Shown here piece by piece: positions 1-64,000 of a stretch of DNA of 64,000 nucleotides. This DNA comes from Planctomycetota bacterium (lineage in GTDB: Bacteria; Planctomycetota; GCA-002687715; CAIWVZ01). Below the pieces are notes generated by a model. It saw only the letters and a list, made by a program, of their open reading frames with translations. It made no database searches and was not told the DNA's origin. A program made the translations under genes and the position numbers. The stretch covers positions 1 through 64,000 of the forward strand of contig JBGANV010000007.1 of NCBI GenBank assembly GCA_044222185.1. The letters run 5' to 3'. How positions within the stretch are numbered: position 1 is the first letter of the stretch; every line of letters begins with the position of its first letter.

Positions 1-139
1 TTTTTTTGCCCCCCCGCGGGGGGGCAAACGAGCACGCCTTGAGGGCGTGCTCGAGCAGGGCCGCGCCCTGCCCGGCTCGGAGCCGGGCAGGGAACCCCGC
101 GGCCCTCGACCGAGGCGGCAACTACCCTGACACTGGGGG

Positions 140-412
140 GTCCTGGTTGGCGTCAACAGCGACAAGGATCGATCCGCGATCGTTGCCGTCGCGAAGGCAC
201 AGGAGCTGACGTGGAGGTCGTTCTGGGATGGCGGCGGGACGGGTGGTCCGATCGCTCGCGCGTGGAACGTCCATTCCTGGCCCACGATCTACGTCATCGA
301 TCACAAGGGCCTGATCCGCTTCGTGAACGTTCGGGGCGCCGAGTTGGATGCCGCCGTCGAGAAACTCGTCGTGGAGGCGGAGGCGGATCCAACGGTGTCG
401 CGCGGCAAGTAG
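140..412 (+). CDS. TlpA/redoxin-family thioredoxin-fold protein, C-terminal fragment (5' end missing)
   Basis: Not in the ORF track because it has no start codon. The frame reads VLVGVNSDKDRSAIVAVAKAQELTWRSFWDGGGTGGPIARAWNVHSWPTIYVIDHKGLIRF...SRGK* (TAG 410-412), typical of the redoxin C-terminal half. Upstream sequence is hairpin-rich, with an in-frame TGA at 128. Confidence 0.75.
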   Translation, partial: VLVGVNSDKDRSAIVAVAKAQELTWRSFWDGGGTGGPIARAWNVHSWPTIYVIDHKGLIRFVNVRGAELDAAVEKLVVEAEADPTVSRGK

Positions 413-442
413 GGCGCGGCCCGACGTGAGCGATCGGAGCGA

Positions 443-1282
443 TCAACGCCCGAGGTGAATCTCGATCGCCTGCGTCAGGATGAACCCGTTCTGGTTCGTG
501 TTCGTGAACTGGATCGCCTGCAAGGCGAACGCGGTGCACTCGAGACCGGGGAGGTTCGGGATCGGGACGGACGTCTGCGCGTTTCCGCTGCCATTGGTCG
601 TGAACGAGACCAATGGCTGGATCGACGAGAGGTCCAGGTAGACGAGGCAGCCGGCCACCGTGAGCGGTGACGCCGCGAGATTCCCGAAGTAGACCGTTCC
701 TCCGGCGTTCGCCGCACCGCTGATGATCGAGATCGTAGCGGCCGACCCGAGCACGGGCGATTGGGCCGCGAGGTAGGTCCCCGTGTTGGGGCACGACGTT
801 CCAACCCATTGCGCGTCCGCCGATTGGTGGCTCAGCGAGAGGATGAACGGTCCGGCGCCCAATCCGAGATGCGCACTCACCGCGATCAACACGGACTCGG
901 ACGGCCCGAGCTGCAGAGTCACGTACGAGAGGACGCCGTTGCACGAATCGTCATCGCAGGCGCGCGGGATCAACGATCCGCAGACCCCGGAGTACACACG
1001 GAGCACCGTGTCCATGATGAATGGCGGTCCTCCGGCGCAGGTCCCGGCCGTGAGAGTGATCGGACAGGGCTGCGTGTTCACGTAGCGGTACCAGACATCT
1101 CGCACAGGTGTGAGTCCGCACGGGCTCGGCGGCAAGCCGGGCTCCGTCGTCGCGGCAGTGCACGTGCCGATGTTGCTGCCGTCCGTGACGAGAGCCGCGT
1201 TGGAGCACAGGTCGTTCGCTGGCGCCTGGGCATGGGACCAGGTGACGATCGCGGCCGCAATGACCAGTGGTGCGTGCCTCAT
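443..1282 (-). CDS. Secreted Cys-rich protein: one 'NDxC..A' PPC-like module plus shared C-terminal domain
   Basis: Signal peptide MRHAPLVIAAAIVTWSHA-Q with GAGGA SD upstream of ATG 1282. Module ANDLCSNA...DVWY...DTVLRVYSG.C...ACDDDSC. C-terminal G.sC..PVLG..GCLVYLD..IP..PGL..LQA..LGR. Confidence 0.8.
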   Translation of the reverse strand: MRHAPLVIAAAIVTWSHAQAPANDLCSNAALVTDGSNIGTCTAATTEPGLPPSPCGLTPVRDVWYRYVNTQPCPITLTAGTCAGGPPFIMDTVLRVYSGVCGSLIPRACDDDSCNGVLSYVTLQLGPSESVLIAVSAHLGLGAGPFILSLSHQSADAQWVGTSCPNTGTYLAAQSPVLGSAATISIISGAANAGGTVYFGNLAASPLTVAGCLVYLDLSSIQPLVSFTTNGSGNAQTSVPIPNLPGLECTAFALQAIQFTNTNQNGFILTQAIEIHLGR

Positions 1283-1338
1283 GGGTTCCTCGACGCGTGC
1301 CATCGTAGTGGTTCGTGTGGCGCGGCGCGGAGGATGTG

Positions 1339-1377
1339 AAAAAAACGCCCGGGTCGTCTTCCGACTCCCGGGCGTTT
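1339..1377 (-). terminator. Rho-independent terminator for the 1428-2684 gene
   Basis: Stem AAACGCCCGGG...CCCGGGCGTTT with A7 on the plus strand (U-tract on minus), about 50 bp after the stop codon. Confidence 0.75.
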
Positions 1378-1427
1378 CGTTCGATCGGTCGCGCGGCTCC
1401 GTCGCGCCGCTCAGCCGAGGGACGGCA

Positions 1428-2684
1428 TCACATGTTGAAGCTCCACACGTTGTCCGAGGCGAAGAGGGCGCCGAGGCCTGGCGTGAACGGCGCGCCGCCC
1501 GGAGGAGCGACGATCAGCATGTTCACCAGGTCGAGGAACTGGGGCAGAACGCCCGCGATCGCAGGCGCACCGAACAGCTGGTAGGGGTACCCACCCGTCG
1601 TTCCGACACCCGTCACGGCGTGGATCGGCGTTGCGATCGGCGAGCACAGGGGCTGGTAGTTCAGCACGCCCATGTAGACCGTGAGGCACTCGTTGCCGGG
1701 GTAGGTGAGCGCGCCAGCCGGGTTGAACCAGCTTCCGATGATCGTGGCGCGCAGGCCCGTCGGGAGGACGCCGGGGATCGGGACCGACCCGCCGCCCGAG
1801 GCCACGCCGTTGCAGCCGGCACCGAATTGGAGCGTCTGGTGAACGTTGCGGTTCGGCGGAACGACACCACCCGGAGTGAAGCAATCACAGTTCGTGCCGG
1901 CGGTCGAGAGCGCGCCGCCCTGGATCGGCGTCTCGTTCAAGCACGTGTAGGGCACGCCGCCGAGGAAGCGCGAGTTGCGCGTCGCATCCGCGAAGATCGC
2001 GCCCTGCGGAGCCGGGCAGAGGAGGTTGAAGTTGAAGTTCGCCGGGGCGACGAGGTGGTACGTCCGGCGCGGCCAGGCCATGGCGGCCGGGAGCGGCCGA
2101 GCGCTGAACGGCGCGTGCATGTCCGTCTCGCAGAGGTGCGTGAGCGAGTAGGAGCACGTCCATTGGTTCGTCGCGCAGTTCAACACGTAGTCGATGTGAC
2201 CGACCATGTGGACGGGGAGGTTGAAGGGCGCGACGGCCGAGAACGGGACGGGGCATCCGACGGCGCCGGCCGCAACGTTGGAGTATTGGACGTCACCGTT
2301 CACGATGAAGCGCCAGACCTGGCTCGGATTCGCGGCCGTGGGAAATTCCATCCACGTGCGCGAGTACTTGGCCACGAGGAGCTGATTGTTGAGTGAGAAC
2401 GCGGCGGTGTTCACCGAGATCTGCATGAACCAGTAATCGCAGAGGACCTGCTGCGGGATGATGAGGTTCCCGGTGTTGAACTGGAGCTCGACGCCGCAGT
2501 CCTTGATGCAGGCGCCGGTGCCGGCGATCTGACACGGTGGGAAGACGGGGAGCGTGGGGTTGGCGATGACGCAGCAGGGGCCGTTGCGGAAGCCGTCATC
2601 GGTGCCGCATTGTGCCCTGAGGCTGGCTGGCAGAACGAGAAGGCTGCAAAGAAGCAAAGCGACCAAGTTCGTGGGGTTTTTCAT
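1428..2684 (-). CDS. Secreted Cys-rich hypothetical protein, paralog A
   Basis: GGAG SD before ATG (MKNPTNLVALLLCSLLVLPASLRA-Q signal peptide). About 18 Cys. Near-identical to 4333-5589. Confidence 0.85.
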   Translation of the reverse strand: MKNPTNLVALLLCSLLVLPASLRAQCGTDDGFRNGPCCVIANPTLPVFPPCQIAGTGACIKDCGVELQFNTGNLIIPQQVLCDYWFMQISVNTAAFSLNNQLLVAKYSRTWMEFPTAANPSQVWRFIVNGDVQYSNVAAGAVGCPVPFSAVAPFNLPVHMVGHIDYVLNCATNQWTCSYSLTHLCETDMHAPFSARPLPAAMAWPRRTYHLVAPANFNFNLLCPAPQGAIFADATRNSRFLGGVPYTCLNETPIQGGALSTAGTNCDCFTPGGVVPPNRNVHQTLQFGAGCNGVASGGGSVPIPGVLPTGLRATIIGSWFNPAGALTYPGNECLTVYMGVLNYQPLCSPIATPIHAVTGVGTTGGYPYQLFGAPAIAGVLPQFLDLVNMLIVAPPGGAPFTPGLGALFASDNVWSFNM

Positions 2685-2810
2685 GGCGGATCTCCGGTGC
2701 GCTGACTCGGGGCCGGCCTCACGACGCGCTGAGTTGCGCTCGGGCTTCGCCAGCCGCTGACACGGGAGCATCCGCCGGCGAACCGGATGCGGAAATCTAT
2801 TTCTCGCCCC

Positions 2811-2986
2811 GGAACGCCAGGCTCCAGCCTGGCCGGATCGGCGGGGCTCGGCCCCGCCGCGAAGACTGACGGCCGCGCGCACGCGACGATCCGCGCCGCA
2901 AAGCCGTTGGCTGAGCTGACGACTTCGGACGTTCTACGGGCACGCCGAGCGTGCCCGGTCCAGCCAGGCCGGAGCCTGGCGCTCCC
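2811..2986. repeat. 176-bp REPIN/MITE-like element, copy 1
   Basis: Terminal inverted repeats GGAACGCCAGGCTCCAGCCTGGC ... GCCAGGCCGGAGCCTGGCGCTCCC, each itself palindromic. Internal hairpins GGCGGGGC-tcg-GCCCCGCC and CGGGCACGC-cga-GCGTGCCCG. Confidence 0.85.
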
Positions 2987-3003
2987 GCCGCATGCCGATC
3001 GCG

Positions 3004-3179
3004 GGAACGCCAGGCTCCAGCCTGGCCGGATCGGCGGGGCTCGGCCCCGCCGCGAAGACTGACGGCCGCGCGCACGCGACGATCCGCGCCGCGAAGCCGT
3101 CGGCTGAGCTGACGACTTCGGACGTTCCACGGGCACGCCGAGCGTGCCCGGTCCAGCCAGGCCGGAGCCTGGCGCTCCC
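3004..3179. repeat. 176-bp REPIN/MITE-like element, copy 2 (tandem with copy 1)
   Basis: Direct repeat of 2811-2986 with only a few substitutions, separated by 17 bp. Confidence 0.85.
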
Positions 3180-3231
3180 GCTGAATGTTGCACCCGGCGC
3201 CGTTTCCGCTGCCGCGGTGTATGCTCCTCAC

Positions 3232-4224
3232 ATGACCTCGTTCCGACGCGCGTCCTCCGCGTTGCTCCTCACATGGCTCGTGGTCGGGTCCGTTCCCGCG
3301 CAGTCGACGCCGCCGGGTCTTTGCTTCGCACTCAACGACGTGACCGGTGTGTCCGTGGCGAACCTGCCCCTGGTCGCGGGCGGCGAGGTCTACCTCGCAT
3401 TCACCGCACCCGTCGGCGGCGTCATCGAGCGCGTCGACATCGGCATGTCGTTCCCGGCAAGCCCGACGTACACGCTCGACGTCTTTCAGGCACCCGGCGG
3501 TTCGCTCGGGCCGTTGATCGCCACGGCCACCGGCACCTGGCTCGGACTGGCCATCTTCAACCTGACGTCGCCGGTGACGTTCGCGGCCGGGCAGCAGTAC
3601 GCGCTGCGACTCACGACGCCCGCCGGGTCGCCGGTGTCCTACATCCAGGGGCCCGCGGTTCCGCCGACGCCGCTCTCCTACGCGTTGTCTTGCGGCGCGA
3701 GCCCTCCCGTCATGTTCCCGCCCTGCTCGACATACGCGACGCTCGGGACGTTCGGCGCGACGATCCGCTTCCGAGCCGTGGCCTGCGGACAGTCGCCGCT
3801 CGCGACGGCGATTCAGGTCGGGACGCCCTGCGGAGGCGGGTCGTTCGGGCCATCGATGTCCCTCACCACACCGCCGGTTCTCGGAACGACGACGGCGATC
3901 GCGATCTACGGCGCCTCCGGCATCAACATGGTGTTCGGAGCCGGCGGCCCCGCGACCGGCGGTGTTCCGCTCGGTGGCGGCTGCAACCTCTACCTCGACC
4001 CGATTTCGCTGCAGACACTCGCGGCGGCTGGGCTCGAACCGCTCGTCGCGGCGCCCACGTCTGGATTCCCCACGTACATTTCGATCGCCATTCCGGCGAC
4101 GCCGGCGCTCGCCGGCAGCATCTTCACGCTGCAGACCGCAATCCTCGGCGTGGCCACCGGAGTCGTGATCGCGGGCTACACGACGCAGATGTCGAACGCC
4201 GTCCAGGTGACGCTCGGCTACTGA
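3232..4224 (+). CDS. Secreted protein with small N-terminal beta domain and shared C-terminal domain
   Basis: Signal peptide MTSFRRASSALLLTWLVVGSVPA-Q. C-terminus GTPCGG..PPVLG..GGCNLYLDP..IPATPALAG..LQTA..MSNAVQVTLGY. The upstream ORF extension runs through the repeat element. Confidence 0.8.
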   Translation: MTSFRRASSALLLTWLVVGSVPAQSTPPGLCFALNDVTGVSVANLPLVAGGEVYLAFTAPVGGVIERVDIGMSFPASPTYTLDVFQAPGGSLGPLIATATGTWLGLAIFNLTSPVTFAAGQQYALRLTTPAGSPVSYIQGPAVPPTPLSYALSCGASPPVMFPPCSTYATLGTFGATIRFRAVACGQSPLATAIQVGTPCGGGSFGPSMSLTTPPVLGTTTAIAIYGASGINMVFGAGGPATGGVPLGGGCNLYLDPISLQTLAAAGLEPLVAAPTSGFPTYISIAIPATPALAGSIFTLQTAILGVATGVVIAGYTTQMSNAVQVTLGY

Positions 4225-4241
4225 AGCGGCGCGTGGAAATG

Positions 4242-4276
4242 AAATCGACCGGACGCCCTGAAGCGCCCGGTCGACT
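4242..4276. terminator. Hairpin between convergent genes, probable terminator
   Basis: TCGACCGG-ACGC...GCGC-CCGGTCGA stem between the stops at 4224 and 4333. Confidence 0.5.
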
Positions 4277-4332
4277 TGCCGGCGTGAATCACGTCGGAGA
4301 TCGAGAGTCGACACCCACGTCATCCGTTCGCA

Positions 4333-5589
4333 TCACATGTTGAAGCTCCAGACGTTGTCGGAGGCGAAGAGAGCGCCGAGGCCCGGGCTGAACGGCGCGC
4401 CACCCGGAGGCGCGACGATCAGCATGTTCACGAGGTCGAGGAACTGCGGCAGGGTGCCGGCGATCGCAGGTCCACCGAACAGCTGGTAGGGGTAGCCGCC
4501 CGTGGTCCCGATACCCGTCACGGCGTGGATCGGGGTGGCGATCGGCGAGCAGATCGGCTGATAGTTGAGCACGCCCATGTAGATCGTGAGGCACTCGTTT
4601 CCGGGATAGGTGAGCGCGCCGGTCGGGTTGATCCAGCTTCCGACGATCGTGGCGCGGAGGCCCGTCGGAAGGACGCCGGGGATCGGGATCGATCCGCCGC
4701 CCGAGGCCACGCCGTTGCAGCCCGCGCCGAACTGGAGGGTCTGGTGAACGTTGCGGTTCGGCGGAACGAAGCCGCCTGGGGTGAAGCAGTCACAGTTCGT
4801 TCCTGCGGTCGAGAGGAACCCGGCCTGGATGGGAGTCTCGTTCAAGCAGGTGTACGGCACGCCGCCGAGGAAGCGCGAGTTGCGGGTCGCATCCGCGACG
4901 ATCGGGCCCTGGGGCGCCGGGCAAAGAGCGTTGAAGTTGAAGTTGGCGGGCGCGACCAGGTGGTACGTGCGGCGCGGCCAGGTCATGGCCGCCGGAAGCG
5001 GACGAGCGCTGAATGAGGCGTGCATGTCGGTCTCGCACAGGTGCGTGAGCGAGTAGGAGCACGTCCATTGGTTCGTCGCGCAGTTCAACACGTAGTCGAT
5101 GTGACCGATCATGTGGACGGGAAGATTGAACGGCGCGACGGCTGAGAACGGCACGGGGCATCCGACAGCGCCGGCGGCCACGCTCGAATATTGGACATCA
5201 CCGTTCACGATGAAGCGCCAGACCTGGCTTGGGCTGGCGGTCGTGGGGAATTCCATCCAGGTTCTGGAGTACTTGGCGACGAGTAACTGGTTGGCGAGCG
5301 TGAACGCCGCGGTGTTCACCGAGATCTGCATGAACCAGTAATCGCAGAGGACCTGTTGCGGGATGATCAGGTTTCCCGTGTTGAACTGCAGCTCCACGCC
5401 GCAGTCCCTGATGCACGCGCCGGTGCCAGCGATCTGACACGGCGGGAAGACGGGGAGCGTGGGGTTGGCGAGGACGCAACACGGGCCGTTGCGGAAGCCG
5501 TCATCGGTCCCGCATTGCGCCCAGACGCTCGTCGGCAGAACGAGAAGGCTGGAGAAAAGCAAGGCGACGAGGTTCGTGCGAGTCTTCAT
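4333..5589 (-). CDS. Secreted Cys-rich hypothetical protein, paralog B
   Basis: MKTRTNLVALLFSSLLVLPTSVWA-Q signal peptide with GGAG SD. Colinear with paralog A and ends in the same DNVWSFNM. Confidence 0.85.
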   Translation of the reverse strand: MKTRTNLVALLFSSLLVLPTSVWAQCGTDDGFRNGPCCVLANPTLPVFPPCQIAGTGACIRDCGVELQFNTGNLIIPQQVLCDYWFMQISVNTAAFTLANQLLVAKYSRTWMEFPTTASPSQVWRFIVNGDVQYSSVAAGAVGCPVPFSAVAPFNLPVHMIGHIDYVLNCATNQWTCSYSLTHLCETDMHASFSARPLPAAMTWPRRTYHLVAPANFNFNALCPAPQGPIVADATRNSRFLGGVPYTCLNETPIQAGFLSTAGTNCDCFTPGGFVPPNRNVHQTLQFGAGCNGVASGGGSIPIPGVLPTGLRATIVGSWINPTGALTYPGNECLTIYMGVLNYQPICSPIATPIHAVTGIGTTGGYPYQLFGGPAIAGTLPQFLDLVNMLIVAPPGGAPFSPGLGALFASDNVWSFNM

Positions 5590-5713
5590 GGCAGGTCTCC
5601 GTTGCGCTGTGTTTGGGCCGGCTCCCCGACGCGCTTGGTTGCGGTCGGGATTCGCCAGCCATTGACGCAAGAGCATCCGCCGGCCGCGTCGAAGCGGAAA
5701 TCCGTCTACGCTC

Positions 5714-5889
5714 GGAACGCCAGGCGCCAGCCTGGCTGGACCGGCGGGGCTCTGCCCCGCTGCGGGGACTGACGGGCCGCGAGCCTGCGACGGTGCGTGC
5801 CGCGAAGCCGTCGGTTGGGGTGACGGCGTCGGGGGAAGTCGGGCACGCGGAGCGTGCCCGGTCCGGCCAGGCTGGAGCCTGGCGCTCCC
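5714..5889. repeat. 176-bp REPIN/MITE-like element, copy 3 (diverged)
   Basis: Same terminal repeats, internal hairpins and length as copies 1 and 2, with a diverged middle. An extra isolated CGGGCACGC-gaa-GCGTGCCCG hairpin lies at 5930-5950. Confidence 0.8.
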
Positions 5890-5951
5890 GCGGCGAAGTC
5901 GTCGATCGAGCAGACGACGTCGGCCGTCTCGGGCACGCGAAGCGTGCCCGG

Positions 5952-7223
5952 TCAGGGATCGCTGAGGGTGAGCGTGTCGTCCGCGCCCGGGGGGTTTCCG
6001 AACAGCCCGCGGGTGATGAAGCTCGACCCCTCCACCCGGAGGATCTCGAACGCGGAGACGACCTTTCCGTCGTGCACCACCTGAAGTTGCTGGCCGACCT
6101 TGGCACCCCGCAGTTCGGCACGATCACGGACGTCGAAGATCGCGATGCGCCCCTCGAAGACGACGGTCTTGGCGTCGGGGTTCACCGGTTCTGGCGGCTT
6201 GATCGAGAAGCTGGCCAGGACTTCGATGGTCTCGGGCTTCTCGTCAGGGTTCTTCGGTGCGATGGGGACCCGCATGCGAACGCACGGTCGATCTGCGGTC
6301 AGTGACAGGTCGCCGCTCGGCAGCTGTCGCGTGACGACCTCGGGAAGTTGGATGGTGTAGCTCTCCGACGACGCCAACGTCGTCGTGAACGTGCGAATGG
6401 GACGGCTGACCGTCGAGATCGAGACCGTCACGTTGGCCGAGATCGTCTGCCCATCCGGTTCGACGAGCGCGCTCGTTTCGACCTGGATCCCGTCGAACAC
6501 GGAGTCGACGACCGGCACGAAGAGCTTCTTGCCGTCGACGATCTCCTCGGTGAAGTCCTTGACGTACTTCGTCGACTCGCCGACGGAGACCGTGCCCGTA
6601 TCACCGTTGCGCAGCAGCAGCCGTGGCGCGGTGAGGACTTCCGACTCGGGTGCCGCCGAGTGCTCGAATGCCAAGAGGCGCCGTGCCCGCTCGATTTCCC
6701 CTTGCGTGAGCAACTCCGGGTCGAACCTCGCGGCAGGGCCGTCGCCGATCGCCGGATCACCCTTCGCCGCCTGCCGCCGCACGATCGTGAAGGTGGCGAG
6801 GATCTGCGAGTCCTTCTGGCGCGCGAACTTGTCGAGGACGTCCTGGATCGGCTGCCGCGCTTCCGGCGTCGCGTCGACGATCATCCGACGTGTCCGCTGG
6901 ATCATCGGCGTCGAGAGGCCGTAGGTACGTCGCTCGATGGACTCGAACGACACGGCGGTGATTCCCGGCGCGCGCTTGGGAAGCTCCGTCCTGAGCCACT
7001 GTTCCACGCGATCCAAGGTGAATTCCGAGCGCTTCCGGGCCGCATCGCCGAAGCCATCGAGGGGCGCCGAGACCTCTCGTTGGCGATCGTTCAGCTCGAG
7101 CGAGAACTCGAATCGCCGCGGCCGCTCGACGGCGAACGAGTTGAGTTGGCCGGGCCGATCCTGCGCCGCGCCGCTCATCGCCAGGCATGCGCAGGCGACG
7201 AACCACTCCATGCGAACTTTCAT
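5952..7223 (-). CDS. Exported protein with a partial secretin-like (GspD/PilQ-type) domain
   Basis: Signal peptide MKVRMEWFVACACLAMSGAA-Q. Motifs VLTAPRLLLRNGDTGTVSVG..YVKD..PVVDSVFDGIQV..PDG..IQLPEV resemble the secretin core of planctomycete GspD-like proteins. Confidence 0.6.
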   Translation of the reverse strand: MKVRMEWFVACACLAMSGAAQDRPGQLNSFAVERPRRFEFSLELNDRQREVSAPLDGFGDAARKRSEFTLDRVEQWLRTELPKRAPGITAVSFESIERRTYGLSTPMIQRTRRMIVDATPEARQPIQDVLDKFARQKDSQILATFTIVRRQAAKGDPAIGDGPAARFDPELLTQGEIERARRLLAFEHSAAPESEVLTAPRLLLRNGDTGTVSVGESTKYVKDFTEEIVDGKKLFVPVVDSVFDGIQVETSALVEPDGQTISANVTVSISTVSRPIRTFTTTLASSESYTIQLPEVVTRQLPSGDLSLTADRPCVRMRVPIAPKNPDEKPETIEVLASFSIKPPEPVNPDAKTVVFEGRIAIFDVRDRAELRGAKVGQQLQVVHDGKVVSAFEILRVEGSSFITRGLFGNPPGADDTLTLSDP

Positions 7224-7239
7224 CACCAGTTCCTCCTGC

Positions 7240-7749
7240 TCACCTGCGGATTTCCATCCGGACGACTTCCTGCACCTCGCGAGCGATGCGCCCGCCGGGG
7301 AGCGCGCGCTCGACGATGATCTGTTCACGAACGGCGACGGGATGGGGCTGGCCCGTTCGAGTCGTGGCCGCGCGGGGCGGCGGTGCCGGCGCTTCGACCT
7401 GGACCCTGACGACGTCTTCGCGAGGTCCGTCCGTCGCCACGCACCACGGCCTCACGACGAGGACGCCCGCAACGATCGATGCGGCGACAAGCCCGGCGAC
7501 CCGTCGCCACGACGGGGTCGGGCGCGCCGGCCGCAGGGGCGGTGCGACGATGGGCGCAGGCTCCTCGCCAATCGACGCGATCACCGCCATCTCGCCGGCC
7601 CACCGCTCCGCGCACCGCGCGCAGCGCGTCACGTGATCGCCGATCTCGTGCAGCCGCGCCGCCGTCGGGTTCGCGTGCACGTCCTCCAACCCGAGCAGCG
7701 CGTCGACCTCCGCGCACGAAACTGACGCCGCCCATGGATCGTGCGTCAT
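7240..7749 (-). CDS. Putative zinc-finger (ZAS) anti-sigma factor, single transmembrane helix
   Basis: C..V...L..., HVTRCARC (HxxxCxxC) followed by a TM segment (RRVAGLVAASIVAGVLVV). ATGA overlap with the sigma stop codon. Confidence 0.75.
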   Translation of the reverse strand: MTHDPWAASVSCAEVDALLGLEDVHANPTAARLHEIGDHVTRCARCAERWAGEMAVIASIGEEPAPIVAPPLRPARPTPSWRRVAGLVAASIVAGVLVVRPWCVATDGPREDVVRVQVEAPAPPPRAATTRTGQPHPVAVREQIIVERALPGGRIAREVQEVVRMEIRR

Positions 7750-8228
7750 GAGATCTCCTTCGCGACGCGCGAGCGCAGCCGCGCCCGCCCGCGGAAAAGC
7801 CACGTCTTGATCGTCCCCTCCGGCACGGCGAGTTGGACGGCGATCTCCGCCACCGAACGACCCTCGAGGTAGTGCAGGAGCAGGGCCGCGCGCTCGTGGA
7901 TCGGGAGCGCAGCCAGATCGTCGGCCAGTTCGAGCCCATCGGGCGGCTGCGCCGCCGCCGTGTCGGGCGGCTCGTCCGCAGACCGAAGCGTCGCGCGCAC
8001 GCCCTGCTGCCGAACGTGATCGATCACCCGGTTGATGACGAGCGTGCGCATCCAAGGAAGTGGATCTCGGTCGGGGTCGAGCATGGAGAATGACCGCCAG
8101 GCCGACCACAGCACGTCCTGCCACAAGTCCTCCGCGACGACGCGGTTCTTGACGTACCGCAAGACGAGCCCGAAGAGACGTGGCCCGAACTCGGCGCACA
8201 GATGTTCAAAGCGCTCGGTGCGGTTCAA
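7746..8228 (-). CDS. ECF RNA polymerase sigma factor (start uncertain; ORF extends to 8384)
   Basis: Region 2 VAEDLWQDVLWSAWR...WMRTLVINRVIDHVR. Region 4 LP..ERAALLLHYLEGRSVAEIA..L.VPEGTIKTWLFRGRARLR. Confidence 0.9.
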   Translation of the reverse strand: MNRTERFEHLCAEFGPRLFGLVLRYVKNRVVAEDLWQDVLWSAWRSFSMLDPDRDPLPWMRTLVINRVIDHVRQQGVRATLRSADEPPDTAAAQPPDGLELADDLAALPIHERAALLLHYLEGRSVAEIAVQLAVPEGTIKTWLFRGRARLRSRVAKEIS

Positions 8229-8461
8229 CGGGACGCGTCCGATCGACCTTTCACAACTCGGTACGGGCCGTGGTCGCGGTCGGTTTCGCCGGCTTTTTCC
8301 TGCCGAGCGAGCGATCGACCCTAGCTCGGAGAAGATTCTGCCTCCCGGCGCACGCAGGACGCGGCCGGATCGGGCCGATGACACTTCCGTACCCCGGGGA
8401 ATTTGACGCGATGACTGTACGAGCCGAGCCGGGCGCGAGGCGAGCTAAGATGCGGGCCGCC

Positions 8462-9568
8462 ATGCGCTTCGTGAGTTTCATCCTGGCCCTCTCGTGCGTC
8501 GCCCTCACCTCGTCCGCCCAGATGAAGATCCCGGATGTCCGGGACAACCTCATCAACGACTTCGGCAATCTCATCCCCGACACGGCGGAGCGGGAGATCA
8601 AGCAGATCACCAGGCCGCTGTCGGATGCCAAGGTGTCGCCGATCGTGATCGTCACGGTGACGCGCCTTCGCGATTACCGGGTGCAGGCGGACCAGGTCCC
8701 GAAGTTCGCGCGGTTGATCTTCGACTCGTGGGGCGTGGGCAGCGCCGCCACGGGGAACAAGGGCATCCTGATGCTCATCGCGAAGGAGGATCGCAAGATC
8801 CACATCGAGCTGGGCAAGGGCTACGACACGTCGTTCCACGACGTGGCGACGCGCATCTGCCAGAACGTGATCGCGCCCGAGTTCCGTCGCAACGACTACG
8901 GCAAGGGCGTGCTCGACGGCGTGAACGCCGTCCGCGAGCGCATCATCAACGGGGGCGAGATCGCGGATCCGAGCCTTCCGGTGGAAGCACCGGGCAAGAC
9001 GGGGACCGACGATCTCGGGCCGGAAGGGACACCATCCACGGGCGACGCGCCGTCGGAATCGTCATCGACACCAGCCGTGCGCACGCCGCCTTCCGAGTCC
9101 TACACCCTCGGATTCCCCAGGCCGGACCTGGTGCCGCAGGTGCCTTTCACACGCACCGGGCCGGCGCACTCGTTCGATTGTGGAAGCTGGCTCTGCTTCG
9201 GGTTTGGTGTGCTGTTCGTCCTGAGCCTGCTCGGGAAGATCTTCCGGCGGCGGCCCAGCTACACCTACGGGTATCCCCCGTACGGCGGTGGCGGCATGCC
9301 TCCGGGAATGCCCATGCCGCCCATGGGTCGCGGAGGTCCGGGTTGGGGAGGCGTTCTCGGCGGCCTGCTCGGTGGACTCCTCCTCGGGCGCAGCCTGAAT
9401 CGAGGGCGCGATTCCGGAGGAATGTTCTCGAGCATGGGCTCGAGCGGGGGTTTCCTTGGGTCGAGCAGCAGCAGCGATTGGGGTTCCGGTGGCGGCTTCG
9501 GAAGCGATTCAGGCGGTTCGTCGTTCGGCGGTGGCGAATCCGGTGGCGGCGGCGGCTCGAGCTGGTGA
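8462..9568 (+). CDS. TPM-domain (YgcG-like) membrane protein with Gly/Ser-rich tail
   Basis: INDFGNLI..., FDSWGVG..NKGILMLIAKEDRKIHIELGKG, P.FR..DY.KG. One TM segment, then tail FGGGESGGGGGSSW. Confidence 0.9.
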   Translation: MRFVSFILALSCVALTSSAQMKIPDVRDNLINDFGNLIPDTAEREIKQITRPLSDAKVSPIVIVTVTRLRDYRVQADQVPKFARLIFDSWGVGSAATGNKGILMLIAKEDRKIHIELGKGYDTSFHDVATRICQNVIAPEFRRNDYGKGVLDGVNAVRERIINGGEIADPSLPVEAPGKTGTDDLGPEGTPSTGDAPSESSSTPAVRTPPSESYTLGFPRPDLVPQVPFTRTGPAHSFDCGSWLCFGFGVLFVLSLLGKIFRRRPSYTYGYPPYGGGGMPPGMPMPPMGRGGPGWGGVLGGLLGGLLLGRSLNRGRDSGGMFSSMGSSGGFLGSSSSSDWGSGGGFGSDSGGSSFGGGESGGGGGSSW

Positions 9569-9571
9569 ACC

Positions 9572-10231
9572 ATGACGAAAGCCTCCAGACCCTCGGTCCT
9601 GCGCCCACCGCAGATTGCGCGAATCGACTCGGCGATCGCCGACGCCGAATCGCAAACGTCCGCCGAACTCGTGCCCGTCATCGCATTGCGCAGTGGTGAA
9701 TACTGGCATGCTCCGTATCAATCCGGGTTGTGGGGGATGGGCGCGGCGCTGTTCCTGACGACCGTGGTGTCGATGGTGATCGACCACACGTGGCCCGTGC
9801 TGCATGTGGGGTGGTATCTGGCCATCAGCATCGTGGGTTTCCTCTCGGGCGCGCTGCTCGCGCGCATCGACGGAGTCGAGCGCGTGTTCGCCGGCGACGA
9901 CGTGATGGTCACGCAGTGCCAGGCTCGGGCGCGTCAGTTGTTCGCGGCCCAGGGCGTGTTCGGAACCAAGAACCGCACGGGAGTGCTCCTCTACATCTCG
10001 CTCTTCGAGCGCGTGGCCCTGGTGATCGGCGATTCGACCATCAGTCGGAAGCTCGACCCGAGCGCCTACGGGAGCGTGGTTGCTGCGGTCACGACGCGTA
10101 TGCACGAAGATCGGCTCGAGGACGCGGTCATCGACGGACTGAGCCACCTCGGTGCGCTTCTCGCCGAGCACTTCCCCAAGGCTGCGGACGACGAAAACGA
10201 GCTTCCGAACAAGCTCGTCCTCGTGACGTGA
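9572..10231 (+). CDS. TPM-domain membrane protein (partner of the YgcG-like gene)
   Basis: AIADAESQTSAEL, two TMs, T.NRTGVLLYISLFER...IGD, HFP..DD.NELPN. Confidence 0.88.
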   Translation: MTKASRPSVLRPPQIARIDSAIADAESQTSAELVPVIALRSGEYWHAPYQSGLWGMGAALFLTTVVSMVIDHTWPVLHVGWYLAISIVGFLSGALLARIDGVERVFAGDDVMVTQCQARARQLFAAQGVFGTKNRTGVLLYISLFERVALVIGDSTISRKLDPSAYGSVVAAVTTRMHEDRLEDAVIDGLSHLGALLAEHFPKAADDENELPNKLVLVT

Positions 10232-10266
10232 ACCTCACCGGCGTCCTGGCCGGCCCCGATCGCCGA

Positions 10267-11040
10267 TCAGGACCCGGACGGCGCCGGCTTCTTCGCGACC
10301 GTCTTGTCGAGGAACCCCTGGATCGCCCGGCTCGTGGCTGGCTCGCACCAGATCGACATCGCCGCGCCGTCGATCTCGCGGCGCCAGCGTTCATGGGCGT
10401 CGAGGATGGGTCCGTTCATCTGGCGCTTGGCGAGGGCGAACGTGTGCCTGGGGACCTCGCTCCAGGAGCGACAAACCTCGGCGGCGCGCTCGATCACCAT
10501 CTCCGGCGCCACCACCTCGTTCACGAGTCCGCGCATCCGCGCGTCTTCCACCGTGAAGTTGGCACCTGAATAGGCCACTTCGCGCAGAAACGAAACGGGG
10601 ACCATCGCGCGGAGGATCTCGATCACCAGCGCTGGGAACGTCACGCCGACGCGCAGCTCGGGTACGCCGACCCGACCCGTTCCTGCCGACATCACGCGGT
10701 GATCGCAGGCGAGCGCGAGGATGCAGCCTCCCGCGATCGCGTGTCCGTTGACGGCGGCCACGAGCGGCTTCTCGAAGGAGAGGACGCGGATGAACGCGCG
10801 CGTGAGAGCGGGAAGGAAATCGCGGACGTAGTCGGATCCGCTGTCGACGATCCGTTTCAGGTCGACGCCGGCGGAGAACGCGCCGCCCGTCCCGGTCAGG
10901 ACGACGCCGCGGGCCTCATCGCCGGCGGCGCATTCGAGCGCGGCCTCCAAGTCGCGCAGGAGCTCGAGGTCGAGCGCCTGCACCTTGCCGTGTTCCATGC
11001 GCAGGACGAGTACGGCGCCGCGCCGCTCCATGTGAATCAT
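10267..11040 (-). CDS. Enoyl-CoA hydratase/isomerase (crotonase family; probably isomerase-type)
   Basis: FSAGVDL, KPLVAAVNGHAIAGGCILALACDHR, GVPELRVG. The first catalytic Glu (GGGxE) is absent and the second (PE) is present. Confidence 0.9.
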   Translation of the reverse strand: MIHMERRGAVLVLRMEHGKVQALDLELLRDLEAALECAAGDEARGVVLTGTGGAFSAGVDLKRIVDSGSDYVRDFLPALTRAFIRVLSFEKPLVAAVNGHAIAGGCILALACDHRVMSAGTGRVGVPELRVGVTFPALVIEILRAMVPVSFLREVAYSGANFTVEDARMRGLVNEVVAPEMVIERAAEVCRSWSEVPRHTFALAKRQMNGPILDAHERWRREIDGAAMSIWCEPATSRAIQGFLDKTVAKKPAPSGS

Positions 11041-11105
11041 CACCCAGTCTCCATCGAGGAATCGGGCGTGATCCTACGAAACCCGGCCGGCCGCCGGGCT
11101 GACGC

Positions 11106-13616
11106 TCACCAGGCGCCGGTGAGGTCGGGGCGTTGCACGCCCGAGGCCAATTCGATGATGCCGATCAGTCCGTCCGTCTGGGATCGCGTGAACTCTTCTC
11201 GGATCCACTCGCTGTAGGTCGGCTGGGTCGGGTCGATCCCCTTCTTGCCCTCGACGATCTTGTCGAGCCGGATGATCTCCCAGCCGGCGTTCGTCCGGAT
11301 CGGGGCGGAGAAGTCTCCCGGCTTGGCCAGCTTCCACGCGGCATCTCGCAGGACGGGATCGCGGTTGCGGTCGAGCTGCTTGACGGGCTGCGCGAGCGCC
11401 CCACCGGTCGTCGCCGTGGCGGGGTCCTCGCTGTACGACTTTGCGAGCGTCGCGAAGTCGGCACCCTCCGACAGCCTGGTCCATGCCGTCTTGGCCAATG
11501 CCCCCTTCGCTTCCGCTCCGGGCAGCGTCGCGCCGGTCACCGCGTGATTGGTCCGGAAGAGGATGTGGCTCACGAAGCGGTGCTCCCCGTCGAAGTACGC
11601 GCGGTTCTCCTCGTAGAAGTCCTTCAGGTCCTTCGGTGTCGGGTCGAAGCCCGACAGTTTCGTCATGGCTCGCGCCTGGCGGAACCGCACGCACTCGGCT
11701 CCGATCGAGGTGCCCTTGAGCTGGCAGATCATGCGCCAATCGAACGGCGCCTTGTACTTCGCGTTCATCCCCGCGGCGTACTCGGAGACCTCGGCAGCGG
11801 TGACGGACTTCGAGCTTCCGCCCAGGGCATTCCCGAGGAGCACACAGCCGATGAGCATCTCCCGGGCCTCGTTGATCACGGGCGCCGTCGTGAGGGATTG
11901 AAGTGCGCGGACCACGTCGTCGGTCGTGACGTCGACGATGCCTTCGGCCTCGGTCCCGGTCCGGGCCCAGACGCCTTCGGGAAGGCTCACGGAACCATCC
12001 CCGCGCACGCGGACGTCGTATCGCGAGGTGACCTCGCGGATGTAGAGCTGCTTTCGGATCTGGTCCGGGTCGCCTCCGCGGCTCGTAGCCGGCGACGCGG
12101 CCCCGGTACCACCCTTCGGCTGGATTCCAGCGCGCGCGGCGAGTTTCGTCCAGAGGAGCATGGTCTCGGCCTGTGTCCGGACGCCGTCCGAGATCGGCTC
12201 CGCCGGGAGGTCGGCCCCGCGCAGGATCTCGCGCGCGGCCGCGTCGATCTCCGCATCGGTCACGACGACGTCCGCGTTCGCGGCCTCGGAACGGGCGACG
12301 CTCAGCATGGCGAGCTCGCGCGCGAGGATGGGGCCGTTCAGCTCGATCAGGACGCGCATCAGGTCAATGGACCTGGCCGCGACGCCGTCGATCACGGCCA
12401 CGGTCTTGTCGCTGGGAACGGCCGTCCGAGGCACCTTCGGCAGAGCCAACGCATCGAGCGCACGCTCGATCACCGCGGACTGGGCCGGTTTCTCCTGAGG
12501 CGCCTGCGGCTGAGCCGTCGACTGCCCCGGCGTCGGCGTGAACGCGAGGGCTGCGACGGCGAGTGCTCCCAGCATGGCACGCGCGGACCAGGGCAGTGAT
12601 CTGCCGGTTTCGACTTGCAAGATCATCGTCAATCTCCTTTTCAAAGCATGAAAGTGGCCGATGCCGCTCGCGGCAGCGGGTACGACCGCTGGACCGGCGG
12701 CAAGCCAGTCGAGAGTTTTGAGCAAGGCGTTGGCGCAGGGTTCGCCGTCGCCAGACAGGGCCCATTTCGCCCAGCTGTCACAGCATTCCTCTTCGGCGAG
12801 GCGGAGCTCGTGTCGCGCCCACCACGCGAGAGGGAACCACCACCAGAGCGTGACGACGCCGAGTTCGAACCAGCGAACCCAGTGATCACGGCGGCGGTAG
12901 TGCGCCAGCTCGTGAGCGAGGACGGCACGGAGTTCATCGGCGTCGAGAGTCCACTCGAACGACGCAGGGATGAGGACGCGTGCGCGCCCGAAGGCCCACA
13001 ACAGCGGCGGAACGCGGGCGGGGACGGCGAGTACTGCCGGGCGGACGCGCAGCCCCAGCCGCGCGGCGACCTCGTCGGCGACGGCCTGCACTCGCGTCGT
13101 CGCGGGACGTGCGATGCCGAGAGATCGCGAGAACGACCAGGAGCGCCGCAACGCGACGAGTGCCAGAACGGCGACTCCCGTGACCCAGACGGCGACGGCA
13201 GCGTCCCGCGGATCGATCCCAGGGAGCGATCCGGTGCGTACGGACGCCGGCGCCTCGGTGGCGATCACCGGCGGAGCCACGGATGCGGGCTCGACCGCCG
13301 CGGAGGCGCCCGACGAGCCGCCGTCCGCGAGGGTCGACCCCTGCGGGGTTGCGCCGGACGGAGGCGCGACGCCGAGAAGCCCTGCTCCCGACCCGCGGAT
13401 CGCGACGTGCGGGGTCGTCGTTCGCCGCGTCACGGAGAGCTGCTCCGGCAGGACCGGTGCATCCCAGATGGGCGGCGTCACGAGCTTGACCAGCACGAGC
13501 AACCACAGCAGGTGCGCGATGACGGGCTGCCGAGCGATGCGCGAGACCCCGATGGCGATCAGCGCCAGGAGGGCCGCGGTGGCGGCGTTGCCGAGCACGA
13601 ATTGCTCGAAGCTCAC
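11106..13616 (-). CDS. BlaR1/MecR1 (peptidase M56) sensor fused to SurA-like and parvulin PPIase domain
   Basis: LWLLVLVKL, VLAHELAHYRRRD (HExxH), WWFPLAWW, EECCD, LKRRL..I. C-terminal SHILF..GADFATLAKSYSED..TGG.L..GDFSAPIRT..GWEII. GTGA overlap with the BlaI stop codon. Confidence 0.85.
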   Translation of the reverse strand: MSFEQFVLGNAATAALLALIAIGVSRIARQPVIAHLLWLLVLVKLVTPPIWDAPVLPEQLSVTRRTTTPHVAIRGSGAGLLGVAPPSGATPQGSTLADGGSSGASAAVEPASVAPPVIATEAPASVRTGSLPGIDPRDAAVAVWVTGVAVLALVALRRSWSFSRSLGIARPATTRVQAVADEVAARLGLRVRPAVLAVPARVPPLLWAFGRARVLIPASFEWTLDADELRAVLAHELAHYRRRDHWVRWFELGVVTLWWWFPLAWWARHELRLAEEECCDSWAKWALSGDGEPCANALLKTLDWLAAGPAVVPAAASGIGHFHALKRRLTMILQVETGRSLPWSARAMLGALAVAALAFTPTPGQSTAQPQAPQEKPAQSAVIERALDALALPKVPRTAVPSDKTVAVIDGVAARSIDLMRVLIELNGPILARELAMLSVARSEAANADVVVTDAEIDAAAREILRGADLPAEPISDGVRTQAETMLLWTKLAARAGIQPKGGTGAASPATSRGGDPDQIRKQLYIREVTSRYDVRVRGDGSVSLPEGVWARTGTEAEGIVDVTTDDVVRALQSLTTAPVINEAREMLIGCVLLGNALGGSSKSVTAAEVSEYAAGMNAKYKAPFDWRMICQLKGTSIGAECVRFRQARAMTKLSGFDPTPKDLKDFYEENRAYFDGEHRFVSHILFRTNHAVTGATLPGAEAKGALAKTAWTRLSEGADFATLAKSYSEDPATATTGGALAQPVKQLDRNRDPVLRDAAWKLAKPGDFSAPIRTNAGWEIIRLDKIVEGKKGIDPTQPTYSEWIREEFTRSQTDGLIGIIELASGVQRPDLTGAW

Positions 13617-14035
13617 GACTGGGCGTCCTTCCGCGACTTGCGGGGTGCGCCCGTGCCGCTGAGTAGTTGTTCGGCCAGCTTCTTCAGCGCCGCTCGCTGG
13701 GCTGCATTCGTGCCATGCTTCTTCACGAGGTGCGTCAGCAGTGGCGTGAGCGAGCCGTCGCAGAGCTTGTCCGCGACGTCCGCGAGGCGGAGTCCGATGA
13801 GTTCCTCGCGATCGATGGCCGGCGTGAACACGTGGACGGACTCCGTCCGCCTCCGGTTCACGCACTCCTTGCCCTCCAGCCTCTCGAGCAGTTTCTGCAC
13901 CGTCGCATACTCGGAGGATCCGCCCTTCGGGTAGAGGACGTCCGTGATCTGGCGGATGGTTCGCTCGCCCTCGCTCCACAAGACTTGGAGCACAGCCAGT
14001 TCAGCGTCGGTCACGTCGCGCCCGCTCTTGCCCAT
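13613..14035 (-). CDS. BlaI/MecI/CopY family transcriptional repressor
   Basis: VTDAELAVLQVLW..G..TIRQI..LY....YATVQKLLERLE.K..V.R, DGSLTPLLTHL. Confidence 0.92.
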   Translation of the reverse strand: MGKSGRDVTDAELAVLQVLWSEGERTIRQITDVLYPKGGSSEYATVQKLLERLEGKECVNRRRTESVHVFTPAIDREELIGLRLADVADKLCDGSLTPLLTHLVKKHGTNAAQRAALKKLAEQLLSGTGAPRKSRKDAQS

Positions 14036-14052
14036 GATCGGTCTCCGAGTTG

Positions 14053-14105
14053 GATCAGACGATGTGTCTGATCGGCAGAATAAGACGTCGTGTCTTAGGG
14101 GTCAA
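14053..14105 (-). promoter_or_regulatory. Sigma70 promoter of the blaI-blaR operon with two palindromic operators
   Basis: Minus strand: -35 TTGACC (14105-14100), 17-nt spacer, -10 TATTCT (14082-14077). Operators GATCAGAC-gatgt-GTCTGATC (14053-14073) and TAAGAC-gtcgt-GTCTTA (14081-14097). Confidence 0.8.
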
Positions 14106-14507
14106 TGGGACTTTCCTGAGGAGATCCAGGCCGAGGTCGGTTTTCGACGGCCTCGGGCGGCGGATCCGGCCTGCGGGCGGAGGTGGCGGCGGAAACTCCG
14201 GAATGCCCGGGCTTTCCGGGGGCATCCGCCCGCGGCGCCGAGGCACCTGCCCGGGGCGAAGTGCGGCTTGCAGGTTTCGTTCGCCCCCGTCTATGATCGC
14301 CGCCCGCGGCGGAGCCACCCGCCGCATCTCCACACACCTGACCCGGAGTGACTCCGACGGCTGGCCCAGATGCACGCCGTGCGGTCGGTGTCAGCGAGGG
14401 CTCGTCGTGACCGTGACCCTTCTGGATCCAGTGCAGCGCACCGGATTTCGATCGTGTCGCAAGACTCGTGTGGAAGACGTTCGAGCTTTTTCAGGAGTTT
14501 CCAACAC

Positions 14508-17500
14508 ATGCCTTCCTCTGCAGATCGTCGAGTCCGGAACCCGCGCATTGCGGGCTTCATGATCCTCGTCGTCGCGCTCGCGGCCTCCTTCGCGCCGGCG
14601 CAATTGAAGATCAGTCAGTTCTCGGGAGCCGGAGCGAACGGCTCCGCGCAGTACCTCTCGGACTACATCGAGCTGTACAACCCGACGGCGGCGCCGGTCG
14701 TCATGACCAACTGGTCCATCCAGTACGCGGCGGCCACCGGTACGACCTGGTCGAAGGTCACGCTGAATGCGACGATCCAGCCGAACCGCTACTTCCTGAT
14801 CCAGCAGGCGAGCGGAACGACGGGTTCGGCGCCGGCGCTGCCGACGCCGGATGTGAGTTCGACGACGATCAACCTCTCGGTTCTCGGCGGGAAGATCGCG
14901 CTCTGCAACGACAACACGACGTTGACGGGCGGACAGCCGACGGCGGCGAGCATCGTCGACTTCGTCGGATACGGCCAGGGCACGACGTTGGCTGACTGGC
15001 GTGAGCCGTTCGTCGGCGGAACCACGGCCAACAACGCGCCCGGCGGAGGCAACGTGAATGCCACGTTCCGCCTCAACTGCGGCGCCCAGGACACGAACAA
15101 CAACGCCGCCGATTTCGCCGTCGGCTGGCCCAACCCGCGAAATAGCGCCACGCCGCCCGCCATCGGCATGATGGGCACGGCGACGGCGAGCCCGTTCTAC
15201 GCGATCGCCGGCACGCCCGTGGTCATCCGCTGCACCCCGCAGCTCTGCGGCGGCGGAACGAGCGCCACCACCGTGGCGTTCGTGGACCTCACGAACATCG
15301 GCGGCGCGGCTGGTACGCCGCTCGTCGATGACGGCACGGGTGCGGACGAGTACGCGTTGGACGGCATCTTCACGGCCGCCGCGACGGTCGGCGCCGTGGC
15401 TGCCGGCACGAAGTCGTTGCCGATCACGTTCAACGACGGCATCAACTCCGGCGGTTGTTACGCCGCGGTGCTCGTCAACGCGGCGACCGCGCCCGCCAAC
15501 GACGCGTGCACCGGCGCGACGGTGCTGTCGGGACCGTTCACCGGCCCCGGCGTCACGGTGTCGGGCACGTTCACGGGCGCGACGCCCGAGTGGAACGGGA
15601 TCGGCTCGATCACCAACCCTCCCGGCCCCAGCGCCGGAATGGCCAACAGCCCGGGCATCTGGTACTCGGTCAACGGAACGGGCACGACGCTCACGGCGTC
15701 CCTCTGCGCGACGACTCCGGCGATCGATACGCGCATGGTGATCATGTGCGGCCCGTGCGATGCCCCCGTGATCGTCGCCAGTGGCGACGACAACGGCCCG
15801 TCATGCACGGGAACGGCCGCGTCCGCGCGGTGGTGTGCGGCTGCCGGAACGACGTACCGGATCTTCATCTCGCCGTTCTCCACCACGTTCCCCTCGACCG
15901 CCGCGTACTCGCTGCTCGTGACGGACGATGGCGTCCCGTGCTCGACGGCGGCACCGTGCACCACGTGCACCTTCGTGCCGCCGGCAAGCTTCATCGCCGA
16001 GCAGGAGTCCGTCTTCGGTCCCGCGACGAACGACGGCGGCGACAGCCAGCCGCTCCTTCAGCAGACCATTCCGGGCGCGTTCCCCGTGACGATCGTCGGC
16101 ACGGCTCGTGGCTACGGCACCGCGCGTGACTCCGACTGGTACCGGTTCCAGGCGTCGGCGACGCAGACGTTCCAGGCCACGCTCTCGGCACCGTTCGCGG
16201 GGGTCGTGAGCGTCCATCCGCTCGACGCCCTCGGCAATCCGACGGCAACGAGCCTCGCGAGCGGCGTCTTCTCTCCGGTTTCCGGGCGCTGTGGCTCCAC
16301 CGTCGTGTCGACGGTCGTGAGCGCCGGCAGCTGGTACGCGATCCGCGTGCTGCACGCGCCGAACTTCCTGAGCGGAACGATCACGGCGAGCGTCTTCGGT
16401 GGACTGCCGCCGCATCCGTCTCAGTGTCGCTACCAGATCGACGTCGCCACCGGGCTTCCACCGACGAACGACGCCTGCGCGTCGGCAATCGCTCTCGCGA
16501 CCACCAACACCTACGTGACGGGGATCACGAGCGGGGCGACGCCCGACGGCACGTCCAGCTGTGACTCCGTCGGCAACGACGTGTGGTACTCGGTCGTCGT
16601 GCCTGCGCCGAACGTCGGACTCGCCATCGACACCTGTGGGTCGTCGATGGACACGGTCGTGTCGGTCTACTCCGGAACCTGCGGCGCGCTCGTTCCCGTG
16701 AACTGCAACGATGACTGCGGTGGCGCACCGTGCGCGGCCACGTCGTCCTGCCTCACGCTGACCGGGTTGGCTCCAGGCACCTACATCATCCGCGTCTCGG
16801 ACAAGGGGACGCCGGGCCTGTTCCAGATCCGCGCCTCGTTGACGATCCCGGTGAACGACGCGTGCTCGGGCGCGCTCCCGATGAATTGCGGCGACACGAT
16901 CGCCGGGACGACGATCGGTGCGACGACGGATACGCTGACGGCGTGCCCGGGACCGGGCTCGCCGACCGGCGTCACGATCGCCGCGACCGGCGGCGTGTGG
17001 TACACGATCACGCCCGCGACGAGCCAAACGCTGATCCTCAGCACCCTGGGCACGTCGTTCGACACCAAGATCCACGTCTACACCGGAAGTTGCGCCGCGC
17101 TGACGTGCGTCATGGCGAACGACGACGCGTTCCCATCGGGGCTTCAATCGCGCGTTGCGTTCCCGGCGATCGGCGGCACCCAGTACTTCGTGATGGTGCA
17201 ACCGTTCTCCGGAACCGGTGGCGTCTTCACGCTTGCTGCGTCCTGCCAGACGCCGCCGGTGAACGATGACTGTGCGGCTCCTTCGATCCTGGCACCGGTC
17301 ACGGGCGGGTCCGTCTCTGGCACGACGGTCGGATCGTCCGCAGCGAACGTCGCTGACCCGAGCTGTTCGGCGAAGGCGGACTCGGACGTGTGGTATTCGT
17401 ACACGGCGTGTGCGAACGGCACCGTCGTCTTCGACACCTGCGGCACCTACAACACGGTCGTTTCGATCCACACGGCTTGCCCGGGTGCGTCGAACAACCA

Positions 17501-19265
17501 GGTTTCGGGCGCGTGCAACGACGACGGCCCGACGGGCTGCCTGCCCGGCTCCCAGGTGACCCTCACGGTGACCGGCGGAACGACCTACCTCATCCGCGTC
17601 GCGTCGAACGACACGACGAACGCAGGTGGCGCGTTCACGCTGCGGTGGACGGTGACGGCGGGTCTCGTGACCCTGTACCAGGACCTCGATGGAGACGGCT
17701 TCGGCAACCTGGCGGCGCCGCTCCTGAATGCGTGCCCGACGACGCCTGGCTACGTCGCCAACTCGCTCGACTGTGACGACATGAACCAGGCAGTCAATCC
17801 CACCGCCACGGAAGTGTGCGACGGGATCGACAACAACTGCAACGGCTTGACCGACGATGCGGATCCGGGAGTCACGGGCCAGCCGACCTGGTACCAGGAC
17901 TCGGATCTCGACGGCTTCGGCAACTCCGCCGTGTTCGTCGTCGCCTGCACGGCGCCGAGCGGTTACGTCGCGAACGCGTTGGACTGCAACGACGGTTGCT
18001 CCTCCTGTTACCCGGGCGCGCCTGAGGTCTGTGACGGCCTCGACAACAACTGCAATGGTCAGACGGACGAAGGCGTGCTCACGACCTGGTATCAGGACGG
18101 TGACGCCGACGGATACGGGAACCCTGCGGTCTTCGTCACGGCTTGCACGCAGCCTTCGGGCTATGTGGCGAATTCGCTGGACTGCAACGACGGCGATTTT
18201 GCGATCAATCCGGGGGCAACCGAGGTCTGCGACGGCTTCGACAACGATTGCGATGGTCTGACTGACGACGCCGACCCGTCGGTGATCGGTCAGTCGACCT
18301 GGTACGCGGACACGGACAACGACGGGTTCGGGAATCCGAGCGCGTCGGTGCTCGCCTGCGTGCAGCCAGTCGGCTACGTCGCTGACAACACGGACTGCAA
18401 CGACACGTGTGCGGCGTGCCACCCCGGCGCGGTGGAGATCTGCGACGGCCTCGACAACGACTGCAACGGTCAGACGGACGAGATCTGCCCGTCGAACGAT
18501 TTCTGCGCGAACGCCACGCCGATCGGTGATGGCACGTTCAGCGGAGATTGCTCGAACGCGGCGACGCAAGTCGGCATGCCGGCCCTGTGCTTCACGGCGG
18601 CCAACGACCTGTGGTACTCGTACGCGAATCCGGGCAGCTGCCCGAAGACGGTGACCGTTTCGCTGTGCCCGACGGACGGCGGATCGGCATCGTTCAACGC
18701 CGGCCTCGCGGCGTTCAGCGGTGCGTGTGGTGGCCTGACGACCGAAGCCTGCAACGACGACACCTGCGGCACGAATCCCAAGGTGACCTTCACGGTCCCC
18801 GGCGGATCGACGCGGTTGATCATGGTCGCGGCGTCGGGCGGGCCTGGCGGCGCGTTCACGATGGTCGTGAGCCATACGTCGGCATCGACGACGGCGGTCG
18901 GCTCGAGCTGCCCGCTCGCGGCGATGTCGTTGTCGACGACGATTCCGGTGATCGGTCAGCCGGCGTCCATCAACCTGACGGGTGGGCCGTCAGGTGCGAT
19001 CGGCCTGTTGCTGTTCAGCGCGAACGCCGCCGCCGTACCGGCGGCCGTCCCGCCGAGCGGCTGCCTCCTTTACACCGACCCGATGGGATTGGGGATCTTC
19101 ACGGTCTTCAGCACCGACGCGTTGGGGAACTGGAGCATCGGTGGGCCGGTCCCGAACGATCCGGGTCTCGAGTGCGTGACTGCCACGTTCCAGGCGCTGG
19201 TCTCGGCGCCGGTCGCCGGCGGCTTCGCCTTCTCGAACGGCGTTTCGATCGTGTTCGGGTACTGA
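14508..19265 (+). CDS. Large secreted multidomain protein: lamin-tail domain, choice-of-anchor-X-like segment, five NDxC PPC-like modules, four MopE-like Cys/Asp repeats, shared C-terminal domain
   Basis: CAGGAG SD before ATG 14508. LKISQ..G....DYIELYN...WSIQY (LTD); LVDDGTGADEYALDGIFT; repeats NDAC/NDDC/NDFC with DVWY; DCND..PGA.EVCDG.DNNCNG.TD x4; ends FSNGVSIVFGY. Confidence 0.88.
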   Translation: MPSSADRRVRNPRIAGFMILVVALAASFAPAQLKISQFSGAGANGSAQYLSDYIELYNPTAAPVVMTNWSIQYAAATGTTWSKVTLNATIQPNRYFLIQQASGTTGSAPALPTPDVSSTTINLSVLGGKIALCNDNTTLTGGQPTAASIVDFVGYGQGTTLADWREPFVGGTTANNAPGGGNVNATFRLNCGAQDTNNNAADFAVGWPNPRNSATPPAIGMMGTATASPFYAIAGTPVVIRCTPQLCGGGTSATTVAFVDLTNIGGAAGTPLVDDGTGADEYALDGIFTAAATVGAVAAGTKSLPITFNDGINSGGCYAAVLVNAATAPANDACTGATVLSGPFTGPGVTVSGTFTGATPEWNGIGSITNPPGPSAGMANSPGIWYSVNGTGTTLTASLCATTPAIDTRMVIMCGPCDAPVIVASGDDNGPSCTGTAASARWCAAAGTTYRIFISPFSTTFPSTAAYSLLVTDDGVPCSTAAPCTTCTFVPPASFIAEQESVFGPATNDGGDSQPLLQQTIPGAFPVTIVGTARGYGTARDSDWYRFQASATQTFQATLSAPFAGVVSVHPLDALGNPTATSLASGVFSPVSGRCGSTVVSTVVSAGSWYAIRVLHAPNFLSGTITASVFGGLPPHPSQCRYQIDVATGLPPTNDACASAIALATTNTYVTGITSGATPDGTSSCDSVGNDVWYSVVVPAPNVGLAIDTCGSSMDTVVSVYSGTCGALVPVNCNDDCGGAPCAATSSCLTLTGLAPGTYIIRVSDKGTPGLFQIRASLTIPVNDACSGALPMNCGDTIAGTTIGATTDTLTACPGPGSPTGVTIAATGGVWYTITPATSQTLILSTLGTSFDTKIHVYTGSCAALTCVMANDDAFPSGLQSRVAFPAIGGTQYFVMVQPFSGTGGVFTLAASCQTPPVNDDCAAPSILAPVTGGSVSGTTVGSSAANVADPSCSAKADSDVWYSYTACANGTVVFDTCGTYNTVVSIHTACPGASNNQVSGACNDDGPTGCLPGSQVTLTVTGGTTYLIRVASNDTTNAGGAFTLRWTVTAGLVTLYQDLDGDGFGNLAAPLLNACPTTPGYVANSLDCDDMNQAVNPTATEVCDGIDNNCNGLTDDADPGVTGQPTWYQDSDLDGFGNSAVFVVACTAPSGYVANALDCNDGCSSCYPGAPEVCDGLDNNCNGQTDEGVLTTWYQDGDADGYGNPAVFVTACTQPSGYVANSLDCNDGDFAINPGATEVCDGFDNDCDGLTDDADPSVIGQSTWYADTDNDGFGNPSASVLACVQPVGYVADNTDCNDTCAACHPGAVEICDGLDNDCNGQTDEICPSNDFCANATPIGDGTFSGDCSNAATQVGMPALCFTAANDLWYSYANPGSCPKTVTVSLCPTDGGSASFNAGLAAFSGACGGLTTEACNDDTCGTNPKVTFTVPGGSTRLIMVAASGGPGGAFTMVVSHTSASTTAVGSSCPLAAMSLSTTIPVIGQPASINLTGGPSGAIGLLLFSANAAAVPAAVPPSGCLLYTDPMGLGIFTVFSTDALGNWSIGGPVPNDPGLECVTATFQALVSAPVAGGFAFSNGVSIVFGY

Positions 19266-19314
19266 GCTGATCGTGTCGCGGGCGCTCGCGTGACTGCGGG
19301 CGTCCGCGACGATC

Positions 19315-22143
19315 TCATTCGTCGAGTAGCGCGCGGAGCAGCCCCGCCTGATAGGTCTGGGGGGAGTTGTTCTCGGACATCAGCTCCAGCGCGCGGCGCG
19401 CCGAGCGGCGCGCGCCTTCGACGTCCTTCAACCGCTTGCGAATGATCGCCGATGCCGTGTGCGCGGCGATTTCCTCCGCAGCGTCCAGCGTCACCTCGCC
19501 GCGAGACGCGTCCACGACGATGCGGTCGAGGGACGCGACCACGCCAGGCCCGCCGGTTTCGAGTGGCACCGTCTCGCGAGCCTCCGCGCTTTCGTCGATC
19601 ACGAGCGCGTCGTCCCATTGTTCGGGCGGAAGGTCCGCGAAGATCACGCGAGCGGCGAGCACGTTCGCGATGTGGATGTCGATCTTCGGATTGGTCGGGT
19701 CGGCGTGTCGCGCGGCCTGCGCGGCATTCCACGCGTCGGCACGTCGACCGAGCAGCCGGAGCGCGCGCGCCTCGATCAACCGACAGTCGGCTTCGAGCGG
19801 GCGATCTCCGCAGGCCCGTGCGGTGCGTGCGAGCGCTTGGGCCCGCGCGGCGATCTCGGTGAACGTCGATGCCGCGGCGCCGGACTCCCGCATCGGCATG
19901 AGCTCGCCCGCGCCCGGCGCGGCCGCGAAGTCCGCCTGCAGTTGCATGCCGTCGATGCGGCGTCGCTGTGCGGGAAGGCGAGCGCACTCGCGGGCTCGAT
20001 CGAACTCGCGTCGCGCGTCGGCCGTCCGGCCCTCCGCGCACGCGAGTGCCCCGGAGAGCATTCGCAGCCAGGGTGCGTCGGGCCACGTCGCCAGGTCCTT
20101 CGCGAGACGCGTGCGGAGCTCGTCGGCGCTACGCGTCCGGCGCATGAGTTCGAGCCGCTGCTGTTCCAGGGCGAACCAGGGCCCGGCCAGCGAGGTCTTC
20201 CGGAACGCTTCATCGGCCTTGTCGAGACAGATCGCCGCGTTCGCGAGATTGCCCATGAGCATCTCGCAGTGAGCCACACGCTGCCAGGCGACGTGCCGAT
20301 GTCGAGCATGCTCGGTGAGGCCTTGCGCCCAGGCCCGGGCCACGCCGATTGCACCGGCCGCCTCCGCCATGACGCTCGATGCGTACCGCGCGCGGTAGTC
20401 CTCGGGGCGGATCAGGAGCGCGGCGTCGATCTCGGCACGCTGGTGCTCCAGCGGGAGACCCGCCAAGCGCATGGCGCACGCCGCGAGCACGTGGTCCGTG
20501 GCCGGATCTTCGGCGTCGACCCCTTCTGCCGGGCGTGATGTGGCCGACGCGGCGAGCCCCGGGCGTGGCCCCCTGGAGGCCGGTCCGATGTCGTCGACGA
20601 TCGGGGCGATCACGCTCCGCGTTCGCGGGAACCGACCCGTGCTGGCCAACCGGTCGAGCATCGGACGCGCCGTCGAGGCGTCGAACGTGGCGACGGCCGC
20701 CACCAGGCGCCCGAGAAGCGCAGGTGGGGACTCGGCGAAACGCGCGTCCGCCATGGCGAGCTCGGCGCCGAGCTCTTTCAGTTCGTCCGCGTTGATGGCG
20801 TCCGCCGATCCCTGCACGACGTCGAGCATCGCGTCGAAAGCCTCGCGCGCCCGCGCCGCGCGCTCGAGCTCCGTGATGGCCGGCGACGCAGGATCGAGAG
20901 CCCGCAGGCTCTCGATGTCGCGCCGGCCTTGCACGTAATCGCCGCCGTCGATCGTGGCGGCCGCGAGCGCCGTGGCCGACGAGACCATGGCTCCATGTCG
21001 CCTGTTGGCGCTCCAGGAAAGCGCCCCGAGTGTCGTGATGGCGATCAACGACGCGGCGGCGATCGTCGACGTCAGTGCGTGGCGGCGAACCTTGCGCCAC
21101 GCTCTTGCGGCCAGTCCAAGCGGGCGGGAGTGGATGGGACTTCCGGCCAGATATCGATCGAGGTCGTCGGCCAGGTCCAGGGCCGTCGCGAACCGTCGCT
21201 CGGGGTCCTTGTCGAGGGCGCGCGCGATGATCGTCTCGAGGTCGCGGTCCGATGGAGCCAGGCCGAGCCGGGGCGGCTCCTCCACGAGGATCCTGCGAAT
21301 CAAGGTGTCGACCGAGTCCTCGTCGAATGGCGGAGATCCGGTCAGGGCGTCGTGGAGCGTGGCGCCGATCGAATAGACGTCCGTTCGCGGGTCGAGCACC
21401 GCCGAGCGCTTGCGGAGACGCTCGGGCGCCATGTAGGCGAGCGTGCCCGCTGCCGATCCTTCACCCGTGATCGTGACGTCGCCGGCCGCGCGCGCGAGAC
21501 CGAAGTCCGCGAGGTAGGGATGATCTCCGTCGAGAATCACGTTCGCGGGTTTGATGTCGCGGTGGAGGACGCCGATGTCGTGCGCGGCCGCGGCCGCCTG
21601 AGCGACCGCGACGCCGATCCGTGCGGCTTCCCGGGGCGCGAGCGGTGTCTCCAACTCGGCGAGGCTCGGGCCCGACAAGAGCTTCATCGCGATGAACATC
21701 GCGCCGACGTCCTCGCCGATCGCGTAGATCGGGACGATGTGCGGGTGGTCGAGCGCCGCCGTGATCTCGGCCTCCCGCCGGAATCGCAGCCGATCCGAGG
21801 TCGTGAGCGGATCACCGCCGCGCAGGACCTTCAGCGCGACGTGGCGCCCGAGGGATTCCTGCCGGGCGATGAAGACGCGCCCCATGCCGCCGGACCCGAT
21901 GACCCGGAGCAACGTGAAGTCCCCGAGGCGCGACGTCAGGAGCTTCTCGTCGGGAACGATCTCGGGAGCCGTGATTCGCGCGAGTGAGCCCGTGACCTCC
22001 GCCTCGCGGCGGACGAGCCGGGAGAACCGCGTGAGGAGATGCGCGGCCCCCGCGCAGTGCTCCTCGATCTGCGGATTCTCGCCCGCTTCGTGGCGGGCAT
22101 ACCAGGACGCGAGCAGGTCTTGGAGCGTCTCGTCGTCTGACAT
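19315..22143 (-). CDS. Hanks-type Ser/Thr protein kinase with TM and TPR-like C-terminus
   Basis: IGSGGMGRVF, VALK, HRDIKPAN, DFGLA, GTLAYMAPE, DVYSIG. Confidence 0.93.
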   Translation of the reverse strand: MSDDETLQDLLASWYARHEAGENPQIEEHCAGAAHLLTRFSRLVRREAEVTGSLARITAPEIVPDEKLLTSRLGDFTLLRVIGSGGMGRVFIARQESLGRHVALKVLRGGDPLTTSDRLRFRREAEITAALDHPHIVPIYAIGEDVGAMFIAMKLLSGPSLAELETPLAPREAARIGVAVAQAAAAAHDIGVLHRDIKPANVILDGDHPYLADFGLARAAGDVTITGEGSAAGTLAYMAPERLRKRSAVLDPRTDVYSIGATLHDALTGSPPFDEDSVDTLIRRILVEEPPRLGLAPSDRDLETIIARALDKDPERRFATALDLADDLDRYLAGSPIHSRPLGLAARAWRKVRRHALTSTIAAASLIAITTLGALSWSANRRHGAMVSSATALAAATIDGGDYVQGRRDIESLRALDPASPAITELERAARAREAFDAMLDVVQGSADAINADELKELGAELAMADARFAESPPALLGRLVAAVATFDASTARPMLDRLASTGRFPRTRSVIAPIVDDIGPASRGPRPGLAASATSRPAEGVDAEDPATDHVLAACAMRLAGLPLEHQRAEIDAALLIRPEDYRARYASSVMAEAAGAIGVARAWAQGLTEHARHRHVAWQRVAHCEMLMGNLANAAICLDKADEAFRKTSLAGPWFALEQQRLELMRRTRSADELRTRLAKDLATWPDAPWLRMLSGALACAEGRTADARREFDRARECARLPAQRRRIDGMQLQADFAAAPGAGELMPMRESGAAASTFTEIAARAQALARTARACGDRPLEADCRLIEARALRLLGRRADAWNAAQAARHADPTNPKIDIHIANVLAARVIFADLPPEQWDDALVIDESAEARETVPLETGGPGVVASLDRIVVDASRGEVTLDAAEEIAAHTASAIIRKRLKDVEGARRSARRALELMSENNSPQTYQAGLLRALLDE

Positions 22144-22160
22144 TCAGGCCGGCTTCTCGC

Positions 22161-23474
22161 TCACGGGAAGACGAGCTGCACCGGTTCTTGCATCGCCGTG
22201 AAGAGCGCGAACGGGATCGGGTAGCCCGGGATGGCGACCGCGCACTCGGACCACGGCGCGATCATGTAGGGGGAGGTGCCCGGCCCGACCGCGGAGTGAC
22301 CGAGCGCCACGATTCCGGTCACCGCCGTGCTCGGTACCACGACATCGACGTGACTGTCCATGACCCCCACCACGGTCCCATCGACCCAGGTGCCGGAGGC
22401 CGTCACGAACGACGCCGTGTCGACGTTGAATGCACCCCCGTCGACGCGGAAGCGCATCAGCTGGCCCGGAACGCCCCCAATGCTGTAGGTCGGCAGCCAC
22501 CACTGCTCGGGCGGCGTGGGCAGTCGGACCATGAGACCATCGTCGGTGGAGGTCGCCGGAGGCCGAACGGTCACCGTCACAGGCTCGGTGATCCGCACCT
22601 TCGGCTTGTTCGCCGCCACGTCGACGATGCCACTGGCCTGCGCCGGGTCGCCCGAGATCGCTGCGGCGTCGGACCAGATCGTCACGGCCTGGACGTCCAG
22701 GCGGAGGCCCAGCGCCACAGCCGATTCGTACCACTGCGTCACTTCATCCGAGTCGTAGGTCACGCTGGCGCCGAACCGTTCGTTGTACTGGCTCGCCAGC
22801 GCGACCTTCGCGAGGCTCGCCGTGACGACGGCGTTCGTGATGGGAGTCACGGGCATCTTCGTCGATGCCCAAAGTTCGCCGATGTTGTAGGGTGCGGCCG
22901 TCGCGATGTCCCACGTGGGGTAGCTCGTCGCCCACGCGCAGGTGGCCGGGCTTCCGATCGCAGTGAGCTGCGCGACCTTGCGCACGAGGTTTGGATCACC
23001 ACCAGTTCCGCCCGATGAGTACCCGGTCGCCAGCATCAACATGGACTTGACGTACGTCGGACGGACGCGGATCGGCCCGCCATTCCCCGAGGTGATCGCG
23101 GCGATCGACGTCTTCGACGTCGAGTCCATGAGCAATTCGGCGATGGCGGTCACTGCGGTCCCGTTGAGGTTCAGTCGGCCGAGCCATGGGTTCGCCTGAA
23201 CGAACGTCGCGGCGTTGTAGATCTGACGCTGCGTGGCGCCGACCCCGGCGTCCACGTACACGTGCGGCAGAAGCATGACCCATGCCTGCTCCGTCGCCGT
23301 CGTCGTCGTCCGGAAGAAGACGTTCTCCGACAGACTCGGGTCCGTGATCGACGAGACATAGGAAGGCGAAGAGCCCGCCGTCGCGACGCGGAACGTCGTC
23401 GTCTGCGAGTCGGCGGTCGTGGAAACGAACACGGTGGCAAGAATGCCGAGGACTGTGCGGGTGATCAGGCGCAT
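22161..23474 (-). CDS. Secreted hypothetical protein with IPT/TIG-like C-terminal segment
   Basis: Signal peptide MRLITRTVLGILATVFVSTTADS-Q. Segment VDVVVPSTAVTGIV resembles IPT. Ends 17 bp upstream of the kinase start. Confidence 0.7.
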   Translation of the reverse strand: MRLITRTVLGILATVFVSTTADSQTTTFRVATAGSSPSYVSSITDPSLSENVFFRTTTTATEQAWVMLLPHVYVDAGVGATQRQIYNAATFVQANPWLGRLNLNGTAVTAIAELLMDSTSKTSIAAITSGNGGPIRVRPTYVKSMLMLATGYSSGGTGGDPNLVRKVAQLTAIGSPATCAWATSYPTWDIATAAPYNIGELWASTKMPVTPITNAVVTASLAKVALASQYNERFGASVTYDSDEVTQWYESAVALGLRLDVQAVTIWSDAAAISGDPAQASGIVDVAANKPKVRITEPVTVTVRPPATSTDDGLMVRLPTPPEQWWLPTYSIGGVPGQLMRFRVDGGAFNVDTASFVTASGTWVDGTVVGVMDSHVDVVVPSTAVTGIVALGHSAVGPGTSPYMIAPWSECAVAIPGYPIPFALFTAMQEPVQLVFP

Positions 23475-23710
23475 GGGTGGTCTGCTGCGTTGGCGAAAGG
23501 CAAGGGCGGGGTCGATCGTCCCCGTGGGACGCGCGCTCGAACCCCGTGTCGTTCGCAAGAGGCCCAATCATGGGGTGATGTCACGCTTCGTGGCAAGCCG
23601 ATCCTGCGAATCAGCGCGAGGTTGGGGTTGACGGCGCCCCGTCGCTTCGCCGTAATACGCCCTGCCGGCCGCGGCGGCCGCTGGCGCTGATCTTTGCCCG
23701 GAGGTGACTT

Positions 23711-24343
23711 ATGCCCAGAGCGGAACCCGAACGCGGGTTCGCTGCCGATCTTGCGGCCGCGCGCACCGGCGACCGTGTAGCCCTCGAACGGATCCTCAAG
23801 ACCGTCGAAACAGCCCTCGAGCGCGTGGCCGCCCGACGCCTCGGCGTCCGGCTGAAGGCGAGGACGCGGGTTTCGGACGTCGTCCAGAGCGTCCTCCTCG
23901 AGATCATCCAGAGCCTGGACAGTTTCGACGGCCCCGATTCGAGCGCCTTCGAGGCCTGGTCGGTGACCGTCCTCGAGAACCACATCCGCCGCCAGGACCG
24001 GTTCTTTCGGGCCAAGAAGCGCGCCGCGCCCTCCCGGACGAGCCAGAAGCAGGTGATGGAGAAGGCCCGCGCCCGCCCCGTCGCGACCCCGAGCGCGGAG
24101 GTCGCCCGGGCGGAGGACATGGCGCTCGTCACCGAGGCCGTGAAGCTCCTGTCCGAGGACCACCGGGCCGTCATCCGTCACTCGGTGATCGAGGGCCGTT
24201 CTCATCGAGACGTCGCCACGATCATCGGCCGGAGCGAACAGGCGACCCGCATGCTCTTGTGCCGGGCGCGGGCGGCCCTGAGCCTCGCCATCGAGGAGGT
24301 CGAGTCCGGACGCAAGAGCCGGGGTCGAGGGGCGGCGCGCTGA
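23711..24343 (+). CDS. ECF sigma factor (kinase-associated type)
   Basis: GGAGGT SD. ARTGDRVAL, RLGVRLKARTRVSDVVQS, FEAW, LSEDHRAVI..IEGRSHRDVA..IGRSEQATRMLLCRAR. Confidence 0.9.
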   Translation: MPRAEPERGFAADLAAARTGDRVALERILKTVETALERVAARRLGVRLKARTRVSDVVQSVLLEIIQSLDSFDGPDSSAFEAWSVTVLENHIRRQDRFFRAKKRAAPSRTSQKQVMEKARARPVATPSAEVARAEDMALVTEAVKLLSEDHRAVIRHSVIEGRSHRDVATIIGRSEQATRMLLCRARAALSLAIEEVESGRKSRGRGAAR

Positions 24344-24508
24344 CCGACCCCGCGCGACGCTCAATCGAAGTCCGCAAGCCGCCTTCGTAGAGTGCACGGA
24401 CCTTCGCGACTCAGGGGAGGCGCGTGGTCGCAAGGCCGACGAAATCCGGTGGAAACTCCGATTTCGCGGCTCCGTTTCGTTCGTTGGGAATGCGGGAAAG
24501 GACGGCGG

Positions 24509-27500
24509 ATGCGAGCGACGGACACCACGGCCCTGGTGGTGGGCTGCGGCGCGGCGGGAGTCACGGCCGCGATCGGTCTTGCGCGGCGTGGAGTTTCGGT
24601 CGTCGTCGTCGAAGGTGCGCCCTATCCGGGAGCCGAGAACTGGTCCGGGGCGGTCTACTTCTGCGAGAACCTCGTACGACCGGAGATCCTCGGGCCCCGC
24701 CTTTTGGACCAGACGGCCATCGAACGTCGAGTCGTCAAGCGCGGCCTCCTGGCCACCGACGGACGGGTTGCCGTCGGCGCGGCCATTCACTCGCGGGCGA
24801 CGTTCGAGCACTGTTACACCGTCCTGCGACCCGTGTTCGACCACGATCTCGCGCAGCGGGCGCGGCAGCTCGGGGCCGAGATCCTCTCCAACACGACGGC
24901 CCTGGCGCTCATCCGTGACCAGGACCGAGTGCTCGGCGTCCTCACCGATCGCGGCCCCATCTACGCCGACGTCGTGTTTCTGGCCGAAGGAGACGCCAGC
25001 CACCTCGTCGCGCGCGAAGGTCTCGAGTCGAAGCCGGCGTCCGAGCGCGGCCTTGCCGAGCCCGAGTTCCTCCAGGGAATCAAGGAAGTCCTCGCTCTGC
25101 CGCCGCAAGTCATCGAGAAGCGATTCGGCGTCGGCGCGGGCGACGGCGCCTGCTACGAGATCCTGCTCCGGAACGGATCCTTCGGCGGGCGTCCCGTGCC
25201 CCTGAATGCGGGCGCGTTCCTCTACACGAATCGTGAGAGCCTGAGCCTCGGCCTGGTGGCGCCGCTCGAGAACCTGAAGCAGTTCGAGGGCGAGCACAAC
25301 CGGCTCATGGAGTGGTTGAAGCAGCTTCCGGCGCTCCGGCCCCTGCTCGAAGGTGCCGTCCAGCAGTCGTTCGGCACGAAGCTCATCCGCGGCGGTGGAT
25401 ATCGGGAGATGCCCCGCGTCGTTCTCGACGGGCTCGTGGTCGGCGGAGCCGCCGCCGGGCTCGGCGTGGATTTTCCCTGCCCGAACTACACGGGACCCGC
25501 CACGTTCTGCGGCTGGCAATTCTCCGAGGCCGTCAGCCGGATCGTCACCGAGAAGCGCTCATTCGACGCAGCCACGCTCACCGAGCTGTATCAGAAGCCG
25601 GTCGAGGCGAGCCACTACTTCGCGGATGTCCGCCACCTCCAGGACTGGCCGCACTTCGTCACGAGCACCCGCGAGTTCTTCGGCCGTCAGGTCGACCTCG
25701 TAGCCGCATCCGCCCACATCCTCACGGATCCCGAGGCCGGTCGCATCGGGCGGCACTTCCTCTTCCCGCGCAACCTCGTCGAGACGTTGCCGTGGGGCAA
25801 GGTCGGAGCGTTCCAGGCAGACGTGCGGCGAGCGGGCGATGCACTGGGCATCTCGCGTGGTGCCGTCGGCGCGGCACTCGCGTCGCTACCGCGGTGGATC
25901 CTGAACGTCGTCCTCCAATTCCTGCCCTCGCGGTCTCACTCCGGGGCCGCGTTCGAACCCATCTTCGTCGCAGATCCGGCGACGAAACGCCTCGCACCGC
26001 CCCTCAGTGTGCGGTTCATGCGCTGGCGTTTTGCCGGTGCCATGGCGGATGCGCTCCACCATCTCTATCGCAACGACCCCGTCCCGGTGTCCGAGAAGCT
26101 CGTCGCCGCCCGCGGGGCGATCCTGCGCCGCGTGTCGTTGCTCGACGTCGTCGTGCTTCCCCTCGTGCTGCTGTTCAACTACCTCGTGGGTTGGGTCCAC
26201 CAGCTCGGGTTCAAGCTCTGGGTCGGGCTGACCAAGCCGTCCCTCGCGCGCATCCTCGCCACTCCGTTCTTCAAGGTTCGGGAGTCGGCGCGGGCACTCG
26301 GTGACTACGGACGCACGCGCGAACTCGTCGCCCACGACGACAAGCTCGCGATGATCACGTATCGCAGCGACGAGCGGAGTCACATCGCGTTTCACGTCGG
26401 ATACGACAAGGTCGGTCTGCCCGACGTCGCGTCCAGCGTCTTCCACGTCTGTCCGGCACACGTCTACCGGCGCGAGCAGGACCAGTCTCTCGCCAGCTCG
26501 GTGACGGTCCTCCACGAGAACTGCATCAAGTGCGAGACGTGCTGGCGGGCGGATCCCGTGCGTGTGGACTGGGGTCGTACGCGGGGCCAGCGGCTCGTCT
26601 TCGAGGCGTATTCGTCGGCGGACTCCTGGCTCGGCGAATCGCTGGAGGCCGCGGCCGTCAGCGACATCGAACGAGGGGACCAGCCGCAGGGGACGCCGTC
26701 GCCAAATCGTGCGAACGAGCCCATCGTCCCGGTCACCATCGACGACGCGCGCCGCGAGCGCGTGGTCGCGAGGCTCGGGCGGCTGCGGGCGGCCGTGGCC
26801 ACGTTCCGTCCGCTCCACGAACGGCTGCCCGCCGTCATGCTCGGCGCGGATCAGGAACTCCTCGACGGGATCCTGGGGGAGATCTTCGGAGCTCTCCAGG
26901 AAGTCGAGGACGACCTGCGGCCGCTTCCAGACGAAGGCCTGAAGCTCCGGCTCGATGCGATCACCGCGTGGCGTCATCTGGCGGCCACCCGGCGCAAGAC
27001 GCGGAGGTTCTTCCAGGTCGAGGCCGATCTGGAGCTCCTGCGCATCCACCACCTGCCGGATCTGGAGGCTCGACTCGGGATCGAAGCGCCGGCTGCGCCG
27101 AAGAACCCACCAGATTGGGGCCACGTCCGTGCGTCGCTGCGCGCGGAACTCGAGCGGCGCCTGGACAAGCACGTCATCACGGCGACCGAGAAGGGCCGCG
27201 CTCCGACGACGGAGGCTCTCGACGTGCTCCGCTGGGGAATCGGCGGCCTCATCGCCGCGGGCGCGAGCCAATTGCCGCCGCTGCCGGGTACGACCGCGCG
27301 TGACATCTTCGTCGAGGAACTCGCGCGCGTATCGCCGTCGCTCGCGATCACGGCCGTCCAGCACCTTCTCGCCGTCGACTGCCTCACACGATTCGTCGTC
27401 GACTCCGACGCGGAGGATCTGGCCGAGATCCAGGACGCCGTGACGCGTGTGAAGGCGCTGGCAACCGTCGTGATCGGCGATTTCGATCTGGACGCGGATG

Positions 27501-30500
27501 GCGCACTCCGCGGCGAGGCCCAGGTAGCTTCGCTCGGCGGCGCGAAGATCGTGTTGATCGAGGTCGACGGAAACCTGGCGCTCGTCGCTCCGGGAGATCC
27601 GGGCCTGACGATCGAAGCGCCGGGATCACTCGGCCTCTGTGGTGCCGGACTCGCGCGCGTTCGCGCGGACGGCGCACGACCCAGGGCCGTGTTCGGGCCG
27701 ATCTCCGCAACTCGCTGGAAGAACACGCGCGGGGATCTGGACCTCGTCGCGGTCGTCCGCGGCATGACGGATTACTTCGCGTCGCGGGCCCTCGATCACG
27801 CCACGAGTCGCGTCCAGTTCCCGGGACTGTTCCGCGACGTGCGCGGGCGCGACGGGATCGCCAAGTTCGGTGCCGTGCAGGCGATGCTCGCCGGGATCAC
27901 CTCGACGCGCGCGCTGCTCGAGAGTCTCCGGGGAGCGCAAGTGCATGCGGCAGCAGCGGCCGCCCTGGCGACCGAGCTGCTGGGACCCGGGCCGCGCAGC
28001 GTCAGCTATCTCGCCGGCCAGGTCCTCGGTGGTACGGCGTTTTCCGAGGAGGATCCGGTCTGTCGCCACTTCCGCGACGCGGCCACGCTCACGCGGTACC
28101 CGCGCGACGCCGAGACGTCGGCCCGCCGTCACGGACGCCGGCAGTCGCGCCTCGTCCGCGTTCCGGCTGCGAGCGACGCGGGCGTCATCATGGGGCTCGA
28201 TCGCCGCGCCATCGACCTGAAGCGGCGTCCGACCGACCCCGACGACCTGGCGACGCATCTCGATGCGGTCTGGAGCGGGTGGCGCGTCCTCGTGGACGCG
28301 ATGATCGCCGCGGACGACGCGTCACTCGATGCCGCCGCTGGCGACTTGGGACGACTCACGCTCGTGACGGGCGCGTTCCGCATCTTCGCCGACCGCGTTC
28401 GCGAAGCACGGTTGCGGGGTGACGTCGATCCCATCGACGACGCAGCCCTGTCGAGCTGGGCGCGTCGCCTCGCGGCGAGTGCCCGCAAGCTTGCTCGCCG
28501 CCTGCCGGACGTCACGGACCTGGTCGAACTCGGGCGCCGGCTCCTTCGCGACGGAGCCGCGGAAGGCCCGACGGGCGCGGTCGGTGCGAGCTACGCGGAC
28601 TACCTGGACGCCAAGCAGGAGTTCACCTCAGGCGATCTCGTCACGCGGCCGGGGATCCCCGGCGACCTCTGCTACACGCCGGAGTTGCTCGAGGCCGACC
28701 CGTCCCTCGCCAAGGCGCATTCGGATGCGTACGCGGCGTTCCACGGCCGTTGGCGCGAGCATCTCTTCGACGGGCTCTCCTATCCACGCTACGTGGAGCG
28801 CCAGCACCACGTACCGCTCGTCGACGTGCAGTGGCTCCTCGACATGGGCTGCTTCCGCATGGTCATCCCCGAGCGCTACCTCGGGCAAGGCAAGAAGAAG
28901 GCCTACTACTACGTCACCTGCACCAACCTGATGCGTCACGGCGATCCGGCGCATGCACTGATCGTGATGGGGAGCACGAGCATCGGGACGACGCCGATCC
29001 TCATCGGCCTCGATCAGGACCTGCCGGCGGCGCGCGGTGCCATCGAAGAGGCGTTGAAACACCCCGAGCGGGTACGCGACGTCTCGGCGCGGATCGATCG
29101 ACTCCTCCGCATGGCCGACGGGGCCGACGCACTGAAGATCAAGGAACCCTTCCAGGAACTGGCCGGCGTCGTGAAGAAGTCGCTGCAGGGCGAGAAGGTC
29201 CTGCGGCTCGTCTTCCAGGGGTTCCTCGACGCGTTCATGGATGCGGGCCGGGCTGGGTTGAAGCGAGATCTCGCCGGGTTCCGTGACGGGCTCGTCCGCG
29301 CGCAGGCGGCCCTGGCCGGGTTCGAAGAGCGGTTGCGTGCCGAGCTCGACTCGATTCCGCACCGCGAAGCCATGCACGGCTTCTACCTGAAGAGCATCTC
29401 GTCCGGTCGCATCAGCGCATTCGCGTTGACCGAGCCGAGCGCCGGTTCGGACACGGCGCGCATCCGCACACGCGCCGAACCCGTCGAGGTCGATGCGTGG
29501 CCCGATCCGCGCGGGTTCTACAGCTTCGTTCCCGCCGGCGGGAAGGAGACGCGCAACCTGTTCACCGTGGACCGCCTCGAATTCTCCGAGAGCGGCCTGC
29601 GGTTCGTCACGCCCGACGGAACGCGCGTGCCCGTCGAGGTCCGCGACTTCCGCTCAGCCGACGGCGACGGCGAAGCCCGATACCGCTACGTGATGCTCGA
29701 CGGGCAACGCGTCGACGTTCACGACATCGGGCGGGTCACGCACGCGGATGGAAAGGTCAAGTTCCCGTACTTCCGCGTGAACGGCGCAAAGATGTGGATC
29801 ACCAACGGCTCATGCGCAGGCGTGATGTCGTTGTATGCGCGCACGGATCGCGGTCCCACGGGCTTCATGCTCGACTGTCACCAGGAAGGTCTGAGCATCG
29901 GCAAGGACGAGGAGAAGATGGGCCAGCGAGGCTCGTCCACGAACGAGCTGGCGCTGAAAGACGTCCGCATCCCGGTCGATGCCGTCATCGGCATCGAGGG
30001 ACGTGGGCAGGAGAACGCGCTCGAGACTTTGAACGTGGGCCGCGCCGGGCTCTCGATCACTGCCGTCGGTCTCATGCACGAAGTGGTGCACGACGTCCAG
30101 GATCTCTTCGCCCGAAACGCACGCGAGGCGACGAACGCGGACCTCTACCAGCTGGGCAAGATGGCGCTGGATCTGGCGGGCTCAGAGTCGCTGGCCTACC
30201 AGTTGGTCGGGCGCTTCGATCACCACGGGACGAAGTCGATCCGCGTGGAGTCGGCCATCGCGAAAGCCGAGACGTCCGAAGCTCTGCATCGCGTGCTGCG
30301 TCGGGCCGAACGCATTGCGGGCCCGACGGCCGTGCTCGCGGAGAGTGAACTCGAGAAGCGTCGTCGCGACGCGCGCGTGCTCACGATCTATGAGGGCACG
30401 AACGAGGTGCAGCGCTTCCTCATCCTGAAGGACCTGATCGACGTGCTCCCGGTCGAGCTCCCGCCCATCGAGCGCGGCGGAGTGTCGACGGCCGGCGTCG

Positions 30501-32830
30501 CCGCGGCCATGGATTCCCTTGCCGTCGCCCGCGAGAGCGTGGCGAAGCAGGCGGCCGCAGTTCGGGCGAACCTCGGGTCGCGCGCCTGGCAGAACGTCCA
30601 CCTCCAACCGTGGTTGTTCCCGCTGGTCGAGACGTACATGGCGACCGCCGTGCTCTCTGCGTCCATGCGCAGACTCGCGCTCGCCCAGAAGCTCATCACG
30701 AGCGAACAAGGTCGGGCTCGCGTCGAGTACCTCGACCGTGCGGTTGCGCTCTTGTCGCGGTCCGTCGCGGCGCAGGACAAGCTCGCCGAGTTCCAAGCCG
30801 AAGCCGAGCGCATCAAGCGTGGCGGCGATACGTCCGCCCAATCGTTGGCCGATCGAGCGATCCTCGCCCACGAAGCGCGGCACGTGCGCAGGGCTCCTCC
30901 GCCGCCGTCCGTGCTGCGGCGCCCGGTCCGTGTACTCGTCGTCATCGACCCTGAACCGGCGGTCGCGCCGCACCCGCGCATCCGCGGGCGACATCTGAGC
31001 GAATCGCTCATCGAATTGGGACGAGCGGACCGCGGCGTCCTCGCCGCCGCATTCGCGCTGCGCAAGGCTGGTGACGTGGACGTCACCGTTCTCGGTGCCG
31101 GTGGAGCAGCCGCCGTCGGCGTCATGGAAGAGTGCCTCGCGCTCGGGGCCGACCGGGCGTTCCTCGTGAGCCTCGGTACCCGCTCGCTGCTCGCGCCCGA
31201 CCTCGCGGAGTTCGGCGCGGAGATCATCCGCACGCAGGAGGAGCTCCGCGGGACGTTCGACGTGGTCCTCGGCGCGGATCGCAGCTCGGAGCTTCTGCTG
31301 CCCCTCGCGCGACGGCTCGATCTGGACGTCGTCCGCGTGGCCGAGACGGTCGCTCTCGAGGTCGACACGGACGACGTCGTCGTGCGCGCGCGACTGGCGA
31401 AGCCGGCGACGCTGGTTGCGGTCCCGGGCCCGGCCCTCGTGCTCATGGCCGCCGAGGTCTCGGCGGACGAGCTGCGCTTCGGGACCGAAGGGTGGCGCCG
31501 TGCGCGCGGCGAGGCGGTGCACGTCATCGACTTCGTCCCCCGCGACGCGATCGACGGCTCGTTGATCCTCGCGAGCGCGGCAACCTCCGAGGGAACGCGC
31601 GAGGTCGCGGGAGGTCAACTCACTGCGGCCGACGCGGCCGCATCGTTCGCACGCGAGGCTCAGCTCGGTGGCGGTGCGGGCGAGCGCGCTCGGCCTCACG
31701 CTGGCGCGTTCGAAGAGAAGACCGTGCCCGCGTTCGTCGCGCGCAATGGCGTGCTGGCGATCGTGATGATGAGCGGCACCGATGGCCTGCGATCCGACGC
31801 GGTGTCGGTCGCGCGGGCCGGGCAGTGGTACGCCGATCACGTGCAGCGTCCTTTCGGCGTCATCGTGCTGACATCGGCCGCGGATGACGTCGCCGTGCGC
31901 GAAGCCGTGGGCGCGCTCGGCGCGGCGGTTCCGCGCGGAGACATCGGCGTGCTCGTCGAGCCGCTCCTGCCGTCGCTTCCCGATGGAGCGCTCGGCAAGT
32001 ATCTCGAGTCCCTCACGTCGGAGGCGACCGGCTCGCTGTTCTTCGGCGCCGAGTTGCGGGCCGCGGCCCTGCTCGCGTCCGAAGGCCGCACGTTGAACGT
32101 GGGCGGGCTGCCCGTCGTGAACGGCATCGATCGCATCGAGACGATCGGCGGCAGGGTGGTCCTCTCGGGTGCGCGGCACGACGGTCGCGCGCGCTACGTG
32201 GTCGAGTGGGACAGCCTGCGGATCTTCCAACTCATCGCGCGCGGGGAGATGGAAACAGGTGGTGACGTGCCGGCCGCATTCGAGAGGGGAGAGCGTCTGG
32301 TCGCGCGGGTGAGCATCGCATCGCCCATCGTCGACGACGCCGACGACCTCGTCCGTGCGCTGCGCGAGGCCCAGGGTGAGCTCGGAGTCGGTTCCCTCGC
32401 CGACGCGGAGTTCATCATCGACGTGGGATACGGCGTCGGTAGTCGAGACGGCATCGAGGAGGTGATCGACCCACTGAAGGCAGCCCTCGAGCGCATGGGC
32501 GTCCCCAAGGTGACGATCGGCGCGTCGCGCAAGGTGACGCAGGACCTGGGGCTCCTGCCCGACTCGTTCCAGATCGGACAGACCGGCGTGCCCGTCAACC
32601 CGAAGATCATGCTCGCCATCGGGATCTCGGGAGCGCCCCAACACCTGAACTACATCGGAGAGCGGGCGGCCATCTTCGCATTCAACCGCGATCCCGAGGC
32701 ACCGCTGATGGTCCTGAACCGCAGCCGGCCGAAGCCGCGCGTTTTTCCGATCCACGGCGACCTCTTCGCCGAGGTACCCAAGTTCGTCCGAGCACTCGAG
32801 TCCGAGATCGCAGTGGGCGCCCGCGGTTGA
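24509..32830 (+). CDS. Giant fusion: FixC/ETF-QO flavoprotein + FixX-like 4Fe-4S + degenerate acyl-CoA dehydrogenase + acyl-CoA dehydrogenase + EtfB + EtfA (~2773 aa)
   Basis: GAAAGGA SD. GCGAAG..VEGAPYPGAENWSG, YTVLRPVFD, GIKEV, FLYTNRESLSLG (FixC). CPAHVY..NCIKCETC (FixX). FALTEPSAGSD, NGAKMWITNG, EEKMGQRGS, LNVGR, RRDARVLTIYEGTNEVQR (ACAD). LALGADRA (EtfB). LADAEFII..G.G, GASR, QIGQTG, GISGAPQH, FNRDPEAP (EtfA). Confidence 0.92.
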   Translation: MRATDTTALVVGCGAAGVTAAIGLARRGVSVVVVEGAPYPGAENWSGAVYFCENLVRPEILGPRLLDQTAIERRVVKRGLLATDGRVAVGAAIHSRATFEHCYTVLRPVFDHDLAQRARQLGAEILSNTTALALIRDQDRVLGVLTDRGPIYADVVFLAEGDASHLVAREGLESKPASERGLAEPEFLQGIKEVLALPPQVIEKRFGVGAGDGACYEILLRNGSFGGRPVPLNAGAFLYTNRESLSLGLVAPLENLKQFEGEHNRLMEWLKQLPALRPLLEGAVQQSFGTKLIRGGGYREMPRVVLDGLVVGGAAAGLGVDFPCPNYTGPATFCGWQFSEAVSRIVTEKRSFDAATLTELYQKPVEASHYFADVRHLQDWPHFVTSTREFFGRQVDLVAASAHILTDPEAGRIGRHFLFPRNLVETLPWGKVGAFQADVRRAGDALGISRGAVGAALASLPRWILNVVLQFLPSRSHSGAAFEPIFVADPATKRLAPPLSVRFMRWRFAGAMADALHHLYRNDPVPVSEKLVAARGAILRRVSLLDVVVLPLVLLFNYLVGWVHQLGFKLWVGLTKPSLARILATPFFKVRESARALGDYGRTRELVAHDDKLAMITYRSDERSHIAFHVGYDKVGLPDVASSVFHVCPAHVYRREQDQSLASSVTVLHENCIKCETCWRADPVRVDWGRTRGQRLVFEAYSSADSWLGESLEAAAVSDIERGDQPQGTPSPNRANEPIVPVTIDDARRERVVARLGRLRAAVATFRPLHERLPAVMLGADQELLDGILGEIFGALQEVEDDLRPLPDEGLKLRLDAITAWRHLAATRRKTRRFFQVEADLELLRIHHLPDLEARLGIEAPAAPKNPPDWGHVRASLRAELERRLDKHVITATEKGRAPTTEALDVLRWGIGGLIAAGASQLPPLPGTTARDIFVEELARVSPSLAITAVQHLLAVDCLTRFVVDSDAEDLAEIQDAVTRVKALATVVIGDFDLDADGALRGEAQVASLGGAKIVLIEVDGNLALVAPGDPGLTIEAPGSLGLCGAGLARVRADGARPRAVFGPISATRWKNTRGDLDLVAVVRGMTDYFASRALDHATSRVQFPGLFRDVRGRDGIAKFGAVQAMLAGITSTRALLESLRGAQVHAAAAAALATELLGPGPRSVSYLAGQVLGGTAFSEEDPVCRHFRDAATLTRYPRDAETSARRHGRRQSRLVRVPAASDAGVIMGLDRRAIDLKRRPTDPDDLATHLDAVWSGWRVLVDAMIAADDASLDAAAGDLGRLTLVTGAFRIFADRVREARLRGDVDPIDDAALSSWARRLAASARKLARRLPDVTDLVELGRRLLRDGAAEGPTGAVGASYADYLDAKQEFTSGDLVTRPGIPGDLCYTPELLEADPSLAKAHSDAYAAFHGRWREHLFDGLSYPRYVERQHHVPLVDVQWLLDMGCFRMVIPERYLGQGKKKAYYYVTCTNLMRHGDPAHALIVMGSTSIGTTPILIGLDQDLPAARGAIEEALKHPERVRDVSARIDRLLRMADGADALKIKEPFQELAGVVKKSLQGEKVLRLVFQGFLDAFMDAGRAGLKRDLAGFRDGLVRAQAALAGFEERLRAELDSIPHREAMHGFYLKSISSGRISAFALTEPSAGSDTARIRTRAEPVEVDAWPDPRGFYSFVPAGGKETRNLFTVDRLEFSESGLRFVTPDGTRVPVEVRDFRSADGDGEARYRYVMLDGQRVDVHDIGRVTHADGKVKFPYFRVNGAKMWITNGSCAGVMSLYARTDRGPTGFMLDCHQEGLSIGKDEEKMGQRGSSTNELALKDVRIPVDAVIGIEGRGQENALETLNVGRAGLSITAVGLMHEVVHDVQDLFARNAREATNADLYQLGKMALDLAGSESLAYQLVGRFDHHGTKSIRVESAIAKAETSEALHRVLRRAERIAGPTAVLAESELEKRRRDARVLTIYEGTNEVQRFLILKDLIDVLPVELPPIERGGVSTAGVAAAMDSLAVARESVAKQAAAVRANLGSRAWQNVHLQPWLFPLVETYMATAVLSASMRRLALAQKLITSEQGRARVEYLDRAVALLSRSVAAQDKLAEFQAEAERIKRGGDTSAQSLADRAILAHEARHVRRAPPPPSVLRRPVRVLVVIDPEPAVAPHPRIRGRHLSESLIELGRADRGVLAAAFALRKAGDVDVTVLGAGGAAAVGVMEECLALGADRAFLVSLGTRSLLAPDLAEFGAEIIRTQEELRGTFDVVLGADRSSELLLPLARRLDLDVVRVAETVALEVDTDDVVVRARLAKPATLVAVPGPALVLMAAEVSADELRFGTEGWRRARGEAVHVIDFVPRDAIDGSLILASAATSEGTREVAGGQLTAADAAASFAREAQLGGGAGERARPHAGAFEEKTVPAFVARNGVLAIVMMSGTDGLRSDAVSVARAGQWYADHVQRPFGVIVLTSAADDVAVREAVGALGAAVPRGDIGVLVEPLLPSLPDGALGKYLESLTSEATGSLFFGAELRAAALLASEGRTLNVGGLPVVNGIDRIETIGGRVVLSGARHDGRARYVVEWDSLRIFQLIARGEMETGGDVPAAFERGERLVARVSIASPIVDDADDLVRALREAQGELGVGSLADAEFIIDVGYGVGSRDGIEEVIDPLKAALERMGVPKVTIGASRKVTQDLGLLPDSFQIGQTGVPVNPKIMLAIGISGAPQHLNYIGERAAIFAFNRDPEAPLMVLNRSRPKPRVFPIHGDLFAEVPKFVRALESEIAVGARG

Positions 32831-32938
32831 ACGGGATTCGTCGCGGCGCGGCCCAGTCCCCGCGTCGCGACGTGTCTTTTGACGTGCGGAGCCGCGAGGA
32901 CGCGTTCGTCAGGTAAGCTCCTCCCGAGCTTCCGAACC

Positions 32939-33565
32939 ATGGCCGCGCGCAACGCTTCATCCTCGTCCCGACCCTCGTCCGCCGATCCTTCGGCCGATCT
33001 CCTCCACCGCTGGCAGGACGAAGCGGACCTGGATGCTCTCGACGATCTTCTGCGGCGAGAGGTTTCGATCCTCAAGGAGCTGATCCAGCGCAAGGCGCGT
33101 GGAATGCTTCGGCCCTCGGCCGGTGCCACGGACGTCGCTCATGAGTCGGTGTTGGCCTTGCTGAAGGTGAAGGAGCCGCCCGCCTTCGACGACCCGCGGG
33201 CACTGCGCGCCTACCTGTGGAAATCCGCCTGGCGGCTGCTCATGCAGCGCATGCGACGTCCGCGCGCGGCCGCCCTTCTGCGTCCCGAGGCCGTCGCCTC
33301 GTTGTCGGAGAATGCGACCGTGCTCCGGTTGGGGGGCATGGGGCGGCTCGATCATGAGGAGCGGATGGTCGCGACCCGCGTCGCCATGACGCTCCTGAAG
33401 GACGAGGAGCGTCGTCTCCTCGAGCACTTCTACTTCGACGAGTGGCCCATCGCGAAAGCCGCCACCGAGCTCGGGATTTCCGAGGAGGCGGCGGCCATGC
33501 GACTGAGCCGCGCGCGGCGTCGCCTGGCGCAGCGGCTCGTGGCGTGGCACGACGCCGTGGCCTGA
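32939..33565 (+). CDS. ECF sigma factor
   Basis: DLLHRWQ...ALDDL, ATDVAHES, LRAYLW.SAWR, L..EERRLL..FYF...IAKAA.ELGISEEAAAMRLSRARRRL. Confidence 0.85.
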   Translation: MAARNASSSSRPSSADPSADLLHRWQDEADLDALDDLLRREVSILKELIQRKARGMLRPSAGATDVAHESVLALLKVKEPPAFDDPRALRAYLWKSAWRLLMQRMRRPRAAALLRPEAVASLSENATVLRLGGMGRLDHEERMVATRVAMTLLKDEERRLLEHFYFDEWPIAKAATELGISEEAAAMRLSRARRRLAQRLVAWHDAVA

Positions 33566-33725
33566 TCCCGCACGTTTCAGGGGTCGTTCCCGAAGGAACC
33601 GAAGCCCCACGGCTTCCGGGCCCGAATTCTTTCAGACGCGCCGACTCGCGGCCAATATCGGGCAGACGACCGCCTCTTCGGCGGCCTGGGCGTTCACCGC
33701 TTCTTCATTCCCAGAGAGACCTCCC

Positions 33726-36700
33726 ATGTTGGATTCGTTCAGTCGACCCACATCGCAGCGCCACGGACGGCGCTGTTCCGTCAGCATGCTGTCGATCGCC
33801 ACGTTCCTCGTCGCCGCAACGCTGGCTCGAGGGCAAGCGTTCACGCCGATTTCCGGAACGCTGTTCGACGGCTCAGGCGGACCCCTCCTCGCCAACACCA
33901 CGTACGTCGTCACGGGAACCATCACGGTGCCCGTCGGGCAGACGTTGACGATCAACTCGGGCGCCGGAGTGAAGTTCAACAGCGGTCTCGAGATGGTCGT
34001 GAACGGGACGCTCAACGTGAACGGGACGGCACCTGCGCCGGTTCGTTTCACCTCATTTCGCGACGACTCGGTCGGAGGAGACACGAACGGCAACGGGGCC
34101 TCGTCGGGCGGTGCGGCGGACTGGCGCGGCCTGACCTTCAACTCGACCGCCACGGTCACGATGACTCAGGCGTCGGTGCGTTACGGCGGCTCGGCATTCT
34201 TCCCCGGGATCGGGAACCTCGGCGCCAACATGACGCTGTCGAACGTCACCGTCGGCAACTGCTACGACGCCGGCCTGAGCCTCAACGGCCAGGCGGCCAC
34301 GGTCTCCGTCTCGAACTGCACGTTCACGGCCAACGGTGGCTACGCCGTCCAGGCGGCCCGACTCGACCAGTTGAACGGGTTCACGAACAACTCGGCGAGC
34401 GGAAACGGCGTGAACACGATCCGGATCAGTGTCGGCACCCTCGCCGTGAATCGCACGATCACGGCTGCCAACTGCATGAACGGCGCCGTCTTCGTCGACA
34501 CCTCGATCCAGGTGAGCACGGGTGTGACGCTGACTTTGCAGGCGGGAACCGCGTTCAAGATGAACGGCGGCACCGGCGTGACCGTGGACGGCACGCTCAT
34601 CACGAACGGCACGGCGGGCTCGCCCGTCTACTTCACGTCGTTCCCCGATGACTCGGTCGGAGGCGACACGAACAACAACGGCGTGAGCTCTGGTTCCCCG
34701 ACACAGTGGCTCGGGGTCACGCTCAACTCGACGGCGTCCGCGAGCAGCCTGACGCGGCTCGTCACGCGATACGGCGGTGGGTCCTTCTTCCCTGGCATCC
34801 GTCTTTCAGCCTGCAACGCAACCCTGAACGCGTGCCGCATCGAGAACTTCTACGACCACGGCCTGAACTGCTCGAACAACAGCCTTCCGACGGTCACCGG
34901 TTGCACGTTCACCGGCAACGGCAACGTGGCCGTCACCGGCGTTCAGCTGCAGGCGATCCCCGGCTTCACGAACAACTCGGCGAGCGGAAATGGAGGGAGC
35001 TTCATCCAGATCACCGATTCGACGATGACGGGCAGCAAGACGATCATTCCCGCGAACTGCATGAACGGCGCGCTCGTGGTGAACACGCCGCTCTCCGTAC
35101 CGGCGGGTGCGACTCTCACGATGGCCGCCGGGACCTGCATGAAGTACCAGTCGAACTACCGGTTCCAGATCGACGGGACGCTGCTGGTGAACGGATCGAG
35201 TGGCACCCCCGTGATCATGACCTCCATCCAGGACGACTCCGCGTTCGGTGACACGAACAACAACGGCCCGTCTGCGGGCTCGCCGACCCAATGGGCCGGC
35301 GTCCTCTTCATGTCGACGTCGGATGCCAGCGTGATCCACGGACTCGAAGTCCGCTACACGGGCGCGTCCTTTCTGGCGGGCATCGAACTTCGCGACGCCG
35401 ACATCGTTCTGGAGAGCAGCAAGGTCACGTCGACCTACGCCGACGGAATCAACCTCAACGCCGGCGGTGCGAACGCCACGATCAACGCGTCCATCAGCAA
35501 CTGCACCCTCACGTCGTGCAACGGGTATGCGATCAACAACGTGGCGCTCGACGCGGTGCCGCATCTGCTGAACAACACGGGGAGCGCGAACGGCTCGACC
35601 TCTGTCCACGTGACCGTGGGCACGCTTGCGGCCTCGACGCTCACGGTTGGTCCGGCGAACGGGATGAGCGGCGTTTTGTTCTTCTCCGACAGCCTCACGG
35701 TGCCGGCGGGGCGTACGCTCGCGATGCAGGCGGGTCTGATCTGCAAGTTCTCCGGCGGTTTGAACGCCAGCATCACCGGGACGCTGCTTGCTGCGGGTAC
35801 CGCGGCGAGCCCGATCTACTTCACCTCGGCTCAGGACGACTCCGTCGGCGGCGACACGAACGGCAACGGCCCGTCGAGCGGGAGCCCCACGAACTGGCAG
35901 GGCATCTACTTCAACACGGGATCGTCCGGAAGCCTCCTGACCCAGGTGACGACCCGATTCGTGGGGGCCAGCTTCGTCGCGGGTGCGGTATTCGCCGGGG
36001 GATCGCCGACGCTGTACACCTGCACGTTCAGTGACGGATTCGCCGCCGGCCTGAACTTCACCGACTCGTCGTCGCGGCCGACTGTCGTCGAGTGCCATCT
36101 CGTCAACAACGGTGGCTATGCCGTCGACAACGTGCCCGTGGATGCGCTCCAGGGCTTCGCGAACAACTACGCGACCGGCAACCACACGGACGTGATTCGC
36201 GTGACGAACAGCACGCCGGTCGGAGATCTCTTCATCGGGCCGCAGGCCGGAATCGCCATCTTCATGGCGGCGGGCCTGTCGATCCCAGGGGGACGCAGCG
36301 TCGACGTCCTGCCCGGGACGATCATCAAGATGGGCGGTGGCACGGGCGTCGACGTCACCGGCTCGCTCGACGTCCGCGGCACCGGATACGAGCCCGTGGT
36401 CTTCACCTCCTACGGCGACGACAGCTACGGCGGTGACTCGAACGGGAACGGCCCGAGCACCGGCAGCCCGACCGATTGGCGCGGCCTGACGTACACGGCG
36501 GGTGCGACGGCATCGTCGGTCGAGAACGTGATCATCCGCAACACCGGAAGCGGGTTCTTCGCTGCGCTCAGCCTCCAGTCGCCGAACGTCTCGGCTCGCG
36601 CGGTGCGCGTCGAGCGCTGCTTCGACCACGGCATCACGGCGTCGGCGCTCTCGGGTGCGGGCATGAACTGGGTTGCGAACGCCTGCAACAACGCGGGCAT

Positions 36701-37403
36701 CCGCCTCACCGGTGGTGGATTCGACGTCGTGCACGCGACCGTGACGGCGTGCGGCACGGGTGTGAACGGAACCGGTTGGACGGGCAACGTGCGCAACTCG
36801 ATCGCGTGGGGCAACACGACGAACTTCGCGGCCATTCCCCAGGCCCGCGTCTTCAACTCGGACGGCGCCTTCGCCGGCATCAACGGCAACCTGAACGTGG
36901 ATCCCCAGTTCGTCGCACCTGCGACGGGGGACTACCACCTCCAGGGCAGCTCGCCCTGCATTGGCAACGGTGACGTCGCCGTCGCCATCGCCACCGAGAA
37001 GGACTGGGACGAGCAGCCTCGCCTGATCGACTCCACGTTGAGCGGGACGGCAGCACCGGAGATGGGTGCCTTCGAGCGCCCGATCTGGCAGATGACCGTG
37101 AACGGCGTGTCGCGGCTCGGCGCGACCGTCACGTTCCAGGTGAACGGCGCACCGGGAACGTCGTTCTACGTGCTCGGAGCTCTGGATGGGTCGTTCTACC
37201 TCGGCAACTACGGGATGGGCCTCGCGGGGTTGAGCCCGCTGATCCTCGTCGCCCTTCCGGTCGGGACGCCGTTCTCCGTGACGATCCCGCAGGATCTCAA
37301 CCTCCTCGGCCTCATGGCGGGCATCCAGACGCTGACGGCGCTCGGCAGCAACCCGGCGCTCGGCAGCACGACGAACCTCTACCGCGCCGTCGTCCGGCCG
37401 TGA
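33726..37403 (+). CDS. Secreted right-handed beta-helix repeat protein with C-terminal domain
   Basis: Signal peptide ending LARG-Q. Five large repeats marked by FTSxxDDSxGGDTNxNG..W.G. NLNVDPQFV..DYHLQ.SSPCI..G (choice-of-anchor-Q-like). Tail IPQDLNLLG..IQTL..TN. Confidence 0.88.
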   Translation: MLDSFSRPTSQRHGRRCSVSMLSIATFLVAATLARGQAFTPISGTLFDGSGGPLLANTTYVVTGTITVPVGQTLTINSGAGVKFNSGLEMVVNGTLNVNGTAPAPVRFTSFRDDSVGGDTNGNGASSGGAADWRGLTFNSTATVTMTQASVRYGGSAFFPGIGNLGANMTLSNVTVGNCYDAGLSLNGQAATVSVSNCTFTANGGYAVQAARLDQLNGFTNNSASGNGVNTIRISVGTLAVNRTITAANCMNGAVFVDTSIQVSTGVTLTLQAGTAFKMNGGTGVTVDGTLITNGTAGSPVYFTSFPDDSVGGDTNNNGVSSGSPTQWLGVTLNSTASASSLTRLVTRYGGGSFFPGIRLSACNATLNACRIENFYDHGLNCSNNSLPTVTGCTFTGNGNVAVTGVQLQAIPGFTNNSASGNGGSFIQITDSTMTGSKTIIPANCMNGALVVNTPLSVPAGATLTMAAGTCMKYQSNYRFQIDGTLLVNGSSGTPVIMTSIQDDSAFGDTNNNGPSAGSPTQWAGVLFMSTSDASVIHGLEVRYTGASFLAGIELRDADIVLESSKVTSTYADGINLNAGGANATINASISNCTLTSCNGYAINNVALDAVPHLLNNTGSANGSTSVHVTVGTLAASTLTVGPANGMSGVLFFSDSLTVPAGRTLAMQAGLICKFSGGLNASITGTLLAAGTAASPIYFTSAQDDSVGGDTNGNGPSSGSPTNWQGIYFNTGSSGSLLTQVTTRFVGASFVAGAVFAGGSPTLYTCTFSDGFAAGLNFTDSSSRPTVVECHLVNNGGYAVDNVPVDALQGFANNYATGNHTDVIRVTNSTPVGDLFIGPQAGIAIFMAAGLSIPGGRSVDVLPGTIIKMGGGTGVDVTGSLDVRGTGYEPVVFTSYGDDSYGGDSNGNGPSTGSPTDWRGLTYTAGATASSVENVIIRNTGSGFFAALSLQSPNVSARAVRVERCFDHGITASALSGAGMNWVANACNNAGIRLTGGGFDVVHATVTACGTGVNGTGWTGNVRNSIAWGNTTNFAAIPQARVFNSDGAFAGINGNLNVDPQFVAPATGDYHLQGSSPCIGNGDVAVAIATEKDWDEQPRLIDSTLSGTAAPEMGAFERPIWQMTVNGVSRLGATVTFQVNGAPGTSFYVLGALDGSFYLGNYGMGLAGLSPLILVALPVGTPFSVTIPQDLNLLGLMAGIQTLTALGSNPALGSTTNLYRAVVRP

Positions 37404-37434
37404 TCGGCGACCGCGCGCGTCGCGCGCGACGTGT

Positions 37435-38346
37435 TCACGCGAACACGTCCGCGCGCGCCGCGGCGAAGATCGTGGCGACCGCGGGGTTCTTGATGCGGCG
37501 CTCGACCGAAATCCCGAAGAAGCGCTCCACGAGCTCGTCGCTCCGGCCGATGACCTTCAGCTTGTAGTGCTCCCGGACCTCGTCTTCCACGGCCGATGGC
37601 GCCGGGAAGACGCCCAGCCCGTCCTGGCCGAACGCCTTGATCAGCGCGCTGTCCTCGAACTCCGCGACGATCCGCGGGCGGATGCGATGTTCGACGAACC
37701 AGGGCTCGAGTGCTCGACGAAGCGCCGTGTTCTCCGTCGGTAGGAGGACGGGCGCGCCGTCGAGCGATCGCGGGAAGCGGTGGTCGAGCGATCGCGCCAA
37801 GGCCGCCGTCGCGAACCAGCTCACCCCGCATTCGCCGATCGCGTGGCTGAAGGCCTTCACCCGCGATCCCGCGGGCACCGGCGCGTCGCTGATCACCACG
37901 TCGAGCGTGTGCTGGGAGAGTTGCGCGAGCAGTGCGTCGGCTCGCGCCTCGTGGCAGATCACGCGAACCGACTCGGGCATCTTGAACACGGGCGCGAGCA
38001 GGCGACGCACGACCAGTTTCGGGACCACGTCGTCGATGCCGACGCGCAGCCGGATCGGCCGCCCCGTCGGGCGCGAGGTCACCGTGTCGACGAGTTCACG
38101 ACCGAGGGCGAAGATCTCGTCGGCGTACTGGAAGACGACCTGACCGACCTCGGTGAGCTGGAGGTGGCGGCCGACGCGGTTCACGAGTCGCTCACCGAAG
38201 CTCGTCTCCAGCTCGCGCACCTGCCCACTGATCGTGGGGTGGGTGAGGTGGAGCCGCTTCGCGGCCTTGGCGATCGAGCCCTCGCGAGCGACGGTCCAGA
38301 AGTAGAGGAGGTGGTGATAGTTCAACCAGTCGGCGGCAGTTGGCAT
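37435..38346 (-). CDS. nhaR: LysR-family transcriptional activator, NhaR type
   Basis: WLNYHHLLYFWTVAREGSIAKAA..LHLT.PTISGQV, YADEIFALG.EL, AEFEDSALIKAFG..G.G, ISVERRIKNPAV. Confidence 0.9.
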   Translation of the reverse strand: MPTAADWLNYHHLLYFWTVAREGSIAKAAKRLHLTHPTISGQVRELETSFGERLVNRVGRHLQLTEVGQVVFQYADEIFALGRELVDTVTSRPTGRPIRLRVGIDDVVPKLVVRRLLAPVFKMPESVRVICHEARADALLAQLSQHTLDVVISDAPVPAGSRVKAFSHAIGECGVSWFATAALARSLDHRFPRSLDGAPVLLPTENTALRRALEPWFVEHRIRPRIVAEFEDSALIKAFGQDGLGVFPAPSAVEDEVREHYKLKVIGRSDELVERFFGISVERRIKNPAVATIFAAARADVFA

Positions 38347-38383
38347 GTAGGTTTTCCCGTCAGTATGCGACGAAAGTATCAGA

Positions 38384-38412
38384 TTGCCTAGGCCATGCCG
38401 ACGGCCGATACT
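38384..38412 (+). promoter_or_regulatory. Putative sigma70 promoter of the terC-family gene
   Basis: TTGCCT (38384-89), 17 nt, GATACT (38407-12) in the AT-richer nhaR/terC divergent spacer. GGAG SD before ATG 38436. Confidence 0.45.
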
Positions 38413-38435
38413 TCCGCCATCAACTGGAGCCTGTC

Positions 38436-39401
38436 ATGTCTGACGCGATCGATTCGATTGGTTCTCCGCTCGGCTGGGCCGGATTCATCGGCTTCGTCCT
38501 GCTTCTCCTCCTGCTCGATCTGGGCGTCTTCCATCGCAAGGCCCACGTCGTCGGGCTGAGGGAGGCTGCCGTCTGGAGCGGCATCTGGATCGCGCTCGCG
38601 GCGGTCTTCAACGTCGGAGTCTGGGCGTTGTTCGGGCCGGCGCGCGCCCTGGAGTTCGCCACGGGCTACGTCATCGAGAAGGCGTTGTCCGTGGACAACA
38701 TCTTCGTGTTCGTGGTGATCTTCTCGTACTTCGCCGTGCCCGCGATCTATCAGCACCGCGTCCTGTTCTGGGGCATCCTCGGGGCGCTCATCACGAGGGC
38801 GATCTTCATCCTCGTGGGTGGTGCGATCCTCGCGAAGTTCCACTGGATGATCTACGTGTTCGGGGGAATCCTCGCGGTCACCGGGATCAAGTTGCTGCTG
38901 CAGCGCGACGCGCACGTCGATCCGGCGAAGAACCCCGTGGTGCGGATCTTCAAGCGGTTCTTCCCCGTCTCGAACGACTACGACGGCGACCGGTTCATCA
39001 CGAAGACATCCGGCCGTCGCGTGGCGACTCCGCTCCTGCTCGCGCTTCTGGTCGTCGAGTTCACGGATCTCGTCTTCGCGGTCGACTCGATTCCGGCGAT
39101 CTTCGCCATCACGCGCGATCCGTTCATCGTGTTCACGTCCAACATCTTCGCGATCCTCGGGCTGCGCTCGCTGTACTTCCTGCTCGCGGGCGTCGTCCAC
39201 AAGTTCGTCTACCTGAAGGTGGGCCTTTCGGCCGTGCTCCTCTTCGTCGGCGTCAAGATGATGCTCCCCGAGACCTACAAGGTCCCGCCTGGGTGGTCGC
39301 TCCTCATCATCGCGCTGCTGCTCGGTTCGTCGATCGCGGCGTCGCTCCTCCGGACTCGCCGGATCGCGCCGCCGCAGATCGCCACGGCGCGCGACGGGTG
39401 A
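38436..39401 (+). CDS. TerC/Alx family integral membrane protein
   Basis: LLDLGVFHRKAH, GYVIEKALSVDNIFVF, QHRVLFWGILGA, EFTDLVFAVDSIPAIFAIT.DPFIVFTSNIFAILGLRSLYF. Confidence 0.93.
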   Translation: MSDAIDSIGSPLGWAGFIGFVLLLLLLDLGVFHRKAHVVGLREAAVWSGIWIALAAVFNVGVWALFGPARALEFATGYVIEKALSVDNIFVFVVIFSYFAVPAIYQHRVLFWGILGALITRAIFILVGGAILAKFHWMIYVFGGILAVTGIKLLLQRDAHVDPAKNPVVRIFKRFFPVSNDYDGDRFITKTSGRRVATPLLLALLVVEFTDLVFAVDSIPAIFAITRDPFIVFTSNIFAILGLRSLYFLLAGVVHKFVYLKVGLSAVLLFVGVKMMLPETYKVPPGWSLLIIALLLGSSIAASLLRTRRIAPPQIATARDG

Positions 39402-39418
39402 CGTGCACCCCACACGTC

Positions 39419-40995
39419 TCAGAGCTCGAGCAGCCAGATCGAGTCGGGCGCGTAACGGCTGAGCGTCGGTAGACGGCGAGCGGTCTCGGCGCGATCCAGA
39501 CGCCGGAGGTGCCCGAACTTCCCGAGGCCGCCGGCATCCGGCGCGCGCGCCGGCGCGACGATGAGGAAGACCACGCGCTGGCGCAGGCTCCCGACCTTCT
39601 TCAGATCGAAGACGTGCTGCACGTGGGCACACGGGTCGATCGAGGTCACCTCAGGCGCCATGTGGTGGCGCATGGCGAACGCCACCTGGCAGAAACGGAC
39701 GTCTGTGACGAGGACGTCGTCCTCGCTCTCGAGCAGGGCGTCGAACTCGCGCGCCAAATCGCGAAGGTCGGCTGTCTCACCGTTGGCAAGTTCGCGGCAG
39801 ATGGCCGGCGTGCAGAATGCCGTCACGAGGAGCAGGAACGCGGCCGGGGCGTACCGCGAGATGAGATCCGCGAGATGAGATCCCCTGTGATCAGCACCGC
39901 GCCCGGGAGGAGGTACCAGGTCCAATAATCGTGCTGCGCGGCGTGGCTGCGAAACACGACGATGTTCAGGATCCCCGGAACGAGGATGGCGAGTCCGACG
40001 GCGAGGCTGGTCGTCATGCGTCCGGCCGCAAAGAGGATCCCGACTGCTGTCGCGATCACCACAGGCCAGCTGAAGAAGCGGACGAGCATCTCGACCTGGC
40101 CCCCAAACCAGGCGCTCGCCGTCGACGACACGGCGGCGCCCGACGCGTCCCGCGCCGTCGTCGATGCGACGTCGAATCCTCGGACGAGGTACTCGCCGAC
40201 GTGCGCCAGGGAGAACGATCGCACCGCCTCGTGGCTCCCGTAGGCGGAGGCGACGGCCCGCTCGTCGATGTCGACGAAGAAGCCGTGGATGACGAGGACG
40301 ACGGCGACCGAGACCACGCTGACGATGGCCATCGCGAACACGCGCCCCCACCTGCGATCGGGCCGGGGCCGGAGGCATTCGAGGAGACACAAGGCGGGTA
40401 CGGTGAAATGTCCCTCCCAATCCATCTGGCCCGCGAGGAAGTGCGCGGCCAGCACCACCGAGTACAGCCGCGGGGGCCGGTCCCGCAGCGTCAGGTGCAG
40501 GAGGACCGTGAGGAGAATGAAGAAGAGCGTCGCCACCTCCGGGTTGCACATCCATCCGAAGACGAAACTCATCGGGAGGACGAGCCAGAGCGCCCCGACG
40601 ACGGTCACGCCGACACGCGTCATCGACCGTCCCGCGATGAGGACGAGGAGGCCGCCGGACAACGCGGAGAGCAAGATGGGCAGGACGCGGAAGCCCCGCT
40701 CGGTGAAGCCCACCCGCGCGACGACGGGGTAGGTCATCCAGAGGAACGCCGGGGGATGGTGTGCCCACACCACGCCGATCGGCGGATCCGTCGGCAGCGC
40801 GGCGAGGAGCGGCGTGCCGTGCGTCGCATCGAATCCGAAGCGGAGCCAATGCTTGATCGGCAACCCGGAGTAGTACAGGCCGTTTCCGGACGCGTGGTCT
40901 CGGCCGAACGGCCTGTCGATCACCGGGAGGTAGCGTGCGATGGCGAGGAGCGCCGTTGCGAGCGCGATCCATCGGACGAAGCCTCTGTGCCGCAT
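39419..40995 (-). pseudogene. GT-C fold (ArnT/PMT, GT39/83-like) membrane glycosyltransferase, frameshifted by a 14-bp duplication
   Basis: HHPP motif, G.TE...R.LP.L, multiple TMs, H...HDYW. The coding-like frame switches from ORF 39823-41271 to ORF 39419-40972 exactly at tandem CCGCGAGATGAGAT x2 (39854-39881). Confidence 0.75.
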
Positions 40996-41158
40996 GATCG
41001 GATCGAGAGCCAGTGAAGACCTCCAGTCGCCTGATGCCGGGTGCGGCGTCGGTACGGCGTGAGTATACGCGCGACTCGACGTTCCGGATGGACGAGTGCG
41101 GACTGCCGTCGGGGACCGAGCAGGCCCAGCGTCTCTCGGCACTGTTACAACGCGCCCC

Positions 41159-42049
41159 GTGAACGACGGAACGAACGACACTCCGGCCTGGGCGCCGCCT
41201 GCGGCGTTTGCCATCTGCAGCCTCGTGTGGGGGAGCACGTTCCTCGCGATCAGCTTCGGCAACGACGCCATCCCTCCGTTCTGGGGCGCGGCGCTGCGGC
41301 TGGGTGTGGCGGCGGTGCTGCTCGGCGTCTTGATGGTGATGACACGCCAGCCGTATCCGCGGGGCCGCGCCCTCGTCGCTGCGTGCGGGTTCGGGTTCCT
41401 GAACTTCGGTGCGAGTTTCTGCCTGCTCTACTGGGCGGAGCAGACCGTGCCGTCGAGCCTCGCCGCCGTCGTGTACGCGACGTTGCCCCTCACGACCGCT
41501 CTGCTGGCGCGGGCCGTCGGCCTGGAGAAGCTCGTTCCGAGGAAGATCCTGGGCGCGCTGGTCGCGATCGGCGGTGTCGTCGTCATCTTCCGCTCGCGGC
41601 TCAGCGGGTCACATCCGCTCGGGCCCATGCTCGCCGTGATCGGCGGGTCCGTCGCGGCGGCGTCCTCCGGCGTCGCTCTGAAACTCGGGCCGAGGCAGCA
41701 TCCACTCGGTGCAAACGCGGCGGGTGCCTGCGTGGGGTTCGTCGTTTGCGCCCTCGCGAGCGTGCTTGCCGGTGAGGCGCACCCGATTCCCTCGACCTGG
41801 CGCGCGGCGTTTCCGATCCTCTACCTGGCGACGGTCGGTTCCATCGGCGCGTTCGTGGTCTACGCCTGGCTCGTGAACCACTGGGAACTGACGAAGGTGA
41901 GCTTCATCTCCGTCGTCGTTCCCGTCGTGGCGACGACCCTCGGCGTGCTCTTTCGTGACGAGGCCCTCACACCCACGAGCCAGGCCGGCGCCGCCATCGT
42001 GCTCAGCGGCGTCGTCATCGCACTGTGGACTCCGCGACCGATGCGATAG
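41159..42049 (+). CDS. EamA/DMT family transporter
   Basis: LVWGSTFLAI, PPFWGAALR, AEQTVPSSLAA..ATLP, ILYLATVGS..AF..Y.WL, PVVA..LG....E; about 10 TMs. Confidence 0.92.
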   Translation: MNDGTNDTPAWAPPAAFAICSLVWGSTFLAISFGNDAIPPFWGAALRLGVAAVLLGVLMVMTRQPYPRGRALVAACGFGFLNFGASFCLLYWAEQTVPSSLAAVVYATLPLTTALLARAVGLEKLVPRKILGALVAIGGVVVIFRSRLSGSHPLGPMLAVIGGSVAAASSGVALKLGPRQHPLGANAAGACVGFVVCALASVLAGEAHPIPSTWRAAFPILYLATVGSIGAFVVYAWLVNHWELTKVSFISVVVPVVATTLGVLFRDEALTPTSQAGAAIVLSGVVIALWTPRPMR

Positions 42050-42920
42050 CCGGCAGCGATGAGGCCTGCGGCAACCTTCGCCGCGCGACGTGGTCTCGGA
42101 ACTGGAACGCGATGATCAGCCCGGCGCTCGCCGCGAGCCACCAGAACCCAGGTTCGGATCGCACGAGAGCATCGATCGCGTCCTCGCCAAGCGTCGAAAG
42201 CCGGCTCAAGAGCGGCGTGATCATCATCCACCCGGCAGACCACGCAGACGTCGCCAAGTGAACGAGCACGCGCGGAATCCGCGCCTGCCGTCGACTCGGA
42301 TCACGGAAGAAGACCAGCGTCGCCAACGCGCTGATCGCGACGATGACGCCGCCGAGGACACGCCACGGACCGGGAGGTCCCGACAGGAAGTCGAAGGTGA
42401 ACGAACCGACGAGCGCGGCACCGCCGAGAATCGCCGTGGCCAGGGCCGACTTCAGCGCAGCCTCGGCCCGCGTGAATCGCGACGATGCAACCCAGGCCTC
42501 CCGGACGGCGACGATCACGGGCGTGAGCGCCATGCAAGTGATCGTCATCGCGTGACCGTGGCCCGGGTGGAGGCCGGCGTGAGCTCGATAGGCGAACACA
42601 CCCCCGCAGCCGGCGGACCAGGCAAGCCACGGAAGCCTGCGTAGCCACAGAACACGCACGAGCGTCCGGCGTGAGACTCCCTGCAGGGCGCCGGCCTGCG
42701 ATGCCTGTCCGACCGCTCGCCCGACGGCGACCCACTGGGACCAGAGGAGCGCGGCCAGGAGTACGGTCCCGACCCACTCGACGAGTGACGCAGGAATCCG
42801 GCCCGGCGAAGGGACGACGATCGGGAGAACGGGCATTCCCCAAAGGAAGATGCGATCGGCGGCAACGCAGACGAGGGCCCATGAGCGGTGTTCCGGCGTC
42901 GTTCGCCCGTTCAGCATCAC
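42015..42920 (-). CDS. Hypothetical multi-pass membrane protein
   Basis: About 7-8 hydrophobic segments. Lies downstream of the M48 gene on the same strand. No family recognised. Confidence 0.55.
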   Translation of the reverse strand: MMLNGRTTPEHRSWALVCVAADRIFLWGMPVLPIVVPSPGRIPASLVEWVGTVLLAALLWSQWVAVGRAVGQASQAGALQGVSRRTLVRVLWLRRLPWLAWSAGCGGVFAYRAHAGLHPGHGHAMTITCMALTPVIVAVREAWVASSRFTRAEAALKSALATAILGGAALVGSFTFDFLSGPPGPWRVLGGVIVAISALATLVFFRDPSRRQARIPRVLVHLATSAWSAGWMMITPLLSRLSTLGEDAIDALVRSEPGFWWLAASAGLIIAFQFRDHVARRRLPQASSLPAIASVAESTVR

Positions 42921-42993
42921 ATTCCCGTCGTCGCTGCGCCGCGCGCGTCTCGCGTGACGTCACCGGATGTCTGCCATGGCGGCGGGATCGTGG

Positions 42994-44976
42994 TCATGCT
43001 GGAACGCGCCCTGGAGGAGACACCGCTTCCGATGCCGCGCCGTCGATCCGGTTGCCGAACTGCGCCTCGATCCGTCGCAACTCGGGGGCGAGCAGCGCAA
43101 CCGGGTGCTTCGCTACGGAATCACGTGCTGACGTACAGGCTTCGGCCGCAGCGGCGTGCGACTCGAACGCTACGGCGAAACGGGCGCGTGCCAGCGCCAC
43201 CCACACGTCGCCCGGGATCGTCCTCTCTGCGTCTTCGAGCAGGTCGCGAGCTCGCGGCCGGTCGCCCGAATCGGACGCGAGGCAGGATTCGAAGGCCGTC
43301 AACGCGCCGAACCGCGGATGCAGCGGACGCACGCGGCGGAGGATCGCGAGGGCCTCCGCCGGCTGTCCGAGGTTGCGATGCGCTCGGGCGCGCAGGAGAG
43401 CCACGACCGGCGAGTTCGGGAACCGGGCTTGAAGCGGCGCGGTGATCTCCAGAGCCATCGCTGGATCGGTGTCGAGGCGGAGGATCCCCTCGATCACGAC
43501 CGGTGCGTGGAACTTGGGGAACTCCTCGCGCAGCGCGGCCATCTCGGTGATCGCCGGCCCTGTTTCGCCGAGCACGGCGCGGGAAGCGGCGACGGTGTAG
43601 CGAACGCCCGGATCCCGACAGACGCGTTTCTTGCGGTGTTGCGCCTCGCGGACGACGCCCTCGAAGTCCGACGCGGTGAAGGACGCCAGGAGACGTTGGC
43701 GGCATCGAACGATCGGACGCGAGACGGCGCCGCCGACGAAACCGACGAGCAGGCAGATGAGCCCGATCAAGGAGAGGGCGAACCCGTCGAGCGACGGGCC
43801 ATTGACGATGGTCAGCGCGGTCACGATCACTCCGCCGAAGCCGAGCAGCGCTTCGATCCGCCCAGCCGGGTTCGGTGCGGAGAACAACCGGCGTGTCTCC
43901 TTCGTGAGGCTTCGGCCTGCGATGAGCAGCAGCGCGAGGCGCGCCATGGCCACGACACAGAAGAGCGCAACGGCCGTCGACGGAAACGGTCTGGCGAGCG
44001 CGACCGCCACGAAGAAGAGGGTCGTATGAACTCCGATTCCCCACCGCGCGAAGACCGTCTGTCGCCGTGCGACGTGGCTGCAATCCTCCATCGTCGCTCG
44101 CTCCGCGTCGGGCGCCGCCGCGCGGAGCCTCTCGTGACGAATGGCCGGATGAGGGTGCGTGGAGATGGTGTGGATCAACCGGATGGCCCAGGAGCCGCTC
44201 TCCGGCAGACCGATCGTGTGCGTCTTGTCCAGCGCCAGCGACATGCTGCGGTATCCGGCGACGCTGCCCGCCAGGAGGTCGCAGGCCACCTCGTCATGGC
44301 GGGACACGAACGTTCGCATCAGCGTCATGGCTGCCAGCATCGCGGCGATCCCACAAATCACATTCGACGCCACGGCGACGCCGAGACCGATGGCTGCGGC
44401 GGCCCCCGTCATCCACGCGAACGCGCGGAGAGTCCCGCGCGCGATGTGCGCCGTCTCGTGGGCAAGCATTGCATCGCGTTCGTCAGCGGTCAGACGATGA
44501 ACGATCCCGTCCGTGACGAGGATGGCCGGTGACTGCAGAGCGCAGGCGAAGGCCGCCACCGTCAGGGACGCGGACGGGCTGTTGCTCTGCAGCACGCGGG
44601 GCGTCGCGATCCCCATCGCCGTCGCCGTCCGCGCGACGGTCGCGAGAACGGCTGGCTCCTGGCACGGCGGGAGTGGTCGGTTGCGGTCGCCGGCGTGGCG
44701 CGGAAGGCGCAGCGCCATCGGCGCCAGCACCATGGTGACTGGCAGAATGGCGCCAATTTCCACCAGCGGGAAGCGTCCCAAGCTCCATGCGATGCCGGCG
44801 GCGACGAGCGGAACGAGCGCGCAAACCGTAGCGATCTCTGCTGCCACCAGCAGCAGGCGCGCCGTCGTGCCGCCGCACTGCTTCGTCGCCTGGCGTCCCG
44901 TAAGCCAGGCGATGACGAATTCGGCGGCCCACGTGATGGCCACGAGCGCGCTCCAGAATTCGAGACCTGCTCGCAT
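42994..44976 (-). CDS. M48 (HtpX/Ste24-like) membrane metalloprotease with C-terminal TPR region
   Basis: ILVTDG...L...E..AMLAHETAH (HExxH), SR..EV.CD, STHP....R..RL. Multiple TMs and a helical repeat C-terminus. GGAG SD before ATG 44976. Confidence 0.8.
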   Translation of the reverse strand: MRAGLEFWSALVAITWAAEFVIAWLTGRQATKQCGGTTARLLLVAAEIATVCALVPLVAAGIAWSLGRFPLVEIGAILPVTMVLAPMALRLPRHAGDRNRPLPPCQEPAVLATVARTATAMGIATPRVLQSNSPSASLTVAAFACALQSPAILVTDGIVHRLTADERDAMLAHETAHIARGTLRAFAWMTGAAAAIGLGVAVASNVICGIAAMLAAMTLMRTFVSRHDEVACDLLAGSVAGYRSMSLALDKTHTIGLPESGSWAIRLIHTISTHPHPAIRHERLRAAAPDAERATMEDCSHVARRQTVFARWGIGVHTTLFFVAVALARPFPSTAVALFCVVAMARLALLLIAGRSLTKETRRLFSAPNPAGRIEALLGFGGVIVTALTIVNGPSLDGFALSLIGLICLLVGFVGGAVSRPIVRCRQRLLASFTASDFEGVVREAQHRKKRVCRDPGVRYTVAASRAVLGETGPAITEMAALREEFPKFHAPVVIEGILRLDTDPAMALEITAPLQARFPNSPVVALLRARAHRNLGQPAEALAILRRVRPLHPRFGALTAFESCLASDSGDRPRARDLLEDAERTIPGDVWVALARARFAVAFESHAAAAEACTSARDSVAKHPVALLAPELRRIEAQFGNRIDGAASEAVSPPGRVPA

Positions 44977-45126
44977 CCGCACCCTCCGCTCCCCTGGACA
45001 GCGCCCGACGCCGACCGGGAGCCGGGGATCATACCGTGCGGTCACCGGCTCCGACTGTGCGGCTCGGCTTGGGCACTTGGGGCTCAATGATGATCGAGAG
45101 TCCCGTGGCCCGGTCTTCGACGACGG

Positions 45127-45612
45127 CGGAGCGCCGCGTCCACCGCCGTCTCGGCCGGCGTGGCATGGGGCCCGGTGCGAGATCACTGAGGGCTGCATGA
45201 TCATCGAACGTCCCGCAGCGGATCGACACCAGCGGGACCGGACGCCTCGGCTGCGCCTCGGTCGTCCGGCGATCCTGCCGCGCGCGCCGCCGCTGGCGCG
45301 GCGGGTCGCCCGGCGCTCCTCTGGGCAGACGGCGTTCCGCTGCGAGATCTCCTTCGGACCTCCGCGTTCGCTGGCGTGTCGTCGGAGCGCTGCGTCCACC
45401 GCCGTCTCGGCGGGGACCGGCAGGATCGCCGCGCGTCTCGCGCGGTCCGGCCGGCGTGGCATGGGGGTCGGTGCGGGATCACTGACATCGACGTGATCAT
45501 CGCGGGGCCCCTTGCGAATCGACGCCCGTTGGCCCGGGCGCCCTCGCTTCGCTCGGGTCGCCCGGCGATCCTGCCACTCGTCCTCGCTGACGCTCGGTTC
45601 GAGTGGCGCTCC
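45127..45612. repeat. Degenerate tandem copies of a second intergenic repeat family
   Basis: Units start CGGAGCGCyGCGTCCACCGCCGTCTCGGC at 45127 and 45383 and continue GGCGTGGCATGGGG..CGGTGCGrGATCACTGA..TGATCATCG..GGTCGyCCGGCGATCCTGCC..GGCGCTCC. Confidence 0.75.
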
Positions 45613-45824
45613 GTCGCGCCGCTCGCGCGACGCGATTCGGAGGGCGACGCGTTTCGAGAGGCGACGGCGCGCGCAACCGCGCGACGACGTTCGCGATCGG
45701 CCGCGGCTTGCGCGGAGAGCGCCGCGCGACTCGCGCGGCGCACCCGGCGAGGATCGGGGCCCGGTGCGAGATCAGCGAGTCGTGCGGGACGACCGCCTCC
45801 CGCGACCCGACGGGCACGAGTCGG

Positions 45825-48431
45825 TCACTGCACGGAAATCCGGGCGACGCGGCTCCAGCAGCCCAACGTGCCGCCCGTCCAGTCGAAGCACACGGCGTCG
45901 AGCGAGAGTCCGGGTGGCAGCAGAATCCCACCGAAGGTCCGCGCGCCCACCGGTGAAAGGAAGTGGATCGGGACCGCTCCGACGGGAAGGCTGAATTGAA
46001 ACAGGAGCAACGATGGATCGGGCGCACACAGCCCGAGGTACGGGCCCCCGCCGGGAAGTCCACCGCAAGGCGTGTCGCTGAAGATGTTGTAGTACTCGTG
46101 CGACTTCACCAGCGACGTGTTCTGCACCGTGACCGGCCCGCCAGGGCTCCCTTGCGTCATGCTGATCGTCGGCCGGAGGGGACCCCACTTGGCGATCCCT
46201 CTCGATGGCACTCCACCGACACCTCCGAACGTCCCGCCGACGAACAACGCCGACCCGGATCCGTCATCGTGTGCGACCAACGCCTGGCCGCCGACGCTCG
46301 ACGTGTTCTGGAAGGTGCCTCCGAGCGGAGTCCAGATTCCGGGCCCCAGCATCTTCAGGACGCCGGTCGCAGAAGTCGCAAACAGCGCCGGACCACTTCC
46401 ATCGTCCCAGATCGTCAACGCGGCGACGGAGGTCGGAGACGCGGGACCAACCGACGACCACGACGTTCCATTCCACTTCATGACCCCCGTCGCGGATGAG
46501 CCGTTGAGGCTCCCGATCGCGCCACCGAGGAAGAGAGCCGGGCCGCTGCCGTCGTCGAAGATGCGGAGCGCGCTCCTCGCGTTCGAAACGCCACCCGTGG
46601 TCGCGATCACCTGCCACGACGTCCCGACGCGCTCGAATACCGAATTCGGGGTCGTGATGCCGCCGCCCCAAGGCCGCACGACTCCGAACAGTCGTGGACC
46701 GGTGCCGATGTCGCCGAACGCAAGCGCCTTCACCTCGATCCCGGTAGGCGCGCCCAGGTCCGACCACGCCGTACCGTTCCAAGCCGCCATCGAGTTGGCG
46801 GGTACGCCGCCCGCCGACGTGAAGATGCCGCCGACCACGAGCTTCGGACCACTGCCGTCGTTCATGACGGTGAAGGCGTGCGCCACTGGGAGTGGCGGCA
46901 ACGGGAGCGGCGGGCCGCCGGTGAGGCCTCCGAGCACGCTACCCCACGACGATCCGTTCCACCGCGCGACGGTTCCGGGCACTCCACCGCCGGCGTAGAG
47001 CTCTGGGCCGTTGCCGGAATCGAAGATCGCGAGCGCCTCCACGGATCCCAACGCTGCCGATCCAAGCGGCAACCACTGGCCGTTCAGGAACGCCGCGACG
47101 CCGCTCGCCGCGACGCCGCCGATGCGAAGGAACGAGCCGCCGGCGAACAGTGCATGCGCGCCCAAGAGGTCACCGGATACGAGAGCCGACAGCGATCCCG
47201 TCGGCGCGACGCCGTTCCCGGGAAGGGAAGACCAGGCCGTTCCGTCCCAACGCAAGATTTCAGAATGCGTCGTGCTGCCGGGCGTGGACATGGCCGCATG
47301 GAGCGCGGGCCCCGTCCCATCATCGAAGACCAGGCCGCTGTAGCCCTGCGCCGCGCCGAACCCCGAGCCGGCCGGCGACCACGCTCCACCGCGATACCGG
47401 GCCACGCCGCCCGTCGACGTTCCGCCCGCCGAGGTCACCTGCCCGAATGCGAACAACGCGGACCCGCCTCCGTCATCCCACGCGGTGAGCGCCGACAACC
47501 CCGTGGAACCCAGACCCGAGCCGGGCGTCGACCACGCGGAACCATTCCACTTCGCGATGTGGTTCGCCGGCATCCCTCCGGCCACGCTGAAGAATCCTCC
47601 GACGAACAGCGCAGGGCCGAAACCATCGTCGTAGACGACGGCATCTCGAGCGACGGACGACGGTCCCGAGATGCCCGCTCCCAAGGCGGTCCATGCCGTC
47701 CCGTTCCACCGTGCCACGTTCGATGCGATTCCCATCCCCGTGAAGGTGAATCTTCCGACGGCATAGAGACCCGGGCCCGAGCCATTGGTCCAGGATCGAA
47801 GCGCATGGATGTCGCCGAAGGCTCCCTGTCCCACGTCCACCCACGCCGTGCCGGTCCATCGTGCGAGGCTGTTGAGCACCACGGAGCCGGACGCGCCGAA
47901 CGTGCCACCGGCATGGAGCGCCGGACCCGCTCCGTCATCGAAGACGCACAGCGTGCGCACCGCGCCATTCAACCCGGCTCCGACCGGCGCCCAGTTCGTT
48001 CCGTTCCACCGTCCGATGTTCGCGAGCGCAATCCCGTTCGTCGTGCTGAAGGCCCCCGAGAACCCGACGTAGAGCGCCGGTCCCGATCCGTCGTCGAACG
48101 CCGCGAGCGCGAGCGGCACCGGAGGCATCGTTCCGGATTGCCACGTGGGGAGAAACGGCACGGCGGACCACGCAACCCCGTTCCATTGCATCAAGCTGCC
48201 GTGGTCCGAAGCGGCGTTGGCGCCAGCGAAGAGCCGCGGTCCCGATCCATCGTCGAAGGTGCCCAGTGCCCCGGAGAATCCGGATGGCTGGAGATAGGGC
48301 GATCCGAATCCCTCGGACCACCCGGCGACGCACTGCGCCACGGCCGCCGAACCGGTGAAAAGCAAAATGCCCGCGAAGACGGCGTGAGTCACGAACTTTG
48401 AGCTGGGCAATGGCGAGCTCGATCTGGTCAT
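45825..48431 (-). CDS. Secreted beta-propeller-like repeat protein (DDGxGPxL repeats) with type-2 C-terminal domain
   Basis: Signal peptide ending SAAVA-Q. More than ten repeats of (F/W)DDGxGPAL(Y/F)xGG.F..AGG....IA.WNG..WS. Tail GGGPYLGL..LPPGLSLDA. Confidence 0.88.
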   Translation of the reverse strand: MTRSSSPLPSSKFVTHAVFAGILLFTGSAAVAQCVAGWSEGFGSPYLQPSGFSGALGTFDDGSGPRLFAGANAASDHGSLMQWNGVAWSAVPFLPTWQSGTMPPVPLALAAFDDGSGPALYVGFSGAFSTTNGIALANIGRWNGTNWAPVGAGLNGAVRTLCVFDDGAGPALHAGGTFGASGSVVLNSLARWTGTAWVDVGQGAFGDIHALRSWTNGSGPGLYAVGRFTFTGMGIASNVARWNGTAWTALGAGISGPSSVARDAVVYDDGFGPALFVGGFFSVAGGMPANHIAKWNGSAWSTPGSGLGSTGLSALTAWDDGGGSALFAFGQVTSAGGTSTGGVARYRGGAWSPAGSGFGAAQGYSGLVFDDGTGPALHAAMSTPGSTTHSEILRWDGTAWSSLPGNGVAPTGSLSALVSGDLLGAHALFAGGSFLRIGGVAASGVAAFLNGQWLPLGSAALGSVEALAIFDSGNGPELYAGGGVPGTVARWNGSSWGSVLGGLTGGPPLPLPPLPVAHAFTVMNDGSGPKLVVGGIFTSAGGVPANSMAAWNGTAWSDLGAPTGIEVKALAFGDIGTGPRLFGVVRPWGGGITTPNSVFERVGTSWQVIATTGGVSNARSALRIFDDGSGPALFLGGAIGSLNGSSATGVMKWNGTSWSSVGPASPTSVAALTIWDDGSGPALFATSATGVLKMLGPGIWTPLGGTFQNTSSVGGQALVAHDDGSGSALFVGGTFGGVGGVPSRGIAKWGPLRPTISMTQGSPGGPVTVQNTSLVKSHEYYNIFSDTPCGGLPGGGPYLGLCAPDPSLLLFQFSLPVGAVPIHFLSPVGARTFGGILLPPGLSLDAVCFDWTGGTLGCWSRVARISVQ

Positions 48432-48601
48432 GCGACGATCCTCGGGAGTCTTGTCCCCGACGGTGGTGGTGAGGCTATCCTCATGATCATGGCGTGTCCA
48501 CGCGCTCGCGTCGCTGAAAGCCTGCAATTCACGGGAACTTCGTGCGCAGGCCGAGACGTCGATGCGCGAGCGCCAAAGCGATTTCGGCCGAGGTCTCTCC
48601 G

Positions 48602-51151
48602 ATGAATGACGTCCGCGCGATCGTCTTCGCCTGCGGTTTTGCTGCCCTCGCCTGCCAGTTTTCCGCCGGGCAGGGCGTGCCGCTGTTCGAGCCTCGCGTG
48701 ATCTCGCTGCAGGTCTCGATTCCGGGCTCCGCGATCGTGAATCCAACGCACGGCATGCTGGTCGATCTCGACGGAGACGGCGACGCGGACTTCGTCACGT
48801 TCGACGTGCAGGGGTACGTCGTCGTCTGCCTCGCCAGCAACGGGACCCTCGGGCCCGCCGCGGCGTATCCCATCGGTCAGAGCGTCGCGTGTGCGACGGC
48901 CGGCGACATCGATGGTGACGGGGACGTCGACCTGGTCATCGTCGGAACCTACGTGTCCTCGGCGCTGTGGGTGTATCGCAACGACGGGGCTGGCGGATTC
49001 GGCGCTCCTCCACTCATTCAACTCCTTCCCGCCGGGAGGTCGTACTGGACCGTGACGATCGCGCGGATGAACGCCGACGCGATACCGGATCTCTTCACGA
49101 GCGGCGGAGCGACTCCCTCGACGGTGCTCATCGGAAGCGGGAACGGGACGTTCACGGCGACGACCGGGCCGATCTTGCCGTCGTTGCTGTTCGACGTCGC
49201 AGACGACGACGGAGACGGTGACGACGACATTCACGTGATTTCAGTGCCCAACGTCGTCACCTACCGCAACACCGGGCAAGGCAGCTTCGCGCCGCCGATT
49301 CCCCGGTTTCCCGTGGCGTCCAGCGCGACCAATGTCTGGGTGAGGGACATCGACCTGGACACGAATCGCGACTTCGTCGTCTTCTCGTCATCGGGCGGCG
49401 GCTCGACGTCCATGCAGGTCGCTCTCGGAAACGGGTCGGGGTCCTACTCCGTTGGCGCTCCGCAAATCGTCGCGACGACGCTCTGCACGAACCCGATACT
49501 CACGGACGCCGATGGTGACGGCGACCTCGATCTCTTCGTGGTCACGCAGTCCGGGAGCCTCGGGCTCGCACGGAACGCGGGCGCCGCAACGTTCAGTCCG
49601 GTGTCGGTCTTCGACCCGTCGCTCGGCACCACGGTGTTGACCGGCGACTTGGACGGCGACGGCGTCAGCGACGTACTTCAGCTCTACACGAGCTTTGCGA
49701 CGCTCCGCAGAGGCGTCGCGCCGAATGCCGTCCAGCCGTTGATCGAGGTGCCCATCGGGTCCACGTTCGGTTTCGGCCTCCTCCTCACCGACCTGAACTC
49801 CGACGGCTTGCCGGACCTGGTCGTGAGCGCCTTCTCGGGACTCACGCTGCTGATGGGGCTCGAGCAGTCGCCGACGCCGCAGTTCATCTCCGGGTCCGCT
49901 CCGTCGTCGCCGGGCATCGTGGCGGCGGACTTCAATCGCGACGGATTCCTCGACGTGATGTCGCTCACTTCGCTCGGCACGCTCGAACTCAGGCTCGGCG
50001 ACGGGCAGGGAGGCCTGGCGCCGCCGTCCGTCGTCTCCGTGGGTGCTGGCGGGCGGACCGTCGTTGCGGCGGACGTGAACGGCGACGGCAATCCGGACGC
50101 CGTCGTGCTCTTCACTGGTTCCCTCGCGGTGCGGCTCGGTGATGGGGCTGGGGGCTTCGGTGCGCCGATCGTGACCCCGTCTCCCGTCACGTCGGCCACC
50201 AGCAGCGTGGGCGACGAGCGGCTGTTCCTCGCGGACCTGAACGGCGATGGCTTCCTCGATGCCGTGGTCTACCCAGGAGCCGCGGCCTCGACCCCCGGCT
50301 TCGGCATCCTGTTGGGGAATGGCACCGGAGCGTTCCCGTCCTCGTCGGTCCTGCCCGGCTCCGCTTCGGGACGATGGCCAGCACTCCACGACGTCAACGA
50401 TGATGGTGTTCCCGACCTGCTGTTCACGATCGTCTCGACGAGCCAGTTCGCCGTGAGGTTCGGTGTCGGTGACGGCACGTTCCTCCCGTTCGTGCTGACG
50501 CCGATCGCGGGCCCGGGCGACATCGCCGTGGCCGATTTCGACGGCGATGGATTCCCGGACGTGATGACGAGCACGGGTTGGCTGATCCGCAACGATGGAA
50601 CAGGCGCGTTTCCACAGACGGAGAGGATCGGCCCGATCTCCGGAACTCTTCGGACGGCGGACGTCAATGCGGACCTTCAGGTCGATGCCGTATTCGTTCA
50701 CTCGAGCTCCCAGTCCGCCTCGGTGTCGATTCTGCACGACCTTCGACGCTGCCCGTGCACCGGGTTTCGATATGGGATTGGTTGCCCCGGCGCGGCGGGG
50801 GTCGTGCCGGCACTTTCCGCTCGCGGATGCGCGTCGCCGGGCGCGACGCTTTCGCTCGACGTTCGCGGCGGACTCGGCGGAGCATCCGGAGGACTGGTGA
50901 TCGATCAAGCCGCCGTGAATACGCCCGTGGGCTACGGCTGTGCGGCGTTGGTTCCCTTCAGCATGCCGACGGTTCTTCCTTTCGTTCTCGGCGGCCCGCC
51001 GGTCGCAGGCCTCGGACGGACGACGTTCAGCGTGACGCTCCCGCCGACGTTTCCGACGGGAGTGACGGCGGCACTGCAGGCCGTCGTCTTCGATGCGGCG
51101 TCACCGCTTCAGGTGTCGGCGACGAACGGGGTCTCACTGGTCATCCGGTAG
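48602..51151 (+). CDS. Secreted FG-GAP/VCBS repeat protein with shared C-terminal domain
   Basis: Many DxDGDGxxD motifs with LGxGxG.F linkers. Tail YGIGCPG...P.L...GC..LPP...LQAVVFD...ATNGVSLVIR. Confidence 0.9.
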   Translation: MNDVRAIVFACGFAALACQFSAGQGVPLFEPRVISLQVSIPGSAIVNPTHGMLVDLDGDGDADFVTFDVQGYVVVCLASNGTLGPAAAYPIGQSVACATAGDIDGDGDVDLVIVGTYVSSALWVYRNDGAGGFGAPPLIQLLPAGRSYWTVTIARMNADAIPDLFTSGGATPSTVLIGSGNGTFTATTGPILPSLLFDVADDDGDGDDDIHVISVPNVVTYRNTGQGSFAPPIPRFPVASSATNVWVRDIDLDTNRDFVVFSSSGGGSTSMQVALGNGSGSYSVGAPQIVATTLCTNPILTDADGDGDLDLFVVTQSGSLGLARNAGAATFSPVSVFDPSLGTTVLTGDLDGDGVSDVLQLYTSFATLRRGVAPNAVQPLIEVPIGSTFGFGLLLTDLNSDGLPDLVVSAFSGLTLLMGLEQSPTPQFISGSAPSSPGIVAADFNRDGFLDVMSLTSLGTLELRLGDGQGGLAPPSVVSVGAGGRTVVAADVNGDGNPDAVVLFTGSLAVRLGDGAGGFGAPIVTPSPVTSATSSVGDERLFLADLNGDGFLDAVVYPGAAASTPGFGILLGNGTGAFPSSSVLPGSASGRWPALHDVNDDGVPDLLFTIVSTSQFAVRFGVGDGTFLPFVLTPIAGPGDIAVADFDGDGFPDVMTSTGWLIRNDGTGAFPQTERIGPISGTLRTADVNADLQVDAVFVHSSSQSASVSILHDLRRCPCTGFRYGIGCPGAAGVVPALSARGCASPGATLSLDVRGGLGGASGGLVIDQAAVNTPVGYGCAALVPFSMPTVLPFVLGGPPVAGLGRTTFSVTLPPTFPTGVTAALQAVVFDAASPLQVSATNGVSLVIR

Positions 51152-51163
51152 GGCCTCGTGCCG

Positions 51164-51290
51164 CAGAGCGCCGCGTTCACCGCCGTCTCGGTGGGGACCG
51201 GCCGGATCGCTGCGCTTCCCGCGCGTCCCGCGCGGTCCGGCGGGCGTGGAGTGGGGGCCGGTTCGAGATGACTGCGGCGCGCGCGACGAT
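51164..51290. repeat. Dispersed copy of the second repeat family
   Basis: CAGAGCGCCGCGTTCACCGCCGTCTCGGTGGGGACCGGCCGGATCGC..CGCGCGGTCCGGCGGGCGTGG..GGGGGCCGGTTCGAGATGACTG matches 45383-45500 in the same orientation. Confidence 0.75.
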
Positions 51291-51381
51291 CCCGCAACCC
51301 GCCGCGCCGCGCGATCGGCCCCACCATTGGTCCCCGCTGCCCCCCGGTTCGAATCGCGCGCCGCTTTCGTGCGCGGGCTGG

Positions 51382-54354
51382 TCAGTCCGGCAAGCGCGCC
51401 CGCGCCTCCCGAATGCGTTGGAACAACCGATCCCACTTTGCCGCCTCGTCGGCGGGCATGCCGTCGCGGAACGCGGCGTCGCGAACGAATCGAAGCGGCG
51501 CGCCGCGAAGCCACCAGTCGAGCAGATCGACGGTGCCGGTTCGGCGGCTCTCGGCCGCCGTCGGGTTGGCGACGGTCCAGTCGAACGACTGCTCGAGCCA
51601 ACGCATCGCCTCCGCACGCAACTCGGGCCGGTTCTGCTTGCGCGACAGCGCCAGGGCCGCGTGGATTGCGGTCCACAACTTCGCTGGATCCGGCTTCGAC
51701 TCGGAGCGCTCGATGACGAGGCGTGCGGCGAGCAGGGACGTCTCCGGATCGTTGCGGTCGCAGTAGTACTGCGCCAGGTCGCCGAGCGTCTCCGTGTCCG
51801 GCACTTCGTCCGGGTCGGAAATCGACCGGATGGGGATCGACGCCAGCCGTCGCTCGTGGGCGCGCAGCTGAACGATCGCCTTGTCGGTCAGCGGGAGCTT
51901 CGCCAGCTCCGCGGGCGTGGCAAGAGCGCGGAAGCGCTCGTAGGCGTCCGCGGCGCCCTTGTAGCGGTGGCGCAGCGAGAGCGCCTGGCCGTAGGCGAGC
52001 CATCCGAACGATGACGTCGGCGCATCGCGCACGACACCGCCCAGGAATGCGATCGCCTCATCCAAGACCCCGCGCGCGGTCAGAAGTCGCCCGAGCCCGA
52101 TTCGACCTTCGATCAGACGCGGCGCGGTGTTCAGCAGGCCACGGAAGATCCGCTCCGCTCGACGTGGATCCGAGCCAGCGCTGAGGATCGTCGCGAGGTT
52201 GCAGAGGGTCTCGGGAATCGACGACCCGAGTGAAACGGCGCGCTCGTATTCCGCGACCGCTTCGGGATAGCGCTCCTGCTCGTGCAGGCACAGCCCGAGG
52301 AAGTGCGCCACCATCAGGTTGGTCGGATGTGCGACCTTCAGTCGCCGGAGCAGGGCTTCGCCTTCCTCCACGTGTCCCGCGCGCCGCAAGCACGTGGCGA
52401 CGACGCAGAGCATGTGTGGATCGCCGGGTACCAGCGCCGCGCCCGCGGAGGCGCAGCGCGCGGCTTCGGCGAAATCCTCGGGGCGCCCCCGCATCTCGAG
52501 CGCGCGCTCGAGCGTCATTTGTGCGTCGGGTGAGCCCGGGTGCGCTTCCTGGATCCGCCGCGAGACGTCGATGACGTCGCCGACCGGGGCCGTCTGCAAG
52601 AGCCACTCGCAGTGAAACGCGAGGGCCTGCGGCTCGAGCCGGCTGAGTTCCGCGGAGCGCAGCGCGGTGAGAAGCTCGTCGGGCTTGCCGGACAACCGGA
52701 GCTCGATCCAGCGCTTCGGTTCGGGTCGGTCCTCCGCGTCCCTCGCGATCTCGAAAAGCCGCCGGGCCGATGAGTCGGGTCCGAGGGCGGCCTCCGAGGC
52801 TCGCGCGTAGTCGAGGAGCGCGCGGACGAGCCGCCGCCTGATGCGCGATGTCTGCAGCCGGCCGCGGATCGATTCCGCATCGCCCGCCGTGATCGGCATG
52901 CCGTACGCCGCGAATGCCTCCTCGTACGCGCGCACGTCGGCGGGCCAGTCCCGGTAAGTGGGAGCCCAGGCCGAGATCGCATCCAGGCGCCGAACCATCG
53001 CGTCGTCGGCGGCGAGGGTCGCGGCCTCCTTCTCGGCGCGTGTCAGCCCGGCGAGCGCCGCGGCGCGCACCTTCGTCGCGTGCGCGATGACGTCCGCGAC
53101 CGACGCCGCCTCCGCACGCTCTGCGGCGATGCCTGCGAGCGTGCGGGCCTCGCGCCACGGGCCCACGTCCTGCAGCGGCCCGCCCTCCGCTTTGGCGACT
53201 GCGACTTCGGCAGCCGTGATGGCGGTGATCGCTTCGGCGTCCAGCGTCTTCTGTCGAGTGGCCCGCTCGTCCGCAGCCTGCAACATCACCAATCCGATCA
53301 GGACGGCTGCGAGGAGGCACACGAGCACGACGGCAACGACGAGCCTCCGCCGGCGGCGGTCGGCGTCGAGGCGGGCACTGGCGAGCGCGGCGAGTTCCCG
53401 GGCTTCGGCCGCACGCTGCTCCTGCCGCGCAGACCACGAGACGATCTCCTCGGCGACGACCGCCGCGGACGATGGCCGAGCCTTCGGATCCGTCGCCAGG
53501 CATAGGACGATGAGGTTGGCGAGACCGGGATCGCACCCGCCGGTGGCCAGCGCGTTCCGGATGGCATCCGTCTCGACGGGCCGGTCCGGTGCGAAGAGCT
53601 CGAACAACATGGCCCCGATCGCATAGACGTCCGCTTGCGGTCCCACCTCGGCGGATCGGCCCGCCTCCTGTTCGGGGGACATGTACGCCGGCGTTCCCAG
53701 GATCGCGCCCGTGTGCGTCATGCCTGGCGCGGCGGCTGATGGCGGAGCCGCCGCGTGAGTCGAGTCGATCGGGAGGTCATCCGCGCCCTGCCGCGCGAGC
53801 CCGAAGTCCATCACGAGCACTTCACCGAATTGCCCCAGCATCACGTTCGACGGCTTCAGGTCGCGGTGAATGACGGACACCGCGTGTGCCGCGGCAACGG
53901 CTTGCGCCACGCGCTCGATCACGGAGACGAGCTTGCGGCGTTCATTGGGATCGTCACCGAGTTCCAGCAACCGCTGTTTGAGCGTGCGACCGTGGACCAG
54001 CCGCATGGCGATGTAGGGGCGCCCGTCCGCCGTGACGCCGCGATCGTAGATGGGCACGACTCCCGGGTGCACGACGCGCGCGGCGAGGCGCGCCTCGCTG
54101 ATGAACCGGCGGATCTGGGCCGCGGTACCCCCGTGATCGGCGCGCAGGAACTTCACCGCGACCTCGCGTTCGAGCAACCGATCGGTGGCGCGGTGGACGA
54201 CGCCCATGCCACCCTCGCCGATGACTTCGTGGATCGCGTATCGCTCCTCGAATGCTGCGACGTCCGGCGGAGGTTCGTCGGGTTCGTGATCGCGGGCCGT
54301 GCTGCCCCGGAATGCGCGCCGCAACGCGTCGTCGAGCCGTCCGTCGTCGTTCAC
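51382..54354 (-). CDS. Ser/Thr protein kinase with TM and TPR repeats
   Basis: IGEGGMGVV, VAVK, HRDLKPSN, DFGLA, GTPAYMSPEQ, TPR-like helices. GTGA overlap with the sigma stop codon. Confidence 0.93.
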   Translation of the reverse strand: MNDDGRLDDALRRAFRGSTARDHEPDEPPPDVAAFEERYAIHEVIGEGGMGVVHRATDRLLEREVAVKFLRADHGGTAAQIRRFISEARLAARVVHPGVVPIYDRGVTADGRPYIAMRLVHGRTLKQRLLELGDDPNERRKLVSVIERVAQAVAAAHAVSVIHRDLKPSNVMLGQFGEVLVMDFGLARQGADDLPIDSTHAAAPPSAAAPGMTHTGAILGTPAYMSPEQEAGRSAEVGPQADVYAIGAMLFELFAPDRPVETDAIRNALATGGCDPGLANLIVLCLATDPKARPSSAAVVAEEIVSWSARQEQRAAEARELAALASARLDADRRRRRLVVAVVLVCLLAAVLIGLVMLQAADERATRQKTLDAEAITAITAAEVAVAKAEGGPLQDVGPWREARTLAGIAAERAEAASVADVIAHATKVRAAALAGLTRAEKEAATLAADDAMVRRLDAISAWAPTYRDWPADVRAYEEAFAAYGMPITAGDAESIRGRLQTSRIRRRLVRALLDYARASEAALGPDSSARRLFEIARDAEDRPEPKRWIELRLSGKPDELLTALRSAELSRLEPQALAFHCEWLLQTAPVGDVIDVSRRIQEAHPGSPDAQMTLERALEMRGRPEDFAEAARCASAGAALVPGDPHMLCVVATCLRRAGHVEEGEALLRRLKVAHPTNLMVAHFLGLCLHEQERYPEAVAEYERAVSLGSSIPETLCNLATILSAGSDPRRAERIFRGLLNTAPRLIEGRIGLGRLLTARGVLDEAIAFLGGVVRDAPTSSFGWLAYGQALSLRHRYKGAADAYERFRALATPAELAKLPLTDKAIVQLRAHERRLASIPIRSISDPDEVPDTETLGDLAQYYCDRNDPETSLLAARLVIERSESKPDPAKLWTAIHAALALSRKQNRPELRAEAMRWLEQSFDWTVANPTAAESRRTGTVDLLDWWLRGAPLRFVRDAAFRDGMPADEAAKWDRLFQRIREARARLPD

Positions 54355-55037
54355 CCGAGCAGCTCCAGCAGCGTCCGGCATTCGGTGTCGACGTCCGCGT
54401 CGCTTCCTGGCTCGTGGAACGCCACCGTCTCCCGAAGAGCCTCGGTGAATTCCTTGCGGGCGAGCGCGTACTCACGGTGCGCACGTTCGACGGAGATTCC
54501 GAGCCGCGGCGCGATGTCGCGAATCGGCAGCGAGTCGTCGAACCGCAGGCGCAGGATCTCGACGCGCGCCAAGGCGTCGCGACCGAGGAGTCGCGCGCGT
54601 TCGCGCATGCGCTCGGCGGCTTCCTCGACGACGCTTCCAGCCCAGGCCTTCGTGAACGCCTCGTCCGCGCCCGTCGCGACCCCTCCCACGCCGCCATCGA
54701 TGTGCGATGGGGTCAGTTCGACGGCGCCCCTTCGCCGCTCTTCGATGCGCGACGCCACGTTGCGCGTGACGCCGTGAAGGAACGCGCGAAAGCTGCCCGG
54801 CCTGCGCTGTTCGACGCGCTCGATGGCGCCGCCAGGCTTCAGGCACTCGAGGAACACCTCCTGCACGGCGTCGTCGATCTCGTTCTGCATCGGCGGAGCG
54901 GTCCAGCGGGCGCGGACGTAGGCGCGTACAACGGGCAGATACCGCGTGACGAACCGCTCACGATCCGCCGCGCTGCCGAGGGCGGCGGCGCGGACGTCGG
55001 TCCAGCACGTGGAGGCGAACTCGCGATCGGACGACAT
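54351..55037 (-). CDS. ECF sigma factor translationally coupled to a kinase
   Basis: STCWTDV, FVTRYLPVV, DDAVQEVF, GSFRAFL.GV.RNV, F..AWA..V..A. Confidence 0.88.
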   Translation of the reverse strand: MSSDREFASTCWTDVRAAALGSAADRERFVTRYLPVVRAYVRARWTAPPMQNEIDDAVQEVFLECLKPGGAIERVEQRRPGSFRAFLHGVTRNVASRIEERRRGAVELTPSHIDGGVGGVATGADEAFTKAWAGSVVEEAAERMRERARLLGRDALARVEILRLRFDDSLPIRDIAPRLGISVERAHREYALARKEFTEALRETVAFHEPGSDADVDTECRTLLELLG

Positions 55038-55076
55038 GGGGACCGCATCATATCGACGCGGTCCACGACGACCCCC

Positions 55077-58000
55077 TCAGGAGTCGTACTCGAGGATCGG
55101 GCTAAGCGCCGTGATCGCGAACGTTTGCGGGTCCTGCAGGAAGAAGATGGCGTCTGCGGTGAAACCCGGCGGCAACGTTCCCGCCGGGAGGTCCAACCGG
55201 GCCGACCCGCGCGAGTCCAGCACTCCGAAGATCCCGGGTATGGAGTTCAGGAGCTGGTAGTTGGCGAGCGCGTCAGCGCCGAGGCCGAGCACCGGCCCGT
55301 TGCCCTGGAGGTGCGGCGACGAGAACGCGAAGCTCCAGCGCGATCCTGCGTTGTCCCCGCCGGCGTTCACGATGCACGTGAACCCCGTGCCCGTACGACC
55401 CGAGTGCCACCGGACGTCCAGCGGCGGTGCGGCCGGCGGACCTCCGATCAGCGCCAGGTTGTCCGAGCCCATCGTTCGCACGCTCCGCCCCGAGAGGTCG
55501 CGGGCGTTGTTCGTGTCCGGGAACGTGGCCTGGCGCGCGAGAACGTGGGTTCCGGACGCCGTCCGCCGGCTGCCTCCCGCGAATTCCGCCCAATGCGCGG
55601 GGGCACGCGGGTGGTTGTGCACGACGTTGTCGTCGTGCCCCGTGGCGCGGACGAGGTCCACGAGTCGGCCGTAGCTGTCGTAGAGCGCGGCCTCGTATTC
55701 GGCGGTCGAGAACGGGAAGCCCGAGGGCGACGTCGTGAGGACGTTGATGTACGGGACCGCCGCAGGCTTCTCCGCGGGCGCCGTGGAGCCCTCGCCGAGC
55801 ACGCAGTAATCGCCGGCCGGGAGAAGCCCCAACGGCAGGCTCGAACCGAACGTTGGAGCGACGAGCGCGTGAGCCTGGTTCTGGAACCCGCTGCACAGCA
55901 GGTACCAGTTGCGCAGGTCGACCTGGAGGTAGCTCGCGTTTCGGAGCTCGACGAGGTCTGGAGAGTCGTCGATCTCGTTGAGGTAGACGAACGACCGCGG
56001 GAGCGGGTCGTAGCCGCGAACGCCGCTGTTGCCGTTCTCGAGGCCGAACGACCTGGGGCCGTGCGTCGTCCAATCGCCACCCGAGTTGCTGTCCAGCGCT
56101 CCGATGCGCTCCGCGTGAATGGAGCCGATGATGGGCCCGTCGGATTGGTTCGTGGCGCGGCCACGGAACTTGCCGCCGAGCGATCCCTGCCCGTACAGCC
56201 CGTCGCTTCCGGCGACGTGAACCTCATCGATGACGAGTCCGTTGCCGTTGACGAGACCCACGGCGAAGTCCCCGGTCGTCGTGGGGACGTTCGGGAGGAT
56301 CGACAGGACCTGCGTGCCGGCCGGCACCTCGCCGAGTGTCCCGACCAGCTCGCGGATCACGGCGATCTCACCGGGCTGCAGAGTGATGGTGAATGGCGGC
56401 GTTTCGTAGATCCCGCCGTCCTTCCAGCGAATGCGGGCGTCGACCAGCGTTTGCGCGGCAGGCCCGAAGTTCGTGATCTCGACGGCGTCCGGCGTCGCCG
56501 CCGTGACCTCCGAGATCAGGATGCGACCGACCGCTGGCGGAATCGGCGGGAAGCACAGATCCCAGTCGCCGTGGTTGGTGCAAGGCGTGTCGGCGTAGGG
56601 CTGGCCGATCACGTAATCGAGGCGCGCGTCACCGTTGATGTCGCCGAGGCAGGCGACGGACCAGCCGAAGCGCGAGCCCGTCTCCGAGGGTCCGAAGAAG
56701 CTGATGGGGAACTCCATGTGGAGGAGAGCCCCCGTTTCGCCGGAGCGGAACTCGACTTCGCCGGCGCCGGTCGGAGTTCCGGATGAAACGCCCTCTTCGC
56801 TGGAGGTGACGATGACGTCCGCCCGGCCGTCGTCGTCCATGTCGCCGGCGAAACCCACGAACCAGCCGAATCGCTTGCCCGCCGCCGAGCCGGCCCACGT
56901 GGTGACCGTGCCATAGGCGCCGAGAGTCTGGTTGCCGCGGTAGATCCGGACATAGCCGCTGTTCGTGCCATTGACGTCGCCGAACGGAGCGCCCGCGACC
57001 GTGTGTGCCGGTCCCGACTGCGACGTCGTCGACGGCAAGATGGCGACGGAGCGTCCCAGGTTGTCGCCCGCGGCATCGCCCTCCTTCGTGAACAGCAGGC
57101 CACCGGTCAACCCGCTGTAGGCCGAGATCCGACCGGTGGCCGATCCTGCCGCACCGTCGTAACCGGGCGTGCCCACCACGTAGTCGGGTCGGCCGTCGTC
57201 GTTGATGTCACGTCCGGCGGCGACCGCCGTGCCGAACAGGTCGACGACGTTCACGCCGTTGTGCGCGCGCATCAGTCCACCGTTCGTCGACCAGATCTCG
57301 ACGCGTCCGCGGTTGCCGTTGTATCCGGGGATACCGACGACGAAGTCCCGGTCTCCGTCGCCGTCCAGGTCACCGGCGTCCGCGACGGCCGAACCGAACT
57401 GGTCGTTGACGTTCGATCCGATGAGGTCCGTCAGCAGTGCGAACGACGGCATGGCCCGGATCTGGATCCGGCCCGCGCTCGTCGAGTAGCCCGGTGCTCC
57501 GATGATCAGCTCCATCTTCCCGTCGCCGTTGATGTCCTCCATGGCGGCGAGTGACGTGCCGAACTCGGAGTTGCCGGCTGTGAAATTGAGTGAGCTGATC
57601 AGCGCGCCGGTGGCCCCAGAATAGACCTCGACGCGTCCCGCCTGGTTCAGGTTGCCGTTGTCCGCGCCCGGGATTCCGATGGCGTAATCGGGCACTGCAT
57701 CGCCGTTGACGTCGCCGACGGCCGCCACGGCCCAGCCGGTCTTGCGCAGCGTCGATCCGCAGGGAGGCGGCGTGATCGTGAACGTGACCGAGCCGACCCC
57801 CGCGCCGCCCGCGCTCGCGTGATTGCGAACGGTGATCGAGTGCGTGCCCTGGCTGTTCAGCAGTGACTCCGGAATGCGGATCTCCCCGAGCGTTGACGAG
57901 AACAGCGTCGATTCGAGGACGGTGGTGTCCCACAGGAACTGGGTTCCTGAGACACCATCCGTCGTGTCGCCGCCGTTGTGAAAGCCGGTTCCCCCGACGG

Positions 58001-58859
58001 TGAGGGTGAGCGGACCGGACCCCGCGACGGCGATGCTCGGAGACACGCCCGTGATCGTCGGGTGACTCGCGCTGCCGAAGAGCGCGGCCAGCGTTTGTGC
58101 ATCACGCAGCGACAGCCACGAGCGATTGCCGATGCGATCCTGGAACGACTCGTAGCCGGGGCGGCAGACGATCGTCGGCTCGCCCTCCACCGTGGTGAAG
58201 GCGAACGCGCCGTAGTGCATGATCGAGAGGAAGTCGTAGGTCCCGTTCACGATGGCCGCGTTGACGATGCTGAAGTTGTTCGTGCACGAGTTGCCACCAC
58301 ATGCCGTCTGCGAGATGTACTGGGTGCGGATCTGCACGTAGGTGTTTCGATCCGCCCGAGACTGCTCGTGGATGAAGCCCAAGGCGTGCATGACCTCGTG
58401 GGCCATGACGAACGGCGCGTCCCAGTGGTTGTCGCCGATGTTGATGAACTGCTGTCCGCCCTGCATCCCGACGGATGAGTTCGAGACGTTCGTGTTGGCG
58501 GCGTTGCGCCGGACGGTGAAGTAGTTCGTGCTGGCGCCTTCGACGAAGTTCAGTCCCGACACGGCTTCGAGCTCGGCGAGTGCGAGCCGGAAGTCAGCTC
58601 GATGGGCGGTCGAGACCTGCGAATCGAACGTGTAGTGGACCGTCGAGCTCGGCCAGAAGTTGAAGACGAACGCGCCGTCTCCGTAGACGACCGATTCGGG
58701 CAGCGCCATGTCGTCGACGAGGACGAAGCCGGGCGGCGGCCATGGCTCCTGGGCTTCGGACTGTGCACGGCCAGGGTTGAACGCTGCGGCCATCAAGAAC
58801 AGGACGACGGCGAACCGGCGGGCGCCGATCGCGCCTGGAAGCGTGTTGGAATGATTCAT
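55077..58859 (-). CDS. Secreted astacin (M12A) metalloprotease with IPT, FG-GAP and lamin-tail-like domains and type-2 C-terminal domain
   Basis: HEVMHALGFIHEQSRADR and Met-turn YDFLSIMHY. PTITGVSP (IPT). FG..VA..GD.NGDG..D..VG.P repeats. ILISEV..DAVEITN and VYLNEI..DLVELRN (LTD-like). Tail GNGPVLGL..LPPGFTADA. Confidence 0.9.
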   Translation of the reverse strand: MNHSNTLPGAIGARRFAVVLFLMAAAFNPGRAQSEAQEPWPPPGFVLVDDMALPESVVYGDGAFVFNFWPSSTVHYTFDSQVSTAHRADFRLALAELEAVSGLNFVEGASTNYFTVRRNAANTNVSNSSVGMQGGQQFINIGDNHWDAPFVMAHEVMHALGFIHEQSRADRNTYVQIRTQYISQTACGGNSCTNNFSIVNAAIVNGTYDFLSIMHYGAFAFTTVEGEPTIVCRPGYESFQDRIGNRSWLSLRDAQTLAALFGSASHPTITGVSPSIAVAGSGPLTLTVGGTGFHNGGDTTDGVSGTQFLWDTTVLESTLFSSTLGEIRIPESLLNSQGTHSITVRNHASAGGAGVGSVTFTITPPPCGSTLRKTGWAVAAVGDVNGDAVPDYAIGIPGADNGNLNQAGRVEVYSGATGALISSLNFTAGNSEFGTSLAAMEDINGDGKMELIIGAPGYSTSAGRIQIRAMPSFALLTDLIGSNVNDQFGSAVADAGDLDGDGDRDFVVGIPGYNGNRGRVEIWSTNGGLMRAHNGVNVVDLFGTAVAAGRDINDDGRPDYVVGTPGYDGAAGSATGRISAYSGLTGGLLFTKEGDAAGDNLGRSVAILPSTTSQSGPAHTVAGAPFGDVNGTNSGYVRIYRGNQTLGAYGTVTTWAGSAAGKRFGWFVGFAGDMDDDGRADVIVTSSEEGVSSGTPTGAGEVEFRSGETGALLHMEFPISFFGPSETGSRFGWSVACLGDINGDARLDYVIGQPYADTPCTNHGDWDLCFPPIPPAVGRILISEVTAATPDAVEITNFGPAAQTLVDARIRWKDGGIYETPPFTITLQPGEIAVIRELVGTLGEVPAGTQVLSILPNVPTTTGDFAVGLVNGNGLVIDEVHVAGSDGLYGQGSLGGKFRGRATNQSDGPIIGSIHAERIGALDSNSGGDWTTHGPRSFGLENGNSGVRGYDPLPRSFVYLNEIDDSPDLVELRNASYLQVDLRNWYLLCSGFQNQAHALVAPTFGSSLPLGLLPAGDYCVLGEGSTAPAEKPAAVPYINVLTTSPSGFPFSTAEYEAALYDSYGRLVDLVRATGHDDNVVHNHPRAPAHWAEFAGGSRRTASGTHVLARQATFPDTNNARDLSGRSVRTMGSDNLALIGGPPAAPPLDVRWHSGRTGTGFTCIVNAGGDNAGSRWSFAFSSPHLQGNGPVLGLGADALANYQLLNSIPGIFGVLDSRGSARLDLPAGTLPPGFTADAIFFLQDPQTFAITALSPILEYDS

Positions 58860-59073
58860 GAAGGGTCTCTTTTGGCGTGGCTCGGGGCGAGCCTTGCCTC
58901 GGACACCCTTCCGGCGAGGTGGCGGTTTCGCAGGAATCCGTCTCAACGGACCGATCGGCCCTCGCGCGGGGGCCGCCGCTCAGGTCGAATTCCGGAGATT
59001 TCTCGGGTTTGCCCCGTTCGCGCCCACCGACCAGGGCCGCCGACGCGTTGTCGAGGCCACGGAGGGGAGTGCG

Positions 59074-60363
59074 TCAGTACGCCAGCCCGGCCATCGAGCA
59101 GAGTGAACTCATCGCCGAGTCGGCGTCAGGCCCCGTGTAGGTCGCACCGGTGATCTTCGCCACCGTCGCCTGGCCGATCGCCCGCACGTTCTCGTTCTTC
59201 TCGTTCGCGAGCGCCTTCGTGATGAGCGGGACCGCCTCCTGGACCTTGTGGGCTCCGAGCGCCCAATAGGCGACTCCGCGGATGGCCGTGTTCGAGTCCT
59301 TCGCCGACGCGATGAGGGCCTTCGAGAGCTCGTCATCCAGTTCGAGCCTGGCGCAGGCGCGGAGCGCGCTGAGCCTGTCCGTCTGCGCCGTGCTCTTGAT
59401 CATCCCGATGAGGACCTTGCGATGCGCCGCGGTCACGGGATCGCACGTGACGAGCGCCCGGATCAGCAGCGAGCGGACCTGGGCCTTGTTCTCCTTCTTG
59501 ATCGCGCCGAGGAGCGCCGGGGCGCTGTCGGGCATTCCCAGGCTTTCGAGTGCGCGCGCCACGGCGAGCTTCACCTGGAATGACCCGGATCCGAGGAGCT
59601 TGTGGAGGACCGGCAGCACTCGCCCGTTCCCGCGCTGGCCCATGGCTTCGACGGCCTCGATCCGGCGCGCGTCGTCGACGGTCTCGGCGGTTTGCTTGAT
59701 GAGGAAGTCCACGACGCGCGGATCATCCGATTTCGCCAGGGCCTTCAGGCCCTCTTGCCGCTTGTTGACGTTGTTGCTGTTGGCCTGCTTCAGCACCTCG
59801 TCGGTGACGGCGCGCATCTGCTTGACGACTTCGGTCTCCTTCGCCGGGTCTTGAAGTCCCAGCGCGATCCGGAGCTTCGACGCCAGTTCTGACACGGAGA
59901 GCGTGTACACGTGGTGGAGAAGGACCGTCTTGCCATCCGGCGCCAGGATCAGGAACTGCGGCGCAGCGACCCGCGCGGCATCGTCCATGAAGTCGGCGCG
60001 GATCTTGGCCTCGAGGCGCTGGTGGTGGGCACACGTGATGATGCCGAACTTCGAGCAGCACGTCGTCTCTGCGCCGTTCGCGTCCTTGCCGACGGTCTCC
60101 GCGTGCGAGCATCCGTTCGCGATCATGCAGACGAAGCTCTTCGACAGCGTGACGATCTCGGGATTGTGCAGGTGGCCCGTGGCGACCTCGTCGTTCGCGC
60201 TCTCGTTGTCCATGAGGAGGACGATCAGGACGGGCTTCTTGTCGGCCTGCGCCTGCTTCAGCGCCGCGTCATGCTCCGGCTGCCACGCGATCTGTGCATC
60301 CTGAGCGCGGGCCCCGATCAGCACGGCGAACGACAACAGGAACGCGCATCGCCAGCTCACCAT
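59074..60363 (-). CDS. Exported thioredoxin-like plus HEAT-repeat protein
   Basis: Signal peptide. IAWQ....ALKQA....KPVLI, PQFLILAPDG, followed by HEAT-like repeats (VKLAVARALESLG, IRGVAYWALG). Confidence 0.8.
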   Translation of the reverse strand: MVSWRCAFLLSFAVLIGARAQDAQIAWQPEHDAALKQAQADKKPVLIVLLMDNESANDEVATGHLHNPEIVTLSKSFVCMIANGCSHAETVGKDANGAETTCCSKFGIITCAHHQRLEAKIRADFMDDAARVAAPQFLILAPDGKTVLLHHVYTLSVSELASKLRIALGLQDPAKETEVVKQMRAVTDEVLKQANSNNVNKRQEGLKALAKSDDPRVVDFLIKQTAETVDDARRIEAVEAMGQRGNGRVLPVLHKLLGSGSFQVKLAVARALESLGMPDSAPALLGAIKKENKAQVRSLLIRALVTCDPVTAAHRKVLIGMIKSTAQTDRLSALRACARLELDDELSKALIASAKDSNTAIRGVAYWALGAHKVQEAVPLITKALANEKNENVRAIGQATVAKITGATYTGPDADSAMSSLCSMAGLAY

Positions 60364-60463
60364 GTCTCCACTCCCTTCGAGCGACCCGCGGCGGGTCCTG
60401 ACCGCCGCGGCGCCGCGGCTCCTCAGGTGGGGAACGTGCTGCACCGGCGATTCGCAACGAGGC

Positions 60464-60979
60464 TCATTTCTTTCTCGTGTACGTGATCGTCATCATCGGG
60501 AACTCGCGGCCGTCCGGGCCAGGGCCATACATCGTGAAGACGCGCGTGTTCGAGTCCCTGAACTCGGTCGTCATCTTCAGCGGGATCTTCTGGCCGGACT
60601 CCGCGTGTACCGTTTCACCCGTCATCGTGATGACGCGGCTCGCGGCATCGAAATTCCCCGATACCTGGGCCATGACGGGGGTCATGCCATCGGCCCAGAA
60701 CTGGACGTAGGCCTTCCTCGTCGGGTCGTAACCCGTGACGCCGTGACCGACGTAGGGAATGCCGTCCTTGGTCTGCATGTTCAGATCGGTCGTGAGCCAC
60801 AGCCCCCCGCAGCCGACGGAATTCACCTCCATCCCGCTCATTGGCGGCATGGGCGCGCCCGGCGGGAACGACGACTCGGCGCTCCAGCTACCGGCCCAGC
60901 GCTGGAGGTTCTCGTGCTGCGGAAGGGGTCCGACCGGCCCCTGATCGCATCCGCCTGCATTCTCGCTCGACTGCCCCAT
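60464..60979 (-). CDS. DUF1579-family protein
   Basis: P.PQHE.L...AGSW, GGLWL, GHGVTGYD...K.YV..W.D.M, M.ITYTR. GAGGAG SD. Confidence 0.8.
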   Translation of the reverse strand: MGQSSENAGGCDQGPVGPLPQHENLQRWAGSWSAESSFPPGAPMPPMSGMEVNSVGCGGLWLTTDLNMQTKDGIPYVGHGVTGYDPTRKAYVQFWADGMTPVMAQVSGNFDAASRVITMTGETVHAESGQKIPLKMTTEFRDSNTRVFTMYGPGPDGREFPMMTITYTRKK

Positions 60980-61092
60980 GGTTCGACTCCTCGATGTGTA
61001 AGGGAACGGGCGTGATATCCTCGGCCCCGCGCGCGCGGCGCACACTCGTGACGACCGGCGTGTCGTTCCGTTACACCCTCCCGGCGAATCCA

Positions 61093-61842
61093 TTGGTCGA
61101 CGACACCGGAATCGGCGGAAGCTCGGACTTCCCGCGGACGCGCCGTTCGGCCATCGTCGCCGCGGGAAGTTCCGACCCGATCGAACGCACCCGGGCGTTC
61201 GATGCCCTGATCAGCGCCTACTGGAAACCCTCCTTTCGGCACCTGCGGCTCAAATGGCGCAAGAATCACGAGGACGCCAAGGACCTGACACAGGCGTTCT
61301 TCGGGCGAGCCATGGAGAAGGGGTGGTTCGATTCGTTCGATCCATCGAAGGCCCGATTTCGCACCTTTCTGCGGACGTGCCTGGACGGCTTCGTGCAGAA
61401 CGAGGCGAAGGCGCAGGGACGGATCAAACGCGGTGGCGGCGAGCGCATCCTGTCGCTCGACTTCGAACGCGCCGAGGGCGAACTCGCGCACGTCGATCCG
61501 GCAGCTCCCGATTCGGTCGATCGGGAATTCGATGAAGCCTGGGTGCGTGGTCTGTTCGCCTCCGCCATCGATCAACTGCGGAACGAGCTTGCGGCGGCCG
61601 GCCGTGTCGTGAACTACCAGCTCCTCGTGCGATACGACCTGGAGCGTCGCGACGACCAGCGAATCACGTACGACGACCTCGCGCGCGAGCACGGGATCTC
61701 CGTGACCGACGTGACGAACCGCCTCGCGTTCGCGCGGCGCGAGCTGCGACGCGTCGTCCTGGATCGCCTCCGCGCGATCACGTCGACGGATCGGGAATTC
61801 CGGGAAGAGGCACGGCTCGTACTCGGGCTCGACCCGCCATGA
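61093..61842 (+). CDS. ECF sigma factor translationally coupled to a kinase (start uncertain)
   Basis: FPRTRRSAI, AYWKP, EDAKDLTQAFF, FDPSKARFRTFL, IKRGGG, FD..W...L, V.N.L..ARR. ATGA overlap with the kinase start. Confidence 0.9.
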   Translation: MVDDTGIGGSSDFPRTRRSAIVAAGSSDPIERTRAFDALISAYWKPSFRHLRLKWRKNHEDAKDLTQAFFGRAMEKGWFDSFDPSKARFRTFLRTCLDGFVQNEAKAQGRIKRGGGERILSLDFERAEGELAHVDPAAPDSVDREFDEAWVRGLFASAIDQLRNELAAAGRVVNYQLLVRYDLERRDDQRITYDDLAREHGISVTDVTNRLAFARRELRRVVLDRLRAITSTDREFREEARLVLGLDPP

Positions 61843-62807
61843 CGTCACTCGATCGCGACCAGATCCGCCGCCTCCAGAGCGCGGCAGACGAGCCGGACCT
61901 CACGGGCACGCGCTACGCCCTCGTCGAACGCGTGGGGCGAGGGGGGATGGGCACCGTCTACCGGGTTCGCGATCGAGAGCTGGATCGCGACGTCGCGCTG
62001 AAGGTGTTGAGTGATCCCGATCCCGATCGCGATCTGGCCCGGAGGATGTTCCGCGAGGCACGCCTGCTCGCGCGACTCGAACACCCGAACATCGTGCCTG
62101 TTCATGACGTCGGCGTCCTTCCCGACGGGCGGGTCTTCTACGTGATGAAGCTGGTGCAGGGCACGCGGCTGGACGCATGGGCGCAAGCGGGTGCATCCCA
62201 GCTCGACGTCGTGCGGTTGTTCCAGACGATCGCGGACGCCGTCGCGTTCGCGCACGCGCGCGGGGTCATCCACCGGGATCTGAAGCCCGCGAACATCATG
62301 GTCGGGGAATTCGGCGAGGCCCTCGTGATGGACTGGGGCGTGGCCCGCCTCGCAGCGTCGGGCCCGCGTCGTTCTGCGGCCGATCCCGACTCCGCGCCGC
62401 CAGCCGCCGACGGCCCACTCGAAGACACGGGGCACGGCACGATCGTGGGAACCGCCGGCTTCATGGCTCCCGAGCAGGCTCGCGGCGACGACGCGAACCT
62501 CGACGGGCGCGCCGACGTCTACGCGCTCGGTGCGACGCTTCGCGTGGTGTTGCGACCGCCCGTCCCCAAGCGCCTTGCGGCCATCGCGGCGCGGGCCGGT
62601 GCGACGGATCCGGGTGCGCGCTATGCGACGGCGTCCGAACTCGCGGCGGACCTCCGCGCGTTCGCCGATGGCCTTCCCGTGAGCGCGTGGCGCGACACGG
62701 CCATCGACCTGGTCTGGCGGTGGGTCGTCCGCAACCGGATTCTCCTATCTCTCATCGGGGCGTACGTTCTGATGCGCCTGGTCCTGCTCCTCGGATGGAA
62801 GCGGTGA
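61839..62807 (+). CDS. Short Ser/Thr protein kinase with C-terminal membrane anchor
   Basis: VGRGGMGTVY, VALK, HRDLKPAN, DWGVA, GTAGFMAPEQ. C-terminal TM with no extracellular domain. Confidence 0.92.
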   Translation: MTSLDRDQIRRLQSAADEPDLTGTRYALVERVGRGGMGTVYRVRDRELDRDVALKVLSDPDPDRDLARRMFREARLLARLEHPNIVPVHDVGVLPDGRVFYVMKLVQGTRLDAWAQAGASQLDVVRLFQTIADAVAFAHARGVIHRDLKPANIMVGEFGEALVMDWGVARLAASGPRRSAADPDSAPPAADGPLEDTGHGTIVGTAGFMAPEQARGDDANLDGRADVYALGATLRVVLRPPVPKRLAAIAARAGATDPGARYATASELAADLRAFADGLPVSAWRDTAIDLVWRWVVRNRILLSLIGAYVLMRLVLLLGWKR

Positions 62808-62838
62808 CGTGGGCTCGCTCGACCGCGAGGATCCGCAC

Positions 62839-63375
62839 ATGAGACGGGCCGTCATCGCTTTCACGTTCGCTGCGTTGGTGCTTGGCTCCTGCTCGGACGG
62901 CGAGTCGAACCCAGCGCCGGTGGCCGAGTCGGCCATCGATTTGAAGGTGCAGACGTTCGCCGAGCTGGAGGCGACGCTCCAATCCCTCCGCGGCAAGCCG
63001 GCGATCGTCAACATCTGGGCAACGTGGTGTCCGCCGTGTGTCGCAGAGCTGCCGGACCTGGTCGCCACGGCGCGAGAGTACCGCCCGAAGGGCATCGCGT
63101 TCGTCGGAATTTCGTACGACCTGCTGGGGCGGCAGAAGGAGCGTTCCGGCGTCACCGCGGCGGTGCGGCGGTTCATGGCATCGCGCGGGGTCGACATTCC
63201 CGTGGTCATCCTCGATGAGGACGACTCGGATGCCGTCACCCGCAAGTTCGGACTGTCAGAGTTCGTTCCGTACACGCTGGCGTTCGACTGGAATGGAGCC
63301 ATCGTCGACCGTCAGGAGGGCAGCACCAACCGCGAACGGTTCTCCGCCATGGCGGACCGCCTGCTCTCGCGCTGA
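62839..63375 (+). CDS. TlpA-family disulfide reductase lipoprotein
   Basis: Lipobox LGSC, NIWATWCPPCVAELP, VPYT. GAGGA SD. Confidence 0.9.
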   Translation: MRRAVIAFTFAALVLGSCSDGESNPAPVAESAIDLKVQTFAELEATLQSLRGKPAIVNIWATWCPPCVAELPDLVATAREYRPKGIAFVGISYDLLGRQKERSGVTAAVRRFMASRGVDIPVVILDEDDSDAVTRKFGLSEFVPYTLAFDWNGAIVDRQEGSTNRERFSAMADRLLSR

Positions 63376-63433
63376 CTGCCACGATCGTGTCGGGGATGGT
63401 GCCGTCCTCGGCGCCGCATAACATTCGCCGCTC

Positions 63434-64000
63434 ATGTTGCGGGGATTTCCATCGAGCGCGGTCGTGGCTCTCTCGGCTTGGGTCGCGCTCACGTCGTGCG
63501 GTTCCGTCCATACGGTCTACGCGCCGGAGGGGCCCTTCGAAGGGATCGAGAGCCGTCTCGACCGCGCGCGCGCCGCCGATGCGAAGCTCCGCCTCGTCGT
63601 CGTCCACGGGATGGGCAAGCACACCTGGGGGTTCTCCGATTACATGATGGAGTGCCTCCTCGAACGCCTGGGCTTCCCCCTCGCGAAGGGGATCACGGAG
63701 CAGCCGCACACGCTCGCCGGAACGACCGCGACGGAACGGATCATCCATCACTTCGATGCGGACGGCCGCGAGCGCCTGGTGATCCACGAACTCGCATGGG
63801 GACCGATCGTGGCCGGCGTGAAGGCCCAGCAACTCGACTTCGATCAGGAAGAGCCGTTCTGCAACTTTCGCGAGTGCCTGAACGCGAGGATCAAGACCGA
63901 GATGATCGCGGATCGCCTCGCGGACCCGGTCATCTACCTGGGCAACAGCGGGGGGGCCATTCGCGCGGCGACGCGGGCGGTTCTCCAAGGCGCGCTTGCG
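63434..64000 (+). CDS. Putative lipoprotein, possibly alpha/beta-hydrolase-like (runs off the window end)
   Basis: Not in the ORF track because it has no stop. Reads MLRGFPSSAVVALSAWVALTSCGS (lipobox LTSC), LVVVHGMG, ELAW, LADPVIYLG and stays open to 64000. Confidence 0.7.
   Translation, partial: MLRGFPSSAVVALSAWVALTSCGSVHTVYAPEGPFEGIESRLDRARAADAKLRLVVVHGMGKHTWGFSDYMMECLLERLGFPLAKGITEQPHTLAGTTATERIIHHFDADGRERLVIHELAWGPIVAGVKAQQLDFDQEEPFCNFRECLNARIKTEMIADRLADPVIYLGNSGGAIRAATRAVLQGALA

Follow-up and report, generated by a model that had tools for sequence, protein, structure and literature searches.

Hundreds of exported proteins of an uncultured planctomycete carry an uncatalogued immunoglobulin (Ig)-like domain, which is usually their last domain and is probably a mark of proteins destined for the cell surface. 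It was detected in 387/4829 called genes (type-1, diverged and type-2 relatives taken together), i.e., ~8% of the genome, and its public relatives form roughly 31,000 clusters at 50% identity (31,424; this count is approximate only, because P0008, with 11 matched stretches, proved to be a repeat artefact). A superfamily of this extent is still without a Pfam or NCBIfam model, and it could be used directly to mark out the surface proteome in a planctomycete clade about which little is known.

Results

Carriers in the window

The window, i.e., the whole stretch of 64,000 nucleotides analysed here, had been read as encoding five proteins that end in a common tail, and all five open reading frames (ORFs) were present, each with the tail described (Table 1). 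In each, an N-terminal signal peptide of the Sec type precedes a small residue and Gln. Among the five tails, BLASTP similarity was weak, being significant for those at 443 and 18880 alone (6e-14; other pairs, E 0.015–7). A profile built from the five matched 79 genome ORFs at first pass, 75 of them with the match ending ≤10 aa from the stop, and gave 0 matches to reversed-ORF decoys; when built without the window tails, it recovered four of the five at E 3e-29 to 6e-14. The tail at 37085 scored only 15.7 bits on leave-out (E 0.039; best of 200 shuffles, 9.8) and is therefore a probable but diverged member.

The passengers had been described as unrelated, but not all of them are: a module is common to the 443..1282 and 14508..19265 proteins (38% over 118 aa). 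The passenger of the former contains 11.0% charged residues, and that of the 3232..4224 protein gave a weak choice-of-anchor R match under the cut-off. The type-2 domain of the 45825..48392 protein has the same predicted strand order as type 1.

Table 1. Domain carriers and domain copies in the window.
Position	Strand	Feature	Profile result or model
443..1282	-	279-aa exported protein: signal peptide, predicted +1 Gln, small passenger, type-1 domain	
446..847	-	C-terminal type-1 Ig-like domain (profile envelope)	leave-out 100 bits, E 3e-28
3232..4224	+	330-aa exported protein, type-1 domain; passenger without Pfam family	
3772..4221	+	C-terminal type-1 Ig-like domain (profile envelope)	leave-out 54 bits, E 6e-14
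14508..19265	+	1585-aa exported protein: LTD, PPC, GBD_T9SS_assoc (PF23759), Cu-binding_MopE repeats, type-1 domain	
18849..19262	+	C-terminal type-1 Ig-like domain	leave-out 103 bits; copy modelled with AlphaFold2 (pLDDT 92.4)
33786..37403	+	1205-aa exported beta-helix protein, tail diverged	
37014..37400	+	probable diverged type-1 domain without Gly-Cys arm	profile E 6e-8 (self included)
45825..48392	-	exported protein, ends in related type-2 domain (tail about 45828-46202)	
48602..51151	+	849-aa exported FG-GAP/VCBS propeller protein, type-1 domain	
50723..51148	+	C-terminal type-1 Ig-like domain (profile envelope)	leave-out 74 bits, E 4e-20
55077..58859	-	exported astacin/FG-GAP/LTD protein, choice-of-anchor Z domain; ends in type-2 domain (about 55080-55454)	

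In agreement with the sequence-only reading, the tail lacks a transmembrane (TM) helix followed by a basic cluster: each of the five proteins has 0–2 Lys/Arg within its final 40 residues, the domain contains 0.3% Lys and 2.0% Arg, and no TM segment was predicted in 195/207 carriers. PEP-CTERM/exosortase and LPXTG/sortase tails resemble the present case as common C-terminal tags on diverse cargo with choice-of-anchor domains. Unlike them, the planctomycete tail has neither a motif nor the TM helix and basic cluster, and genome searches returned no match for sortase (PF04203; 3 controls matched) or exosortase (PF09721; control matched).

Fold, relatives and distribution

The AlphaFold2 model is a ~130-aa Ig/Fn3-like all-beta sandwich. 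Copies are diverse, with a median pairwise identity of just 22% and conserved positions that are mainly Gly, Pro and core residues, and they are very apolar (6.4% charged residues). Cys13 and Cys66 tend to co-occur (54/15/2/36), and overall cysteine parity gave no signal. No Pfam family, including PF18962, SLH, CWB2 and dockerin, matched the domain in any of the 65 members tested, no NCBIfam model matched the five tails, and a PDB sequence search found no solved relative. All 30/30 ESM Atlas matches were without a common Pfam family, named clusters reaching only 0.83 or less; word-based homolog searches returned 3 and 12 proteins, with no named cultured strain among them; and no description of the domain was found in openly searchable papers. 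Fold searches gave generic Ig/Fn3/macroglobulin matches only (best Z 8.1–8.6), and cohesin, FlgD-Ig and ML domains were absent among the VIA fold matches listed.

By their passengers, 347 carriers were grouped into 194 families, and in 9 of these type-2 tails occur together with type-1 or diverged ones. Modules typical of surface and adhesion proteins make up the passengers, which abound in other mobile modules and include choice-of-anchor Z and PF23759 above cut-off; a few carriers contain CXXCH motifs. The proposal of a common module on diverse Sec substrates was thus borne out, with hundreds of carriers of an uncatalogued domain. The domain was multi-copy in 22/22 genomes of the same order and present in 31/150 genomes phylum-wide, nearly all-or-none, and relatives of 2.4–3.2 Mb still keep 26–47 copies.

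Placement of the domain within carriers

Among the 387 carriers, the domain is C-terminal in 315, N-terminal in 31, internal in 17 and at both ends in 4, and the remaining 20 are proteins under 215 aa, some of which are gene remnants. The prediction of strictly C-terminal hits accordingly failed for 72/387 carriers. Matches were nevertheless neither mostly internal nor mostly in cytoplasmic proteins, and no known family was hit, the outcomes that had been named as telling against the idea. The C-terminal share is 81% in the genome, and 148/149 true top matches in the public search were C-terminal. Almost always there is one terminal copy per protein (219 domains in 216 ORFs). Further forms include two proteins made of three tandem copies, seven intact signal-peptide proteins of 150–202 aa with hardly anything beyond the domain, and circularly permuted tails, for which 5/5 scored higher on a permuted profile and three normal tails lost about 20–45 bits; the permuted extension alone exceeded all 200 shuffles in 1/5 cases only. 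N-terminal, internal, tandem and permuted copies therefore point to a module that is read as a fold and not to a cleaved tail of the kind used in type IX secretion (T9SS).

Codon use in the stand-alone subfamily tested is ribosomal-like (ranks 52, 117 and 274 of 4504), but this counts for little, and the carriers taken together showed no such enrichment (22/365 in the top 5%). This subfamily was rejected as a universal core subunit, as it is not conserved beyond its own family (5/39 genomes). A kinase-tail fusion (G000:C14:150418) was also discarded, given that it has an internal signal peptide and probably represents two in-frame genes.

Signal peptides, N-terminal Gln and charge

A strict signal peptide was predicted in 143/208 type-1 carriers vs. 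1009/4078 other proteins. With a heuristic predictor, Gln followed the signal peptidase I site in 116/126, 48/49 and 486/697 cases (control windows 21, 7 and 79). Since the last set consists of other signal-peptide proteins, the N-terminal Gln loses the role of pointer to the tail system that had been assigned to it. The pattern resembles the Q-rule of Bacteroidota, in which Gln follows the signal peptidase I site in most Sec substrates and, according to PMC5837995, is no sorting signal. The genome-wide Gln rule, described as Bacteroidota-specific, appears valid in this planctomycete lineage too. Plant-type glutaminyl cyclase (PF05096) had no match in the genome, and its controls matched.

The signal-peptide+Gln proteins divide sharply by charge. 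The domain is present on 256/295 of those with <16% charged residues (low-charge, extracellular-type; 39/295 without a detectable copy) and on 0/259 of those with at least 22% (high-charge, periplasmic-type), a split to be read with the proviso that the profiles themselves are low in charge and the passengers interrelated. A within-family control was not significant, the tail-bearing side being lower in 16/28 pairs (p = 0.10), with a "tail-less" set that still included proteins in which the domain had been detected. Extracellular proteins are compositionally cheap, according to PMC2932507, and the charge-class split supports, indirectly, an extracellular compartment for the carriers.

Discussion

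The reading we prefer, tentatively and at slightly less than an even chance, is that carriers are exported by Sec, probably cross the outer membrane by type II secretion (T2SS), and are then retained non-covalently at the surface by a folded, uncleaved Ig/Fn3-like module. The tail would be read by its three-dimensional surface and not as a free C-terminal peptide, serving as an outside address for Sec-exported proteins. After Sec export, cleavage by signal peptidase I would expose Gln, as it would for the majority of Sec substrates encoded here; the protein would fold in the periplasm around an internal disulfide, a bond suggested by the cysteine co-variation; it would pass the outer membrane folded, most likely through the T2SS; and the module would presumably hold it at the cell surface, in the manner of SLH, CWB2 and dockerin modules elsewhere. 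The module may also assist recruitment to the secretin. Free position and the stand-alone, tandem and permuted forms support a folded uncleaved module, whereas the C-terminal excess weighs against an uncleaved anchor, because such an anchor needs no C-terminal bias. Dockerin, SLH and CWB2 each consist of one small uncleaved module found on many surface proteins, at either end and sometimes in tandem. The planctomycete domain likewise occurs at either terminus and in tandem; it differs from them in fold and sequence, and no dockerin was matched in the genome (2 controls matched). If the domain is an anchor, an undescribed envelope component is implied.

The earlier proposal of a secretion or attachment system directed by a C-terminal domain survives in part. 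The uncatalogued module, its diverse Sec substrates and its near all-or-none distribution stand; strict C-terminal placement and a tail-dependent Gln do not, and the search for dedicated co-occurring machinery found none. Three candidates, namely a FadL barrel, a C25 peptidase resembling PorU and a short secretin, do not track the domain cleanly.

Type II secretion is the only outer-membrane route for folded proteins found in the genome. Its genes include eight secretins and a cluster of the GspD-D-E-F-pseudopilin type, in which GspD-like secretins are accompanied by ATPase-, GspF- and pseudopilin-like genes; planctomycetes that lack the tail often have secretins too. As with T2SS substrates, carriers have Sec signal peptides in a genome with T2SS machinery. 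It is possible, though doubtful, that the domain serves universally as a portable, folded export tag, which a clade-specific outer-membrane translocon (either a T2SS variant with a short lipoprotein-type secretin or another) would recognise wherever it lies in the protein. Some 8% of gene products would then be routed by an independent counterpart, from outside the FCB phyla, of the T9SS C-terminal domain (CTD).

We consider it unlikely that the module is a portable folded T2SS recruitment signal with mostly released cargo and no anchoring role, although nearly all low-charge Sec proteins carry the domain and no high-charge ones do. The T2SS reads structural signals, and in Pel3/PelI an N-terminal Fn3 domain holds a key signal, according to PMC7949064. 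These seven-stranded Fn3 domains of Dickeya and Pectobacterium, N-terminal on a Sec substrate, were returned by the fold searches (Z 7.2 and 7.6), but dozens of unrelated Ig folds match equally well, so that they do not rise above background. Moreover, they occur on a few pectate lyases as part of a composite signal, whereas the planctomycete domain is found on most extracellular-type proteins. The short secretin has Skp-like and GspK-like neighbours. It was present once in each of 9/9 same-order genomes tested, with synteny as far as the contigs extend, and its N-terminal profile (E < 1e-10) matched 23/32 tail-positive vs. 2/41 tail-negative genomes, which makes it no more than a lead as a candidate partner. 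However, the query alignment itself contained 10 of these 23 positives, matches in families f45, f72 and most of f62 were merely weak, the tail-negative genome G043 has a clear ortholog, and the correlation could be explained by kinship alone. Cargo-less and triple-tandem proteins are also odd for a pure export tag. If the domain does act as a T2SS export tag, it would provide a single transferable domain with which to probe how the T2SS selects folded substrates, a long-open question.

A T9SS-like system, in which the CTD is read by an outer-membrane translocon and removed by a PorU-like C25 peptidase that also links the cargo to a surface glycolipid, appears distinctly improbable. Features in common with the type A CTD of Bacteroidota (PF18962/TIGR04183) are as follows: a C-terminal Ig-like sandwich on hundreds of unrelated Sec substrates, with low identity, all-or-none presence by genome, Gln after the signal peptide and passengers such as PF23759. 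T9SS CTDs are Ig-like sandwiches at the C-terminus of Sec substrates according to PMC11285876, and the fold searches returned the PorZ CTD (Z 7.1, rmsd 2.6, 80 residues aligned), tied with many Ig folds. The type A CTD is, however, a compact 3+4 sandwich of 70–100 aa, whereas the planctomycete domain spans about 130 aa with an N-terminal arm, an inserted hairpin and a likely disulfide; PF18962/TIGR04183 had 0 matches in the genome, where its controls were also silent; tandem and stand-alone copies occur; and the N-terminal, internal and permuted ones sit badly with C-terminal cleavage. As for machinery, a tail-less C25 peptidase of 892 aa (G000:C1:2008849-2011527) retains the His and Cys motifs, and 16/20 same-order genomes encode one long ortholog of it, but it scores 150 vs. 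a PorU cut-off of 420, its ortholog is full-length in 0/23 tail-positive genomes of other orders, and it was rejected as an obligatory partner; any C25 peptidase occurs in 21/32 tail-positive vs. 19/41 tail-negative genomes. The FadL barrel, which lies beside tail genes, scored 31 bits vs. the PorV cut-off of 90 and was also rejected, being present in 3/32 positive vs. 2/20 negative genomes. SprA (TIGR04189) gave no match, with its control silent too and the genome 93.8% complete, and the only large-barrel candidates found were BamA, TamA/B-type and one protein resembling a TonB receptor.

Very improbable is an accessory domain of a generic kind (spacer, stability or weak ligand binding) that would neither sort nor anchor its carriers and would have spread as the secretome expanded. 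The low identity, with conservation mostly at Gly, Pro and core positions, the common Ig sandwich fold and passengers full of mobile modules would suit it; against it stand the nearly invariable single terminal copy, the near all-or-none distribution with retention in small genomes, and the two domain versions that substitute for each other on the same passengers.

The slimmest chance is given to carriers that remain periplasmic, with a module that would bind peptidoglycan or the outer membrane from inside, possibly a lipid, since the apolar composition, the few CXXCH carriers and the ML-type lipid-binding proteins in the Foldseek list (GM2 activator, MD-2 and NPC2; E 2e-3 or weaker) are set against an rmsd of about 10 Å and TM <0.46 for those matches, the absence of the domain from every periplasmic-type protein, and passengers typical of surface and adhesion.

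Extent and fold of the domain family

Five window proteins had been described as secreted proteins of different make-up that end in a common domain (type 1; tails at 443-820, 3790-4224, 18880-19265, 37085-37403 and 50755-51151). All five ORFs were present in the window (G000:C2:1-64000; GC ~68%), each with a signal peptide followed by a small residue and Gln, and the passengers differed, save those of the 443..1282 (-) and 14508..19265 (+) proteins, which have a passenger module in common. Pairwise tail similarity was weak, except between 443 and 18880, but in the genome (G000; 7.08 Mb, 16 contigs, completeness of 93.8%), a five-tail profile matched 79 ORFs in the first pass and 219 domains in 216 ORFs in round three, and no reversed-ORF decoy at E < 1e-3 in any round. 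Against a profile built without window sequences, four tails had E values between 3e-29 and 6e-14, but the one at 37085 reached only 0.039. With all profiles combined, carriers made up 387 of the 4829 genes called by our own gene model.

A match to a known family, which the sequence-only reading had regarded as counting against it, was found neither in Pfam and NCBIfam nor among PDB sequences, and an Atlas search returned unnamed clusters only, mostly from Planctomycetota. We found no account of the domain in the literature. Nor did it come up in the text passages searched in 10.1101/817700, 10.64898/2026.10.26.761892 and PMC11032199, which deal with deep-branching planctomycetes and whose supplements could bear on the point. 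The domain is real and uncatalogued.

An AlphaFold2 model from a 65-sequence alignment was all-beta (pLDDT 92.4). Structural searches, in which the best Z was 8.1–8.6, returned generic domains of the Ig, Fn3 and macroglobulin kinds, with the PorZ CTD (Z 7.1) and the PelI/Pel3 Fn3 domains (Z 7.2–7.6) among many tied rows; ester-bond Ig domains appeared in the Foldseek list only as weak rows. Charged residues were scarce (6.4%), median paralog-to-paralog identity was 22%, and the conserved columns were Gly, Pro, one Gln (91%) and one Ser/Thr (98%). Two cysteines co-occurred in the pattern expected of a disulfide (both in 54 sequences, one alone in 15 and 2, neither in 36). On adjacent strands, the near-invariant Gln and Ser/Thr-Asn (alignment A1, columns 109 and 124-125) probably form a buried hydrogen-bond pair.

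The type-2 tails of the window belong to a family that was C-terminal in 72/72 cases, and their model had the type-1 strand order (pLDDT 93.9). Profile probabilities between the types were 98% and 75% via diverged members and 21% directly; types 1, 2 and the diverged members probably make one superfamily. All 22 same-order genomes were positive, with 26–122 matches each, as were 31 of 150 genomes sampled across the phylum, 30 of them with at least six copies (scored up to 27). A public search gave 31,424 clusters at E <= 0.001, a figure that takes in some repeat artefacts.

Position, signal peptide and composition of carriers

Strict C-terminality, proposed as a check in the sequence-only reading, did not hold: among the 387 carriers the domain was C-terminal in 315, N-terminal in 31, internal in 17 and at both ends in four, and 20 proteins were shorter than 215 aa. 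N-terminal copies directly followed the signal peptide, ahead of kelch or other domains, seven intact proteins of 150–202 aa were hardly more than signal peptide and domain, and two consisted of three tandem copies. A circularly permuted tail was found on five proteins, all scoring higher with a permuted profile, with which three normal tails scored lower; the permuted extension by itself was better than all shuffles in only 1/5. These varied, tandem, stand-alone and permuted copies suggest that the fold, rather than a free C-terminal motif, is what counts. The bias towards the C-terminus is nonetheless strong, as it was seen in 148 of 149 true top matches of the public search.

By a strict heuristic, 143/208 type-1 carriers had a signal peptide, compared with 1009/4078 other proteins; many of the carriers scored without one look like start-site errors. 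N-terminal Gln could not be upheld as a mark of the tail system. It followed the hydrophobic stretch in 116/126 type-1, 48/49 type-2 and also 486/697 other signal-peptide proteins (21, 7 and 79 in control windows) and, being frequent with and without a tail, is a genome-wide rule, covering ~70% or more of Sec substrates in a planctomycete. In Bacteroidota, Gln does not act as a sorting signal (PMC5837995). No plant-type glutaminyl cyclase was found in the genome.

Across 638 soluble proteins with signal peptide and Gln, passenger charge was bimodal: the domain occurred on 256 of 295 proteins with <16% charged residues, on 15 of 84 in the mid-charge group and on none of 259 with >=22%, a split obtained with search profiles themselves low in charge. 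A within-family control was not significant (16/28 pairs, p = 0.10), its tail-less set being contaminated. Extracellular proteins are reportedly cheaper in composition than periplasmic ones (PMC2932507); from this comparison and the low passenger charge, we infer that carriers act outside the outer membrane, with the low-charge profiles and the non-significant control as points against this. Passengers from 347 carriers fell into 194 families, nine of which combine tail types.

Features in the window and elsewhere in the genome (G000)
Feature	Location	Strand	Remarks
Ser/Thr kinase and ECF-sigma-like genes adjoining tail-bearing genes	window 19315-22143, 23711-24343, 51382-54354, 54351-55037		
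Two close 418-aa Cys-rich exported paralogs	window 1428-2684, 4333-5589	-	no Pfam family
2773-aa ORF	window 24509-32830	+	FAD-oxidoreductase-like motif at start, ETF-alpha-like region at end (by eye); possibly a large electron-transfer fusion
Tail-less PorU-like C25 peptidase	G000:C1:2008849-2011527 (L121)		catalytic motifs
Skp-like protein, 430-aa lipoprotein-type short secretin, GspK-like pseudopilin	G000:C1:1909242-1912274 (L071:43-3075)		three-gene unit
Kinase gene running in frame into downstream signal peptide and tail-bearing protein	G000:C14:150418-153957		probably two genes without intervening stop
2533-aa low-charge exported protein	G000:C14:344753-352354		tail-less; C-terminal tip basic, polymorphic-toxin-like (by eye)
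Two TPR-bearing secretins either side of family-less 950-aa protein	G000:C7:76435-86883 (L072)		950-aa protein weakly Amuc_1098-like

Candidate machinery and function

The genome encodes eight secretins and two Omp85 proteins; in one cluster, two GspD-like genes precede ATPase-, GspF- and pseudopilin-like genes, the latter assigned from sequence motifs. Beyond what was observed directly (signal peptides, freedom of position, compositional class, distribution, T2SS genes and, as a model, the fold), exported carriers would fold in the periplasm, cross the outer membrane via the T2SS and be retained at the surface. We tentatively favour an uncleaved surface-retention module. In the way it would work, the domain is akin to T9SS CTDs or SLH/dockerin-type modules, but it belongs to none of them. 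That the domain is purely a T2SS recruitment tag, for which there is a precedent (PMC7949064), seems rather unlikely.

Profiling across positive and negative genomes, confounded by kinship for all three candidates, gave the short secretin at E < 1e-10 in 23/32 positives (10 in the query) and 2/41 negatives, one of the two being a clear ortholog in a genome with neither tail type. Within the order it was single-copy in 9/9 genomes, and the three-gene unit was syntenic. The FadL barrel was rejected as a partner (3/32 positives, 2/20 negatives), and the PorU-like peptidase as an obligatory one: its long single-copy orthologs occurred in 16/20 same-order genomes, and it was full-length in 0/23 positives of other orders (any C25: 21/32 positives, 19/41 negatives).

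A T9SS-like system that cleaves the tail (CTD features as in PMC11285876) is improbable. The genome gave no match to T9SS CTD or SprA profiles, whose controls were silent as well. The tails of all five proteins lack a transmembrane helix with basic cluster, and sortase, exosortase and dockerin were not found in the genome with control profiles positive, in agreement with the original view that the tail is neither sortase- nor exosortase-like. A generic accessory domain, as the Ig and Fn3 hits might suggest, is slightly less probable, and periplasmic or lipid binding is the least probable reading.

A kinase lay at most two genes away from 82/370 carriers, compared with 389/4459 other genes and 12/259 high-charge exported proteins, the genome having about 125 kinases, which may control surface-proteome expression. 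Seven proteins of the Cys-rich group in the genome, the two 418-aa paralogs among them, share a C-terminal region of another kind; they are low-charge, yet without the Ig domain.

Follow-up and report, generated by a model that had tools for sequence, protein, structure and literature searches.

Acyl-CoA dehydrogenase (ACAD), ETF and quinone reductase are normally four or five separate proteins. Mycobacterial EtfD is reportedly an unrelated membrane Fe-S protein that receives electrons from a separate ETF, with no fusion involved. EtfD has been described as another link between beta-oxidation/ETF and the respiratory chain in a menaquinone organism (PMC13083937; bioRxiv 10.1101/2025.05.14.654035). 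In EtfABCX of T. maritima, electrons are described as passing from the ET-FAD to the EtfX clusters and on through the EtfC FAD to menaquinone (PMC10734219). The nearest published fusion found was SaETF of Sulfolobus acidocaldarius, which resembles the present protein in carrying EtfB and then EtfA in one polypeptide but, as described in PMC12042025, is an ETF only, of about 610 aa and bifurcating, with ACAD, ETF-Qor or FixCX encoded by neighbouring genes. Divided ACAD sites are presented in PMC11153573 for the alpha2beta2 enzymes ChsE4-ChsE5 and ChsE1-ChsE2, in which isoalloxazine binding and the Glu belong to the alpha subunit and the beta subunit contacts the ADP-ribose.

The gene described here was noted in a 64-kb stretch of contig JBGANV010000007.1 (64,000 nucleotides, the window) from a Planctomycetota bacterium. 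An ORF at 24392..32830 of the + strand, on which all coordinates below lie, was uninterrupted, and translation from the ATG at 24509 to the stop at 32828-32830 gave a 2,773-aa protein (gene 24509..32830) that matched database protein record P0002 exactly, in agreement with an earlier sequence-only reading of a single uninterrupted ORF of ~2773 aa at 24509-32830. Results of Pfam, NCBIfam, profile and Foldseek searches placed along this protein, in order, a FixC-type flavoprotein, a hydrophobic helix, a four-Cys Fe-S motif, a degenerate ACAD (ACAD*), a catalytic ACAD, EtfB and EtfA. The same order (FixC-FixX-ACAD*-ACAD-EtfB-EtfA) had been proposed in that reading, with coordinates that all fall within the domains mapped here. 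A terminator-like hairpin with a 13-bp stem, 11 G-C pairs and a T-rich tail was noted by consensus scan at 32839..32872, 9 nt past the stop, as a hint only since the region-wide count of pattern matches was not above that of shuffles. No promoter was found in a scan of the gene's own strand upstream.

A set of 242 proteins of 1,525-4,853 aa matched the fusion at E<=1e-3, and conservation is reported below for the 120 homologues listed among these matches, which span 2,311-2,912 aa. Recurrence of the domain architecture is, on these comparisons, well beyond chance. That the long ORF is an artefact of assembly or annotation, joining separate genes, is exceedingly improbable; nothing in favor of such an origin was found, and the sequence-only reading was right to raise it because the source assembly consists of 16 contigs. 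Against it, an uninterrupted ORF of at least 2,200 aa with the same domain order was present in 58 of the 75 loci fetched, which came from different assemblies and several phyla, and occupancy of the 120-sequence alignment was at least 0.59 in each 50-aa window. Further, contigs from four runs of two other studies covered 29-30 of 30 gene bins with substitutions only and zero indels, although the whole gene was spanned by no single contig. The stops and frameshifts at domain junctions of which the sequence-only reading had warned were absent from these contigs, and differences from the gene amounted to 16 synonymous and 12 non-synonymous changes, a ratio which indicates that the gene is under purifying selection. 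Because the same long ORF recurred in 58/75 loci and the contigs of other studies were free of indels, the gene was not regarded as an assembly artefact. Those contigs also showed short "joints" with sides of 20-24 letters, which we attribute to noise contributed by other organisms.

The protein begins with a FixC-type quinone-reducing flavoprotein domain (aa 1-432, 24509..25804) that has an N-terminal GxGxxG FAD motif, in which G12, G14, G17 and, beyond it, E35 were invariant among 42 sequences. The FixC-like FAD region (aa 7-393) matched NCBIfam PRK10015/FixC at E 7e-45 and 8e-38, over positions 7-379 of the ~428 in the FixC models, and PDB entry 7koe_C at E 1e-33 as compared with E 4e-7 for ETF-QO 2gmh; the NCBIfam and 7koe_C matches bear out the FixC/ETF-QO FAD domain first read at ~24510-25800. 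Scores of 130 and 153 bits for PRK10157 and PRK10015 were below the curated cut-offs of 610 and 466, and the domain is, by these scores, a distant FixC relative outside both curated subfamilies.

Within an all-helical linker domain (aa ~395-600), a hydrophobic helix (aa 542-575, 26132..26233, Kyte-Doolittle 2.31) was located at the far end of the range, ~25850-26250, in which a hydrophobic stretch had been suspected. This region was predicted by the structure model as one long helix and consists of a single stretch with a median of 21 uncharged residues. The position is shared, with a 19-aa window of at least 1.6 in 96 of the 120 listed homologues, while the sequence itself is unconserved, and homologues P0018 and P0024 are without it. 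The helix is a putative membrane or quinone-site anchor; since FixC and the rest of the protein would be separated by the membrane if the helix were a true span, it has to be taken as monotopic or buried.

The putative FixX / ETF-QO-type [4Fe-4S] segment (aa ~610-700, 26336..26608), read earlier as a four-Cys FixX-like segment at ~26340-26600, contains C648, C672, C675 and C678 (26450-26542; C-x23-C-x2-C-x2-C), which were invariant in 120/120 listed homologues. The corresponding Pfam match (Fer4_ETF_QO) was weak, with scores of 18.8 and 24.8 bits in two scans that straddle the cut-off of 24, and pLDDT of the segment was low when it was modelled without partners. The eight Cys that mark T. maritima EtfX (two [4Fe-4S]) were not found; four Cys are conserved, and each remaining Cys occurred in at most 92% of the 120 listed homologues and formed no motif.

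Both ACAD folds of the sequence-only reading (~27100-28130 and ~28780-30440) were real, the first degenerate as the asterisk in its name had implied. ACAD* (aa ~746-1416, 26744..28756) is a VLCAD-type fold. It went undetected in the Pfam scan of the whole protein, gave a marginal single-sequence match to PDB (E 0.03) and was only weakly related to the family's own ACAD by hhalign (E 0.053, probability 1%). Its identity was settled by the profile and fold searches, since a 53-sequence profile matched VLCAD at E 5e-13 and further ACADs as well, and the AlphaFold model (pLDDT 81) was matched by Foldseek to VLCAD, ACAD9 and other ACADs over ~570 columns with TM(target) of 0.52-0.71 and probability 1.00. 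Residues R1101, Q1103, F1104, Q1171, G1174 and G1175 (R-x-Q-F and Q-x-x-G-G) were present in 120/120 listed homologues. In the same homologues, the catalytic-base positions 1196-1199 were variable with no conserved Glu. A consensus of the N and beta domains lacked any TEPxxGSD- or WITN-like conserved motif. ACAD* is accordingly best filed, from its residues, as a putative pseudo-enzyme subunit without a catalytic base.

The catalytic ACAD (aa ~1420-1985, 28766..30463) was evident from Pfam matches to Acyl-CoA_dh_N/M/1 above curated cut-offs (PF00441, 75.2 bits against 22.4; PF02770, 54.5 against 33.3; PF02771, 27.7 against 22.9) and from a match to SCAD at E 9e-33, in which E1962 aligned to the Glu of IYEGT. 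Its TEPxAGSD, GxKMWITN and RDxR..IYEGTxExQ motifs were present in 120/120 listed homologues, and inserts of ~130 aa and ~90 aa were noted in its N and beta domains. Equivalents of R-x-Q-F and Q-x-x-G-G were missing; these positions were gapped, with E1934 in 119/120 listed homologues. A helical, VLCAD-like C-terminal extension follows (aa ~1986-2120, 30464..30868), predicted as helices 20-146 of model m6c7d3ee46fa0 and matched weakly to ACAD C domains by profile positions 49-113.

The ACAD residues that touch the flavin are assigned from MCAD/SCAD structures. By this assignment, loss of motifs appears complementary: ACAD* would keep only those motifs that complete a partner's FAD site in a dimer and the true ACAD only the isoalloxazine, substrate and catalytic-Glu motifs. 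A complex of ACAD* (860-1230), ACAD (1425-1985) and FAD was modelled with ipSAE of 0.84 (0.84, 0.82 and 0.85 in separate runs) as compared with 0.00 for the best of three controls, on a mark reached by 58/80 solved complexes and 2/110 mismatched pairs, the model differing from the calibration jobs in having its own alignment and ligand. At least 96% of contacts were common to the runs and partner pLDDT was at least 86. The modelled interface set ACAD* 1102-1105 and 1170-1181 against ACAD 1644-1648, 1763, 1801-1805 and 1953-1966, so that the complementary motifs are predicted to lie face to face, as in the mycobacterial alpha2beta2 ACADs; the same result may reflect resemblance to solved ACAD homodimers rather than this specific pair. 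ACAD* would then be no second enzyme but one half of an intrachain pseudo-heterodimer, supplying in-trans contacts to the ADP-ribose part of the true ACAD's FAD, and as an in-trans partner it would leave each chain with one active site, three FAD and one cluster. A dead ACAD that is kept solely to complete a flavin site in trans would be a clean case of subfunctionalisation after tandem duplication.

By profile and Foldseek, the remainder of the protein is an ETF that comprises domains III, I and II, with EtfB preceding EtfA. The EtfB-like module (ETF domain III plus arm; aa ~2140-2387, 30926..31669) was matched across whole EtfB chains by positions 167-412 of the C-terminal profile (4kpu_B, 3e-24; 1efv_B, 1e-21) and to EtfB chains by Foldseek with TM(target) of 0.57-0.71. 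EtfA domain I (aa ~2402-2615, 31712..32353) corresponds to profile positions 443-640, which matched N-terminal halves of EtfA chains, as Foldseek did, and EtfA as a whole (aa ~2402-2773) corresponds to positions 443-793, which spanned complete EtfA chains at E 3e-32. EtfA domain II, the electron-transfer FAD domain (aa ~2630-2773, 32396..32827), matched Pfam ETF_alpha at E 1e-16 and PDB EtfA chains at E 8e-13, with a GASR motif aligned to that of human EtfA. Profile E-values of 3e-24 and 3e-32 and the Foldseek matches agree with the EtfB-like region (~30920-31560) and the EtfA region with intact FAD motifs first read here; in single-sequence Pfam searches PF00766 scored 60.7, above its cut-off of 27, and PF01012 scored 21.7, below its cut-off of 26.7. 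In a 52-sequence C-terminal alignment, 22 of 24 invariant columns were in EtfA domain II. They include R2674, the Arg expected to contact the flavin, which we take to be the counterpart of human alphaR249. Human ETF alphaR249 is named in the title of reference 27 of PMC12042025.

These relationships raise the question of whether the ETF part is bifurcating, in which case the EtfB/EtfA-domain-I base would hold another FAD and the enzyme would couple NADH, ferredoxin, acyl-CoA/enoyl-CoA and quinone. Its best PDB relatives include bifurcating ETFs (CarE, 3e-32; C. difficile EtfA, 4e-32; 4kpu_B, 3e-24), the FixC/FixX parts are similar to those of bifurcating EtfABCX, and the single-chain EtfB-EtfA of Sulfolobus is characterised and bifurcating (PMC12042025). 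Canonical ETFs, however, scored nearly equally (1o94_C, 5e-24; 1efv_B, 1e-21; 1t9g_R, 2e-23), and no invariant column lay in EtfB or EtfA domain I of the 52 sequences (0/24), where a functional site should be conserved; seven columns of this base reached 90%, none of them an Arg. Moreover, one conserved four-Cys motif stands against two clusters in T. maritima EtfX, and ACAD and quinone reductase are two high-potential partners with no evident low-potential one. Bifurcation is thus very unlikely, and EtfB with EtfA domain I would form a structural ETF base rather than a bifurcating NADH site.

With a probability of about 0.68, the fusion would be a self-contained, membrane-associated, non-bifurcating acyl-CoA:menaquinone oxidoreductase of beta-oxidation (the FadE step) with three FAD and one [4Fe-4S]. 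Acyl-CoA would be dehydrogenated in the catalytic ACAD, whose FAD would take up the electrons and whose E1962 would act as base; single electrons would pass to the FAD of a mobile EtfA domain II, onward to the single [4Fe-4S] cluster (C648, C672, C675, C678), then to the FixC-type domain's FAD and lastly to the membrane quinone. We infer which way the electrons flow, which quinone and substrate are used, that the fusion binds the membrane and that its cofactor sites are occupied. The count of three flavins and one Fe-S cluster had been proposed before and fits the candidate sites in FixC, the true ACAD and EtfA domain II together with one four-Cys motif. Homologues of MqnA/D in the same genome indicated futalosine menaquinone synthesis.

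Since all of the flavoprotein steps are reversible, sequence cannot decide direction, and the fusion might instead run as a (mena)quinol-driven enoyl-CoA reductase. Two split sets of E. coli, CaiA+FixABCX and YdiO+YdiQRST, are proposed as quinol-driven enoyl-CoA reductases. In favor of that direction, the model for acryloyl-CoA reductase AcrC (E 1e-37) ranked beside that for FadE (E 5e-40) in NCBIfam on the ACAD part of the fusion; the FixC part is nearer to the FixC of EtfABCX (7koe_C, 1e-33) than to mitochondrial-type ETF-QO (2gmh, 4e-7); and a canonical EtfA and ETF-QO are already available in the genome for the oxidative route. At standard potentials, passage of electrons from acyl-CoA to menaquinone is uphill, which counts against the oxidative reading (about -10 mV versus -74 mV, the second figure being in PMC10734219), and passage from menaquinol to enoyl-CoA is downhill, which favors the reductive one. 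The catabolic neighbours of the fusion in its Gemmatales-type clade (acyl-CoA ligase, thiolase, FadB and hydrolase) argue against the reductive direction, which is judged unlikely.

Evidence on these neighbours came from the fetched loci. A FadB-like gene was directly upstream on the same strand in L013, L044, L045, L062 and L065 and ~1.9 kb upstream in L047, and all six loci were in one clade of the gene tree; the order in L044 was AMP-ligase, thiolase, FadB, fusion gene and alpha/beta hydrolase. In the Gemmatales-type clade the fusion occupies the place of fadE in fadD-fadA-fadB-X-hydrolase clusters, whereas at verrucomicrobial loci it is adjoined by GDPD and GlpD-like genes. Synteny common to all clades was sought and not found, the neighbours being clade-specific. 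In the 64-kb window they encode a Ser/Thr kinase, an ECF sigma factor, a beta-helix protein and a LysR regulator, none of which points to beta-oxidation. The self-contained acyl-CoA:quinone oxidoreductase of the sequence-only reading remains the best-supported proposal, to which the fadD-fadA-fadB synteny of one clade adds. The same genome encodes a separate EtfA and a canonical ETF-QO, so that insulation of a dedicated electron channel from the shared ETF is plausible as a function of the fusion.

The substrate may also differ from that of ordinary beta-oxidation. A bulky or unusual acyl-CoA (e.g., a steroid, hopanoid or polycyclic side chain) could be oxidized by the same mechanism, as might be expected by analogy from the asymmetry of ACAD* and ACAD, which mirrors that of the cholesterol-side-chain alpha2beta2 ACADs (PMC11153573), from the two large inserts in ACAD and from the six other ACAD C-terminal domains in the genome that could take ordinary substrates. 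This is improbable given that both ACAD folds are VLCAD-like, the VLCAD substrate being long straight chains, and that the informative neighbours are generic fad genes, a lipase-like hydrolase, GDPD and GlpD.

Carriers of the fusion were many uncultured Planctomycetota, Verrucomicrobiota, Gemmatimonadota and Acidobacteriota from soils, sediments and sludge. No cultured carrier was found among ten clusters checked, which gave MAG names only, or among the 75 loci, all of which were MAG records. Runs with near-identical DNA were activated-sludge and bioreactor metagenomes, a source that does not settle oxygen status; none of the runs listed was from RNA, which speaks neither for nor against expression. 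Among proteins of 30-1,524 aa, word-indexed searching gave no split or stand-alone form of ACAD* at E<=1e-10. An exhaustive search gave 89 cluster representatives at E<=1e-3 (74 at <=1e-10 and 14 at <=1e-30), of which the long ones matched at the same relative place as in the fusion and the short ones either from their first residues or at ~700-1000, behind a FixC part. By match position the short ones look like contig-end fragments, and split genes are also possible. The gene tree (FastTree on a fast alignment, midpoint-rooted for drawing, with several long branches) did not follow phyla, as would be expected if the module had been transferred whole.

A more speculative proposal, possible though doubtful, is that the fusion would be a horizontally mobile, plug-in respiratory module of menaquinone cells, one that connects a single acyl-CoA pool privately with the membrane, in which a tethered ETF head moves back and forth from the ACAD flavin to the FixX-type cluster and a single active site is built from a dead and a live ACAD. 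If so, tethering rather than new chemistry would speed the awkward step from acyl-CoA to menaquinone without leaks, and this would be the first system to show the donor-ETF-acceptor shuttle in a single particle. Public MAGs commonly contain the fusion, under no label more specific than "acyl-CoA dehydrogenase family protein" or "FAD-binding protein", so that the lipid-oxidation capacity of uncultured Planctomycetota, Verrucomicrobiota, Gemmatimonadota and Acidobacteriota is probably under-read.

No publication that describes the entire fusion turned up in a literature search, in line with the sequence-only reading, which knew of none; the survey of Garcia Costas et al. 2017, which reportedly defines ETF groups, or its supplements may list fused forms. 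Compared with the classical ACAD -> EtfAB -> ETF-QO chain (1efv; 1t9g/2a1t, MCAD:ETF; 2gmh), the fusion would have the same order of cofactors (ACAD FAD, ETF FAD, one [4Fe-4S], FAD to quinone), and it carries a C..CxxCxxC pattern of the single-cluster kind seen in Pfam Fer4_ETF_QO, together with the catalytic IYEGT and the ETF domain II FAD motifs. It differs in being one polypeptide with an extra dead ACAD, a poorly conserved ETF base and a quinone reductase that is FixC-like and not mitochondrial ETF-QO-like. The FixC part has its best structural match in T. maritima EtfABCX / FixABCX (7koe, E 1e-33), which, as described in PMC10734219, is membrane-associated with a path from ET-FAD through Fe-S and a quinone-reducing FAD to menaquinone, features that we infer for the fusion; EtfABCX is described there as four subunits with two EtfX clusters, an NADH-fed bifurcating FAD and no ACAD, as opposed to a single chain that contains an ACAD pair and one four-Cys motif and shows no evident conservation of a bifurcating site. 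The division of motifs between ACAD and ACAD*, and the kind of interface predicted, are those of ChsE4-ChsE5 (FadE26-FadE27) and ChsE1-ChsE2 (PMC11153573), and the pair probably works like an alpha2beta2 ChsE-type pair, with no claim made to membership of that family. The ChsE partners are products of separate genes that form a heterotetramer (PMC11153573), whereas here the halves are fused in tandem, each VLCAD-like and with a C-terminal extension, and share their chain with ETF and FixCX. Each part of the protein is a textbook module; the complete ACAD-ETF-quinone-reductase path in one chain was not found in the literature searched, and it offers a natural cryo-EM target in which the whole path, including an ETF head that would alternate between donor and acceptor, is present at fixed stoichiometry.

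Artificial joining of separate genes during assembly, a possibility raised in the sequence-only reading, was ruled out for practical purposes by homologous long frames and by indel-free contigs from other studies. The open frame of the fusion gene runs uninterrupted from 24392 to 32830 on the + strand (ORF listing of the window), and translation from the ATG at 24509, which has AGGA nine bases upstream and from which all residue numbers are counted, gave a 2,773-residue product identical to record P0002 of the protein collection. This collection contained 242 matching proteins of 1,525–4,853 aa, and the 120 homologues listed among them (2,311–2,912 aa) had the same Pfam content as the fusion. 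With each species represented by one genome, a scan located 219 stretches encoding a relative; 75 of these loci, all from MAGs, were kept, and 58 of the 75 contained an uninterrupted frame of at least 2,200 aa, most others stopping at a contig edge. By record title, 25 loci were labelled Planctomycetota, 18 Verrucomicrobiota (including one Lentisphaeraceae), 15 Gemmatimonadota, 11 Acidobacteriota, 2 'Alcaligenaceae' and 1 Nitrospirae, with 3 unlabelled. Seven studies of activated sludge or bioreactors included runs with near-identical DNA. In two studies other than the possible source, the contigs of four runs covered 29–30 of 30 bins of the gene with no insertions or deletions, no single contig spanning it, and the 28 substitutions within the frame were 16 synonymous and 12 non-synonymous changes with no stops. 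The single long ORF recognized earlier was borne out by these results. Within the phylum of the window, carriers numbered at least 11 of 301 sampled genomes at E<=1e-50, a stricter filter, with the window's own genome counted. One MAG (isolate CPC9) contained a full-length copy (49% identity) and a second, partial copy (first 953 residues, 53% identity, at a contig end) on contigs L002 and L016, which may represent a paralogue or a strain mix.

The G+C content was 0.66–0.72 throughout, so that long antisense frames, e.g., 30182–32755 (−), were expected by chance and not taken as genes. A terminator-like hairpin follows the stop codon of this + strand gene, which looks monocistronic. Its neighbours were a 942-aa Ser/Thr protein kinase (19315–22143, −), a LysR regulator and, directly downstream, a Sigma70_ECF-type (PF07638) ECF sigma factor (32879–33565, +) and then a right-handed beta-helix protein of 1,225 aa (33726–37403, +); the latter two showed no evident link to the fusion. 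Kinase-like ORFs close to the fusion were also seen in 12 loci from several clades and probably reflect the abundance of this family in these phyla. Two G>C differences just past the stop (32834 and 32845), one of them inside the 5' arm of the hairpin, were noted in contigs of three other runs.

Family scans, profiles and fold searches agreed with the domain order FixC-FixX-ACAD*-ACAD-EtfB-EtfA proposed from the sequence. The FixC-type flavoprotein (aa 7–393) matched NCBIfam FixC-type models at E 7e-45 and 8e-38, with scores well below the curated cut-offs of those models, and its closest solved relative was EtfC/FixC of Thermotoga EtfABCX (7koe_C, E 1e-33), with mitochondrial-type ETF-QO (2gmh, E 4e-7) far behind. 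The helical region that follows (aa ~395–600) contains one strongly hydrophobic helix (542–575, KD 2.31), the hydrophobicity of which, rather than its sequence, is kept across homologues. Thus, a 19-residue window at the helix reached KD >=1.6 in 96 and >=2.0 in 76 of the 120 listed homologues, as a single stretch with a median of 21 uncharged residues; a second such window occurred in only 12. Two homologues, P0018 (2,633 aa) and P0024 (2,573 aa), lack aa 559–593, which is most of this helix. In the Fe-S segment (aa ~610–700), the four-Cys pattern noted previously was found as C648-x23-C672-x2-C675-x2-C678, these being the only cysteines invariant in all 120 listed homologues, and Fer4_ETF_QO scored 18.8 and 24.8 bits in two scans (cut-off 24).

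Both ACAD folds claimed earlier were recovered, the first (ACAD*, aa ~746–1416) only by a profile and a model fold match. The Pfam scan of the fusion protein gave no match for ACAD*, and the single sequence gave a marginal one; a 53-sequence profile of aa 395–1425 matched VLCAD (5e-13) and other ACADs, some full-length, and the AlphaFold model of ACAD* (pLDDT 81.3, pTM 0.69) matched VLCAD, ACAD9 and ordinary ACADs (TM on target 0.52–0.71). Verrucomicrobial homologues lack aa 969–1010, where the ACAD* beta domain begins. The catalytic ACAD (aa ~1420–1985) matched Pfam N, M and C domains and SCAD (E 9e-33), its IYEGT stretch aligning with that of SCAD; it contains inserts of ~130 and ~90 residues, and its helical, VLCAD-like extension reaches aa ~2120.

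Comparison of conserved residues suggests that ACAD* and the catalytic ACAD are complementary halves. Thus, LTEPxAGSD, GxKMWITN and RDxR..IYEGTxExQ of the catalytic ACAD were kept in 120 of 120 listed homologues, while the C-terminal-domain motifs R-x-x-F-G and Q-x-x-G-G were missing, one being gapped and the other replaced by E1934 in 119 of 120. Just those two motifs are retained by ACAD*, in which R1101, Q1103, F1104, P1105, G1170, Q1171, G1174 and G1175 were each present in 120 of 120, and no conserved residue was found at its catalytic-Glu position in these aligned sequences. In ACAD dimers of MCAD type, the two motifs reach across to the FAD of the neighbour. When ACAD* (860–1230), ACAD (1425–1985) and FAD were submitted to complex prediction with three controls, ipSAE was 0.84 (runs 0.84, 0.82 and 0.85) as opposed to 0.00 for the best control, and in calibration the mark was attained by 58 of the 80 solved complexes and by 2 of the 110 pairs that were mismatched; since ACAD homodimers are already solved, this result indicates likeness to homodimers and may stem from memorized structures. 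The runs shared at least 96% of contacts with partner pLDDT of at least 86, and the confident predicted interface placed ACAD* 1102–1105 and 1170–1181 against ACAD 1644–1648, W1763, 1801–1805 and 1953–1966. The model lends support to, but does not prove, the pairing. The published parallel is the mycobacterial alpha2beta2 ACADs (PMC11153573), whose alpha subunit provides the isoalloxazine site and the Glu and whose beta subunit contacts the ADP-ribose. An exhaustive search with ACAD* retrieved no more than 89 cluster representatives, none of them an ordinary ACAD, and a word-indexed search revealed no relatives among shorter proteins; ACAD* seems restricted to this architecture.

Profiles spanning whole subunit chains identified a complete EtfB (aa ~2140–2387, E 3e-24) and, directly after it, a complete EtfA (aa ~2402–2773, E 3e-32), and a model of the region (pLDDT 84.5) matched both subunit folds. 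In a 52-sequence C-terminal alignment, 22 of 24 invariant columns, including R2674 of the GASR motif, were in EtfA domain II; the other two were in the ACAD extension and none in EtfB or EtfA domain I. Scores against bifurcating and canonical ETFs were about equal. From its sequence, this part is read as one working flavin (ET-FAD) on a structural base and as probably non-bifurcating.

A FastTree phylogeny of 53 full-length rows (2,411 columns; sequences containing X or shorter than 2,450 aa excluded) placed Gemmatimonadota (9 rows) and Acidobacteriota (7 rows) in one group each, with the six-row clade of the window as sister of Gemmatimonadota (support 100). Label changes needed were two for Verrucomicrobiota and at least six for Planctomycetota. 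On this unrooted, long-branched tree, such a pattern is suggestive, though not proof, of whole-gene transfer from one phylum to another. Synteny across the homologous loci (L numbers) was clade-specific. In five loci of the Gemmatales-type clade (L013, L044, L045, L062 and L065), the gene immediately upstream, on the same strand as the fusion, encodes a FadB-like hydratase/3-hydroxyacyl-CoA dehydrogenase; in L047 such a gene is found ~1.9 kb upstream. Its identity was confirmed by Pfam in L013 and L047. The fusion stands where fadE would be expected in a beta-oxidation cluster, as indicated by the orders acyl-CoA ligase, thiolase, FadB, fusion, alpha/beta hydrolase (L044), thiolase, FadB, fusion, hydrolase (L065) and ligase, FadB, fusion (L062). 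The 'uncultured Alcaligenaceae' contigs L013 and L062 nest (support 100) within this Gemmataceae/Gemmatales clade, with which they have the fadB-fusion synteny in common; mis-binning or mislabelling, or recent transfer into a proteobacterium, is likely. A GlpD-like glycerol-3-phosphate dehydrogenase and a glycerophosphodiester phosphodiesterase adjoin the fusion in verrucomicrobial loci (L035:19493-21337, −; L036:14503-15498, −), which hints at phospholipid breakdown. Each context belongs to one clade, and the loci within it are therefore not independent observations.

The window's own genome (7.08 Mb, 16 contigs, 93.8% complete) also encodes a canonical ETF-QO (C8:114341-114646, locus L078; 585-aa frame, Fer4_ETF_QO 131.7 bits) and, about 100 kb away, a separate EtfA (C8:214218-214460, locus L076; 338-aa frame, 126.7 bits), so the fusion supplements rather than replaces the ordinary ETF route. 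Six further ACAD C-domains and four FadB-like genes were found elsewhere in this genome, as were two MqnA/D homologues, pointing to menaquinone.

Together, the findings support the acyl-CoA:quinone oxidoreductase function that we infer for the fusion. Acyl-CoA would reduce the ACAD FAD, from which electrons would pass to the ET-FAD of a mobile EtfA domain II, then by way of the [4Fe-4S] cluster to the FixC FAD and finally to menaquinone. About 3 FAD and about 4 Fe per chain are predicted. Helix 542–575 as a true membrane span would part FixC from the cluster; it is probably a monotopic anchor that holds the FixC end to the membrane. The chemistry is probably ordinary. The architecture is remarkable, and full-text literature searches, covering the articles themselves, found no description of it, in agreement with the earlier reading. 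The second half of the proposed path would follow the high-potential branch of T. maritima EtfABCX, as shown in PMC10734219. The nearest published fusion is the single-chain EtfB-EtfA of Sulfolobus, for which PMC12042025 describes ACAD, ETF-Qor or FixCX partners encoded by adjacent genes of their own, as opposed to domains of the same polypeptide.
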